NCBI GenBank assembly: GCA_964016885.1
Contig: OZ024742.1
Location: forward strand, 199,330,001-199,394,000
Length of the DNA stretch: 64,000 bases
Reading direction: 5' to 3'
DNA from: Eledone cirrhosa
Lineage: Eukaryota
Part shown: positions 1-64,000 of the stretch, piece by piece
Layout of the letters: every line of letters starts with the position of its first letter
Numbering within the stretch: position 1 is the stretch's first letter
Position numbers and translations under genes: made by a program
The notes under the pieces: generated by a model
Databases searched by the model: none
Told to the model about the DNA's origin: nothing
The model's input: only the letters and a program-made list of their open reading frames with translations

Positions 1-626
1 CTGACACACTGCCTCGCAATCTTGAATACCTCCTGTTTCTGGTCCTCACGTTGTAAAACATGCTTGAATTTTCTATCCTCTGCTTCCCTCCTAGCTAAGT
101 ATACTTGTCGCCTAGCTTCCCTCTTGGTCTCTATGTAATGTACCCTGCTCCCCCCGTTCTTCCATTCTTTCCATGCCTGTCTCTTGGCCTTGACTGCTTC
201 ATCTACCTTATTGTTCCACCACCAAGTCACTCTCCTCCTGCTTGAGGTCTTACTCCAGCCACAAACCTCATCCGTCGCCTCTAGTAAGTTATTTTTTAGG
301 AACTCCCAGTTCTCTTCTACGTTAAATGTCTCTATCTGTTCTTCTTTACTGTCGTAGGCGTTGAGTAAAATATCTTTAAATCTGTTACTGGTTGAGGGGA
401 CTTTCAGCTTCCAGATCTTTCTTCTCCAGGTTGGCCTCTGTTTCAGGGCTCGTCTAGTTCTGACCGTGAGGTCGCTGACAACTAAGCTATGTTGGGATGT
501 ACATTCCTCACTAGGGAAGGCTTTTGTGTTTACGACCGTCCATCTGTCACGTCCTCTGATGAGGATAAAATCTAACTGACTAGAGTGCTCCCCTGATCTA
601 TAGGTGATCAGGTGGTTGTCGGGTTT
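1..626 (-). mobile_element. RTE-clade LINE ORF fragment (end of AP-endonuclease domain and linker), continues off the window
   Basis: Minus strand reads [29 protein letters not shown]...[12 protein letters not shown]...[24 protein letters not shown]. The TY-S...IDFIL and (S)DH-like motifs match the end of LINE APE domains; the WWN linker is RTE-like. Confidence 0.75.
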
Positions 627-819
627 ATATATAGGTATATATATATATATATAGATATATATATATAAAGGTATATATATATATAGCCGTCCAAACCCAT
701 GCAAGCGTGGAAGATGGACGTTAAACGATGATGATGATGATGATAGGTATATATATATATATGTATATATATTTGTATATATATGTATATATATATGTAT
801 ATATATATATATGTATATG

Positions 820-869
<50 letters not shown>

Positions 870-1157
870 TCTATATATATATATGTATATATGTATATAT
901 ATATATGTATATATATGTATATATATATATGTATATATATGTATATTTATATATGTATATATATGTATATTTATATATGTATATATATGTATATATATAT
1001 ATGTATATATATGTATATATATATGTATATATATATATGTATATATATGTATATATATATATGTATATATATGTATATTTATATATGTATATATATGTAT
1101 ATATATATATGTATATATATGTATATATATATGTATATTTATATATGTATATATATG

Positions 1158-1189
<32 letters not shown>

Positions 1190-1320
1190 TATGTATGTAT
1201 ATATGTATGTATATATATATGTATATATATATATATATATATGTATGTATATATATATGTATATATATATATATATATATGTATGTATATATGTATGTAT
1301 ATATATATGTATATATATAT
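627..1320. repeat. (TA)n/(TATG)n compound microsatellite
   Basis: Directly visible; source of the poly-YI ORFs. Confidence 0.97.
686..744 (+). mobile_element. 3' terminal stem-loop + (GAT)n tail of an RTE-type LINE/SINE
   Basis: cgtcca-aa-cccatgc...gcgtgg-aaga-tggacg hairpin followed by ttaaac(gat)n. A reverse-strand trace of the same tail is at ~11104-11126. Confidence 0.55.
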
Positions 1321-1472
1321 ATTGTTATACTTTGGGAGGGTCATGTTGCCAATAAGAAACACACGCACCAGTTGCTTTCACTTCAATCTATTATAATAAA
1401 TTTATACATTTAGGAATTTATAAATTTCTGGTTGGTTGGTTGGTTTCACAACCAGATAGTTGTTTATATATT

Positions 1473-1515
1473 GTCAAAGTTCTTTCGTCACACATTCTGT
1501 GACCTCTTCAGTGAC
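1473..1515 (-). ncRNA. Minimal type I hammerhead ribozyme motif in the PLE 3' pseudo-LTR
   Basis: gtca-CTGAAGA-g-gtcaca-gaatg-tgtgac-GAAA-gaac-TT-tgac. Confidence 0.65.
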
Positions 1516-1716
1516 TGGGGATTCTTTTCTTTGTTTTTGTGCCTCTCCTTTGTTCTGTCCTACGCCAATTTGTTTCTGTGTGTGTGTTGTGTGCTCAGTC
1601 TGCGCATGCGCCACATCCGGGTGTCTGTGTGTGTTTATATTCGTTTATTTATTTGTTTATTTACATGTTACCGGTTGGTTGTTTGTTCTATGTGCGTGTG
1701 TGTTTTCATTTTGTCC

Positions 1717-4700
1717 TTAATTGTAAGTTGTGATGTTGCTGTTCCACTCATATTTTCTATTTAATTTTGGTTGTAATTCTTTTATGTTTATTGCCTCTGC
1801 GATTTGTCTAAACATTGCGTCTTTTCTGTGTGTAGATTCTATTTTTATTTCTATGTTCTCTAATTTACCCTTATGTTCTATTTTAGCATGTTGGTAGAGT
1901 ACAGATGATTCTTTACTATCTTGAAGGTCTCGCCAGTGTTCATTTATCCGTTCCCCTACACTACGAGCTGTCTCACCTATGTACACTATATTTTTGTCTC
2001 TACATTGTCCTTCAGTACATCTTATGCTATATACTACATTTCTAGTTTTACAGTTAATATGGGGGCTTATTTTACAGGTTATACATTTTTTATCTATACA
2101 GGGGTGTCTTTGAAAAGGGTATGTCTTGCTAATAAGTGTTTTTACGGAGGTACCTGGTCTTTCTACTATCTTAATATTGAGTTTATGTTTATCTAGGGCC
2201 CTTCTAAATTTGTAAGCTAATTCACCTCTAGGGGTTGTATCGATGAACATTACACTTTGGTATTTATTGCTATCATACCATGAGTTTATTCTATTAGTCT
2301 TATTCCTAGTTCTTTCTATTCTATTCCAAAATTTGCTCCTATACAAGGGGCAGGTCCCATTTGTGTCATTATTTACCATTTTTTCCCATTTGGTTCTGGC
2401 TCCTCTATACACTCTGATTTTATCTCTCTGATTGTAACCAGAGAACTGCATACGGTGGATGAAGTGTTGTATGTGTCTCTCTAGTTCTTCGGGGTTGCAC
2501 ATGCAGGACACGTTTCTCATCACCCGTACCAAATCCGCAATCAGTATGTTGATTTTGGTATGGTCCGAAACAGCTGAGTTTCGGTGGATCAGATGTTTGG
2601 AAGTCATGGGTTTGGCATAATGGGAATGGAGGATTTGTTTTTTGTTATTAATCGTATCTAACCAGAGCTCTGTGTCTAGTACAGGTAATCGATGGTTGGG
2701 GTGTTTACTTGGGTAGTCTATAGTAACTCTAATACTCTGGTGGATGGAGTTAGCTATATGCTGGATGCTTTCCATTGTGTTTTTCTCTAGTTCCTGACTG
2801 TTCTCTAGTGGGGGTGTTTTAACTACGATGTTTATATCATCAACGTAGCGGGAGTACATTATCAGGGTTAAGGGATCTTCTAATTGTTCTTTACGTTTAA
2901 GTTTAAGTCTACTGTCCCACCATACCATGAATAAGTTAGCTATGTCGCCTGCAATGCTAACACCAATGGCTGCTCCTTCCTCTTGGGCATATGTTTTTCC
3001 ATTAAATTTGAACATATGTTCCTTAAGGGTTAGTTTTATGCTGGCCCCTACCGCATGTGCAATCATTTTCTTCAGTTCATCGTGGTTTTCCGGTGTCCGT
3101 ATGGCTCTGGTCCACCCGTTCCATCTATCTGTGTGGGTTTTCTTGGCCATTGAGGTAATGGTAGGTGGTCTGCCTCTTGCTGGTCTTGTAGGGCACAGGT
3201 TGCTAAGGTCATATGTGTCTAGGTAATTATTATTATAGGTAAGTTTAAGTAGGAGTCCCAGCTCACTGGTATCAATCCCACGGAACTCAACATTGCTCTC
3301 ACTGATCATTTCTACGCATTTCTCCACAGCAAAATCCACATCAATAGATGGATACAGGGACACAACATCCATACTACCTATTATGCAGTTTGTTAGGTCC
3401 CTAGATCGGTTACTCTCGCCGATTCTGCCGAGGAGGTCCTCCGTGCTGTCACATACATCTGAGGACATTTCAATGATGGGGCGTATGATCAGGGAGAGGA
3501 AGTAGGAAAGTCTGTAGTTACTAGCAATGTTAGCTCCACAGACTGGCCGTGTTGGTGGTCCCGTGACAGGGTCACTGCCCGTTTTATGGTTTTTTAGAAG
3601 CCCATACAATGCCGGCACGTCATTGTTCCAGGCCTGGAAGTTGTTGGCAGTCCTTTTGTTGGGCTGCATTATATTCATCCACATCACCATATGGGCATTG
3701 AGGGATTTTTCTCTATTCTCATGCTCCTGTGGTGTTACCTCTCTTGTATTAGTGATGTGGGGTTGCATTGCCTGGATGTAGTTTGGCAGGCTGTCAACCG
3801 ACATTCTGCCAGACTTGTCTGTTGGAAAGCATGCTATCTCTCCATTACGCGAGCGCTGCATGAGCTTACGCAAGCCATATGCAGATTTTTCTCCCAGTTG
3901 CTGGGCCTCCATTCTATTATGCTTCTTGCTATACTGTTCTATAATATTTCTAAGTTCGGATCTAGCTATACTAAATTGTGCTTCTGTTTGTTCATCGACC
4001 TGCGACGGCAATTGCGTGCGTTTGTTAAATGGTAAAGTCGTGGCGTGGACTCGTCGCAGGTCGAACGACTTATCGGAGGGATTATAAAAAGTAGAGTTCC
4101 AGGCTGCTGCTTTATGTGTACTAGTGCTATTGTTATTGTTAGTTGTGTTGTTTCTATTTCTATTTCCACCAACAGCCTCATGGTTGTTTCTTTGCCTCTC
4201 ATTATTACTCCTGTCTCTTTCCACTGGCTCATTGTTATTATCTACTCTATTTTGTGTGTCTGTGTGTTCGTCTTGGTTATTTTCTTTGTCCATAGTCTCC
4301 CTTCTTTTAATCCTATTACTTTCCCTTATATCTGTGATTTCTGTGCTACTGTCATTACTTGTTTTCTGTGTCTGTGTGTTTGTTAAGATTGTGGTGGTGG
4401 TGAGAGGCATTGAATGTGTGTGTGTTGTTGTTGTTGATGTGTGCTGTTGTTGATGTGTGTTGTTGTTGTTGTCTCCGTGTGTGTTATTATTGTTGTTTGT
4501 GTCTGCGTGTCTATTGTTGTTTCTGAGTATGTTATTATTGTTGGTGTGTGTGTTGTTGTTATTGTTGTTTGTGTCTGTGTGTCTGTTGTTGTTGGGATGT
4601 GTCTTGTATATGTGCGTGCGTATGTTGTTACTTTTGTTTTTGTTTTTGTTTTTATTTTTGAGGCTCCAACGTAATTTTGTAAATGATTTTTCTATTTCTG

Positions 4701-5268
4701 ACAGACAACTAATCATATTTACCTTCTTGAATGTCGCAAATTTCGGCGGTAGTTTTAATACAGATAATTCATCAGGATCTATTGCCGTGTTGCCGTATAT
4801 ATTTGTGTTGTTGTTGTTGTTGAACTCATCTGTTAATGAGGTATCGGCCATATTTATACCGTCAATTTTGTCGGGATATCTATTGGTATTCTCTACAGTA
4901 TCCTGATTTAGTTTTATCTGCTTAAGCCACTCTAGTTTCTTGTTAAAGTGCTTATCACATTCTTGAGCAATATACTGTTCTTCAGGACGTATAAGGCTTA
5001 TAAATATTAGTTTTTCTCTTGGTGTGGTGATCCTAGTTATTTCTTGTATTAGGTTACGCTTATGTTTTTCTTGATGACTTAATTCTCTATAGATCTTCTT
5101 TTTTATGTTTAGAATTAGTGTTCGTTTTAGCCTATCTGCTTGCTTTTTGGTGAGTTGTAATCTTCTTACGTCGGTGTTGATGGTGTTGGTGTAAACTAGG
5201 GACGAGGCACATTCTTTTATGAAGTGTAGTTGTCGAGATGTTATTGTTTTTTGTAGACAACAGAACAT
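1717..5268 (-). CDS. PLE polyprotein: reverse transcriptase + Cys-rich linker + C-terminal GIY-YIG endonuclease (Neptune/Nematis-like)
   Basis: RT motifs TDKSG, TRPVCG, SMDVVSLYPSI, YAQEEGAAIG, RYVDDI, LPVLDT. Linker CIDKKCITC. Endonuclease motifs NVVYSIRC...YIGETARSVGERINEH...HAKIEH...EAINI...LN. First ATG (accaccATG) is at 5268; the upstream GTG extension in the ORF track lies in the inverted repeat. Confidence 0.92.
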   Translation of the reverse strand: MFCCLQKTITSRQLHFIKECASSLVYTNTINTDVRRLQLTKKQADRLKRTLILNIKKKIYRELSHQEKHKRNLIQEITRITTPREKLIFISLIRPEEQYIAQECDKHFNKKLEWLKQIKLNQDTVENTNRYPDKIDGINMADTSLTDEFNNNNNTNIYGNTAIDPDELSVLKLPPKFATFKKVNMISCLSEIEKSFTKLRWSLKNKNKNKNKSNNIRTHIYKTHPNNNRHTDTNNNNNNTHTNNNNILRNNNRHADTNNNNNTHGDNNNNTHQQQHTSTTTTHTHSMPLTTTTILTNTQTQKTSNDSSTEITDIRESNRIKRRETMDKENNQDEHTDTQNRVDNNNEPVERDRSNNERQRNNHEAVGGNRNRNNTTNNNNSTSTHKAAAWNSTFYNPSDKSFDLRRVHATTLPFNKRTQLPSQVDEQTEAQFSIARSELRNIIEQYSKKHNRMEAQQLGEKSAYGLRKLMQRSRNGEIACFPTDKSGRMSVDSLPNYIQAMQPHITNTREVTPQEHENREKSLNAHMVMWMNIMQPNKRTANNFQAWNNDVPALYGLLKNHKTGSDPVTGPPTRPVCGANIASNYRLSYFLSLIIRPIIEMSSDVCDSTEDLLGRIGESNRSRDLTNCIIGSMDVVSLYPSIDVDFAVEKCVEMISESNVEFRGIDTSELGLLLKLTYNNNYLDTYDLSNLCPTRPARGRPPTITSMAKKTHTDRWNGWTRAIRTPENHDELKKMIAHAVGASIKLTLKEHMFKFNGKTYAQEEGAAIGVSIAGDIANLFMVWWDSRLKLKRKEQLEDPLTLIMYSRYVDDINIVVKTPPLENSQELEKNTMESIQHIANSIHQSIRVTIDYPSKHPNHRLPVLDTELWLDTINNKKQILHSHYAKPMTSKHLIHRNSAVSDHTKINILIADLVRVMRNVSCMCNPEELERHIQHFIHRMQFSGYNQRDKIRVYRGARTKWEKMVNNDTNGTCPLYRSKFWNRIERTRNKTNRINSWYDSNKYQSVMFIDTTPRGELAYKFRRALDKHKLNIKIVERPGTSVKTLISKTYPFQRHPCIDKKCITCKISPHINCKTRNVVYSIRCTEGQCRDKNIVYIGETARSVGERINEHWRDLQDSKESSVLYQHAKIEHKGKLENIEIKIESTHRKDAMFRQIAEAINIKELQPKLNRKYEWNSNITTYN

Positions 5269-5489
5269 GGTGGTCAACTTACAATTAAGGACAACATGAA
5301 AACACACACGCACATAGAACAAACAACCAACCGGTAACATGTAAATAAACAAATAAATAAACGAATATAAACACACACAGACACCCGGATGTGGCGCATA
5401 AGCAGACTGAGCACACAACACACATACAGAAACAAAATGGCGTAGGACAGAACAAAGGAGAGGCACAAAAACAAAGAAAAGAATCCCCA

Positions 5490-5532
5490 GTCACTGAAGA
5501 GGTCACAGAATGTGTGACGAAAGAACTTTGAC
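5490..5532 (+). ncRNA. Minimal hammerhead motif in the inverted pseudo-LTR copy
   Basis: Reverse complement of 1473-1515. Confidence 0.65.
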
Positions 5533-5740
5533 AATATATAAACAACTATCTGGTTGTGGAACCAACCAACCAACCAGAAATTTATAAATTCCTAAATTTA
5601 TAAATTTATTATAATAAATTGAAGTGAAAGCAACTGGTGCGTGTGTTTCTTATTGGCAACATGACCCTCCCAAAGTATAACAATATCGGTTTCAACACAC
5701 GTCTTCAGATAAAGAATCTTGCTAAACAAATTCAGAAACG

Positions 5741-5743
<3 letters not shown>

Positions 5744-5796
<53 letters not shown>

Positions 5797-5873
5797 GTAT
5801 ATGTATATGTATATATGTATATATATGTATATATGTATATATATATATATGTATATGTATATATGTATGTATG

Positions 5874-5906
<33 letters not shown>

Positions 5907-6738
5907 ATATATATGTATGTATATGTGTATATATGTATATATATGTATGTATATGTATATATGTATGTATATATATATGTATGTATATGTGTATATATGT
6001 ATATATATGTATGTATATGTATGTATATATATATGTATGTATATGTGTATATATGTATATATATGTATGTATATGTATATATGTATGTATATATATATGT
6101 GTATGTATATATATATATGTGTATGTATATATATATGTATATGTATATATATGTATATATATGTATGTATATGTGTATATGTATAAATGTATGTATATAT
6201 GTATGTATATATGTATGTATATATATATATATGTATATGTATATATATATATGTATATATATGTATCTATATGTATATATATATGTATATATATATATGT
6301 ATATATGTGTATATGTATATATATATGCATATATATGTATGTATATGTATATATGTGTATATGTATATATATATATGTATATACATATATATATATGTAT
6401 ATACATATATGTATATGTATATATATGTACATATATATATGTATAATATATAATATATGTATGTATAATGTATGTATGTATAATACATAATATATGTATG
6501 TATAATATATAATATATGTATGTATAATATATAATATATGTATGTATAATATATGTATATATATATGTATGTACGCCTAATTAGCCGTCGAAACGGCTTG
6601 AGCTCAGCCGTCGGGGTCCTACTTGTTCCTATTACCCACTCTACTACCCTAAGTATTGAGTACTTTGGTGAGTTATGGTCCATCTGGTCCCTTATCAGAT
6701 TTCCTTCGTTATATATATATGTATATATATACATGTAC

Positions 6739-6774
<36 letters not shown>

Positions 6775-7415
6775 GTATGTATAGATAGGTATGTATATAT
6801 ATGTATATATATATGTATATATATATATGTATGATTATATATGTATGTATATATATGTATATATATATGTATGTATATTTATATATATGTATATGTATAT
6901 ATATATGTAATTGTATGTATATATATATATGTATATATATATATGTATGTATATATATATATGTATATATATATGTATGTATATGTATATATATGTATGT
7001 ATATGTATATATATGTATCTATATGTATGTATATGTATATATATGTATCTATATGTATGTATATGTATATATATGTATCTATATGTATGTATATATATAT
7101 ATATGTATATAAATATGCATGTATATGTATATATATGTATGTATATATATATGTATGTATATATAATTATATGTATATATATGTATGTATATATATATAT
7201 GTATATATGTGTATGTGTATATATATGTATGTATGTATTTATGTATATATATGTATGTATACATATATATTTATGTATATATTTATATGTATGTATATAT
7301 ATATATATCTATCAATATATGTATGTATATGTATATATATGTATGTATATATATGTATGTGTATATATATATCTATCAATATATGTATGTATATGTATAT
7401 ATATGTATGTATATA
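5744..7415. repeat. (TA)n/(TATG)n microsatellite field containing a short insert at 6575-6710
   Basis: Directly visible. Confidence 0.95.
6575..6710 (+). mobile_element. Fragment of a dispersed repeat carrying the 3' half of a hammerhead (also at ~14594-14663 and 33147-33340)
   Basis: aattagccgtc-GAAA-cggct-tgagctc-agccg-TC-ggggtc is shared by three loci, each next to TA repeats. Confidence 0.65.
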
Positions 7416-8211
7416 CCACGATAAATTATACCATGATAAATTAACGGAGCCATAGGCCCTCGCCATTCCCTGTAAATATTGTGCTCAAAGGAGAAGAGAT
7501 CCTGAGCTCTTTAAAATACAATATGTTGAAAAGGTAACACACCAGAGAGAGATATATAGTGCGCTATCAATAAAACAGGGAACAAACCACCAGTGTATGG
7601 AATCTATAACCTATGAAAGGCAGACTATAGACACGATAGTTAAAAATATAAATTAAAGCGTAATTAATACTTCTATAACTATATAACACACGTACAAATG
7701 CAAAGAGATGTTTCGCCAGTAATTTGTTGACAGAAATGGAATAACCTCGGTTCATCAGCGTGTGTAAGGCCATACATTTCAGACAACACTAAGAGAATTT
7801 TAAAAGTAACTGTCCAGCTACACGTGGGAGAGAGAAGTCACAGCGTGTTTAAGGGCAGTGAACCAGTGGCCTCTGAGGGACGAACTGCTAGAAAGGGAAG
7901 CCCAAAACCACTCAGAGAAGTGTGCTCAACCAAACAGAGAGATAGGAAAGACTGTTATAAGGAGCGAAATATCACGATAAATTAACGGAGCCATAGGCCC
8001 TCGCCATTCCCTGTAAATAATGTGCTCAAAGGAGAAGAGATCCTGAGCTCTTTAAAAGGTAACACACCAGAGAGAGATATACAGTGCGCTATCAATAAAA
8101 CAGGGAAAACCTTTCATAGGTTATAGATTCCATACACTGGTGGTTTTTTCCCTGTTTTATTGATAGCGCACTGTATATCTCTCTCTGGTGTGTTACCTTT
8201 TCAACATATTG
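7416..8211 (-). mobile_element. Non-coding HHR-bearing element: 541-bp unit, partial direct second copy and inverted segment (retrozyme-like or solo pLTR)
   Basis: ttaacggagccataggccc occurs at 7441 and 7982. Segment 8110-8211 is an inverted copy of ~7517-7620. The element is flanked by TA repeats. Confidence 0.7.
7686..7765 (-). ncRNA. Type I hammerhead ribozyme motif
   Basis: acacacg-CTGATGA-(stem II region)-GAAA-ca...tg-TA-cgtgtgt, with a perfect 7-bp stem I and a GUA cleavage triplet. Confidence 0.7.
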
Positions 8212-8219
8212 TATGTATG

Positions 8220-8250
<31 letters not shown>

Positions 8251-8550
8251 GTATGTATATGTATATATATATATGTATATATATGTATATGTATATATAT
8301 GTATTTATATGTATATGTATATATATGTATGTATATATATATGTATGTATATGTATATATATGCATGTATATATATATGTATATACATATATGTATATAT
8401 ATATGTATGTATATACATATATGTATGTATATATATATGTATGTATATATATATGTATGTATATACATATATGTATATATATGTATATATATATATATGT
8501 ATGTATATACATATATGTATATATATGTATATATATATATATATATGTAT

Positions 8551-8905
8551 GTCTATCATTGGATACCATCAGGGTTGCAGGTGTTATATCACTTGTTCTT
8601 CTTTTTGGTAAATATCATCTTGGTTAAGAGAGTGGGACTGGCTTTGTGCAGTGCCTTTGCTCACTATAAAAGCTTCACGGCACAGGCATTGCTTTATATC
8701 TGGAGATCCCTCTGCACTTGTCATCACATGGTACCATGGGCCCAGCACTATGTGTCAATAATTGTCACAAGTGTAATGTTTGTACCAGAGTTTTCAAGTC
8801 GCTGGCTGGACTAAAAAGTCACACTCGTTCAGCGCATCGGTAGGGGTTCTCCTACATGGATATAAAGTAGTGGCCGTACTCGAAAACGAGTTGGCAGCCA
8901 CCATG
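8551..8905 (+). mobile_element. 3' end of an RTE-like LINE with a terminal C2H2 zinc finger
   Basis: [25 protein letters not shown] (CxxC-x12-H-x4-H), then a short hairpin 3' UTR and an (ATGT)n tail. Confidence 0.6.
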
Positions 8906-8941
8906 TATGTCTATACATATGTATGTATATATATATGTATG

Positions 8942-8972
<31 letters not shown>

Positions 8973-9127
8973 GTATGTATATGTATATATATATGTATAT
9001 GTATGTATATGTATATATATGTATGTATATGTATATGTTTATATATGTATGTATATATATATATATATATATGTATGTATATGTATATATGTATGTATAT
9101 ATAAATATATATGTATGTATATGTATA

Positions 9128-10875
<1,748 letters not shown>

Positions 10876-11124
10876 TATGTAAATATTGATTTTGAGGTAT
10901 TATCGCTGAAAAGAAAAGACTGGATGGTCTCAGCTGGAATGCTCTTTGTCACGAGTCTTGATTGGTTTATTTGGATTGGAAGGATCATTATCGATATTTA
11001 GCTACGACCTTCTGAGTTCAAATTCCGTCGAAGCTAGCTTTTTCTTTTCACCTTTCCGGAGTCAATAAAAATGAAATACCAATCGAATACTGACAGTTAT
11101 ATATCATCATCGTCATCGTTTAAC

Positions 11125-11169
<45 letters not shown>

Positions 11170-11490
11170 CCAAAATTGAATGCTTTTCATACATAACCAT
11201 TGATGCCGGGTCGGAACAGAGTTACGTCCTTTGTCAAGACTTGCGTGTTTTTCTTTGACATGAGGGTAAAAAATACAACCAGTTACGTCCCTTGTTTTAG
11301 CACGAACATAAGTGACAATAACATTGCAAAATGGATACCGTTTAAGGTGAAACTGGTCAACGTACAAAACTATATTTTTTGTTGTCTACTCTTCCCGTAA
11401 TATGGAGGTGTTCTGTCTCTTATATGTTCCATGTGCCATTGCCGGCCTCAATTTTCTCTGTAACCTTCGTTTTGTGTAGAAGCTTACACT

Positions 11491-11551
<61 letters not shown>

Positions 11552-11630
11552 AGTATATATTAAAATAACAGATTAAAATTTAAGCAAAAAATCGCTGCTT
11601 TCACCCTTAACGGGATCTTCTGAAACTAAC
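11552..11630 (-). repeat. Inverted copy of an internal Helitron segment (~9446-9525)
   Basis: aatcgctgctttcacccttaacgggatcttctgaaactaa is the reverse complement of the 9446-9484 region with one mismatch. Confidence 0.7.
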
Positions 11631-12184
11631 TATATATTTAAAAGAATAGAGGTGTAAAACACGAGTTGTGATATATTGGTAAAAGGAAAAGAGAATGCTG
11701 ACAAATTGTTCCCAGTGAAAAATAGTTTAATTAGGAATAAGTAAAAATTAGTAATAAGTATTGGTTAGTATTCAGTTTAAGTTTTAAGTTTTTACCGGTT
11801 GCGCATTTCTAATGCTTTTCAAAAATAATTTTGAGATAGACCCCCCGTGATGTTTGCTCTAATCTGATTAGTTTTGGAAATTCTACCTGTTTTATGTGAA
11901 AAAAGTGGCTCCAGAGGTATTAAAATAAGTTTCGCGCGAATTCGTGTTGCAAAAATTCTTGTGGTCAAAACAATTTTGATTGGTCGGTAGAGGTCATGTG
12001 AATGTTAAAAATTGATTTTGCGCCAAATGTAGGTTTGTCGAAGAGTGTCCTTTTTCGCCTGATATATACATACATATATATATATATATATTTTTTTTTT
12101 ATCGATCGACTTTCGTCAAATCGGACCGAGGAAACAATTTTTCCGTTGGTCTTTCCAGTTGCTAGTACTATCTATAGGTCGCAA

Positions 12185-12502
<318 letters not shown>

Positions 12503-12622
12503 TATTTAAATTGTTGTGTTACAACTAGTAAATATTTATAACTGATATAAAAGCACTCGACAAATATTTGGAGTATATTTACAATATTAAATAAATGGAA
12601 ACTATATTTATAAAACCATATT

Positions 12623-12688
12623 TATTTCATTATATATATTTCAGGGATAACATATTAACAATATGCTATGCCTTCCTCAGACAAAATA
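12623..12688 (-). ncRNA. Hammerhead motif (inverted copy)
   Basis: Reverse complement of 14304-14369. Confidence 0.6.
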
Positions 12689-14303
12689 CAATATAAACAG
12701 TTTTATAGATAAATAGATTCGACATACCGTAACAACATCTACTTGCATTTGAGAAGGTTGATTTAGTTGTGATAAAATTGTACAGAGAGAGAAAGAAAGA
12801 GAGAGAGAAAGAGAGAAAAAGAGAGAAAAAAGGAAAGATAGATTAAACTCAAACATAGATTAAACTCAAACATAGATTAAACTCAACGTTTAAATATAAA
12901 TTTAAATTTAAAATGTAGTATATTTAGTTTGATTTATAATTATATGGGAAACTAGCCGATAAATCTTTGATTCTCTTTTTACTCTTTTTATTTTTATTTT
13001 ATTTATTTAAACATTCTTCATGAAAAATTAAACTATCCTAAAAGTTGATGCTCCAAATATTTCGAATAAACGTTACACTAGATAAACTTCTATATTAAAT
13101 ATAAGAACACATGTAGACCAAATTGGGCATCCTATACTTTTTGAAATGATCTTTGCTAGATGCGATTTGATAGATAATTTTTGGCTTTATCTGTTTTTCG
13201 ACTCTGATGTTTATAATGAACTTGGCAATATATTGTCAATTAATTTTGAAGGGTTGATCTTTGTGGTTTATTTTATTTTTATTACTGTAGTATTTCCTAA
13301 TTTTTATTTTTAATATTTTTAATATGTAAATTTTTTAATATGTAATATTTTTAATATGTAATACTCTTCCGTAATATTTCTTAGTTTTCTATTTTATTAT
13401 TACTTATTATTATTATTGTTATTTTAGTTTAGTTTTGTTTCCGATATATTTTTATTTTTATTTTTATTAGTATATTGAAATCTGCTCTATCTTTGCTTGA
13501 TAGATAATCTTGTAGAGTAGAGACAGAAATAGTGATATTGACTCTATATACACATATATGTATACTTAAATTTTTATACCGCATTGAGAATACTTTCCGT
13601 GAACTTAGGGTTTGCAGAATTGATCATGTACATTCACATAGATGTTTGTAATTATCACATAAACATATGAATTTAAAAAAAAAAACTAAACATAAGATCA
13701 TTAATTTTCACACATTGTGGATACATATCTCATTCAGGAATACTGATATTTACAATGCAGAGGCTGGTTTTGTAATTACTAATACCTCTACATTAAAACA
13801 GAGGTTTGTACGCCTCGCCTGTGTCTGGATGTTTTTGAATTTTCTCTCTCTCTTTTTTCTCTCTCTATATTTTTTCTCTCCCTATTTAACAGCTGGTTTT
13901 CCCTCCATATATCTCCCTTACATTAATACTAGAGCTAAATAAATAAATAAACAAATAAATGTATCATTGATACGTTATTCAACAGTCGTCCCACCTAGCT
14001 TTCTATATATGTATCTATCTCTATTTCCTCTCTCTCTATATATATATCTCTCTTTCTGTTTCTTTACATGAAGTTCTTCTCTTTATCTATCTTTCCATCT
14101 CTCTATTCTGTTCCATGCATTTCTTCTTTTTCTTTTTCTTCGTTTTCTGTCTTTCTTTCCTTTTTTCTCTCTTTTTCTCTCTTTCTCTCTCTCTTTCTTT
14201 CTCTCTGTGTACAATTTTATCACAACCAAATCAACCTTCTCAAATGCAAGTAGATGTTGTTACGGTATGTCGAATCTATTTATCTATAAAACTGTTTATA
14301 TTG

Positions 14304-14369
14304 TATTTTGTCTGAGGAAGGCATAGCATATTGTTAATATGTTATCCCTGAAATATATATAATGAAATA
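14304..14369 (+). ncRNA. Type I hammerhead motif with palindromic stem III
   Basis: tattttgt-CTGAGGA-agg-catagcatatt-gtt-aatatgttat-ccct-GAAA-tatata-TA-atgaaata. Confidence 0.6.
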
Positions 14370-14406
14370 AATATGGTTTTATAAATATAGTTTCCATTTA
14401 TTTAAT

Positions 14407-14441
<35 letters not shown>

Positions 14442-14510
14442 AAAAAGGGACGAAATCGAAAATGCAACTGAAGTCTTATTTTTTTTTAAAATATATATAT
14501 TTATTTGATT

Positions 14511-14548
14511 CCTTTACCGGTTTCGCAGTTCTTCTGCTTTTCAAAAGG
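14511..14548 (-). ncRNA. Degenerate minimal hammerhead (core mutated to TTGAAAA)
   Basis: cctt-TTGAAAA-gcag-aagaa-ctgc-GAAA-ccgg-TA-aagg. Confidence 0.4.
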
Positions 14549-14661
14549 TGAGTTGAGATGGAGGGTCTGTGGTTTTTCTCAGTGTGGTTTTTCGACGGCT
14601 AATTCAGTCCAGAATTAGCCGTCGAAACGGCTTGAGCTCAGCTGTCGGGGTCTTACTGGTT

Positions 14662-14740
<79 letters not shown>

Positions 14741-14764
14741 ATGTATGTATATATATATTTTTTG

Positions 14765-14993
14765 TCTTTCAACTGTAAGAAGTACTAGATATTTCCCTTC
14801 GTCTGTCATGGCTTACTAGCTCTATACGAATGTTTAGATTAATTAAATATAGTCGGCAATTTAAGGGGAGATAACTTAATTTAACTTTATATGTAATTAT
14901 ATTTATTTAATAAATTTAAACGTCCCTAGAGCTAGTAATCCATGTCAGGCTAGGGGGTGGGTGGGAAGTATCTAGTACTTCTTACAGTTGAGA
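14765..14993. repeat. Small foldback / MITE-like element with ~60-bp imperfect inverted arms
   Basis: tcaactgtaagaagtactagata...ttactagctcta versus tagagctagtaa...tatctagtacttcttacagttga. Confidence 0.55.
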
Positions 14994-15479
14994 GACCCCC
15001 CAAAAAATAAGATACACATATTTGAATATAAAAATAGAATTAAAAATAAAATTAAACAAAAAATAAATTGGGAAGGCCAACGAGAGGCAAAATGAACATT
15101 AAAAAAAATAAAGAAAAAATGGGAAGTAAGGGAAACTATAAAAGTTCTGTTGAATCTTTTCTAGAAAGTTCTGTTGAATTTTTTCGTAACCTTCATGCAC
15201 TAAAAGATTTGGTTTCTAGTTGTTAGATCTAAGTTAAATTAAGTTATCGCCCCTTAAATTGCTGGCTAAGTTTCTTAGCTTCTCATAAAATAAATACAGT
15301 GGAAATTATTTGAAAGCTCTACAGTAGCAATTACTTCCCTTGAAGTTGACTAATAGAGCACCTGTTGCTACTGGCAACTAGAACACGACAGGTTGTTATC
15401 GTTATATAATGTGTTAAGTCAGCAAACACCAACTTGATTCATTTCAGATGTAATTAATGTAAGTAGGTATAAACATTGT

Positions 15480-15944
15480 TACTACAGACATTAATCTCTT
15501 TACAATTGTTATTATATATTACAATTATCATATTGTATTGTTACAGTGTTATATCTACTATTTTCTCTTTGTTGATGTCTCGTTTCTTTTATACGATGTA
15601 AAGCCCACTTTATGTTGTATTGTTCTCCTCACAACGTTTTGTGTTCTTGTGGCTAATAAAAGAGATCATCATCATCAAGTATACGTCTGTGTATTGTAGG
15701 GGGACGACCGGGAGGGGGGCACTCGTCCTAGTGGGCAGGGTAGCCGTGATATTCCTGTGGGTTTTCTCCACGAGTGACTTTCGGAAGTCTCTCTCCTAGT
15801 AGGGAATTTTTATTTGTTTTTATTTTTATTGTTGTTTTTGTTATATTTTTACACAAACAACTTACACTGTATCGTTCGGTGCTGTCCTTAATGATTACTT
15901 CATGTGAACCTTTTGTGGTTAATAAAGAAATCATTATTATTATT
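15480..15944 (+). mobile_element. Two stacked LINE 3' UTR remnants ending AATAAA + (ATC)n and AATAAA + (ATT)n
   Basis: ttgtggctaataaaagagatcatcatcatc and ttgtggttaataaagaaatcattattattatt share the same terminal motif. An L1/Tx1-like assignment is recalled, not verified. Confidence 0.45.
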
Positions 15945-16725
15945 ATGGCTTGGGTCAGGTTGGGTTAAAAAGAGGACGGAGGCTGTTATTACTGCTACAT
16001 AGGACCAGACACTCAGAACCATCTAGGTAAAAGCTAACATCGATGGACAAAATTGCTCCTTACTTTGCAGAGTATGTCATAAAGCAGACGAATCTGTGGC
16101 ACATATTGCTAGTGGATGTGAGTAATTAGCAAAAAAGATGTTACAAAATCCGGCAAGATCTCATAGCAAAAAGAGTTCATTGAGAATTGTGCAAAAAATG
16201 CAAAATCGACACGTAAATGTCAACGGTACGAACATACTTCCCTTGAATCCTGCCTATCAGGTGAGAGAGTAGAGTTATTTTGGGATCTCCATGTCAAGAT
16301 CACAAACAAAGTCCAATACAACCACCCTGATATTGTTGTAAAAACACCCCCTCCCAATAGATTCTAATAGATATTGGGGTCCCTCATGACCACAATGTAG
16401 CTGAAAACGAAATGTAAAAGATCAATAAGTATGCAGACCTTGCGGGTGCTATTAGAAGTGAGCACCATGTAAAGACAGAAATCGTGCCAATCGTCATTGG
16501 GACACTAAGTATGGTCGCTAAACACCTCACGTCTTTCATTAAAAGCATTGGGATCCCTGACTTCATTGGCAGTGCCCAAATTTCTACCATCACTAGCATT
16601 GCCAGAATCCTGTTTGATATATTGAGCTTCTGAGATCAGGGACTGATCGAAGGACAACGCTTCACCAAATAACCGATTACTAAGAAAACCCTACAAAAAA
16701 AAAAAAGAAAATGAAATCATTATTA
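15945..16725 (+). mobile_element. 5'-truncated R4/Dong-like (restriction-like endonuclease) non-LTR retrotransposon, decayed
   Basis: TEAVITAT*DQTLRT...CRVCHKADESVAHIASGC (CCHC knuckle)...LFWD...NHPDIVV...LIDIGVP...KINKYADL...IVPIVIGTL, with stops and frameshifts, flanked by (ATT)n. Confidence 0.85.
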
Positions 16726-16764
16726 TACGGGACCAATCCACTGCCTTTTATAATAATAAGGATA

Positions 16765-17192
16765 TTTTAAGGGGATGGAGTCGATTAAACTGACCACAGT
16801 ACTTGACTGGCATTTTATTTTATTTCATCGACTCCAAGAGAAGGAAAGGCAATGTAGACCTCGGCGGCATTTGAACTCAGAACGTAAAGAGCTGCAACTA
16901 AACACTACAAGGTATTTTGTCTGACACTCAATACATCACCCTTATAATAATCTCTAATTTAGGCACAAGGCCAGCAATCTGTGGGATGAGGAAGTAGATT
17001 ACACCGAACCCAGTACTTTATTGGTACTTTTTTTACGTTTGATAAAATAAAATACCAGTAAAGTATTGGTTCGGTATAATCGATGTTTAGTTCTGACTCA
17101 CTGTGCTTTATGATGAAATCCCGTCGAAGTCTATTTTGCTCTTCATAGTTTGAAGGTCGATAAATAACGTAGAAGTCCAGTACTGGGGTAGA
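16765..17192. mobile_element. Cluster of degenerate SINE (family 1) fragments
   Basis: Motifs gacctcggcggcatttgaactcagaacgtaaag and taggcacaaggccagcaa match the full copy at 28602-28787. Confidence 0.65.
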
Positions 17193-17603
17193 TCTCTTTT
17201 CTCTCCTCTTTCTAGAAGAAATCAATAGTTCCGATTTTGAGTGAAATGCTCTCCGCCAGACTAAAAACGCCTGAGACACGATGTGTCAAGACGGGGCCCC
17301 TATGACTCCATCAAGTGTTCAAGGCCTTTTCTTTCTGTTCAAGAAGACCTACTATCAAAGGACCTCCAGTCTGTGGAGGGGGAGGGGAGGGAGAAATGTT
17401 TAGTACTAGATTAGCTAATGTATGACGTTGTTGATGTTGTAACTGTGACTTTGTGTTTACGTTCACAATCTGTTTATGTTCCCTAAAATCTATCAATTAG
17501 AGTCTCCAGATATAGAGTACAATAAAGTACTGTTAACATGTATGGGATAGTGCTACTACTGTTGTTGTTGCTCATATTAATCAGATAAAAAACAACAAAA
17601 ACT

Positions 17604-17860
17604 CTTCTTCTTCGCCCACTTATTCCTGAGAGGGTCGTGGGGGCAGAGTCCTCAAATACTCCTTCCAGCAGGCCCCGTCAGAAGCAACCGTATCCAACTG
17701 ATCCAGCTAGATCCCCAAACAAGGCCAGTCAAGCTCATGGATGTTATCCAACCATCTTGCTCAGGGTCTACACCTGGGTCTCTTGCCAGTTGATTTTGCC
17801 TGTAAAATTTGTCCAGCGATTCTTTCCTGAGACATTCTAACTTCTTGGTAGGAGTCCATT
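17604..17860 (-). mobile_element. 3' end of an RTE-clade LINE with (GAA)n tail
   Basis: Minus strand RMSQERIAGQILQAKSTGKRPRCRP*ARWLDNI, matching the RTE C-terminal GxRPRGRPxxRWxD motif. Confidence 0.72.
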
Positions 17861-18405
17861 CCAGGCACACTGTCAGCCGGAACCAGTTGAACCCAGGACT
17901 CAAATAACATCACTCTATTTTCAAAGGAACATTCGTTAACGCTGCCATGTTCAGTATTAAACTAACGTTTTTTTAAAAATCGTTTCATTCTATGTTACTT
18001 TCAAAGAAACACACGTCCAAACCACCAGAGAAACATTTCCAGCAAAATGGACTCAACACTAGGTATAATACACATTGCAGGACCAATTCTATAGAATAAT
18101 ATATCACTGATAAACTTGGAGACAAAATATCGATTATATTTATCTGACTGTGCGAGATAAATATAAATTATTGATCAGTCAATGAAGAAACCATCTTTTT
18201 TTTGTAAATATAATAGTTATAGAGATTCTTCTTCTTGGCTATTCAACATAATATGTGTATATAAGTTCTCATAATATATGTACAGTGCCTAGTAGTTTTA
18301 TTTCCTGTACGCTGTATATATATTTTAGTCATGAGGTACTCTATATTATTAAACATATCTACTAAATTATGATGACTTTCTTCTGTCCGTCCGACCGCCT
18401 GTCCT

Positions 18406-18612
<207 letters not shown>

Positions 18613-18759
18613 TTAAGTAGGTACCTGCCTACACACCTGCAACTATTGGGATTCGTGCTTCGTTTTTGTAGTTATTGTTGTTCTCGATCGAAGATAGATA
18701 TATTGATACATATACACCTACCTATTTAAATAGCGCAGCGGAACATCTAGATCGTACCT

Positions 18760-19207
18760 AGGGAGCCAAAGCTGTTAGCTGGGCCCGAGTGACGGAGGCG
18801 AAAAGTGGCAACAAGTCCACGATTCGGTCTTTGAAGGACCAAGACGGACGCGTGATACGTGAGCCGAAGCAGATGTGCGCGGCCTTTCAGCGGCACTTTG
18901 CTCAACTGTTCGGGCAGGGCGGCGCGCCGGGAGGGGATATGGATTTCGGTCCATACCTCGACGGCCTACTGCGACTCTCGGACAGAGAGGCGAAGTTCTG
19001 CCGATTTCGGCCGCTGAGATAGGGGACGCGCTGAGCCAATGCGGCAAACGCAAATCTCCAGGTCTCGACGGTCTACCCTACGAATGTTACGTAGCAATGC
19101 CGGACTTGTTCTCCGGTCTCCTGGAAGCGGTCTATTGCAACTGGCAGCAGAACGGGAGAATTCCCAGTTCTGTGATCAAGGGCGTAGTCACGTTAGTCAG
19201 GAAGGAC
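18760..19207 (+). mobile_element. GC-rich L1/Tx1-clade ORF2 fragment (region just before RT), frameshifted
   Basis: IRSLKDQDGRVI...FQRHFAQLF / PISAAEIGDAL...KSPGLDGLPYECY...GVVTLVRKD. Confidence 0.8.
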
Positions 19208-19640
19208 TATATATATCAGTGGCGAAGGGTAACCTGGAAAGCAGGGCATGCAGTCCAATCGCCATGGCGGAAAGTGGCGCTGTGCAGCCTTACCCTTCCA
19301 ATTCGCAAAAGTATTCGATCCTCTCCACCATTTGTAAATGTGATGTGAGCTAATTTTAATGAGAAAATTCCCGTCTACCAACAGACTAATCTTCAGCCTT
19401 GATACTCCTCTCCACTAAACATGATGTCTCCCCATTAATAACAACCCAGCAGCAAGCCTGTCATGATATTGATTACGTCAGAAATATGAGTAAATAATAA
19501 AAATTTGAAATAATATTTAAAATAGTATACATACTTATTGGGATCTTTTATTAAAATTCATCTGTAAATCAGTTCAATTCTTCGATTCTTTTTGGCAATT
19601 CATCGATCACTTTATTACAAAATTGTTCTACCTTCATCTT

Positions 19641-21167
19641 CTACAAAAGGTCTTTGTTTATGGAAATTATGACCAAATTGCTCAATTTCTCTTCACTTTG
19701 AGAACACCTCATATAATCATTAACTCTCTTTAATGAAGAAAACGATCTCTCCCATGAAGCAGATGTAGCAGGTATGGTCAGAATTAGGTGTAATAATTTT
19801 GTTACTTCTGCCAGAGCTTCATTTAGTTCAAGTTCCAGTATAATGTCTGCGATTTTTTGGATGCTTGACGCTTCCTTTGCAAAATCTGCAGAATAAACTG
19901 ATTTCAGCTCGCATTCCAAGCCATCCAAATAAAATATGTTTGAATAGATATCCAAAGATGAAAATGCTTCCGTCGGAAATTTTCTTTCATAAGCGTGAAA
20001 AAGCTTCGGATTAAACAATTCAACAAATTTGAAATCTCCCATTGTCTTAAATCTTTGCTCGACGTGAACAATAACTTCATCCAAAATGTTGTTAAACAAA
20101 GTTCTTAAAGCACCTTGTGGTTCTTGATATCGACTACGCTTATCTGGTGGTTCAGCAACATCATACAGAACCCGGCAGTAAAATTCCCCAAACTTGTTGT
20201 TCTTGATATTAACTAATTGTTTTTGGAAGTTTTCCACCTCATGAATGCACCTCGAAATGTCAAGTGAACTTTTTTGCAGAATCGAAAACAGAATTCCTGA
20301 CCCACACAATATGGTTTCAAAAACTACTAACAGAAATCTAAATTGAAAATCTTCGAGGATTGCAACAAATCCTCTTGCCTGTGCTAATTCTGAAGCATTC
20401 CAACCCTCTGGATTTTCTAATATTGTTGAAAATAGCTCAGAAAACAGTAATTTTATTGGATAAAATAGATACCTGTCGAGATGAATAATTCCAACGTGTC
20501 TCAGGTAATTTTGGAAATCGCCTTCCAACGATTTCATCCAATAGAGCTATTCGAGTTGTTGATTTAGAAAAAAAAGATGAAATTCCTTTTAAAGTTTGAA
20601 AGAAAATTCAACATTCACGAATACTTGAAACTGATTGAGATAGTACCAAATTAAGTGAATGTGCATAACAATGAACGTTTGCACCAAAAATTCTCCTTTA
20701 TTCTTGCTTGCACTCCGTTCAAATGCCCAGCCATCACACTAGCTCCATCATAAGTTTGTGCAATGAATTTTTTACCACACTTTCCAGTGATCGATCTCTA
20801 TATCAATTCGATGTCGACCAAAGGTTTTCAGAGCAATTACGGAACTCAAGTAGTTCTGAGATTTTTTGTGTCTCAAATCGCAGTAACCGGTGGTTGTCCA
20901 TGTATTACTATGGTGACAAAACAACAGACATTGGAAACAGAACAATTTGTTCAGAATGGGACATCCCGTCATCCACTCATATGGTTCATATTTGGAATCA
21001 AAATAACGATAACATTCCTTGCCGCTCACTTTCGTCTTTGTCTTAATTTCAAGCTTAGGGTTCTCTCTTCCAAGAATGATAATATTCTTTCTCTCTTCAA
21101 AGCTTCTTGATGCAAAATATCGAGAAAGTAGAGAAGAAACTGAACTAATTGACTCTTTTGCCATCAT
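19641..21167 (-). pseudogene. hAT transposase pseudogene (ZMYM1-like type)
   Basis: N-terminal W...LFCFQCLLF...W (TTF-type Zn finger), QTYDGASVMAG, HCYAHSLNL, ETRWN and the dimerisation motif IPATSASWERSFSSLKR, spread over several frames. Confidence 0.85.
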
Positions 21168-21567
21168 GTGGATAAATGAAAATGTGGAAAATGTAATTTT
21201 TGCGTAACTTTTTAAAAAATAAGTTGATATATTTGAAATTAAAATTTAAAGCATTGGAATGAAAAATTTACTGACTGAAAAATTTACCTATTCAATCAGG
21301 AACATTTAAACTTTACCTATATAGTCAGGGAAATTACCCAGCTAAGGTGACACGTGTATATTCTAGAATCGTCGGTGAAATAAGTGGCCGGTTTGACCAC
21401 TTTCCGTTTGGACCTCGTACCGTTGACGCATGCACGCCTCTCTGAATGACCCTTCCAGTCAAAGCCGCATGTAGTGTTATCTAGTGTGTGTGTGTGTTAT
21501 CTTTTTATGTGTCTACGATTTAGTAAGCAGTCAAAATTCTGCTTGCCCCAAAGCTGTCGTGTATTTT

Positions 21568-21686
<119 letters not shown>

Positions 21687-22068
21687 ATCTTTTTTGTGTC
21701 TATACGTTTCAGTAAGCAGCCAAAATTCTGCTTGCTTCAACCGATGCAATTGATCAACACAAGATTCTATAACGCATACAGACCCTTCGCCCCTGATATA
21801 TATATATATATATACAGTATTTTCCGTTGTATTGTAATATAAATATTACACACAGTAGATTGACAGCTCACGTAGAGTTTGCTCGACGGTTCCAGTTGTA
21901 GTTCCAAAAGTAATCCGGAGAAAAATAGAAAGATTTGAATGGATACAGTTTAGTTGAAAGGAATTTATTGACACGTTTATCCATTCAAATCTTTCTATAT
22001 ATATATATATATAAATTAATAAAAACAATGAATAAAAACAAAGAAACAGTTCCTTATATTAAAAAAAT

Positions 22069-22208
22069 TCATCATTTTACGATCGTTTCTAGGATATATA
22101 TGTGTGTGTTGGTATGTATATCATATAGATCTATGTAAAAATTTTACAAAACTATCAGAGGAAATATACATACCTACACATATATATGCTGTCTTCAGAA
22201 ATAATGAT
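22069..22208 (-). ncRNA. Hammerhead motif with ~100-nt stem II in the PLE2 3' pseudo-LTR
   Basis: tcattattt-CTGAAGA-(long hairpin ggtatgtatat/atatacatacc)-GAAA-cgatcg-TA-aaatgatga. Confidence 0.65.
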
Positions 22209-22926
22209 ATTTGTTTATTGAAACAAACCAACAAAGATTTAATATAATAGGTCTGTTTGGGAACAGGTTTTGAATTGACCAATAGAAAAGTAGTAAGTGG
22301 TCAAGTTGATAGGATAGTAGTAGTAGAAATTTAATTTAGGGGTAGAGGAATGCAGACTTAAGTTTTGAATGGACAGAATACTTTGAATGAAAAGATTACT
22401 TTGGGGATGAAAAGAGGTCAAGCCGGTGAAAGGTCCACGAAAATTTGATGTTATTAAAGAATAATGCTAGTGTTAAAAATCGAAGGAGAATAAAATTTTA
22501 GGGTAAATGTGTTAGTGAGAAATACCGATCTTATTTAAAATACAAGGAATTTAGATCTATAACAAGAAATTAAATTAATTTAATTGATAGGTATACTTAT
22601 AGGGATAAATTTATATTAATTCATATAGATGTGATAAATAAGAGTTAGATGTTATTAAAGAATGTTGTTAAAAACGATGTAAAATTTTTTGGGGATAAAT
22701 GTATTAGTGAGAAATAACAAACTTATATATACTACAAGGAGTTTAGGTTCATAACAGGAAATTAAAATAGTTTATATGTATACTTATAGGTATTAATTTT
22801 AGGAAAAGAGAGCTGTAAAAGGGAAATAAAATTATGAAGTTCTCAGTAGTAAAATACTAATTATAGGTTAACTAAATTAAAAAAACTAATTATAATAATT
22901 TGTAAAATATAAGTGTAAGGTGTATA

Positions 22927-25483
22927 TTAATTAGGTTTATAATATTTGAAAGTTCTTCTAATTCTATGATTGCACGATATAATTAATTCTTGTCGCTTAT
23001 TTAATAGGATATCCTTAGATTTCATTATTTCAAAAAGTTCCTGGGAACATAATCTACACTCATATCTGTTATTTTGATAAGGGGTGACCCTTTTGAGCAC
23101 ACTCCAGGTCAGGTTATAATCGATATTCTTTTTTCTATAATTATTAATTATTTCAGCCAAGGATGTTGTATTAGCTAATGCGGCATTTTAAAAACTATGT
23201 TTGTGGGTATTAAATCTTACTTTAAATTGGTTAGAAGTATTTATGAATAAGTTGAGTCCTTAGTGCTAATTTTACATTTATATACTATGTTATTAATAAG
23301 ACAATTTCCTTTTAATGGGCAATTTGCTTTGTTTCTACAGTTACAACCATTCGTGAATATTATATCAGGGGAGTTAGTCAAATTTGGTGTGGAATTTACT
23401 CGACTAGTTATATATGAAGGAGATGGTGGTTTGTTGCGGTTTATTTTAGTATTATGGCTAGTTTGATGTGTTGGTGGTATATTCATGTTTTTTTTTACAT
23501 TTATATGCATTGTAGGCACTTATATTTTGTTGTATATATTTGGTAGTGGAGTAGGACAATTTGACCGTTGATCTATTTAAAATTTGATGGTATTTATGGT
23601 TTGGCAGTAAGTTTTTCTCTAGGATAGTAAAACATTTTTTAGGGATATTATCTTTAATTTGTAGATTAAATGGAGCATTATACCAAGTAACTCGTCTAAT
23701 ACGGTTTCGATGTTGTTTTTTATATTTATACGATGTATCAGGATGTTTACTAAGAGAGTTAGTATTAGTGAATTTATTATATATAGGTTTAGTTAGATTA
23801 ACGGATTTAGGTGTTTTAGTCTGATTATTAGGAATTTTGTTAGTAATGTTATTAACGTATATTGGAGTATTAGGATGAATGGTTTTTTGAAAGTTATTAT
23901 ATTGTATGTGAGAAGAGGTAGAGAAATTAAGTTTTAAGTTGGTATTTTTGGGTATAGTGTGAGTGGCATTTAGGTGTGTGTTTTTCATTTGGTGTTTCTT
24001 GGTAATGTTGGGTTGTATGTTTGAAGTATTATTGGTACAAGGTATATAGACTAATATGTTTTTGTGGCCGCTTCTAGCTAAAAGCTTCGTTATAAAAGGT
24101 TGCATTTTTATCGAATACATCCTGGTTAGATGAAAGGTTAGAAATTCTGAGTGAGATATTATATGCTAGGTTTTTAAGGATAGATCTAGGGTGATTGGAT
24201 TGTGAGTGTATGTAATGTAAGTTTTGGTTAGGTTTATGGTAAGGTTGGTAGATACCCGTAGATAAGTCTAAAGTTATATCAAGGAAATTAACTACTTTAC
24301 TGGTGTTTTCAAATGTAATAGTGAGACTATAATAGTCTTTGAGGAAAGTTCTAATAAGTTTTTTATTTTTTTCAATTTATGATAGGCTAAGGTTAGTGGA
24401 AAGTAGAAGACAGTCATCACGATATAAACCACCTTTATGGTGGGGAAAAGAAGCATTTATGTTAAATAGAAGAAAGAGGCCCACAAGATCGGTAATTTGG
24501 GCAGAATCACTAGAGCCCATAGTAATGTCGAATAGATTACTATATGTATTTCTAGTCCAGTATTCCTTCTGAAATTCCAGTAGTGTTTGTCTAGCGTGCG
24601 TGATAATATTAATGTCATCCATAGTTAAGTTTGATCTATTTTTGGCCAATATCAAGGCTTTGTTCAGGAGTATGGGTGATATAGAGGGATAATAAGCATC
24701 TATATCGAATTGTAGAAATGAAGCAGATGATTTATTTCTAATATTGGTAAACCAGTTAATTACCTGGGATGTGTTTTCCCAGAGTGGTAAATTAACATGT
24801 TTTCTTAATTGTGCGATGACTCTGTCTAAATTTTTTTTACTAATGATGCCAATGTCATATTTGGAAGGGCATATAAGTCTTATAGAAGGATTAGAGTTAA
24901 AGTTAGATTTGTGATCTTTCAGGTTAAAGTGTGGTTTTTTCAGTGCCAAAGGTTCAGTTCTGTCTTCAATATTGAGTTTATTTACTATGTTGTGTGTTTT
25001 GTTGTTGATATTGGTAAGTGCCGCATTATTTGTTTTTTTTAAATAATTTTTCCTGAGTTCTTTATAAATGAACTCATTGTAATTATCAATATGCATGTGG
25101 TATAGATTTCCAGTTTTGTCAGAGTGGACATGGACTTTGTTAGATTTTTTTAGATCCAATAGGGTAGAATCAAGATCCTTTTGAAAATTAGATTTATATT
25201 TCTTTAATTTGAGGTGTTTGATTAAGTTAAAAAGGTCTTTCTCGAAGTTTTCAAGCAAGGTGTTGTGTGGTGGGTTCTTATATGTAGTGAAATCATATAA
25301 ATATTTCTTATCAGTACATTTTGTTTTTTTATCAAAGTGGTAGGCCTTCCATCTGACCCTTTTGATGAATTGGTTGGTTTTTTGTATCATAAGAAGTAAG
25401 AATTCATCCTTAGAAGGTATTGGTATATTCTTTAAAGAAGTTTCCAAGTATTGTTTTTCCATTGTAATATGGATAATGGACAA
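22927..25483 (-). pseudogene. Frameshifted PLE RT + GIY-YIG ORF (Hydra-clade-like)
   Basis: SDKTGNLY, LKDHK, RLICPSK, FDIDAYYPSI, ITMGSSDSAQITDLVG, GLYRDD; then WYNAPF, CNCRNKANCPLKGNC (CxCx5Cx5C), NIVYKC and CRLC...LLNKRQELIISCNH, in four separate ORFs. Confidence 0.85.
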
Positions 25484-25776
25484 GAAAGAGAGCTCAACTA
25501 TATATACAGGCAGTTATAAAATTATATATATAAATATAAAAAATATATATTAAAATATGAATACCTGTATAACATTAGGAGCAAAGTATGTAGATAAATC
25601 TACCAAAATATACGGTAGTGCCCAATCCGTATGAAGAGCTCAATGTAATCCAAATATCATGAAAAGAGAAGATGTATTCAAAATTTTTTTCGATGAAAAT
25701 CACAGGAAAACAGTCAAGATAAATTAATAAAAACAATGAATAAAAACAAAGAAACAGTTCCTTATATTAAAAAATT

Positions 25777-25911
25777 CATAATTTTACGATCGTTTCTAGG
25801 ATATATATATGTGTGTTGGTATGTATATCATATAGATCTATGTAAACATTTTATAAACTATCAGAGGAAATATACATACCTACACATATATATGCTGTCT
25901 TCAGAAATAAT
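25777..25911 (-). ncRNA. Second copy of the PLE2 hammerhead, stem I shortened by a SINE insertion
   Basis: Direct repeat of 22069-22208; the SINE begins at ~25910. Confidence 0.55.
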
Positions 25912-26090
25912 TGTTTCTACTTTAGGCACAAGGCCAGCAATTACCCAGTACATTACTGGTACTTTATTTTATCGACCCCGTAAGGATGAAAGGCAAAGTT
26001 AACCTCGGCGGGATTTGAACTCAGACTGTAAAGGGACGTAACTATGCTAGAAAGCATGGAGTCCAACCCTCTACCGATACTGCCAATTCA
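25908..26090 (-). mobile_element. tRNA-derived SINE (family 1) inserted in the PLE2 upstream pLTR
   Basis: Absent from the other pLTR copy; near-identical reverse complement of 28609-28790. Confidence 0.88.
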
Positions 26091-26351
26091 TGATATTTGT
26101 TTATTGAAAAAAACCAACAAAGATTTAATATAATAGGTCTGTTTGGGAACAGGTTTTGAATTGACCAATAGAAAAGTAGTAAGTGGTCAAGTTTATAGAA
26201 TAGTAGTAGTAGAAATTTAATTTAGGGGTAGAGGAATGCAGACTTAAGTTTTGAATGGACAGAATACTTTGAATGAAAAGATTACTTTGGGGATGAAAAG
26301 AGGTCAAGCCGGTGAAAGGTCCACGAAAATTTGATGTTATTAAAGAATAAT

Positions 26352-26466
26352 TGTTTCTACTTTTGGCATGAGGCCAGCAATTACCCAGTACATGACTGGT
26401 ACTTTATTTTATCGACCCTGTAAGGATGAAAGGCAGAGTTAACCTCGGCGGGATTTGAACTCAGAA
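26352..26466 (-). mobile_element. 5'-truncated SINE (family 1) with 18-bp target-site duplication
   Basis: atgttattaaagaataat occurs on both sides; absent from the other pLTR. Confidence 0.85.
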
Positions 26467-26871
26467 TGTTATTAAAGAATAATGCTAGTGTTAAAATCGA
26501 AGGAGAATAACGTTTTAGGGTAAATGTGTTAGTGAGAAATACCGATCTTATTTAAAATACAAGGAATTTAGATCTATAACAAGAAATTAAATTAATTTAA
26601 TTGATAGGTATACTTATAGGGATAAATTTATATTAATTCATATAGATGTGATAAATAAGAGTTAGATGTTATTTGATATATATATATATATATATATCAA
26701 ATTACAAAATATGAGGAAATAATACACAAAAATATACTTATTTTTTCTTCAAAGTCCCGACCTGCCGTTTCGCCGATCCGTGTACAATATATTTATACAC
26801 ATTGGTGCAGTCTCGATTACCCAGTCTATATATATAAAACGGTATCAAACACTTCGGTTGCTAGCCCACTT

Positions 26872-26937
<66 letters not shown>

Positions 26938-27302
26938 CATGTATGTATGTATGTATGTATGTATGTATGTATGTATGTATATTTATTTATAAATAAATAA
27001 ATATACATACATACATACATACATACAGGAAGTTTGACACATTTTTTGATATTTTGTTCCTTCAACACCTTGTCCCTTCTACCATTTTATCAATTTTTAA
27101 GCTAACTCCAACAATGACAACACTAATAACTGACCAATGAGAGGAGAAGGGGACCTGTGACACTAAAATTCGTTTGTTTGAATTCATATGACTCCAGTTC
27201 CCCAGTGAATTAACAACCCAACAAGGAACTGGGCATATCAGAGTATTGACAATATCATACACCTAAACAACATATGTACTTGTCTATACCATACTAATTC
27301 AA

Positions 27303-27357
27303 ACTGCCTGAAGAGGTCACAGCCAAAGATGGCTGTCACTGAAATATATATAGCAGT
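27303..27357 (+). ncRNA. Minimal type I hammerhead motif followed by AATAAA
   Basis: actgc-CTGAAGA-ggtc-acagcca-aaga-tggctgt-cact-GAAA-tatata-TA-gcagt. Confidence 0.65.
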
Positions 27358-27423
27358 AATAAACGAAGCTAAATTTTAATCATTTGACTTTTATTTAACT
27401 TTATTTTATATATATATATATAT

Positions 27424-27479
27424 CTGTTAGAACACGAAAAGTGTGAAACACAGAATGTTCACTTTTCGTGTTCTAACAT
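27424..27479. repeat. 19-bp perfect hairpin directly after a TA tract
   Basis: tgttagaacacgaaaagtg ... cacttttcgtgttctaaca. Confidence 0.8.
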
Positions 27480-28601
27480 ATATGCCTAGCTTCTTTAAAC
27501 ATTTTTCGGGGATAGCCGTGGTGGTGATCGTATGTCATTGGCTAATTTTCAACCAATCAGAGTACCTCTCTCTATATCTCTTCCACTGTTACTTACGCCT
27601 GTTTCTCTCTATCTGTTCCGTCTCTATTTATATCTCTTACTCTTTCGCTTTGCACTCCTCCCCTTCAATACCATCTCTCCCCCTTTCTATATATTTGTTA
27701 CTCTATCGCTGCACGCTCCTCTCCTTCAATATATCAATTACACACGCTTTACACTCCTTTATCCCCAGCGCCCCTATATATACACCCCCTCTCCCGCATC
27801 TATATTTTAATGTACCGTTGCACCGTGAATACATGTGTCTATATATATATATACATATATATTGTATATACACATTCATGTATGTGTATACACACTCATG
27901 TATGTATATACACTGGTTTTATGTGTGTATTGTAAATTTGTACTGTTAAAACACGAAACTAACATTCGATTGACACTTTGATTACCTGTACAGGCAATAG
28001 TTATTAGAATGCTGTTGAAGTGTGTATATATTTTTGGGGGACATCCTGTATATACACACATTATATATAATACAATAAACAGATAAATACACACATATAT
28101 ATATGAGCTTATTTAATTATAAATATTGTGAATTTTTAACTCAGTTCAATTATATATATAAATGGCTTCTACAGGACTAGAACTGTTTCATTCGAAAGAA
28201 ATCATCATAATATTGAGAGGGGGGACTAGATAAAATATTTCAAATCAAATGTGTATAAGTTATAAGTTAAAATGTATAAATAGAGACGATAGTGGAGGTA
28301 TATCTGTTTAGTGGAACAGTAGACGATAGAATTAAATACAGACGATAATCTCCCTTTAATGAAACAGCAGTTAAGGCAATTTAAATTTTAAGCATTTGCA
28401 TTTTTGCCTTTCATCGTTACGGGGTCGATAAAATAAAGTACCAGTAATACACTGTCACTAGACGACTTTCAAATTGAATTGTTGGTTCCATTTCTTTAGT
28501 ATTTTCAATTGTAGTTATCTACTTAAAAAGCGTTACACGGTTAGAGACATAATTCGTAAGTTATATCTTCCCTATTAAACCATTGCATTATTTCGCCTAC
28601 A

Positions 28602-28787
28602 GGGCGGTGAATTGGCAGTATCGGTAGAGGGTTGGACGCCATGCTTTCTAGCATAGTTACGTCCCTTTACAGTCTGAGTTCAAATCCCGCCGAGGTTAAC
28701 TTTGCCTTTCATCCTTACGGGGTCGATAAAATAAAGTACCAGTAATGTACTGGGTAATTTGCTGGCCTTGTGCCTAAAGTAGAAACA
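28602..28787 (+). mobile_element. Full-length tRNA-derived SINE (family 1) with 15-bp TSD
   Basis: A-box-like TGGCAGTATCGG, B box GAGTTCAAATCC; TSD attatttcgcctaca at 28587-28601 and 28788-28802. Confidence 0.9.
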
Positions 28788-29011
28788 ATTATTTCGCCTA
28801 CAATAGAACAAAAATGAAATGTTCTTTAAAGAAACAGGAATATAACTTTATAAAAAAAAAAGTTGCATCCGCTTCTTTTATCATTGATAATTTTTTCGTT
28901 TTAATATTAATTGTTTTTTGCAGTTGTTTATATTAAAAATCTTACTGTAATATTTACTTAAACGAAGGCAAACATCTAAACTTATAGATTAATCTTGAGC
29001 GAAGGACTAGA

Positions 29012-29110
<99 letters not shown>

Positions 29111-29489
29111 GAAGAATGATAAAATTTCAAGCAAAGAGTTTAATTAGGTATATTTTGTAATATTATTAACTAATTATTATAATTAACGCGCATATTTTGC
29201 TATCCTCAAACACGTTTACACATGGCATGAAATATAACTAATCCGAGATGGCTAGGTTTCATCTTCTAACTGGATAAACGAAATCCATTATGTCTTGACA
29301 ACAACATGAGGTAACATTATGTTATTCACAGACACACTTTGTACACTGTTCCATATCAGAATGTATTTCCTTCGTCACATTCACAAACAGTATTGAAAAT
29401 ATGTTCTTCGGCAAATAAAAATGTTTTGTTCATAATATTTCAACTAGCGATTGCTCTACTTCACGCACGACCACCATAAATTAATGACC

Positions 29490-29672
29490 AGCTCAACACA
29501 AGTATTGGTAGAGCGTCAGACACCATGCTTTGCAGTATTGTTATGGTCCTTTGCATTCTAAGTTCAAATCCTGCCGAGGTTAACTTCGACTTTCATACTT
29601 ACTAATTCGATAAAATAAAGTACCAGTAATGGACTGCCGTAATGGATTTGTGCCGAAAAATAGAAACACTAT
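29490..29672 (+). mobile_element. Degenerate SINE (family 1)
   Basis: aagttcaaatcctgccgaggttaac...gataaaataaagtaccagtaat...tagaaac. Confidence 0.7.
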
Positions 29673-30221
29673 TAATGTGCAATAAGAGCAAAATATAACG
29701 ACATTGCTCAATTATTTTATCTAATGTTGTAATAACACAAGGAAATGTTGTTTGTGTATTTTTTTTTATATTTGCTCATAGGCTTTTACAATTTCGCTCA
29801 GCCAACAACTATTAAAAAGTGAGTTGCTTAAGATAACAATTTAATCACAAATTGTTGCTATCTTTTAATACACTCCAACAAGTCATCAAATTATGTACAA
29901 TAAAAACAAATCTTATTAATTTGCTCAGGGAATATAAAGAAAATGTATATACACTGATAATTGCAAATGTATGTAAATATTTTGTTTTTGTATTGTATAT
30001 TTTATGTTTTCTATTATGTATAATATATTGATTTAATATTGATTGTTTTTTGTAGTTGTTTATATTAAAAGTCTGAAAATATTTTTATACATCTTACACT
30101 AATATTTATAAGATAATTTATAATAACAATTACATAATCTAATTACATTACAACGATAATTTATTATTAATATATATCCTGTTTAACTAGAGTTATTACA
30201 AGCGTTGCCTTAAAAAAATAT

Positions 30222-31184
30222 TAAACTAGACATGAAAAATGCGCAAGCTCAAAAGTGCCACAGAATGTTATAATAAACCTTCAAAAGTGTGGGACTAGAG
30301 TTGTTGCTAAAAAATATTGTAATCATTATATATCGTACATTCTGTGGCATCCTTTATAAAAATAGCTTAAACCAACGAAGCCTTTATTTTTACGCTATTT
30401 CACTTAGTTAATTCTTAGAGTGTAACATATAAAAATAAATACATCTATGTTTAATGTAATAACAGCTATAAATAATTACGTAATATTATTATCATATACT
30501 CATAGTAACAAAATAATTGTGTTGAAACTTAATATGATGCTTATATGAACGATCAAATCTATAATGATAATTTCTTAAATATACTAATAGTAAAATAATT
30601 TAGTTATCTATTGTTACATTTTCATAGAACTATAATATTAACAATCGTATTGCATTATCAAATTTTTATCACTACAAACTTTCATATTGGAATTACCTTA
30701 AGCCACTTATTATTACTTCGCTTTCGTACTTTTACAGCTGTAGATATTGCGCTGTATCTTATATCTAATATCAATATCTCGTGGTAATTTGCATGAAGTG
30801 TAAAATAGGTTTATTAATAACTTTAATATGAAATGTATTATACAGGGCTGCGGAGTCGGTCAAAAATTGACTGGCTCCAACTCAGGATCCGATACTCCAT
30901 TATTTCCTAAATTTCAGCTCCGCAGCTCTGTTATTATATTAATTAATTTATTTTATAGTTGTAAATCATATTTTTATATGTTACACTCTAAGAATTAACT
31001 AAGTGAAATAGCGTAAAAATAAAGGCTTCGTTGGTTTAAGCTATTTTTATAAAGGATGCCACAGAATGTACGATATATAATGATTACAATATTTTTTAGC
31101 AACAACTCTAGTCCCACACTTTTGAAGGTTTATTATAACATTCTGTGGCACTTTTGAGCTTGCGCATTTTTCATGTCTAGTTTA
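30222..31184. repeat. Apparently perfect 216-bp inverted duplication (30222-30437 / 30969-31184)
   Basis: The arms read as exact reverse complements by eye. Confidence 0.88.
30843..30930. mobile_element. Tiny hAT-like MITE remnant
   Basis: TIRs cagggctgcggag / ctccgcagctctg. Confidence 0.55.
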
Positions 31185-31307
31185 TATATATATATATATC
31201 AAATAACATCTAACTCTTATTTATCACATCTATATGAATTAATATAAATTTATCCCTATAAGTATACCTATCAATTAATTTAATTTCTTGTTATAGATCT
31301 AAATTCT

Positions 31308-31338
<31 letters not shown>

Positions 31339-31358
31339 TAAATAAATAAATAAATAAA

Positions 31359-31641
31359 GATGGCGTAGGCATACAATGTAACGGGAGGAAACATAATAGC
31401 ACCACTGACGATGTTGCAGATGTGCAACGAAAGAACTTTGTTAGACTATATATATGTGTTTGTGTATATTGTATCTGTATTTTTGACCGTTGGTCAGTCA
31501 ATGGTAACATTGAGGATCGAATAAATTAAATTAACCGATATAAAAAACACAGAAGCGAAAACCAACCAAACAGTGAGTGTGTTCTGTTATTAATTCTGGC
31601 AATATTATTACACAAATATGACCCTCCCCAAATATAACAAT
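31359..31641 (+). mobile_element. Solo pseudo-LTR of a family related to PLE1, with HHR at 31402-31441
   Basis: ca-CTGACGA-t-gttgca-gatg-tgcaac-GAAA-gaac-TT-tg; terminus atgaccctcccaaa.tataacaata shared with 5661-5685. Confidence 0.65.
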
Positions 31642-32677
31642 ATATATATATATATATATACACGCGCTCACACTAAACACACACCCTACTACCACCACTA
31701 ACCCTCACCCCCACACATCCACCCCACCACCCCGCAACTAACATCATTAACACCCCCGACCCCAAGCACACGAACACACACACCCACTTACACCACCCAC
31801 TCTGCATGCAACTAACATCACTAACACCCCCTAACCCTACGCACACGAACACACACCCTCTTACACCACCCACTCTACACACCCTACCACCACTGACCCC
31901 CACTCACACCTGCATTCAACCCTTTCCCCACCTCCAGTATACTAACACCCACTAACACCCCCTTCACCACACACACACTCATCCAAACACGCACACACAC
32001 ACCAGTACACTACACTCCCTCCACCGGCCCCACACCCTTCTCTCCCCGCTCCACCCACACCCTTTCTCACACACACACACATCCCACTAACACCTCTACT
32101 AATACACACACACACACCCTCCTCACTCCAACTTTCGCACCTACCCATCCTCTCCCCTGTCCACCGCACCTCCGCATACACTGACACACCAACTTTCTTC
32201 ACTTACCATTCTACCCGACTGCTGCTATGCCCTTATCTCTGACCACCTCCCCGCACACACAGACACACAACCCTCCTCCTGCCTTGACCCTCTGACCACT
32301 TCCTGTTGCGCGCGTACCCCACATCTCCCCTCTTCCGACCAATCTCTTCACGGATTACACATATGTGAACATCGATCCCTAGAATCCCCCACATCCCAAG
32401 GAATTACTCACCATTCCACCACATCGTCTACGGAACTACCTTAAGGACTCACCCACTGACATACACTCAAAAAATGTTTTTCCCCACACGCCACCTACAT
32501 CCACAACACGCATAAACACCACATACACACGTGCGTACCACCACATATTTACACACTCAGCCTCCAGAATCCTCTCCCCCCACCCCTCTATCCACACACG
32601 CACACACACTCCGACATACACCCCACCCACACACACCTCTTCCTGAACATGCAACCCCGTTCTTCCCCCAACTCTTA

Positions 32678-32743
<66 letters not shown>

Positions 32744-32980
32744 ACCTTCAGCCCTCCCCGCTCGGACACCCCGCCTCCCTCTCCCCACTCCACCCGCCAC
32801 CACCCCAACACGCCCCACACCCTTCCACCACCTGTTTTACTTCATGTGTATTTTTATTTTTATTTTTATCATGCTTTTATATTTAATTTCATTTGTAACG
32901 TTTCCTCTCACCCCCTTTTTTCTATATGTCTCTCCACCACTCCCCTACACACCCTTAGAACTCTCTTCCCACACACTTTT

Positions 32981-33014
32981 CACCCGAAGAAGGGCTTATG
33001 CCCGAAACGTCGTT
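32981..33014 (+). ncRNA. Minimal hammerhead variant (CCGAAGA core) at the 3' end of a C/A-rich element
   Basis: ac-CCGAAGA-a-gggc-ttat-gccc-GAAA-cg-TC-gt, with AATAAA ~35 nt downstream. Confidence 0.5.
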
Positions 33015-33099
33015 CCCCACCACCCCCCCACTCTCAAGAGCGTGAAACTAATAAACCTTTGTTCGTACTGCCTCTCTGTTTTGTTCCCGTTCAATTTTT

Positions 33100-33146
<47 letters not shown>

Positions 33147-33148
<2 letters not shown>

Positions 33149-33338
33149 AACAAGTAAAACCCCGACGGCTGAGCTCAAGCCGTTTCGACAGCTAATTCTG
33201 AGTCCAGAATTAGCCGTCGAAACGGCTTGAGCTCAGCCGTCGGGGTCTTACTTGTTCCTATTACCCACTCTACTACCCTAAGTATTGAGTACTTTGGTGC
33301 GTTATGGTCCACCTGGTTCCTTACCACATTTCCTTCGT

Positions 33339-33340
<2 letters not shown>
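33147..33340. repeat. ~113-bp foldback centred on a hammerhead stem-II hairpin, plus downstream tail
   Basis: ggaacaagtaaaaccccgacggctgagctcaagccgtttcgacagctaattctg-agtc-cagaattagccgtcgaaacggcttgagctcagccgtcggggtcttacttgttcc. Confidence 0.8.
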
Positions 33341-33401
<61 letters not shown>

Positions 33402-33408
33402 GTATATG

Positions 33409-33461
<53 letters not shown>

Positions 33462-33464
33462 GTG

Positions 33465-33545
<81 letters not shown>

Positions 33546-33548
33546 GTG

Positions 33549-33597
<49 letters not shown>

Positions 33598-33750
33598 AGG
33601 GAGTGTAACGCGGAGTTACTGTAGGTTCACCCGGATGAGCACTCGATGATGTTTAGGTTCACTTCAGTGTCGAAGTGTAGAGCTAGACAGAGTGTAGTAT
33701 AATAAAATAAAACAAGGACGAGTGGTTACTCTTCATTACGTTTATTGGTT

Positions 33751-33834
33751 GGTGACGCGCGTTTCGGCACCGACCAGCTCAAAGTTCGATCTGTATCGAT
33801 CTAGCCCGACTCTGTAATCAACGGCTCGTCGGAC

Positions 33835-33835
<1 letters not shown>
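33751..33835 (-). ncRNA. Hammerhead variant (CCGACGA core, long stem II, palindromic stem III)
   Basis: ggt-CCGACGA-gccgttgatt...ggtcggtgcc-GAAA-cgcgcg-TC-acc-aacc-AATAAA. Confidence 0.55.
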
Positions 33836-33863
<28 letters not shown>

Positions 33864-33873
<10 letters not shown>

Positions 33874-34175
33874 TATAAATATTAATAAAATAGATGTTCT
33901 TTTGATCAATTACATTTTATTATACCTATTTCGAATGTACAACAGTACGTCCTCATCAGACAAAATATAATGATACATGACATACCCTATTAAATGGTTA
34001 AGATTTAATCAAGATACTACCTTGATTAAATCTTAACCATTTAACATCTCAGGGTATGTCATGTATCATTATATTTTGTCTGATGAGGACGTACTGTTGT
34101 ACATCCGAAATATGTATAATAAAATGTAATTGATCAAAAGAACATCTATTTTATTAATATTTATATTTTAATATT
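33864..34175. repeat. ~150-bp-arm palindrome with 7-nt loop; each arm carries a hammerhead (33908-33970 minus, 34068-34130 plus)
   Basis: Centre ttaatcaag-atactac-cttgattaa; flanked by (TA)n. Confidence 0.85.
34068..34130 (+). ncRNA. Canonical-core minimal type I hammerhead
   Basis: attatattttgt-CTGATGA-ggacgtac-tgtt-gtacatcc-GAAA-tatgta-TA-ataaaatgtaat. Confidence 0.75.
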
Positions 34176-34262
34176 AATAACTCCAGAAAATTATTTTTCG
34201 TTGAGTGCTTCCAATCTACTGTAAAACTCATTCTTTGACATAATCATTGAATATTGTTTAAC

Positions 34263-34356
<94 letters not shown>

Positions 34357-34859
34357 GTCGACCCTGTGTGTAAGTCCTGTTATTATGTATCTGGTTTTGA
34401 ATCTGCGTTATTTTCCATCAATCCCAAGGTACCGATTATTATTATTATAATGATTATTTGTGCTGCCAGTCTTCGCATTATTTTTGGCTAAACGTTATTG
34501 TTGTTGTTGTTGTTGTCGCTGCAGCCGTTGTTGTCGTTGTTTTTGTTATTGTCGTTGTCGTGTCTACCGTTTTTGTTATTATTATTATTTTTGTTATAGC
34601 TGTTGTTATTGTTGTTCTGGTCATTAACATTGTCTTATGTGTAATATCTATCTATATAAACAAGTTCTCATCAAATATTTTCGAATGGGGGGGGGGGGGG
34701 GGGAAGCGACATATAAGTACTAAACATTTACTGATTAAATATCGATTAAATTTAATAGTGGGGAGCGAGAGGCGTTATTTAATTCTCAAATATATTTATT
34801 GTATTACAAAATTATCGCCTACTATAATGGCTTCTCAGCACAAAAGAGTGACGAACGCT

Positions 34860-35468
34860 GACAAACACAAACATACACACATACACATACACATATAGAC
34901 ATATAGACACAAGCACACAGACAAATACACATATAGACGCAAACACACACACACATATAGACGCAAACACAAACACACAGACAAATACACATATAGACAC
35001 AAACACACACACACACACACACACACAGATATAGACACAAACACAAACACAAACACAGACAAATACACATATAGACACAAACAAACACAAACAGACACAT
35101 ATAGAAAAACACACACACAATGACAAACTAACAAACATAAACACATACAAATACCTATATAGACACAAAATCATACACAAAAACAAACACACACAGTACT
35201 AATATAGAGACGGACACAAACACAAATGCAGACACATACAAAAACAATGAGTGAGACACAAACACATACTGAGACACAGACACACAGATATATACACATA
35301 GATACATAAGCATACACCCAAACCTACATAGACACTTGGGTACACACACACATACATACAGTCATAGACACACACGTAGCCACTACACAGATACTCGGAT
35401 ATAATCACGTACAAAGACATACACAGACAAACAGACACGCAAACACACAAAACAACAACAACACACGT
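34860..35468. repeat. Degenerate CA-rich low-complexity tract
   Basis: acacaaacacag/acacatatag units. Confidence 0.85.
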
Positions 35469-35569
35469 ACTGAGAATTGAATTTTACCCCTGGCCTAATA
35501 TTTCAGCGGGAGTCACTGTTTTCTTTATAGTAGCAAAAAAAAAAAAAAAAGAAAATTATTATTTTCACA

Positions 35570-35689
35570 TAATTGTTTCTACTTTTTGGCACAAGGCCAG
35601 CAAGTACCCAGTGATTACTGGTACTTCATTTTATCGACTCCGCAAGTATGAAAAGAAAATTTAACCTCGGCGGGATTTGAACTCAGAAT
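35570..35689 (-). mobile_element. Truncated SINE (family 1) between the first tRNA-Met-like gene and its T-run
   Basis: aattgtttctacttt..ggcacaaggccagca...ttaacctcggcgggatttgaactcagaa. Confidence 0.8.
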
Positions 35690-35695
35690 GGTATG

Positions 35696-35789
35696 TGCTC
35701 TAGGTGAGGATTGAACTCACGACCTTCAGATTCCTCTGATTTCAAAACAGATTATGAGACTGACGTACTGCCTACTGCTATACCAATGC
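35696..35789 (-). pseudogene. tRNA-Met(CAT)-like gene with 21-nt intron, copy 1 (B box intact)
   Basis: GCATTGGTATAGCAGTAGGCAGTACGTCAGTCTCATA[21 nt]ATCTGAAGGTCGTGAGTTCAATCCTCACCTAGAGCA; elongator Met body with mismatched acceptor and D stems. Confidence 0.8.
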
Positions 35790-35812
35790 AACTGAAATAA
35801 AATAAAATAGAA

Positions 35813-35884
35813 AGGGGACACCCGGGATTGAACCAGGGACCTCTCGATCTGCAGTCAAATGCTCTACCACTGAGCTATATCCCC
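35813..35884 (-). tRNA. tRNA-Cys(GCA) copy 1
   Basis: GGGGATATAGCTCAGTGGTAGAGCATTTGACTGCAGATCGAGAGGTCCCTGGTTCAATCCCGGGTGTCCCCT; full cloverleaf, T4 runs downstream. Confidence 0.93.
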
Positions 35885-35970
35885 AGGTGAATAAAATATT
35901 GTGGAACTTTTCGCTATATCTCATTCAAACGCCAACTCTCTTAAACAGCTACTGACACACACACACACCA

Positions 35971-37063
35971 CACTGTCGTCCAGTCAGTCTTACTTGCTGC
36001 ATTGCCAAACTGACGGAATTCTGTGTTATAGAAACACACTGGAAATTCTGCAATTCTCACAGCCATATACGTCTCTTGCAATTTGGATTTAACTCCAGCT
36101 GCTGTGATCAACTCATCGAGTTTCTTGAAGGCATCACCCGGATCACTGATGGCGGCTCATGAGTGGATGGTGTTTTCCTTGAATTTGCTAAAGCTTTTAA
36201 TTCTGTTCCACACAAAACACTTATGGTAAAACTCTCTGCAAAGGGGGTGAAGAGATGATCTTTTTAACTGGTTGAAGTTCTTCATTCTCAGTTAAAAAGA
36301 GGTAGTCGCGTTGCTAGGACAGCATGCTTCGCCCTATGAGATGTCATCTGGTGTACAGCAGGGATTTGTTGTGGGTCGCATTTGGTTTGTTGTATATAAT
36401 AATGACATAGATGTCAACTTAAAGAATACTACAATGATGAAATACGCAAGTGACATCAAGCTGTATCTTGAGATAAAAAGGACAGATCCTGAACACTATA
36501 GCTCTTTCCTGGAATCAAATCTGGACACAAAGCAGAAATGGATCACGGACAGGCAACTCAAGCTGGCTGTGGACATGTATACAACCATACATCTCAAGAG
36601 AAAAACACCCAGCGTCCGCATACTCCCCCCACAACACTAATATCAAGAAATGTTCTTGTGAACGTGACCTGGGCATTACTATTAGCAGCAATTTGCGTTG
36701 GACAAAGCACACCTCTAAAATTGTCAAGAAGGCCGAGGGTGTCTTGGCTGGCGTCACTCAGTAAGACCTTTGTCAGTCGCTCTCCAGCTATTTATTTAAA
36801 GCTGTATATAGCTATGATGCGGCCACACTTAGAATTTGCAACTCCAGTCTGGAACCCCTATCCTGCTCAGAAAATTGACATCCTGGAAACTGTTCTAAGA
36901 CGTGCAATCAAGCGAATACCCTCCATCAGGCATCTACCATACTCTGAACGCTTGGTTCCCTGGGCATGTCAACTGACTTGATAAACACCCACAAAATTAT
37001 TAACCATCTTTCCAACATCAACCTGGAGCACCTTTTTGAATTCCATGTGTCTAACACACGTGG
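35971..37063 (+). pseudogene. CR1-clade LINE reverse transcriptase fragment (first of 20 complete repeats in the array)
   Basis: Array consensus RPVSLTCCIAKL, QFGF, VFLDFAKAFNSVPH, SGVQQ.SVVGP.WFVVYIND, KYADDIKL, ERDLG, RPHLEFATPVWNP, ...NTRG; with stops and frameshifts, truncated at both ends. Confidence 0.9.
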
Positions 37064-37121
37064 TAGCCAAAAAAAAAAAAAAAATTATTTTGGATTAATG
37101 AAAATTATTGTGTAAAGTACG

Positions 37122-37215
37122 TGCTCTAGGTGAGGATTGAAATCACGACCTTCAGATTTCTCTGATTTCAGATTGTATTATGAGACTGACGTACTGCCTA
37201 CTGCAATACCAATGC
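37122..37215 (-). pseudogene. tRNA-Met-like, intron, copy 2
   Basis: As copy 1 but B box GATTTCAATCC. Confidence 0.75.
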
Positions 37216-37238
37216 AACTGAAATAAAATAAAATAGAA

Positions 37239-37310
37239 AGGGGACACCCGGGATTGAACCAGGGACCTCTCGATCTGCAGTCGAATGCTCTACCACTGAG
37301 CTATATCCCC
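37239..37310 (-). tRNA. tRNA-Cys(GCA) copy 2
   Basis: Array consensus sequence. Confidence 0.95.
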
Positions 37311-38503
37311 AGGCGAATGAATTATTGTGGGAGTTTTCGCTATATCTCATTCAAACGCCAACTCTCTTAAACAGCTACTGACACACACACCACACTGTCG
37401 TCCAGTCAGTCTTACTTGCTGCATTGCCAAATGGCCGGAATCTCCTGTGTTATAGAAACACTCTGGAAATTCTGCAATTCTCACAGCCAAATACGTCTCT
37501 TGCAAATTGGATTTAACTCCAGCTGCCATGATCAACTCATCGAGTTTCTTGAAGGCATCACCCGGATCACTGATGGCGGCTCATGAGTGGATGGTGTTTT
37601 CCTTGAATTTGCTAAAGCTTTTAATACTGTTCCACACAAAACACTTATGGTAAAACTCTCTGCAAAGGGGGTGAAGTGATGATCTTTTGAACTGGTTGAA
37701 GTTCTTCATTCTCAGTTAAAAAGAGGTAGTCGCGGTGCTAGGACAGCATGCTTCGCCCTATGAAATGTCATCTGGTGTACAGCAGAGATCTGTTGTTGGT
37801 TCCCTTTGGTATGTTGTATATATTAATAACATGGATGTCAACTTCAAGAATTCTACGATGATGTAATACGCAGATGACATCAAGCTGTATCTTGAGATAT
37901 CAGACCTGGACACAATGCAGCAATGGATCACGGACAGGCAACTCAAGCTGGCTGTGGACAAGTGTACCACCATGCATTTTGGGAGGAAAACCCAACGTTC
38001 GCATACTCCCACCACAACACTAATATCAAGAAGTGTTCTTGTGAACGTGACCTGGGCATGACTGTCGGCAGCGGTTTGCGTTGGACAAAGCACACCTCTA
38101 AAATTGTCAAGAAGGCCGAGGGTGTCTTGGCTGGCGTCACTCAGTAAGACCTTTGTCAGTCTCTCTCCAGCTATTTATTTAAAGCTGTATATAGCTATGA
38201 TGCGGCCACACTTAGAATTTGCAACACCAGTCAGAAAGACCTATCCTGCTCAGAACATTGACCTCCTGGAAACTGTTCTAAGACGTGCAATGAAGCGAAT
38301 ACCCTCCATCAGGCATCTACCATACTCCGAACTCTTGGTTCCCTGGGCATGTCAACTGACTTGATAAACACCCACAAAATTATTAACCATCTTTCCAACA
38401 TCAACCTGGAGCACCTTTTTGAATTCCATGTGTCTAACACACGTGGTAGCCCCTCCCCACAAAAAATTATTTTGGACTAATGAAAATTATTGCGTAAAGT
38501 ATG

Positions 38504-38597
38504 TGCTCTGGGTGAGGATTGAAATCACGACCTTCAGATTTCTCTGATTTCAGATTGAATTATGAGACTGACGTACTGCCTACTGCAATACCAATGC
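38504..38597 (-). pseudogene. tRNA-Met-like, intron, copy 3
   Basis: Repeat copy. Confidence 0.75.
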
Positions 38598-38620
38598 AAC
38601 TGAAATAAAATAAGATAGAA

Positions 38621-38692
38621 AGGGGACACCCGGAATTGAACCAGGGACCTCTCGATCTGCAGTCGAATGCTCTACCACTGAGCTATAACCCC
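38621..38692 (-). tRNA. tRNA-Cys(GCA) copy 3 (2 substitutions)
   Basis: Acceptor-stem and T-loop changes. Confidence 0.8.
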
Positions 38693-39884
38693 TGGTGAAT
38701 GAACTATTGTGGAAGTTGTCGCTATATCTCATTCAAACGCCAACTCTCTTAAACAGCTACTGACACACACACACACCACACTGTGGTCCAGTCAGTCTGA
38801 CTTGCTGCATTGCCAAACTGACGGAATCCTGTGTTATAGAAACACTCTGCAACTTCTGCAATTCTCACGGCCATATCCGTCTCTTGCAATTTGGATTTAA
38901 CTCCAGCTGCTGTGATCAACTCATCGAGTTTCTTGAAGGCATCACCCGGATCACTGATGGCGGCTCATGAGTGGATGGTGTTTTCCTTGACTTTACTAAA
39001 GCTTTTAATTCTGTTCCACACAAAACACTTATGGTAAAACTCTCTGCAAAGGGGGTGAAGAGATGATCTTTTTAACTGGTTGAAGTTCTTCATTCTCAGT
39101 TAAAAAGAGGTAGTCGCGGTGCTAGGACAGCATGCTTCGCCCTATTAGATGTCATCTGGTGTACAGCAGAGATCTGTTGTTGGTCCCCTTTGGTTTGTTG
39201 TATATATTAATGACATAGATGTCAACTTCAAGAATGCTACAATGATGAAATACGCAGATGACATCAAGCTGTATCTTGAGATATCAGACCTGGACACAAT
39301 GCAGCAATGGATCACGGACTTGCAACTCAAGCTGGCTGTGGACAAGTGTACCACCATGCATTTTGGGAGGAAAACCCAACGTTCGCATACTCCCTCCACA
39401 ACACTAATATCAAGAAGTGTTCTTGTGAACGTGACCTGGGCATGACTGTCGGCAGCGGTTTGCGTTGGACAAAGCCCACCTCTAAAATTGTCAAGAAGGC
39501 CGAAAGTGTCTTAGCGTCACTCAGTAAGACCCTTGTCAGTCTCTCTCCAGCTATTTATTAAAAGCTGTATATAGCTATGATGCGGCCACACTTAGAATTT
39601 GCCGCACCAGTCTGGAACCCCTATCCTGCTCAGAACATTGACCTCCTGGAAACTGTTCTAAGACGTACAATCAAGCGAATACCCTCCATCAGGCATCTAC
39701 CATACTCTGAACGCTTTGTTCCCTGGGCATGTCAACTGACTTGATAAACACCCACAAAATTATTAACCATCTTTCCAACATCAACCTGGAGCACCTTTTT
39801 GAATTCCATGTGTCTAACACACGTGGTAGCCCCTCCCCCACAAAAAATTATTTTGGACTAATGAAAATTATTGCGTAAAGTATG

Positions 39885-39978
39885 TGCTCTGGGTGAGGAT
39901 TGAAATCACGACCTTCAGATTTCTCTGATTTCAGATTGCATTATGAGACTGACGTACTACCTACTGCAATACCAATGC
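39885..39978 (-). pseudogene. tRNA-Met-like, intron, copy 4
   Basis: Repeat copy. Confidence 0.75.
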
Positions 39979-40001
39979 AACTGAAATAAAATAAAATAGA
40001 A

Positions 40002-40073
40002 AGGGGACACCCGGGATTGAACCAGGGACCTCTCGATCTGCAGTCGAATGCTCTACCACTGAGCTATATCCCC
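40002..40073 (-). tRNA. tRNA-Cys(GCA) copy 4
   Basis: Consensus. Confidence 0.95.
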
Positions 40074-41301
40074 AGGTGAATGAAGTGTTGTGGGAGTTTT
40101 CGCTATATCTCATTCAAACGCCAACTCTCTTAAACAGCTACTGACACACACACACCACACTGTTGTCCAGTCAGTCTTACTTGCTGCATTGCCAATCTGA
40201 CGGAATCCTGTGTTATAGAAACACTCTGCAACTTCTGCAATTCTCACAGCCATATACGTCTCTTGCAATTTGGATTTAAGTCCAGCTGCTGTGATCAACT
40301 CATCGAGTTTCTTGAAGGCATCACCCGGATCACTGATGGCGGCTCATGAGTGGATGGTGTTTTCCTTGACTTTACTAAAGCTTTTAATTCTGTTCCACAC
40401 TAAACACTTATGGTAAAACTCTCTGCAAAGGGGGTGAAGAGATGATCTTTTTAACTGGTTGAAGTTCTTCATTCTCAGTTAAAAAGAGGTAGTCGCGCTG
40501 CTAGGACAGCATACTTCGCCCTATGAGATGTCATCTGGTGTACAGCAGAGATCTGTTGTTGGTCCCCTTTGGTTTGTTGTATATATTAATGACATAGATG
40601 TCAACTTCAAGAATGCTACAATGATGAAATACGCAGATGACATCAAGCTGTATCTTGAGATAAAAAGGGCAGATTCTGAACACTATAGATCTTTCCTGTA
40701 ACCAGACCTGGACACAATGCAGCAATGGATCACGGACTGGCAACTCAAGCTGGCTTTGGACACGTGTACCACCATGCATTTTGGGAGGAAAACCCAAAGT
40801 TCGCATACTCCCTCCACAACACTAATATCAAGAAATGTTCTTGTGAACGTGACCTGGGCATTATGTCGGCAGCGGTTTGCGTTGGACAAAGCACACCTTT
40901 AAAATTGTCAGGAAGGCCGAGAGCGTCTTGGCGTCACTCAGTAAGACCTTTGTCAGTCGCTCTCCAGCTATTTATTTAAAGCTGTATATAGCTATGATGC
41001 GGCCACACTTAGAATTTGCAACTCCAGTCTGGAACCCCTATCCTGCTCAGAACATTGACCTCCTGGAAACTGTTCTAAGACGTGCAATCAAGCGAATACC
41101 TTCCATCAGGCATCTACCATACTCTGAAGGCTTGGTTCCCTGGGCATGTCAACTGTCTTGATAAACACCCACAAAATTATTAACCATCTTTCCAACATCA
41201 ACCTGGAGCACCTTTTTGAATTCCATGTGTCTAACACACGTGGTAGCCAAAAAAAAAAAAAAAATTATTTTGGATTAATGAAAATTATTGTGTAAAGTAC
41301 G

Positions 41302-41395
41302 TGCTCTAGGTGAGGATTGAAATCACGACCTTCAGATTTCTCTGATTTCAGATTGTATTATGAGACTGACGTACTGCCTACTGCAATACCAATGC
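41302..41395 (-). pseudogene. tRNA-Met-like, intron, copy 5
   Basis: Repeat copy. Confidence 0.75.
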
Positions 41396-41418
41396 AACTG
41401 AAATAAAATAAGATAGAA

Positions 41419-41490
41419 AGGGGACACCCGGTATTGAACCAGGAACATCTCGATCTGCAGTCGAATGCTCTACCACTGAGCTATATCCCC
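41419..41490 (-). tRNA. tRNA-Cys(GCA) copy 5 (3 substitutions)
   Basis: ggtattgaaccaggaacatctc variant. Confidence 0.75.
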
Positions 41491-42678
41491 TGGTGAATGA
41501 ACTATTGTGGAAGTTGTCGCTATATCTCATTCAAACGCCAACTCTCTTAAACAGCTACTGACACACACACACCACACTGTGGTCCAGTCAGTCTTACTTG
41601 CTGCATTGCCAAACTGACGGAATTCTGTGTTATAGAAACACTCTGGAAATTCTGCAATTCTCACAGCCGTATCCGTCTCTTGCAATTTGGATTTAACTCC
41701 AGCTGCTGTGATCAACTCATCGAGTTTCTTGAAGGCATCACCCGGATCACTGATGGCGGCTCATGAGTGGATGGTGTTTTCCTTGAATTTGCTAAAGCTT
41801 TTAATTCTGTTCCACACAAAACACTTATGGTAAAACTCTCTGCAAAGGGGTGAAGAGATGATCTTTATAACTGGTTGAAGTTCTTCTTTCTCAGTTAAAA
41901 AGAGGTAGTCGCGGTGCTAGGACAGCATGCTTCGCCCTATGAGATGTCATCTGGTGTACAGCAGAGATATGTTGTTGGTCCCCTTTGGTTTGTTGTATAT
42001 ATTAATGACATCGATGTCAACTTCAAGAATGCTACAATGATGTAATACGCAGATGACATCAAGCTGTATCTTGAGATATCAGACCTGGACACAATGCAGC
42101 AATGGATCACGGACTTGCAACTCAAGCTGGCTGTGGACAAGTGTACCACCATGCATTTTGGGAGGAAAACCTAACGTTCGCATACTCCCTCCACAACACT
42201 AATATCAAGAAGTGTTCTTGTGAACGTGACCTGGGCATGACTGTCGGCAGCGGTTTGCGTTGGACAAAGCCCACCTCTAAAATTGTCAAGAAGGCCGAAA
42301 GTGTCTTAGCGTCACTCAGTAAGACCCTTGTCAGTCTCTCTCCAGCTATTTATTAAAAGCTGTATATAGCTATGATGCGGCCACACTTAGAATTTGCCGC
42401 ACCAGTCTGGAACCCCTATCCTGCTCAGAACATTGACCTCCTGGAAACTGTTCTAAGACGTACAATCAAGCGAATACCCTCCATCAGGCATCTACCATAC
42501 TCTGAACGCTTTGTTCCCTGGGCATGTCAACTGACTTGATAAACACCCACAAAATTATTAACCATCTTTCCAACATCAACCTGGAGCACCTTTTTGAATT
42601 CCATGTGTCTAACACACGTGGGAGCCAAAAAAAAAAGTAGATTATTTTGGACTAATGAAAATTATTGCGTAAAGTATG

Positions 42679-42772
42679 TGCTCTAGGTGAGGATTGAAAT
42701 CGCGACCTTCAGATTTCTCTGATTTCAGATTGAATTATGAGACTGACGTACTGCCTACTGCAATACCAATGC
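42679..42772 (-). pseudogene. tRNA-Met-like, intron, copy 6
   Basis: Repeat copy. Confidence 0.75.
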
Positions 42773-42795
42773 AACTGAAATAAAATAAAATAGAA

Positions 42796-42867
42796 AGGGG
42801 ACACCCGGGATTGAACCAGGGACCTCTCGATCTGCAGTCGAATGCTCTACCACTGAGCTATATCCCC
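42796..42867 (-). tRNA. tRNA-Cys(GCA) copy 6
   Basis: Consensus. Confidence 0.95.
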
Positions 42868-44075
42868 AGGCGAATGAATTATTGTGGAAGTTTTCACTAT
42901 ATCTCATTCAAACGCCAACTCTCTTAAACAGCTACTGACACACACACACCACACTGTGGTCTAGTCAGTCTTACTTGCTGCATTGCCAATCTGACGGAAT
43001 CCTGTGTTATAGAAACACTCTGCAACTTCTGCAATTCTCACAGCCATATACGTCTCTTGCAAATATGATTTAACTCCTGCTGCTGTGATCAACTCATCGA
43101 GTTTCTTGAAGGCATCACCCGGATCACTGATGGCGGCTCATGAGTGGATGTTTTTTTCCTTGACCTTGCCAAAGCTTTTAATTCTGTTCCACACAAAAAT
43201 AATTATGGTAAAACTCTCTGAAAAAATGGGTGAAGAGATGATCTTTTTAACTGGTTGAAGTTCTTCTTTCTCAGTTAAAAAGAGGCAGTCGCGGTGCTAG
43301 GACAGCATGCTTCACCCTATGAGATGTCATCTGGTGTACAGCAGAGATCTGTTGTTGGTCCACTTTGGTTTGTTGTATATATTAATGACATCGATGTCAA
43401 CTTCCTGAATGCTACAATGATGAAATACGCAGATGACATCAAGCTGTATCTTGAGATAAAAAGGGCAGAACCTGAACAGTATAGATGTTTCCTGTAATCA
43501 GACCTGGACACAATGCAGCAATGGATCACGGACTGACAACTCAAGCTGGCTGTGGACAAGTGTACCACCATGCATTTTGGGAGGAAAACCCAACGTTCGC
43601 ATACTCCCTCCACAACACTAATATCAAGAAGTGTTCTTGTGAATGTGACCTGGGCATTACTGTCGGCAGCGGTTGGCGTTAGACAAAGCACTCCTCTAAA
43701 ACTGTCAAGAAGGCCGAGAGTGTGTTGGCGTCACTCAGTAAGACCTTTGTCAGTCGCTCTCCAGCTATTTATTTAAAGCTGTATATAGCTATGATGCGGC
43801 CACACTTAGAATTTGCAACACCAGTCTGGAACCCCTTTCCTGCTCAGAACATTGACCTCCTGGAAACTGTTCTAAGACGTGCAATCAAGTGAATACCCTC
43901 CATCAGGCATCTACCATACTCTGAACGCTTGGTTCCCTGGGCATGTCAACTGACTTGATAAACACCCACAAAATTATTAACCATCTTTCCAACATCAACC
44001 TGGAGCACCTTTTTGAGGTAGCCAAAAAAAAAAAAAGATTATTTTGGACTAATGAAAATTATTGCGTAAAGTATG

Positions 44076-44169
44076 TGCTCTAGGTGAGGATTGAAATCAC
44101 GACCTTCAGATTTCTCTGATTTCAGATTGTATTATGAGACTGACGTACTGCCTACTGCAATACCAATGC
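44076..44169 (-). pseudogene. tRNA-Met-like, intron, copy 7
   Basis: Repeat copy. Confidence 0.75.
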
Positions 44170-44192
44170 AACTGAAATAAAATAAAATAGAA

Positions 44193-44264
44193 AGGGGACA
44201 CCCGGGATTGAACCAGGGACCTCTCGATCTGCAGTCGAATGCTCTACCACTGAGCTATATCCCC
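44193..44264 (-). tRNA. tRNA-Cys(GCA) copy 7
   Basis: Consensus. Confidence 0.95.
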
Positions 44265-45488
44265 AGGTGAATGAAGTGCTGTGGGAGTTTTCGCTATATC
44301 TCATTCAAACGCCAACTCTCTTAAACAGCTACTGACACACACACACCACACTGTCGTCCAGTCAGTCTGATTTGCTGCATTGCCAAACTGACGGAATCCT
44401 GTGTTATAGAAACACTCTGCAACTTCTGCAATTCTCACAGCCATATACGTCTCTTGCAATTTGGATTTAAGTCCAGCTGCTGTGATCAACTCATCGAGTT
44501 TCTTGAAGGCATCACCCGGATCACTGATGGCGGCTCATGAGTGGATGGTGTTTTCCTTGACTTTACTAAAGCTTTTAATTCTGTTCCACACAAAACACTT
44601 ATGGTAAAACTCTCTGCAAAGGGGTGAAGAGATGATCTTTTTAACTGGTTGAAGTTCTTCATTCTCAGTTAAAACAAGGTAGTCGCGGTGCTAGGACAGC
44701 ATGCTTCGCCCAATGAGATGTCATCTGGTGTACAGCAGAGATCTGTTGTTGGTTCCCTTTGGTTTGTTGTATATATTAATGACATCGATGTCAACTTCAA
44801 GAATGCTACAATGATGTAATACGCAGATGACATCAAGCTGTATCTTGAGATAAAAAGGGTAGAACCTGAACACAATAGATGTTTCCTGTAATCAGACCTG
44901 GACAGAATGCAGCAATGGATCTCGGACTGGCAACTCAAGCTGGCTGTGGACAAGTGTACCACCATGCATTTTGGGAGGAAAACCCAAAGTTCGCATACTC
45001 CCTCCACAACACTAATATCAAGAAATGTTCTTGTGAACGTGACCTGGGCATTATGTCGGCAGCGGTTTGCGTTGGACAAAGCACACCTTTAAAATTGTCA
45101 AGAAGGCCGAGAGCGTCTTGGCGTCACTCAGTAAGACCTTTGTCAGTCGCTCTCCAGCTATTTATTTAAAGCTGTATATAGCTATGATGCGGCCACACTT
45201 AGAATTTGCAACTCCAGTCTGGAACCCCTATCCTGCTCAGAACATTGAGCTCCTGGAAACTGTTCTAAGACGTGCAATCAAGCGAATACCTTTCACCAGG
45301 CATCTACCATACTCTGAACGCTTGGTTCCCTGGGCTTGTAAACTGTCTTGATAAACACCCACAAAATTATTAACCAACTTTCCAACATCAACCTGGAGCA
45401 CCTTTTTGAATTCCATGTGTCTAACACACGTGGTAGCCAAAAAGAAAAAAATTATTTTGGATTAATGAAAATTATTGCGTAAAGTATG

Positions 45489-45582
45489 TGCTCTAGGTGA
45501 GGATTGAAATCGCGACCTTCAGATTTCTCTGATTTCAGATTGTATTATGAGACTGACGTACTGCCTACTGCAATACCAATGC
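45489..45582 (-). pseudogene. tRNA-Met-like, intron, copy 8
   Basis: Repeat copy; spacer to Cys is 5 nt shorter. Confidence 0.75.
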
Positions 45583-45600
45583 AACTGAAATAAAATAGAA

Positions 45601-45672
45601 AGGGGACACCCGGGATTGAACCAGGGACCTTTCGATCTGCAGTCGAATGCTCTACCACTGAGCTATATCCCC
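45601..45672 (-). tRNA. tRNA-Cys(GCA) copy 8
   Basis: One stem-compatible substitution. Confidence 0.92.
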
Positions 45673-46901
45673 AGGTGTATGAAGTGTTGTGGAATTTTCG
45701 CTATATCTCATTCAAACGCCAATTCTCTTAAACAGCTAATGACACACACCACACTGTCGTCCAGTCAGTCTTACTTGCTGCATTGCCAAACTGACGGAAT
45801 CCTGTGTTATAGAAACACTCTGCAACTTCTGCACTTCTCACAGCCATATACGTCTCTTTCAATTTGGATTTAAGTCCAGCTGCTGTGATCAACTCATCGA
45901 GTTTCTTGAAGGCATCACCCGGATCACTGATGGCGGCTCATGAGTGGATGGTGTTTTCCTTGACTTTACTAAAGCTTTTAATTCTGTTCCACACAAAACA
46001 CTTATGGTAAAACTCTCTGCAAAGGGGTGAAGAGATGATCTTTTTAACTGGTTGAAGTTCTTCATTCTCAGTTAAAACAAGGTAGTCGCGGTGCTAGGAC
46101 AGCATGCTTCGCCCAATGAGATGTCATCTGGTGTACAGCAGAGATCTGTTGTTGGTTCCCTTTGGTTTGTTGTATATATTAATGACATCGATGTCAACTT
46201 CAAGAATGCTACAATGATGTAATACGCAGATGACATCAAGCTGTATCTTGAGATAAAAAGGGTAGAACCTGAACACAATAGATGTTTCCTGTAATCAGAC
46301 CTGGACAGAATGCAGCAATGGATCACGGACTGGCAACTCAAGCTGGCTGTGGACAAGTGTAACACCATGCATTTTGGGAGGAAAACCCAAAGTTCGCATA
46401 CTCCCTCCACAACACAAACATCATGAAGTGTTCTTGTGAACGTGACCTGGGCATTACTGTCGGCAGCGGTTTGCGTTAGACAAAGCACACCTCTAAAATT
46501 GTCAAGAAGGCCGAGAGTGTCTTGGCGTCACTCAGTAAGACCTTTGTCAGTCGCTCTCCAGCTATTTATTTAAAGCTGTATATAGCTATGATGCGGCCAC
46601 ACTTAGAATTTGCAAAACCAGTCTGGAACCCCTATCTTGCTCAGAACATTGACCTCCTGGAAACTGTTCTAAGAAGTGCAATCAAGCGAATACCCTCCAT
46701 CAGGCACCTACCATACTCTGAACGCTTGGTTCACTGGGCATGTCAACTGACTTGATAAACACCAACAAAATTATTAACCATCTTTCCAACATCAACCTGG
46801 AGCATCTTTTTGAATTCCATGTGTCCAACACACGTGGTAGCGCCCTCCCCCCCCACGAAAAAAACTATTTTGGACTAATGAAAAATATTGCGTAAAGTAT
46901 G

Positions 46902-46995
46902 TGCTCTAGATGAGGATTGAAATCACGACCTTTAGATTTCTCTGATTTCAGATTGAATTATGAGACTGACGTACTGCCTACTGCAACACCAATGC
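46902..46995 (-). pseudogene. tRNA-Met-like, intron, copy 9 (more decayed)
   Basis: Additional substitutions. Confidence 0.7.
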
Positions 46996-47018
46996 AACTG
47001 AAATAAAATAAGATAGAA

Positions 47019-47090
47019 AGAGGAGAACCGCAATTGAACCACGGACTTCTCGATCTGCAGTCGAATGCTCTACCACTGAGCTATATCCCC
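47019..47090 (-). pseudogene. tRNA-Cys pseudogene copy 9
   Basis: 3' half agaggagaaccgcaattgaaccacggactt breaks the acceptor and T stems. Confidence 0.8.
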
Positions 47091-48274
47091 AGGTGAACGA
47101 ATTTTTGTGGAAGTTTTCGCTATATCTCATTCAAACGCCAATTCTCTTAAACAGCTAATGACACACACCACACTGTCGTCCAGTCAGTCTTACTTGCTGC
47201 ATTGCCAAACTGACGGAATCCTGTGTTGTAGAAACACTCTGCAACTTCTGCAATTCTCACGGTCATATCCGTCTCTTGCAATTTGGATTTAGCTCCAGCT
47301 GCCGTGATCAACTCATCGAGTTTCTTGAAGGCATCACCCGGATCACTGATGGCGGCTCATGAGTGGATGGTGTTTTCCTTGACTTTGCTAAAGCTTTTAG
47401 TCTGTTCCACACAAAACACTTATGGTAAAACTCTCTGCAAAGAGGGTGAAAAGATTATCTTTTTAACTGGTTGAAGTTCTTCATTCTCAGTTAAAAAGAG
47501 GTAGTCGCGGTGCTAGGACAGCATGCTTCTCCCTATGAAATGTCATCTGGTGTACAGCAGAGATCTGTTGTTCGTCTCCTTTGGTATGTTGTATATATTA
47601 ATAACATCGATGTCAACTTCAAGAATGCTACAATGATGAAATACGCAGATGACATCAAGCTGTATCTTGAGATATCAGACCTGGACACAATGCAGCAATG
47701 GATCACGGACTTGCAACTCAAGCTGGCTGTGGACAAGTGTACCACCATGCATTTTGGGAGGAAAACCCAACGTTCGCATACTCCCTCCACAACACTAATA
47801 TCAAGAAGTGTTCTTGTGAACGTGACCTGGGCATGACTGTCGGCAGCGGTTGGCGTTAGACAAAGCACTCCTCTAAAACTGTCAAGAAGGCCGAGAGTGT
47901 GTTGGCGTCACTCAGTAAGACCTTTGTCAGTCGCTCTCCAGCTATTTATTTAAAGCTGTATATAGCTATCATGCGGCCACACTTAGAATTTGCAACACCA
48001 GTCAGGAACCCCTATCCTGCTCAGAACATTGACCTGCTGGAAACTGTTCTAAGACGTGCAATCAAGCGAACACCCTCCATCAGGCATTTACCATACTCTG
48101 AACGCTTTGTTCCCTGGGCATGTCAACTGACTTGATAAACACCCACAAAATTATTAACCATCTTTCCAACATCAACCTGGAGCACCTTTTTGAATTCCAT
48201 GTGTCTAACACACGTGGTAGCCAAAAAAAAAAAAAAATTATTTTGGATTAATTAAAATTATTGCGTAAAGTATT

Positions 48275-48368
48275 TGCTCTAGGTGAGGATTGAAATCGCG
48301 ACCTTCAGATTTCTCTGATTTCAGATTGCATTATGAGACTGACGTACTACCTACTGCAATACCAATGC
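48275..48368 (-). pseudogene. tRNA-Met-like, intron, copy 10
   Basis: Repeat copy. Confidence 0.75.
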
Positions 48369-48391
48369 AACTGAAATAAAATAAAATAGAA

Positions 48392-48463
48392 AGGGGACAC
48401 CCGGGATTGAACCAGGGACTTCTCGATCTGCAGTCGAATGCTCTACCACTGAGCTATATCCCC
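48392..48463 (-). tRNA. tRNA-Cys(GCA) copy 10
   Basis: One variable-loop substitution. Confidence 0.9.
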
Positions 48464-49667
48464 AGGCGAATGAATTATTGTGGAAGTTTTCACTATATCT
48501 CATTCAAACGCCAATTCTCTTAAACAGCTAATGACACACACCACACTGTAGTCTAGTCAGTCTTACTTGCTGCATTGCCAATCTGACGAAATCCTGTGTT
48601 ATAGAAACACTCTGCAACTTCTGCAATTCTCACAGCCATATACGTCTCTTGCAAATATGATTTAACTCCTGCTGCTGTGATCAACTCATCGAGTTTCTTG
48701 AAGGCATCACCCGGATCACTGATGGCGGCTCATGAGTGGATGTTTTTTTCCTTGACCTTGCTAAAGCTTTTAATTCTGTTCCACACAAAAATAATTATGG
48801 TAAAACTCTCTGAAAAAATGGGTGAAGAGATGATCTTTTTAACTGGTTGAAGTTCTTCTTTCTCAGTTAAAAAGAGGCAGTCGCGGTGCTAGGACAGCAT
48901 GCTTCACCCTATGAGATGTCATCTGGTGTACAGCAGAGATCTGTTGTTGGTACACTTTGGTTTGTTGTATATATTAATGACATCGATGTCAACTTCCTGA
49001 ATGCTACAATGATGAAATACGCAGATGACATCAAGCTGTATCTTGAGATAAAAAGGGCAGAACCTGAACACTATAGATCTTTCCTGTAATCAGACCTGGA
49101 CACAATGCAGCAATGGATCACGGACTGACAACTCAAGCTGGCTGTGGACAAGTGTACCACCATGCATTTTGGGAGGAAAACCCAACGTTCGCATACTCCC
49201 TTCACAACACTAATATCGAGAAGTGTTCTTGTGAACGTGACCTGGGCATTACTGTCGGCAGCGGTTGGCGTTAGACAAAGCACTCCTCTAAAACTGTCAA
49301 GAAGGCCGAGAGTGTGTTGGCGTCACTCAGTAAGACCTTTGTCAGTCTCTCTCCAGCTATTTATTTAAAGCTGTATATAGCTATGATGCGGCCGCACTTA
49401 GAATTTGCAACACCAGTCTGGAACCCCTATCCTGCTCAGTACATTGACCTCCTGGAAACTGTTCTAAGACGTGCAATCAAGCGAATACCTTTCACCAGGC
49501 ATCTACCATACTCTGAACGCTTGGTTCCCTGGGCATATCAACTGACTTGAAAAACACCCACAAATTTATTAACCATCTTTCCAACATCAACCTGGAGCAC
49601 CTTTTTGAGGTAGCCAAAAAAAAAAAAAGATTATTTTGGACTAATGAAAATTATTGCGTAAAGTATG

Positions 49668-49761
49668 TGCTCTAGGTGAGGATTGAAATCACGACCTTCA
49701 GATTTCTCTGATTTCAGATTGTATTTTGAGACTGACGTACTGCCTACTGCAATACCAATGC
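49668..49761 (-). pseudogene. tRNA-Met-body copy 11 with anticodon CAA
   Basis: gtattttgagactgac = CT-CAA-A loop. Confidence 0.75.
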
Positions 49762-49784
49762 AACTGAAATAAAATAAAATAGAA

Positions 49785-49856
49785 AGGGGACACCCGGGAT
49801 TGAACCAGGGACCTCTCGATCTGCAGTCGAATGCTCTACCACTGAGCTATATCCCC
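49785..49856 (-). tRNA. tRNA-Cys(GCA) copy 11
   Basis: Consensus. Confidence 0.95.
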
Positions 49857-51083
49857 AGGTGAATGAAGTGTTGTGGGAGTTTTCGCTATATCTCATTCAA
49901 ACGCCAACTCTCTTAAACAGCTACTGACACACACACACCACACTGTCGTCCAGTCAGTCTTACTTGCTGCATTGCCAAACTGACGGAATCCTGTGTTGTA
50001 GAAACACTCTGCAACTTCTGCAATTCTCACGGTCATATCCGTCTCTTGCAATTTGGATTTAGCTCCAGCTGCCGTGATCAACTCATCGAGTTTCTTGAAG
50101 GCATCACCCGGATCACTGATGGCGGCTCATGAGTGGATGGTGTTTTCCTTGACTTTGCTAAAGCTTTTAGTCTGTTCCACACAAAACACTTATGGTAAAA
50201 CTCTCTGCAAAGGGGTGAAAAGATTATCTTTTTAACTGGTTGAAGTTCTTCATTCTCAGTTAAAAAGAGGTAGTCGCGGTGCTCGGACAGCATGCTTCGC
50301 CCTTTGAGATGTCATCTGATGTACAGCAGAGATCTGTTGTTGGTCCCCTTTGGTTTGTTGTATATATTAATGTCATAGATTTCAACTTAAGAATGCTACA
50401 ATGATGAAATACGCAGATGACATCAAGCTGTATCTCGAGATAAAAAGGGCAGATTCTGAACACTATAGATCTTTCTTGTAACCAGACCTGGACACAATGC
50501 AGCAATGGATCACGGACTGGCAACTGAAGCTGGCTTTGGACAGGTGTACCACCATGCATTTTGGGAGGAAAACCCAAAGTTCGCATACTCCCTCCACAAC
50601 ACTAATATCAAGAAATGTTCTTGTGAACGTGACCTGGGCATTATGTCGGCAGCGGTTTGCGTTGGACAAAGCACACCTTTAAAATTGTCAAGAAGGCCGA
50701 GAGCGTCTTGGCGTCACTCAGTAAGACCTTTGTCAGTCGCTCTCCAGCTATTTATTTAAAGCTGTATATAGCTATGATGCGGCCACATTTAGAATTTGAA
50801 ACTCCAGTCTGGAACCCCTATCCTGCTCAGAACATTGAGCTCCTGGAAACTGTTCTAAGACGTGCAATCAAGCGAATACCTTTCACCAGGCATCTACCAT
50901 ACTCTGAACGCTTGGTTCCCTGGGCATGTAAACTCTTTTGATAAACACCCACAAAATTATTAACCATCTTTCCAACATCAACCTGGAGCACCTTTTTGAA
51001 TTCCATGTGTCTAACACACGTGGTAGCCAAAAAAAAAAAAAAAAAATTATTTTGGATTAATGAAAATTATTGCGTAAAGTATG

Positions 51084-51177
51084 TGCTCTAGGTGAGGATT
51101 GAAATCGCGACCTTCAGATTTCTCTGATTTCAGATTGCATTATGAGACTGACGTACTACCTACTGCAATACCAATGC
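51084..51177 (-). pseudogene. tRNA-Met-like, intron, copy 12
   Basis: Repeat copy. Confidence 0.75.
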
Positions 51178-51200
51178 AACTGAAATAAAATAAAATAGAA

Positions 51201-51272
51201 AGGGGACACCCGGGATTGAACCAGGGACCTCTCGATCTGCAGTCGAATGCTCTACCACTGAGCTATATCCCC
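51201..51272 (-). tRNA. tRNA-Cys(GCA) copy 12
   Basis: Consensus. Confidence 0.95.
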
Positions 51273-52478
51273 AGGCGAATGAATTATTGTGGAAGTTTGC
51301 ACTATATCTCATTCAAACGCCAACTCTCTTAAACAGCTACTGACACACACACACCACACTGTGGTCTAGTCAGTCTTACTTGCTGCATTGCCAATCTGAC
51401 GGAATCCTATGTTATAGAAACACTCTGCAACTTCTGCAATTCTCACAGCCATATACGTCTCTTGCAATTATGATTTAACTCCTGCTGTTGTGATCAACTC
51501 ATCGAGTTTCTTGAAGGCATCACCCGGATCACTGATGGCGGCTCATGAGTGGATGTTTTTTTCCTTGACCTTGCCAAAGCTTTTAATTCTGTTCCACACA
51601 AAAATAATTATGGTAATACTCTCTGCAAAGGGGTGAAGAGATGATCTTTTTAACTGGTTGAAGTTCTTCTTTCTCAGTTAAAAAGAGGCAGTCGCGGTGC
51701 TAGGACAGCATGCTTCACCCTATGAGATGTCATCTGGTGTACAGCAGAGATCTGTTGTTGGTCCACTTTGGTTTGTTGTATATATTAATGACATCGATGT
51801 CAACTTCCTGAATGCTACAATGATGAAATACGCAAATGACATCAAGCTGTATCTTGAGATAAAAAGGGCAGAACCTGAACACTATAGATCTTTCCTGTAA
51901 TCAGACCTGGACACAATGCAGCAATGGATCACGGACTGACAACTCAAGCTGGCTGTGGACAAGTGTACCACCATGCATTTTGGGAGGAAAACCCAACGTT
52001 CGCATACTCCCTTCACAACACTAATATCGAGAAGTGTTCTTGTGAACGTGACCTGGGCATTACTGTCGGCAGCGGTTGGCGTTAGACAAAGCACTCCTCT
52101 AAAACTGTCAAGAAGGCCGAGAGTGTGTTGGCGTCACTCAGTAAGACCTTTGTCAGTCTCTCTCCAGCTATTTATTTAAAGCTGTATATAGCTATGATGC
52201 GGCCGCACTTAGAATTTGCAACACCAGTCTGGAACCCCTATCCTGCTCAGTACATTGACCTCCTGGAAACTGTTCTAAGACGTGCAATCAAGCGAATACC
52301 TTTCACCAGGCATCTACCATACTCTGAACGCTTGGTTCCCTGGGCATATCAACTGACTTGAAAAACACCCACAAATTTATTAACCATCTTTCCAACATCA
52401 ACCTGGAGCACCTTTTTGAGGTAGCCAAAAAAAAAAAAAGATTATTTTGGACTAATGAAAATTATTGCGTAAAGTATG

Positions 52479-52572
52479 TGCTCTAGGTGAGGATTGAAAT
52501 CACGACCTTCAGATTTCTCTGATTTCAGATTGTATTTTGAGACTGACGTACTGCCTACTGCAATACCAATGC
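52479..52572 (-). pseudogene. tRNA-Met-body copy 13 with anticodon CAA
   Basis: As copy 11. Confidence 0.75.
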
Positions 52573-52595
52573 AACTGAAATAAAATAAAATAGAA

Positions 52596-52667
52596 AGGGG
52601 ACACCCGGGATTGAACCAGGGACCTCTCGATCTGCAGTCGAATGCTCTACCACTGAGCTATATCCCC
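52596..52667 (-). tRNA. tRNA-Cys(GCA) copy 13
   Basis: Consensus. Confidence 0.95.
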
Positions 52668-53855
52668 AGGTGAATGAAGTGTTGTGGGAGTTTTCGCTAT
52701 ATCTCATTCAAACGCCAACTCTCTTAAACAGCTACTGACACACACACACCACACTGTCGTCCAGTCAGTCTTACTTGCTGCATTGCCAAACTGACGGAAT
52801 CCTGTGTTGTAGAAACACTCTGCAACTTCTGCAATTCTCACGGTCATATCCGTCTCTTGCAATTTGGATTTAGCTCCAGCTGCCGTGATCAACTCATCGA
52901 GTTTCTTGAAGGCATCACCCGGATCACTGATGGCGGCTCATGAGTGGATGGTGTTTTCCTTGACTTTGCTAAAGCTTTTAGTCTGTTCCACACAAAACAC
53001 TTATGGTAAAACTCTCTGCAAAGAGGGTGAAAAGATTATCTTTTTAACTGGTTGAAGTTCTTCATTCTCAGTTAAAAAGAGGTAGTCGCGGTGCTCGGAC
53101 AGCATGCTTCTCCCTATGAAATGTCATCTGGTGTACAGCAGAGATCTGTTGTTCGTCTCCTTTGGTATGTTGTATATATTAATAACATCGATGTCAACTT
53201 CAAGAATGCTACAATGATGAAATACGCAGATGACATCAAGCTGTATCTTGAGATATCAGACCTGGACACAATGCAGCAATGGATCACGGACTTGCAACTC
53301 AAGCTGGCTGTGGACAAGTGTACCACCATGCATTTTGGGAGGAAAACCCAACGTTCGCATACTCCCTCCACAACACTAATATCAAGAAGTGTTCTTGTGA
53401 ACGTGACCTGGGCATGACTGTCGGCAGCGGTTGGCGTTAGACAAAGCACTCCTCTAAAACTGTCAAGAAGGCCGAGAGTGTGTTGGCGTCACTCAGTAAG
53501 ACCTTTGTCAGTCGCTCTCCAGCTATTTATTTAAAGCTGTATATAGCTATCATGCGGCCACACTTAGAATTTGCAACACCAGTCAGGAACCCCTATCCTG
53601 CTCAGAACATTGACCTGCTGGAAACTGTTCTAAGACGTGCAATCAAGCGAACACCCTCCATCAGGCATTTACCATACTCTGAACGCTTTGTTCCCTGGGC
53701 ATGTCAACTGACTTGATAAACACCCACAAAATTATTAACCATCTTTCCAACATCAACCTGGAGCACCTTTTTGAATTCCATGTGTCTAACACACGTGGTA
53801 GCCAAAAAAAAAAAAAAATTATTTTGGATTAATTAAAATTATTGCGTAAAGTATT

Positions 53856-53949
53856 TGCTCTAGGTGAGGATTGAAATCGCGACCTTCAGATTTCTCTGAT
53901 TTCAGATTGCATTATGAGACTGACGTACTACCTACTGCAATACCAATGC
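53856..53949 (-). pseudogene. tRNA-Met-like, intron, copy 14
   Basis: As copy 10. Confidence 0.75.
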
Positions 53950-53972
53950 AACTGAAATAAAATAAAATAGAA

Positions 53973-54044
53973 AGGGGACACCCGGGATTGAACCAGGGAC
54001 TTCTCGATCTGCAGTCGAATGCTCTACCACTGAGCTATATCCCC
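53973..54044 (-). tRNA. tRNA-Cys(GCA) copy 14
   Basis: As copy 10. Confidence 0.9.
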
Positions 54045-55248
54045 AGGCGAATGAATTATTGTGGAAGTTTTCACTATATCTCATTCAAACGCCAATTCTC
54101 TTAAACAGCTAATGACACACACCACACTGTAGTCTAGTCAGTCTTACTTGCTGCATTGCCAATCTGACGAAATCCTGTGTTATAGAAACACTCTGCAACT
54201 TCTGCAATTCTCACAGCCATATACGTCTCTTGCAAATATGATTTAACTCCTGCTGCTGTGATCAACTCATCGAGTTTCTTGAAGGCATCACCCGGATCAC
54301 TGATGGCGGCTCATGAGTGGATGTTTTTTTCCTTGACCTTGCTAAAGCTTTTAATTCTGTTCCACACAAAAATAATTATGGTAAAACTCTCTGAAAAAAT
54401 GGGTGAAGAGATGATCTTTTTAACTGGTTGAAGTTCTTCTTTCTCAGTTAAAAAGAGGCAGTCGCGGTGCTAGGACAGCATGCTTCACCCTATGAGATGT
54501 CATCTGGTGTACAGCAGAGATCTGTTGTTGGTACACTTTGGTTTGTTGTATATATTAATGACATCGATGTCAACTTCCTGAATGCTACAATGATGAAATA
54601 CGCAGATGACATCAAGCTGTATCTTGAGATAAAAAGGGCAGAACCTGAACACTATAGATCTTTCCTGTAATCAGACCTGGACACAATGCAGCAATGGATC
54701 ACGGACTGACAACTCAAGCTGGCTGTGGACAAGTGTACCACCATGCATTTTGGGAGGAAAACCCAACGTTCGCATACTCCCTTCACAACACTAATATCGA
54801 GAAGTGTTCTTGTGAACGTGACCTGGGCATTACTGTCGGCAGCGGTTGGCGTTAGACAAAGCACTCCTCTAAAACTGTCAAGAAGGCCGAGAGTGTGTTG
54901 GCGTCACTCAGTAAGACCTTTGTCAGTCTCTCTCCAGCTATTTATTTAAAGCTGTATATAGCTATGATGCGGCCGCACTTAGAATTTGCAACACCAGTCT
55001 GGAACCCCTATCCTGCTCAGTACATTGACCTCCTGGAAACTGTTCTAAGACGTGCAATCAAGCGAATACCTTTCACCAGGCATCTACCATACTCTGAACG
55101 CTTGGTTCCCTGGGCATATCAACTGACTTGAAAAACACCCACAAATTTATTAACCATCTTTCCAACATCAACCTGGAGCACCTTTTTGAGGTAGCCAAAA
55201 AAAAAAAAAGATTATTTTGGACTAATGAAAATTATTGCGTAAAGTATG

Positions 55249-55342
55249 TGCTCTAGGTGAGGATTGAAATCACGACCTTCAGATTTCTCTGATTTCAGAT
55301 TGTATTTTGAGACTGACGTACTGCCTACTGCAATACCAATGC
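55249..55342 (-). pseudogene. tRNA-Met-body copy 15 with anticodon CAA
   Basis: As copy 11. Confidence 0.75.
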
Positions 55343-55365
55343 AACTGAAATAAAATAAAATAGAA

Positions 55366-55437
55366 AGGGGACACCCGGGATTGAACCAGGGACCTCTCGA
55401 TCTGCAGTCGAATGCTCTACCACTGAGCTATATCCCC
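55366..55437 (-). tRNA. tRNA-Cys(GCA) copy 15
   Basis: Consensus. Confidence 0.95.
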
Positions 55438-56664
55438 AGGTGAATGAAGTGTTGTGGGAGTTTTCGCTATATCTCATTCAAACGCCAACTCTCTTAAACA
55501 GCTACTGACAAGCACACACCACACTGTCGTCCAGTCAGTCTTACTTGCTGCATTGCCAAACTGACGGAATCCTGTGTTGTAGAAACACTCTGCAACTTCT
55601 GCAATTCTCACGGTCATATCCGTCTCTTGCAATTTGGATTTAGCTCCAGCTGCCGTGATCAACTCATCGAGTTTCTTGAAGGCATCACCCGGATCACTGA
55701 TGGCGGCTCATGAGTGGATGGTGTTTTCCTTGACTTTGCTAAAGCTTTTAGTCTGTTCCACACAAAACACTTATGGTAAAACTCTCTGCAAAGGGGTGAA
55801 AAGATTATCTTTTTAACTGGTTGAAGTTCTTCATTCTCAGTTAAAAAGAGGTAGTCGCGGTGCTCGGACAGCATGCTTCGCCCTTTGAGATGTCATCTGA
55901 TGTACAGCAGAGATCTGTTGTTGGTCCCCTTTGGTTTGTTGTATATATTAATGTCATAGATGTCAACTTAAGAATGCTACAATGATGAAATACGCAGATG
56001 ACATCAAGCTGTATCTCGAGATAAAAAGGGCAGATTCTGAACACTATAGATCTTTCTTGTAACCAGACCTGGACACAATGCAGCAATGGATCACGGACTG
56101 GCAACTCAAGCTGGCTTTGGACACGTGTACCACCATGCATTTTGGGAGGAAAACCCAAAGTTCGCATACTCCCTCCACAACACTAATATCAAGAAATGTT
56201 CTTGTGAACGTGACCTGGGCATTATGTCGGCAGCGGTTTGCGTTGGACAAAGCACACCTTTAAAATTGTCAAGAAGGCCGAGAGCGTCTTGGCGTCACTC
56301 AGTAAGACCTTTGTCAGTCGCTCTCCAGCTATTTATTTAAAGCTGTATATAGCTATGATGCGGCCACATTTAGAATTTGAAACTCCAGTCTGGAACCCCT
56401 ATCCTGCTCAGAACATTGAGCTCCTGGAAACTGTTCTAAGACGTGCAATCAAGCGAATACCTTTCACCAGGCATCTACCATACTCTGAACGCTTGGTTCC
56501 CTGGGCATGTAAACTCTTTTGATAAACACCCACAAAATTATTAACCATCTTTCCAACATCAACCTGGAGCACCTTTTTGAATTCCATGTGTCTAACACAC
56601 GTGGTAGCCAAAAAAAAAAAAAAAAAATTATTTTGGATTAATGAAAATTATTGCGTAAAGTATG

Positions 56665-56758
56665 TGCTCTAGGTGAGGATTGAAATCGCGACCTTCAGAT
56701 TTCTCTGATTTCAGATTGCATTATGAGACTGACGTACTACCTACTGCAATACCAATGC
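56665..56758 (-). pseudogene. tRNA-Met-like, intron, copy 16
   Basis: As copy 12. Confidence 0.75.
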
Positions 56759-56781
56759 AACTGAAATAAAATAAAATAGAA

Positions 56782-56853
56782 AGGGGACACCCGGGATTGA
56801 ACCAGGGACCTCTCGATCTGCAGTCGAATGCTCTACCACTGAGCTATATCCCC
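56782..56853 (-). tRNA. tRNA-Cys(GCA) copy 16
   Basis: Consensus. Confidence 0.95.
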
Positions 56854-58059
56854 AGGCGAATGAATTATTGTGGAAGTTTGCACTATATCTCATTCAAACG
56901 CCAACTCTCTTAAACAGCTACTGACACACACACACCACACTGTGGTCTAGTCAGTCTTACTTGCTGCATTGCCAATCTGACGGAATCCTATGTTATAGAA
57001 ACACTCTGCAACTTCTGCAATTCTCACAGCCATATACGTCTCTTGCAATTATGATTTAACTCCTGCTGTTGTGATCAACTCATCGAGTTTCTTGAAGGCA
57101 TCACCCGGATCACTGATGGCGGCTCATGAGTGGATGTTTTTTTCCTTGACCTTGCCAAAGCTTTTAATTCTGTTCCACACAAAAATAATTATGGTAATAC
57201 TCTCTGCAAAGGGGTGAAGAGATGATCTTTTTAACTGGTTGAAGTTCTTCTTTCTCAGTTAAAAAGAGGCAGTCGCGGTGCTAGGACAGCATGCTTCACC
57301 CTATGAGATGTCATCTGGTGTACAGCAGAGATCTGTTGTTGGTCCACTTTGGTTTGTTGTATATATTAATGACATCGATGTCAACTTCCTGAATGCTACA
57401 ATGATGAAATACGCAAATGACATCAAGCTGTATCTTGAGATAAAAAGGGCAGAACCTGAACACTATAGATCTTTCCTGTAATCAGACCTGGACACAATGC
57501 AGCAATGGATCACGGACTGACAACTCAAGCTGGCTGTGGACAAGTGTACCACCATGCATTTTGGGAGGAAAACCCAACGTTCGCATACTCCCTTCACAAC
57601 ACTAATATCGAGAAGTGTTCTTGTGAACGTGACCTGGGCATTACTGTCGGCAGCGGTTGGCGTTAGACAAAGCACTCCTCTAAAACTGTCAAGAAGGCCG
57701 AGAGTGTGTTGGCGTCACTCAGTAAGACCTTTGTCAGTCTCTCTCCAGCTATTTATTTAAAGCTGTATATAGCTATGATGCGGCCGCACTTAGAATTTGC
57801 AACACCAGTCTGGAACCCCTATCCTGCTCAGTACATTGACCTCCTGGAAACTGTTCTAAGACGTGCAATCAAGCGAATACCTTTCACCAGGCATCTACCA
57901 TACTCTGAACGCTTGGTTCCCTGGGCATATCAACTGACTTGAAAAACACCCACAAATTTATTAACCATCTTTCCAACATCAACCTGGAGCACCTTTTTGA
58001 GGTAGCCAAAAAAAAAAAAAGATTATTTTGGACTAATGAAAATTATTGCGTAAAGTATG

Positions 58060-58153
58060 TGCTCTAGGTGAGGATTGAAATCACGACCTTCAGATTTCTC
58101 TGATTTCAGATTGTATTTTGAGACTGACGTACTGCCTACTGCAATACCAATGC
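58060..58153 (-). pseudogene. tRNA-Met-body copy 17 with anticodon CAA
   Basis: As copy 11. Confidence 0.75.
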
Positions 58154-58176
58154 AACTGAAATAAAATAAAATAGAA

Positions 58177-58248
58177 AGGGGACACCCGGGATTGAACCAG
58201 GGACCTCTCGATCTGCAGTCGAATGCTCTACCACTGAGCTATATCCCC
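58177..58248 (-). tRNA. tRNA-Cys(GCA) copy 17
   Basis: Consensus. Confidence 0.95.
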
Positions 58249-59475
58249 AGGTGAATGAAGTGTTGTGGGAGTTTTCGCTATATCTCATTCAAACGCCAAC
58301 TCTCTTAAACAGCTACTGACACACACACACCACACTGTCGTCCAGTCAGTCTTACTTGCTGCATTGCCAAACTGACGGAATCCTGTGTTGTAGAAACACT
58401 CTGCAACTTCTGCAATTCTCACGGTCATATCCGTCTCTTGCAATTTGGATTTAGCTCCAGCTGCCGTGATCAACTCATCGAGTTTCTTGAAGGCATCACC
58501 CGGATCACTGATGGCGGCTCATGAGTGGATGGTGTTTTCCTTGACTTTGCTAAAGCTTTTAGTCTGTTCCACACAAAACACTTATGGTAAAACTCTCTGC
58601 AAAGGGGTGAAAAGATTATCTTTTTAACTGGTTGAAGTTCTTCATTCTCAGTTAAAAAGAGGTAGTCGCGGTGCTCGGACAGCATGCTTCGCCCTTTGAG
58701 ATGTCATCTGATGTACAGCAGAGATCTGTTGTTGGTCCCCTTTGGTTTGTTGTATATATTAATGTCATAGATGTCAACTTAAGAATGCTACAATGATGAA
58801 ATACGCAGATGACATCAAGCTGTATCTCGAGATAAAAAGGGCAGATTCTGAACACTATAGATCTTTCTTGTAACCAGACCTGGACACAATGCAGCAATGG
58901 ATCACGGACTGGCAACTCAAGCTGGCTTTGGACAGGTGTACCACCATGCATTTTGGGAGGAAAACCCAAAGTTCGCATACTCCCTCCACAACACTAATAT
59001 CAAGAAATGTTCTTGTGAACGTGACCTGGGCATTATGTCGGCAGCGGTTTGCGTTGGACAAAGCACACCTTTAAAATTGTCAAGAAGGCCGAGAGCGTCT
59101 TGGCGTCACTCAGTAAGACCTTTGTCAGTCGCTCTCCAGCTATTTATTTAAAGCTGTATATAGCTATGATGCGGCCACATTTAGAATTTGAAACTCCAGT
59201 CTGGAACCCCTATCCTGCTCAGAACATTGAGCTCCTGGAAACTGTTCTAAGACGTGCAATCAAGCGAATACCTTTCACCAGGCATCTACCATACTCTGAA
59301 CGCTTGGTTCCCTGGGCATGTAAACTCTTTTGATAAACACCCACAAAATTATTAACCATCTTTCCAACATCAACCTGGAGCACCTTTTTGAATTCCATGT
59401 GTCTAACACACGTGGTAGCCAAAAAAAAAAAAAAAAAATTATTTTGGATTAATGAAAATTATTGCGTAAAGTATG

Positions 59476-59569
59476 TGCTCTAGGTGAGGATTGAAATCGC
59501 GACCTTCAGATTTCTCTGATTTCAGATTGCATTATGAGACTGACGTACTACCTACTGCAATACCAATGC
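59476..59569 (-). pseudogene. tRNA-Met-like, intron, copy 18
   Basis: As copy 12. Confidence 0.75.
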
Positions 59570-59592
59570 AACTGAAATAAAATAAAATAGAA

Positions 59593-59664
59593 AGGGGACA
59601 CCCGGGATTGAACCAGGGACCTCTCGATCTGCAGTCGAATGCTCTACCACTGAGCTATATCCCC
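59593..59664 (-). tRNA. tRNA-Cys(GCA) copy 18
   Basis: Consensus. Confidence 0.95.
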
Positions 59665-60870
59665 AGGCGAATGAATTATTGTGGAAGTTTGCACTATATC
59701 TCATTCAAACGCCAACTCTCTTAAACAGCTACTGACACACACACACCACACTGTGGTCTAGTCAGTCTTACTTGCTGCATTGCCAATCTGACGGAATCCT
59801 GTGTTATAGAAACACTCTGCAACTTCTGCAATTCTCACAGCCATATACGTCTCTTGCAATTATGATTTAACTCCTGCTGTTGTGATCAACTCATCGAGTT
59901 TCTTGAAGGCATCACCCGGATCACTGATGGCGGCTCATGAGTGGATGTTTTTTTCCTTGACCTTGCCAAAGCTTTTAATTCTGTTCCACACAAAAATAAT
60001 TATGGTAATACTCTCTGCAAAGGGGTGAAGAGATGATCTTTTTAACTGGTTGAAGTTCTTCTTTCTCAGTTAAAAAGAGGCAGTCGCGGTGCTAGGACAG
60101 CATGCTTCACCCTATGAGATGTCATCTGGTGTACAGCAGAGATCTGTTGTTGGTCCACTTTGGTTTGTTGTATATATTAATGACATCGATGTCAACTTCC
60201 TGAATGCTACAATGATGAAATACGCAAATGACATCAAGCTGTATCTTGAGATAAAAAGGGCAGAACCTGAACACTATAGATCTTTCCTGTAATCAGACCT
60301 GGACACAATGCAGCAATGGATCACGGACTGACAACTCAAGCTGGCTGTGGACAAGTGTACCACCATGCATTTTGGGAGGAAAACCCAACGTTCGCATACT
60401 CCCTTCACAACACTAATATCGAGAAGTGTTCTTGTGAACGTGACCTGGGCATTACTGTCGGCAGCGGTTGGCGTTAGACAAAGCACTCCTCTAAAACTGT
60501 CAACAAGGCCGAGAGTGTGTTGGCGTCACTCAGTAAGACCTTTGTCAGTCTCTCTCCAGCTATTTATTTAAAGCTGTATATAGCTATGATGCGGCCGCAC
60601 TTAGAATTTGCAACACCAGTCAGGAACCCCTATCCTGCTCAGTACATTGACCTCCTGGAAACTGTTCTAAGACGTGCAATCAAGCGAACACCCTCCATCA
60701 GGCATCTACCATACTCTGAACGCTTGGTTCCCTGGGCATATCAACTGACTTGATAAACACCCACAAATTTATTAACCATCTTTCCAACATCAACCTGGAG
60801 CACCTTTTTGAGGTAGCCAAAAAAAAAAAAAGATTATTTTGGACTAATGAAAATTATTGCGTAAAGTATG

Positions 60871-60964
60871 TGCTCTAGGTGAGGATTGAAATCACGACCT
60901 TCAGATTTCTCTGATTTCAGATTGTATTATGAGACTGACGTACTGCCTACTGCAATACCAATGC
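60871..60964 (-). pseudogene. tRNA-Met-like, intron, copy 19 (CAT)
   Basis: Copy-11-type flanks but CAT anticodon. Confidence 0.75.
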
Positions 60965-60987
60965 AACTGAAATAAAATAAAATAGAA

Positions 60988-61059
60988 AGGGGACACCCGG
61001 GATTGAACCAGGGACCTCTCGATCTGCAGTCGAATGCTCTACCACTGAGCTATATCCCC
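60988..61059 (-). tRNA. tRNA-Cys(GCA) copy 19
   Basis: Consensus. Confidence 0.95.
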
Positions 61060-62286
61060 AGGTGAATGAAGTGTTGTGGGAGTTTTCGCTATATCTCATT
61101 CAAACGCCAACTCTCTTAAACAGCTACTGACACACACACACCACACTGTCGTCCAGTCAGTCTTACTTGTTGCATTGCCAAACTGACGGAATCCTGTGTT
61201 GTAGAAACACTCTGCAACTTCTGCAATTCTCACGGTCATATCCGTCTCTTGCAATTTGGATTTAGCTCCAGCTGCCGTGATCAACTCATCGAGTTTCTTG
61301 AAGGCATCACCCGGATCACTGATGGCGGCTCATGAGTGGATGGTGTTTTCCTTGACTTTGCTAAAGCTTTTAGTCTGTTCCACACAAAACACTTATGGTA
61401 AAACTCTCTGCAAAGGGGTGAAAAGATTATCTTTTTAACTGGTTGAAGTTCTTCATTCTCAGTTAAAAAGAGGTAGTCGCGGTGCTCGGACAGCATGCTT
61501 CGCCCTTTGAGATGTCATCTGATGTACAGCAGAGATCTGTTGTTGGTCCCCTTTGGTTTGTTGTATATATTAATGTCATAGATGTCAACTTAAGAATGCT
61601 ACAATGATGAAATACGCAGATGACATCAAGCTGTATCTCGAGATAAAAAGGGCAGATTCTGAACACTATAGATCTTTCTTGTAACCAGACCTGGACACAA
61701 TGCAGCAATGGATCACGGACTGGCAACTCAAGCTGGCTTTGGACACGTGTACCACCATGCATTTTGGGAGGAAAACCCAAAGTTCGCATACTCCCTCCAC
61801 AACACTAATATCAAGAAATGTTCTTGTGAACGTGACCTGGGCATTATGTCGGCAGCGGTTTGCGTTGGACAAAGCACACCTTTAAAATTGTCAAGAAGGC
61901 CGAGAGCGTCTTGGCGTCACTCAGTAAGACCTTTGTCAGTCGCTCTCCAGCTATTTATTTAAAGCTGTATATAGCTATGATGCGGCCACATTTAGAATTT
62001 GAAACTCCAGTCTGGAACCCCTATCCTGCTCAGAACATTGAGCTCCTGGAAACTGTTCTAAGACGTGCAATCAAGCGAATACCTTTCACCAGGCATCTAC
62101 CATACTCTGAACGCTTGGTTCCCTGGGCATGTAAACTGTTTTGATAAACACCCACAAAATTATTAACCATCTTTCCAACATCAACCTGGAGCACCTTTTT
62201 GAATTCCATGTGTCTAACACACGTGGTAGCCAAAAAAAAAAAAAAAAAATTATTTTGGATTAATGAAAATTATTGCGTAAAGTATG

Positions 62287-62380
62287 TGCTCTAGGTGAGG
62301 ATTGAAATCGCGACCTTCAGATTTCTCTGATTTCAGATTGCATTATGAGACTGACGTACTACCTACTGCAATACCAATGC
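62287..62380 (-). pseudogene. tRNA-Met-like, intron, copy 20
   Basis: Repeat copy. Confidence 0.75.
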
Positions 62381-62403
62381 AACTGAAATAAAATAAAATA
62401 GAA

Positions 62404-62475
62404 AGGGGACACCCGGGATTGAACCAGGGACCTCTCGATCTGCAGTCGAATGCTCTACCACTGAGCTATATCCCC
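62404..62475 (-). tRNA. tRNA-Cys(GCA) copy 20
   Basis: Consensus. Confidence 0.95.
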
Positions 62476-63702
62476 AGGTGAATGAAGTGTTGTGGGAGTT
62501 TTCGCTATATCTCATTCAAACGCCAACTCTCTTAAACAGCTACTGACACACACACACCACACTGTCGTCCAGTCAGTCTTACTTGTTGCATTGCCAAACT
62601 GACGGAATCCTGTGTTGTAGAAACACTCTGCAACTTCTGCAATTCTCACGGTCATATCCGTCTCTTGCAATTTGGATTTAGCTCCAGCTGCCGTGATCAA
62701 CTCATCGAGTTTCTTGAAGGCATCACCCGGATCACTGATGGCGGCTCATGAGTGGATGGTGTTTTCCTTGACTTTGCTAAAGCTTTTAGTCTGTTCCACA
62801 CAAAACACTTATGGTAAAACTCTCTGCAAAGGGGTGAAAAGATTATCTTTTTAACTGGTTGAAGTTCTTCATTCTCAGTTAAAAAGAGGTAGTCGCGGTG
62901 CTCGGACAGCATGCTTCGCCCTTTGAGATGTCATCTGATGTACAGCAGAGATCTGTTGTTGGTCCCCTTTGGTTTGTTGTATATATTAATGTCATAGATG
63001 TCAACTTAAGAATGCTACAATGATGAAATACGCAGATGACATCAAGCTGTATCTCGAGATAAAAAGGGCAGATTCTGAACACTATAGATCTTTCTTGTAA
63101 CCAGACCTGGACACAATGCAGCAATGGATCACGGACTGGCAACTCAAGCTGGCTTTGGACACGTGTACCACCATGCATTTTGGGAGGAAAACCCAAAGTT
63201 CGCATACTCCCTCCACAACACTAATATCAAGAAATGTTCTTGTGAACGTGACCTGGGCATTATGTCGGCAGCGGTTTGCGTTGGACAAAGCACACCTTTA
63301 AAATTGTCAAGAAGGCCGAGAGCGTCTTGGCGTCACTCAGTAAGACCTTTGTCAGTCGCTCTCCAGCTATTTATTTAAAGCTGTATATAGCTATGATGCG
63401 GCCACATTTAGAATTTGAAACTCCAGTCTGGAACCCCTATCCTGCTCAGAACATTGAGCTCCTGGAAACTGTTCTAAGACGTGCAATCAAGCGAATACCT
63501 TTCACCAGGCATCTACCATACTCTGAACGCTTGGTTCCCTGGGCATGTAAACTGTTTTGATAAACACCCACAAAATTATTAACCATCTTTCCAACATCAA
63601 CCTGGAGCACCTTTTTGAATTCCATGTGTCTAACACACGTGGTAGCCAAAAAAAAAAAAAAAAAATTATTTTGGATTAATGAAAATTATTGCGTAAAGTA
63701 TG

Positions 63703-63796
63703 TGCTCTAGGTGAGGATTGAAATCGCGACCTTCAGATTTCTCTGATTTCAGATTGCATTATGAGACTGACGTACTACCTACTGCAATACCAATGC
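63703..63796 (-). pseudogene. tRNA-Met-like, intron, copy 21
   Basis: Repeat copy. Confidence 0.75.
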
Positions 63797-63819
63797 AACT
63801 GAAATAAAATAAAATAGAA

Positions 63820-63891
63820 AGGGGACACCCGGGATTGAACCAGGGACCTCTCGATCTGCAGTCGAATGCTCTACCACTGAGCTATATCCCC
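63820..63891 (-). tRNA. tRNA-Cys(GCA) copy 21
   Basis: Consensus. Confidence 0.95.
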
Positions 63892-64000
63892 AGGTGAATG
63901 AAGTGTTGTGGGAGTTTTCGCTATATCTCATTCAAACGCCAACTCTCTTAAACAGCTACTGACACACACACACCACACTGTCGTCCAGTCAGTCTTACTT

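Follow-up and report, generated by a model that had tools for sequence, protein, structure and literature searches.

A Head-to-Tail tRNA-Cys Array in Eledone cirrhosa, Probably Derived from a Single Locus and Spaced by a Broken LINE

The window analysed here, a stretch of 64,000 nucleotides from Eledone cirrhosa, contains a large part of a 44-copy tRNA-Cys array that probably derives from one locus, in which a segment with one Cys gene, a decayed Met gene and a portion of a LINE that was already dead would have been duplicated head to tail. Later expansion was likely driven by unequal crossing-over, and the Cys genes are likely transcribed, while the LINE piece is likely a passive spacer. Tandem duplication of one locus after the death of the LINE is proposed because the LINE breaks are shared among the units and the remainder of the same insertion lies at the right edge of the array. 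Weak array-level selection would then stop damaged Cys variants from spreading, and copy number would drift among individuals.

Structure and Extent of the Array

Within the window, ARAGORN located 21 tRNA-Cys(GCA) genes on the minus strand, spaced ~1.4 kb apart between 35,813 and 63,891; its predictions with very long introns were artefacts and were set aside. The preliminary description had reported at least 28 kb of ~1.4-kb units made of Cys, Met and reverse transcriptase (RT) sequence. This array is real, and its window part (35,530 to 64,000, 20 full units plus edges, as delimited by ARAGORN and the neighbouring assembly) continues in the 200 kb of adjoining assembly, free of N, to a total of 44 tRNA-Cys genes and 43 full units spanning 61 kb. 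Its right end lies at extended coordinate 96,308, 32 kb past the window (G000:C3:199,426,308). The units, of 1,373-1,426 bp, are arranged head to tail and each contains a tRNA gene, as expected of a macrosatellite with a unit above 1 kb. It was observed that mean pairwise identity among the 43 units was 95.8% (range 92.4-100%), that 36 of the 43 were distinct, and that the edge units were the most divergent, with two alternating subfamilies in the centre. Five units were identical, two of them at 61,060 to 63,891, which belong to the recently spread subfamily B (16/43 units). High identity, subfamilies and divergent edges are altogether marks of concerted evolution.

Each unit comprises the Cys gene, a 23-nt Cys-Met spacer, a 94-nt Met-like gene including a 21-nt intron, and 1,092 bp of LINE homology, which lies on the opposite strand to Cys, begins 86-87 bp upstream of it and makes up ~77% of the unit. 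In unit 1, the first Cys gene (35,813 to 35,884, minus strand; ARAGORN, Rfam 62.5 bits) is followed by its 5′ flank (35,885 to 35,971) and by the LINE piece (35,972 to 37,063, plus strand), identified by homology and domain search as the RVT_1 and C-terminal region of a dispersed APE-RT LINE. The unit junction, with a T-run on the minus strand that reads as an A-run on the plus strand, occupies 37,064 to 37,096; unit and flank comparison placed it also in the left flank, and it is likely the duplication breakpoint. At the left edge, a fragment of an abundant SINE-like repeat (35,569 to 35,691, minus strand; SINE by interpretation, with 85 BLAST matches in 409 kb of other loci) separates the first Met-like gene from the T-run, and is absent from internal units.

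The spacer is a 5′-truncated and 3′-cut LINE piece, whose RT-like size results from the 5′ truncation and the breakpoint. It had been described as essentially an RT domain; this domain is indeed present and was probably broken before amplification, but the piece, which makes up ~40% of ORF2, also holds about 145-160 C-terminal codons. Between 7 and 13 frameshifts and stops were counted in the LINE piece of every unit, which rules out an intact RT in any of them, and an open frame of 1,180 aa corresponded to low-complexity sequence with read-through rather than to an intact ORF2. In 43/43 units the LINE starts at the position of codon 48-53 of one natural dispersed copy, and this common 5′ end indicates a single insertion. 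One stop and one 6-bp deletion are shared by 43/43 units, a frameshift by 42/43 and a second stop by 41/43. Moreover, the same LINE insertion carries on through its 3′ end in the right flank (extended coordinates 96,316-97,333), and the units are therefore cut-outs of one locus. The suggestion that the LINE is a hitch-hiking spacer is supported by the shared breaks and by this remainder.

The LINE family is dispersed, with 4,823 and 6,079 candidates in two genome searches, and most of 29 dispersed copies were 5′-truncated, some of them reaching the edge of their locus with the 5′ end out of view. The RVT_1 domain was found in natural copies of the family, and the closest full protein (P0001, 62% identical, 979 aa) carried the domains Exo_endo_phos and RVT_1 only, a domain content that agrees with the CR1 group, in which an ORF2 of ~1,000 aa encodes APE and RT without RNase H. 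CR1 elements terminate in a short microsatellite instead of poly(A) and are frequently 5′-truncated. Both traits are seen in this family, in which ATT repeats follow the LINE terminus in many of the 24 termini listed, and CR1 is its putative clade. The array pieces are ~85% identical to dispersed copies; the units differ by 9-11% from the commonest letters of the family, against a median of 4.4% for 21 dispersed copies picked as best matches.

The tRNA-Cys Genes and Their Variation

The Cys genes have largely kept their form, as the preliminary description had stated: 40 of the 44 are intact, retaining all stems, the anticodon and the A and B boxes, and four are broken, while 31/44 (14/21 in the window) are identical and 13/44 carry variants. 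The first T4 run lies at +6 in 41 genes and at +11 in three, and hence within 11 nt in 44/44. The commonest form, shared by the 31 copies, is found at 37,239 to 37,310 (minus strand) and reached 66.7 bits in Rfam, the five Cys genes scanned giving 62.5-66.7 bits. Cloverleaf, GCA anticodon, boxes and T4 terminator are all those of a functional tRNA-Cys gene, and the Cys genes of the array are likely transcribed by Pol III. As to the share of all tRNA-Cys genes located here, which had been proposed as a check, most of the family proved to lie in the array: 40 intact Cys genes out of 53 detected (about three quarters, with 13 elsewhere) and 39 of 56 Cys pattern matches in a genome-wide search.

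The claim that Cys is conserved above its spacer held in part. Variants common to five or more copies occurred at 0/72 Cys sites against 91/1,085 LINE sites (P=0.002), and none of the overlapping 72-bp windows of the LINE lacked common-variant sites. This frequency test, in which the units are not independent, gave P=0.32, 0.051 and 0.073 at thresholds of one, two and three copies, and P=0.002, 0.008 and 0.012 at five, eight and ten. The claim failed for all segregating sites taken together (14/72 against 246/1,085, P=0.66) and for the contrast with the adjoining Met and trailer zone, from which Cys did not differ significantly (P=0.12-0.16). Low diversity in fact extends over the entire tRNA block and the final 72 bp of the LINE (7/246 common sites), and local gene conversion could therefore explain part of the effect. 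All letters of the commonest Cys form are also present in intact Cys genes outside the array. By contrast, the Met-like gene departs from its counterparts at 10/73 exon sites (P=0.0014), and the LINE does so at 87/1,061 sites (P=0.005). Against the nearest single outside gene, Cys shows 2/72 differences and its contrast with the LINE disappears (P=0.11). Between subfamilies B and C, differences fall on 73/1,060 LINE, 6/85 flank, 2/73 Met exon and 0/72 Cys sites (Cys against LINE, P=0.012). A CpG decay test, with few sites to draw on, gave 0/6 in Cys and 7/52 in the LINE.

In the unit alignment, the 20 bp immediately upstream of Cys were hypervariable (10/20 sites variable against 22.7% in the LINE, P=0.012), with maxima at -12 and -14, where the upstream variation peak of transcribed tRNA genes is placed in PMC6130373. 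Such hypervariability resembles that at active tRNA genes. Unlike the pattern given in that report, hypervariability was absent from the Cys 3′ flank (1/10 sites). Contigs of a second species, which can show presence only, gave no coverage of the Cys 5′ flank.

Array-like reads were also present in three other DNA samples, in which a restriction fragment at 61,253 to 61,497 was deeply read. The reduced-representation runs (n=3) gave 947, 260 and 962 subfamily-B reads against 260, 278 and 331 of the other class, a ~3.6-fold difference in subfamily B that cut-site loss could mimic. The array may vary between individuals.

The Met-like Gene and Its LINE Tail

The companion gene had been described as an intron-containing Met-like gene broken in shared ways, and both parts of this description proved correct. 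In the copy at 37,122 to 37,215 (minus strand), a decayed elongator tRNA-Met(CAT)-like gene, a 21-nt intron occupies 37,158-37,178, after position 37 as in the Met genes of this genome; a 21-22-nt insert is found there in all 65 Met pattern matches, which rules out a local duplication as its source. The acceptor stem contains an A.A mismatch in 44/44 copies, and the D stem is mismatched in 43/44. The B box has lost G53 in 42/44, although this base is retained in the first, edge copy (35,696 to 35,789, minus strand), and the anticodon is CAA in five of 44. These genes therefore lack the paired stems and B box of a functional elongator tRNA-Met. They differ from canonical Met genes at 10 of the 73 exon sites by modal letter, or seven strictly, and two units gave 26.5-28.9 bits in Rfam against 52 for intact intron-bearing Met genes. 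The 23-nt spacer (37,216 to 37,238, minus strand) combines the T4 terminator runs of Cys with a 5-nt leader typical of the Met genes here, the 5′ flank of intact Met genes ending in AGTT in 45/51 cases. Co-transcription of a Cys-Met dimer is disfavoured by these T4 runs.

Directly behind the Met-like gene, at 37,097 to 37,118 (minus strand), lies a copy of the 3′-terminal ~24 nt of the LINE family, in tRNA orientation and present in 43/44 copies. Its alignment score of 36 was reached by 0/5,000 shuffles and by 0/36 trailers of canonical Met genes. A tRNA-like head followed by a LINE 3′ end is the makeup of a tRNA-derived SINE, and the junction offers a small lead on how SINEs begin. A bolder reading, quite unlikely in our judgement, is that an unspliced pre-tRNA was fused by the LINE RT to the LINE 3′ tail and dropped into the Cys terminator, a SINE caught at birth, and that this locus later turned into an array of variable copy number supplying most tRNA-Cys, so that individuals would differ severalfold in Cys decoding capacity. 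No dispersed copies of Met head plus LINE tail were found, the array-type Met motif occurring 44 times, 44/44 in the array.

Alternative Explanations

The array may be silent and neutral, its Cys genes having been functional before amplification and being alike now through recent homogenisation and local gene conversion. This is unlikely, although much of the variation agrees with it: Cys singletons appear at the LINE rate, variant and broken Cys copies are carried along, the low-diversity zone extends beyond Cys, subfamily B varies among samples, and intact Cys genes exist outside the array. Drift was also the explanation reached for an Arabidopsis tRNA array (PMC2886086). However, neutrality does not readily accommodate the lack of any Cys difference between subfamilies B and C, or the hypervariable inner 5′ flank. 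Amplification itself could also have been selected, either for tRNA-Cys supply or for a periodic TFIIIC landmark acting as chromatin boundary. The concentration of intact Cys genes in the array would suit the former, and the human 1q23.3 tRNA repeat has been proposed to act as a boundary (PMC4041453); in Eledone, pieces resembling exons of a class C GPCR are found ~78 kb to the right. Such copy numbers are, however, usual in this genome (65 Met and 28 Arg-TCT pattern matches), and the large subfamily-B read difference makes tight dosage less likely, leaving selected amplification very improbable.

Least credible of all is that the array serves as an antisense small-RNA source against the LINE family, or is the product of a tRNA-targeting LINE. 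It does contain the 1.1-kb LINE sequence 43 times, at the identity to dispersed copies given above, and a retroelement specific to tRNA spacers, Dewa, exists (PMC3706591). The small-RNA role that had been suggested is disfavoured by the layout, since Pol III moves away from the LINE and, between Cys and the next LINE piece, encounters 3-5 runs of at least four T. Targeting was ruled out: a tRNA gene was found in 0/29 of the 3.5-3.7-kb loci of dispersed copies (some with 5′ ends past the locus edge), the Cys, Met and Arg clusters searched on C13, C8, C27, C2, C5, C7 and C20 gave no BLAST match to the LINE piece, and the one common LINE 5′ end speaks for one insertion. Derivation from a single locus, with the LINE carried passively, is thus the reading retained.

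Comparison with Known Systems

In Dictyostelium, TRE5 is a tRNA-targeting retroelement whose 5′ end faces the tRNA 5′ end, and the Eledone LINE is oriented likewise. Dewa, inserted in tRNA-Leu spacers, is similarly a non-LTR element beside tRNA genes in an array (PMC3706591). Unlike both, the Eledone loci searched revealed no repeated targeting, all copies deriving from one insertion. In the megasatellites of amplified transposable element (TE) fragments and the single TE insertions homogenised through rDNA arrays (PMC2588610, PMC10946416), one old insertion was likewise passively multiplied by tandem amplification; in Eledone, the host gene is a tRNA gene, and it is by chance that the fragment covers the RT domain. 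Chimeric retrocopies of small RNA and LINE, and tRNA-headed SINEs, also join tRNA to LINE sequence (bioRxiv 10.1101/2025.02.02.635956), but the mammalian chimeras are mostly antisense tRNA halves, whereas the Eledone fusion comprises a full intron-bearing Met in sense with a ~24-nt LINE tail, undispersed.

Among tRNA arrays, the human 1q23.3 repeat likewise consists of head-to-tail units (9-43 per allele) that each carry retroelement pieces, a partial LINE (7.37% of the unit) and an LTR fragment (5.7%) (PMC4041453). The novelty claimed for a spacer made of an RT domain was thus overstated. The human unit differs in being 7.3 kb long and GC-rich, with five tRNA genes and a CTCF site, and in being conserved in mouse, while the 1.4-kb Eledone unit has an intact tRNA gene beside a decayed one and is mostly LINE. 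The 27 triplet units on Arabidopsis chromosome 1 share unequal crossing-over, concerted evolution, non-functional genes toward the ends and drifting copy number (PMC2886086); the available part of that report mentions no retroelement spacer, and the Eledone array bears a pseudogene in every unit. No description of a tRNA array with an RT fragment as spacer, or of cephalopod tRNA arrays, was found in the literature searched, which comprised main texts and few subscription journals.

Since tRNA arrays with retroelement passengers are already known, the present one is a new but ordinary example, and it gives no new role for reverse-transcriptase sequence. It is a well-resolved case of a tRNA array probably born from one locus that carried its dead neighbours along, in which both breakpoints and the parent insertion can be read. 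With about three quarters of the tRNA-Cys family at one locus, as a distinguishable isodecoder and with possible variation between individuals, this species allows dosage selection and drift in tRNA arrays to be tested against each other. The genome has further tRNA arrays that lack this LINE. On C2 there are ~19 near-identical Met dimers of 2.4 kb, with a spacer unmatched by repeats from 409 kb of other loci, and C13 carries short Cys repeats.

Organization and extent of the array

The window contains 21 tRNA-Cys(GCA) genes on the minus strand, spaced at ~1.4-kb intervals between 35,813 and 63,891, and a single unit used as query aligned full-length with the remaining units. When the array edge was traced in the 3.0-Gb assembly by adding 200 kb of neighbouring sequence, the total rose to 44 Cys genes, with 43 full units measuring 1,373-1,426 bp, in a gap-free span of ~61 kb whose right end lies at extended coordinate 96,308 (window numbering carried rightward; G000:C3:199,426,308, G000 being assembly GCA_964016885.1 and C numbers its contigs). 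The window itself corresponds to G000:C3:199,330,001-199,394,000. The ~1.4-kb macrosatellite of the preliminary description was thus confirmed, and it continues past the window. Each unit carries, on the minus strand, a 72-nt tRNA-Cys gene, a 23-nt spacer, and a Met-like gene of 94 nt including a 21-nt intron, followed by a trailer and a T-run, and, on the plus strand, a 1,092-bp LINE piece starting 86-87 bp upstream of Cys.

The units shared a mean pairwise identity of 95.8%, with 36 distinct sequences among the 43; two subfamilies alternate among the central units, and the greatest divergence was found in the edge units. The segment comprising trailer, Met, spacer, and Cys was covered without mismatch by one contig of a read run, which may be the assembly's own sample, at a word depth of 205 vs. 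5-11 for dispersed-LINE contigs. In three reduced-representation DNA runs bearing the same species label, 2,078, 995, and 2,113 reads matched one unit at ≥99% identity, with a level dispersed-LINE background of 1,783, 1,881, and 1,623 reads. Reads at the marker site of subfamily B, a recently spread class represented by 16/43 units, numbered 947:260, 260:278, and 962:331, which suggests a ~3.6-fold variation of this subfamily among the three samples that cut-site loss could mimic.

The LINE piece and the probable origin of the array

The LINE family is dispersed in the genome (4,823 and 6,079 first-look candidates), and the unit piece is ~85% identical to the best copies outside the array. An endonuclease plus RT in the closest full protein and a family 3′ end of ATT repeats are traits that fit the CR1 group, of which the LINE is a putative member. 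Relative to a natural copy whose open frame has 464 codons (RVT_1 at residues 46-271), the units extend from codons 48-53 to 416-432; in the closest full protein, which has 979 aa with endonuclease and RT and is 62% identical, this corresponds approximately to residues 545-930. The spacer had been considered essentially an RT domain; the RT is present, but ~145-160 further codons are included. Each piece contains 7-13 frameshifts and stops, several of them common to 39-43 of the 43 units, indicating that the LINE was dead before multiplication and agreeing with the earlier view that the RT is broken in shared ways. A ~61-bp piece of its 3′ region was also observed in small tandem arrays at G000:C24:19,944,890-19,945,823 and C3:31,578,279-31,578,578.

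To the right, the array is followed by a repeat of the Cys 5′ flank and then by the same LINE continuing to its 3′ end at extended coordinate 97,333, and a T-run junction is common to the left flank and the units. In the simplest history, a locus with a single Cys-Met pair and a 5′-truncated LINE would have undergone tandem duplication, with one breakpoint inside the LINE and the other at the T-run, and would then have expanded by unequal crossing-over. Since most of the 29 fetched dispersed LINE copies are likewise 5′-truncated, a spacer of RT size can be explained without invoking a function. The LINE shows no sign of targeting tRNA genes: none was found in the 29 dispersed-LINE loci, and the array piece had no match in the other fetched tRNA clusters.

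Integrity, genomic share, and possible selection of the tRNA-Cys genes

Among the 44 Cys copies, 31 are identical and 40 passed a test of stems, anticodon, and boxes, as expected from the claim that most are canonical; all 44 present a T4 run ≤11 nt past the gene, and Rfam scores of the five copies scanned ranged from 62.5 to 66.7 bits. Genome-wide, 34/48 matches to the exact 39-nt Cys core and 39/56 to a looser pattern fell inside the array, and 13/30 Cys-like matches outside it passed the same integrity test. The share of tRNA-Cys genes located here is therefore 40 of 53 intact genes (75%), a total without isodecoders escaping both patterns. Copy numbers this large are usual in this genome, as seen for elongator Met (65 pattern matches) and Arg-TCT (28). 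Most of the Met matches belong to a cluster of >55 Met genes surrounding a second tRNA macrosatellite (G000:C2:102,059,900-102,118,900; fetched loci L046-L052), composed of ~19 dimers of 2.4 kb that are nearly identical to one another and each carry a pair of intact Met genes with introns; the dimer spacer had no match among repeats in 409 kb of other loci. At G000:C13:5,535,700-5,586,700 (L021-L026), ~28 Cys-like genes are clustered in short tandem runs with 150-190-bp spacing, of which 12 are intact and many are decayed; the anticodon is GCT in two.

The commonest Cys form has no letter that is absent from intact Cys genes elsewhere, so that it shows no change relative to the outside, vs. 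10/73 exon sites of the Met-like gene against canonical Met genes (P=0.0014) and 87/1,061 LINE sites (P=0.005); scored against the nearest single outside gene, the contrast with the LINE gave P=0.11. Per-column diversity gave a divided answer: no Cys variant occurred in ≥5 copies, vs. 91/1,085 LINE sites (P=0.002), and no 72-bp LINE window was equally free of such variants, but total variable sites were equal (14/72 vs. 246/1,085, P=0.66), lower copy thresholds gave P=0.05-0.32, and the units are related rather than independent. Diversity was 0.014 in Cys vs. 0.045 in the LINE; this low diversity spans the whole tRNA block, within which Cys is not significantly lower (P=0.12-0.16). In the 20 bp upstream of Cys, 10/20 sites are variable, compared with 22.7% of LINE sites (P=0.012); three alleles occur at -14 and four at -12, and the 3′ flank is not hypervariable. 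A hypervariable upstream flank has been linked to tRNA transcription (PMC6130373). Judged from these sequence patterns, the Cys genes are likely active and under weak array-level selection, short of proof. A dosage role is plausible, with selection for dosage a conjecture, and drift was concluded for a similar plant tRNA array (PMC2886086). The chromatin boundary suggested earlier would be a further, hypothetical role. The array had also been proposed as a possible source of anti-CR1 small RNAs; antisense RNA from Pol III is unlikely by layout, since a polymerase leaving Cys would meet three to five runs of ≥4 T before it reached another LINE piece.

The Met-like gene and its LINE tail

The intron of the Met-like gene is real, given that a 21-22-nt insert occupies the same place in 65/65 elongator-Met pattern matches. 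The shared breakage described previously was recovered as an acceptor mismatch (44/44), a D-stem mismatch (43/44), and loss of G53 (42/44), and the two copies reported by Rfam among five scanned scored 26.5-28.9 bits vs. 52 for intact intron-bearing Met genes. Pairing is restored by several changes (at 5-68 and 11-24, and at 12-23 in two of the copies), and the acceptor mismatch is the sole defect of the last copy (extended ~96,120-96,213). This hints at an ancestor that was divergent yet functional; two 3′ changes could instead derive from the LINE tail. Five broken copies (11, 13, 15, 17, and 31; e.g., window 49,668-49,761) present a CAT to CAA anticodon change.

A detail missed by the preliminary description is that, in 43/44 copies, ~24 nt matching the 3′ terminus of the LINE family lie 3-4 bases past the Met-like gene, in its orientation. 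The alignment score of 36 was reached in 0/5,000 shuffles, and in 0/500 against the whole LINE, and the best score among 36 canonical Met trailers was 20. The gene keeps only ~5 nt of the usual Met leader, and Cys occupies the position at which a TATA-like element is found in 45/51 intact Met genes. Read from its layout, this block would resemble a newborn SINE or a chimera of tRNA and LINE, and tRNA/LINE-1 chimeras have been described in mammals (bioRxiv 10.1101/2025.02.02.635956). The tail may possibly represent an independent tiny insertion; the array-type Met form is not dispersed in the genome, and inspection by eye revealed no target-site duplication around the block.

One of two matches to a genome-wide tRNA/LINE-tail pattern, in fetched locus L103:1490-1600 (G000:C4:86,075,800, minus strand), has a degenerate tRNA-like sequence (anticodon TGT; Rfam 25.1 bits, under the gathering score) fused directly to this LINE 3′ tail, possibly a second chimera. 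The head of a SINE-like repeat directly abuts the LINE tail in ~13/24 termini (L063-L092), a count biased by a query holding both, and this may be a preferred joint.

Related arrays and neighbouring elements

The array is real, and tRNA arrays carrying retroelement pieces are already known. The human 1q23.3 tRNA repeat resembles it in this respect, with 9-43 units, each of which contains part of a LINE and an LTR fragment (PMC4041453). Other sources describe amplified TE-fragment arrays and TE insertions homogenised through rDNA (PMC2588610, PMC10946416) and Dewa in tRNA spacers (PMC3706591), or give background on the subject (PMC13169703, PMC13282606). In the literature searched, no tRNA array was found in which an RT piece makes up most of the spacer, although such a spacer would follow from truncation and breakpoint.

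Two pieces resembling exons of a class C GPCR lie 78-115 kb to the right of the array, both on the minus strand (fetched loci L012:2-1123, with an NCD3G domain, E=2e-11, and L015:6317-7051, without Pfam match). Within the window, a minus-strand 1,257-codon open frame at 1,720-5,490 has no Pfam match and resembles a Penelope-type element in its RT-like motif and C-terminal GIY-YIG-like motif. A hAT transposase remnant (Dimer_Tnp_hAT, E=8.8e-07) is found at 19,644-20,546, also on the minus strand.
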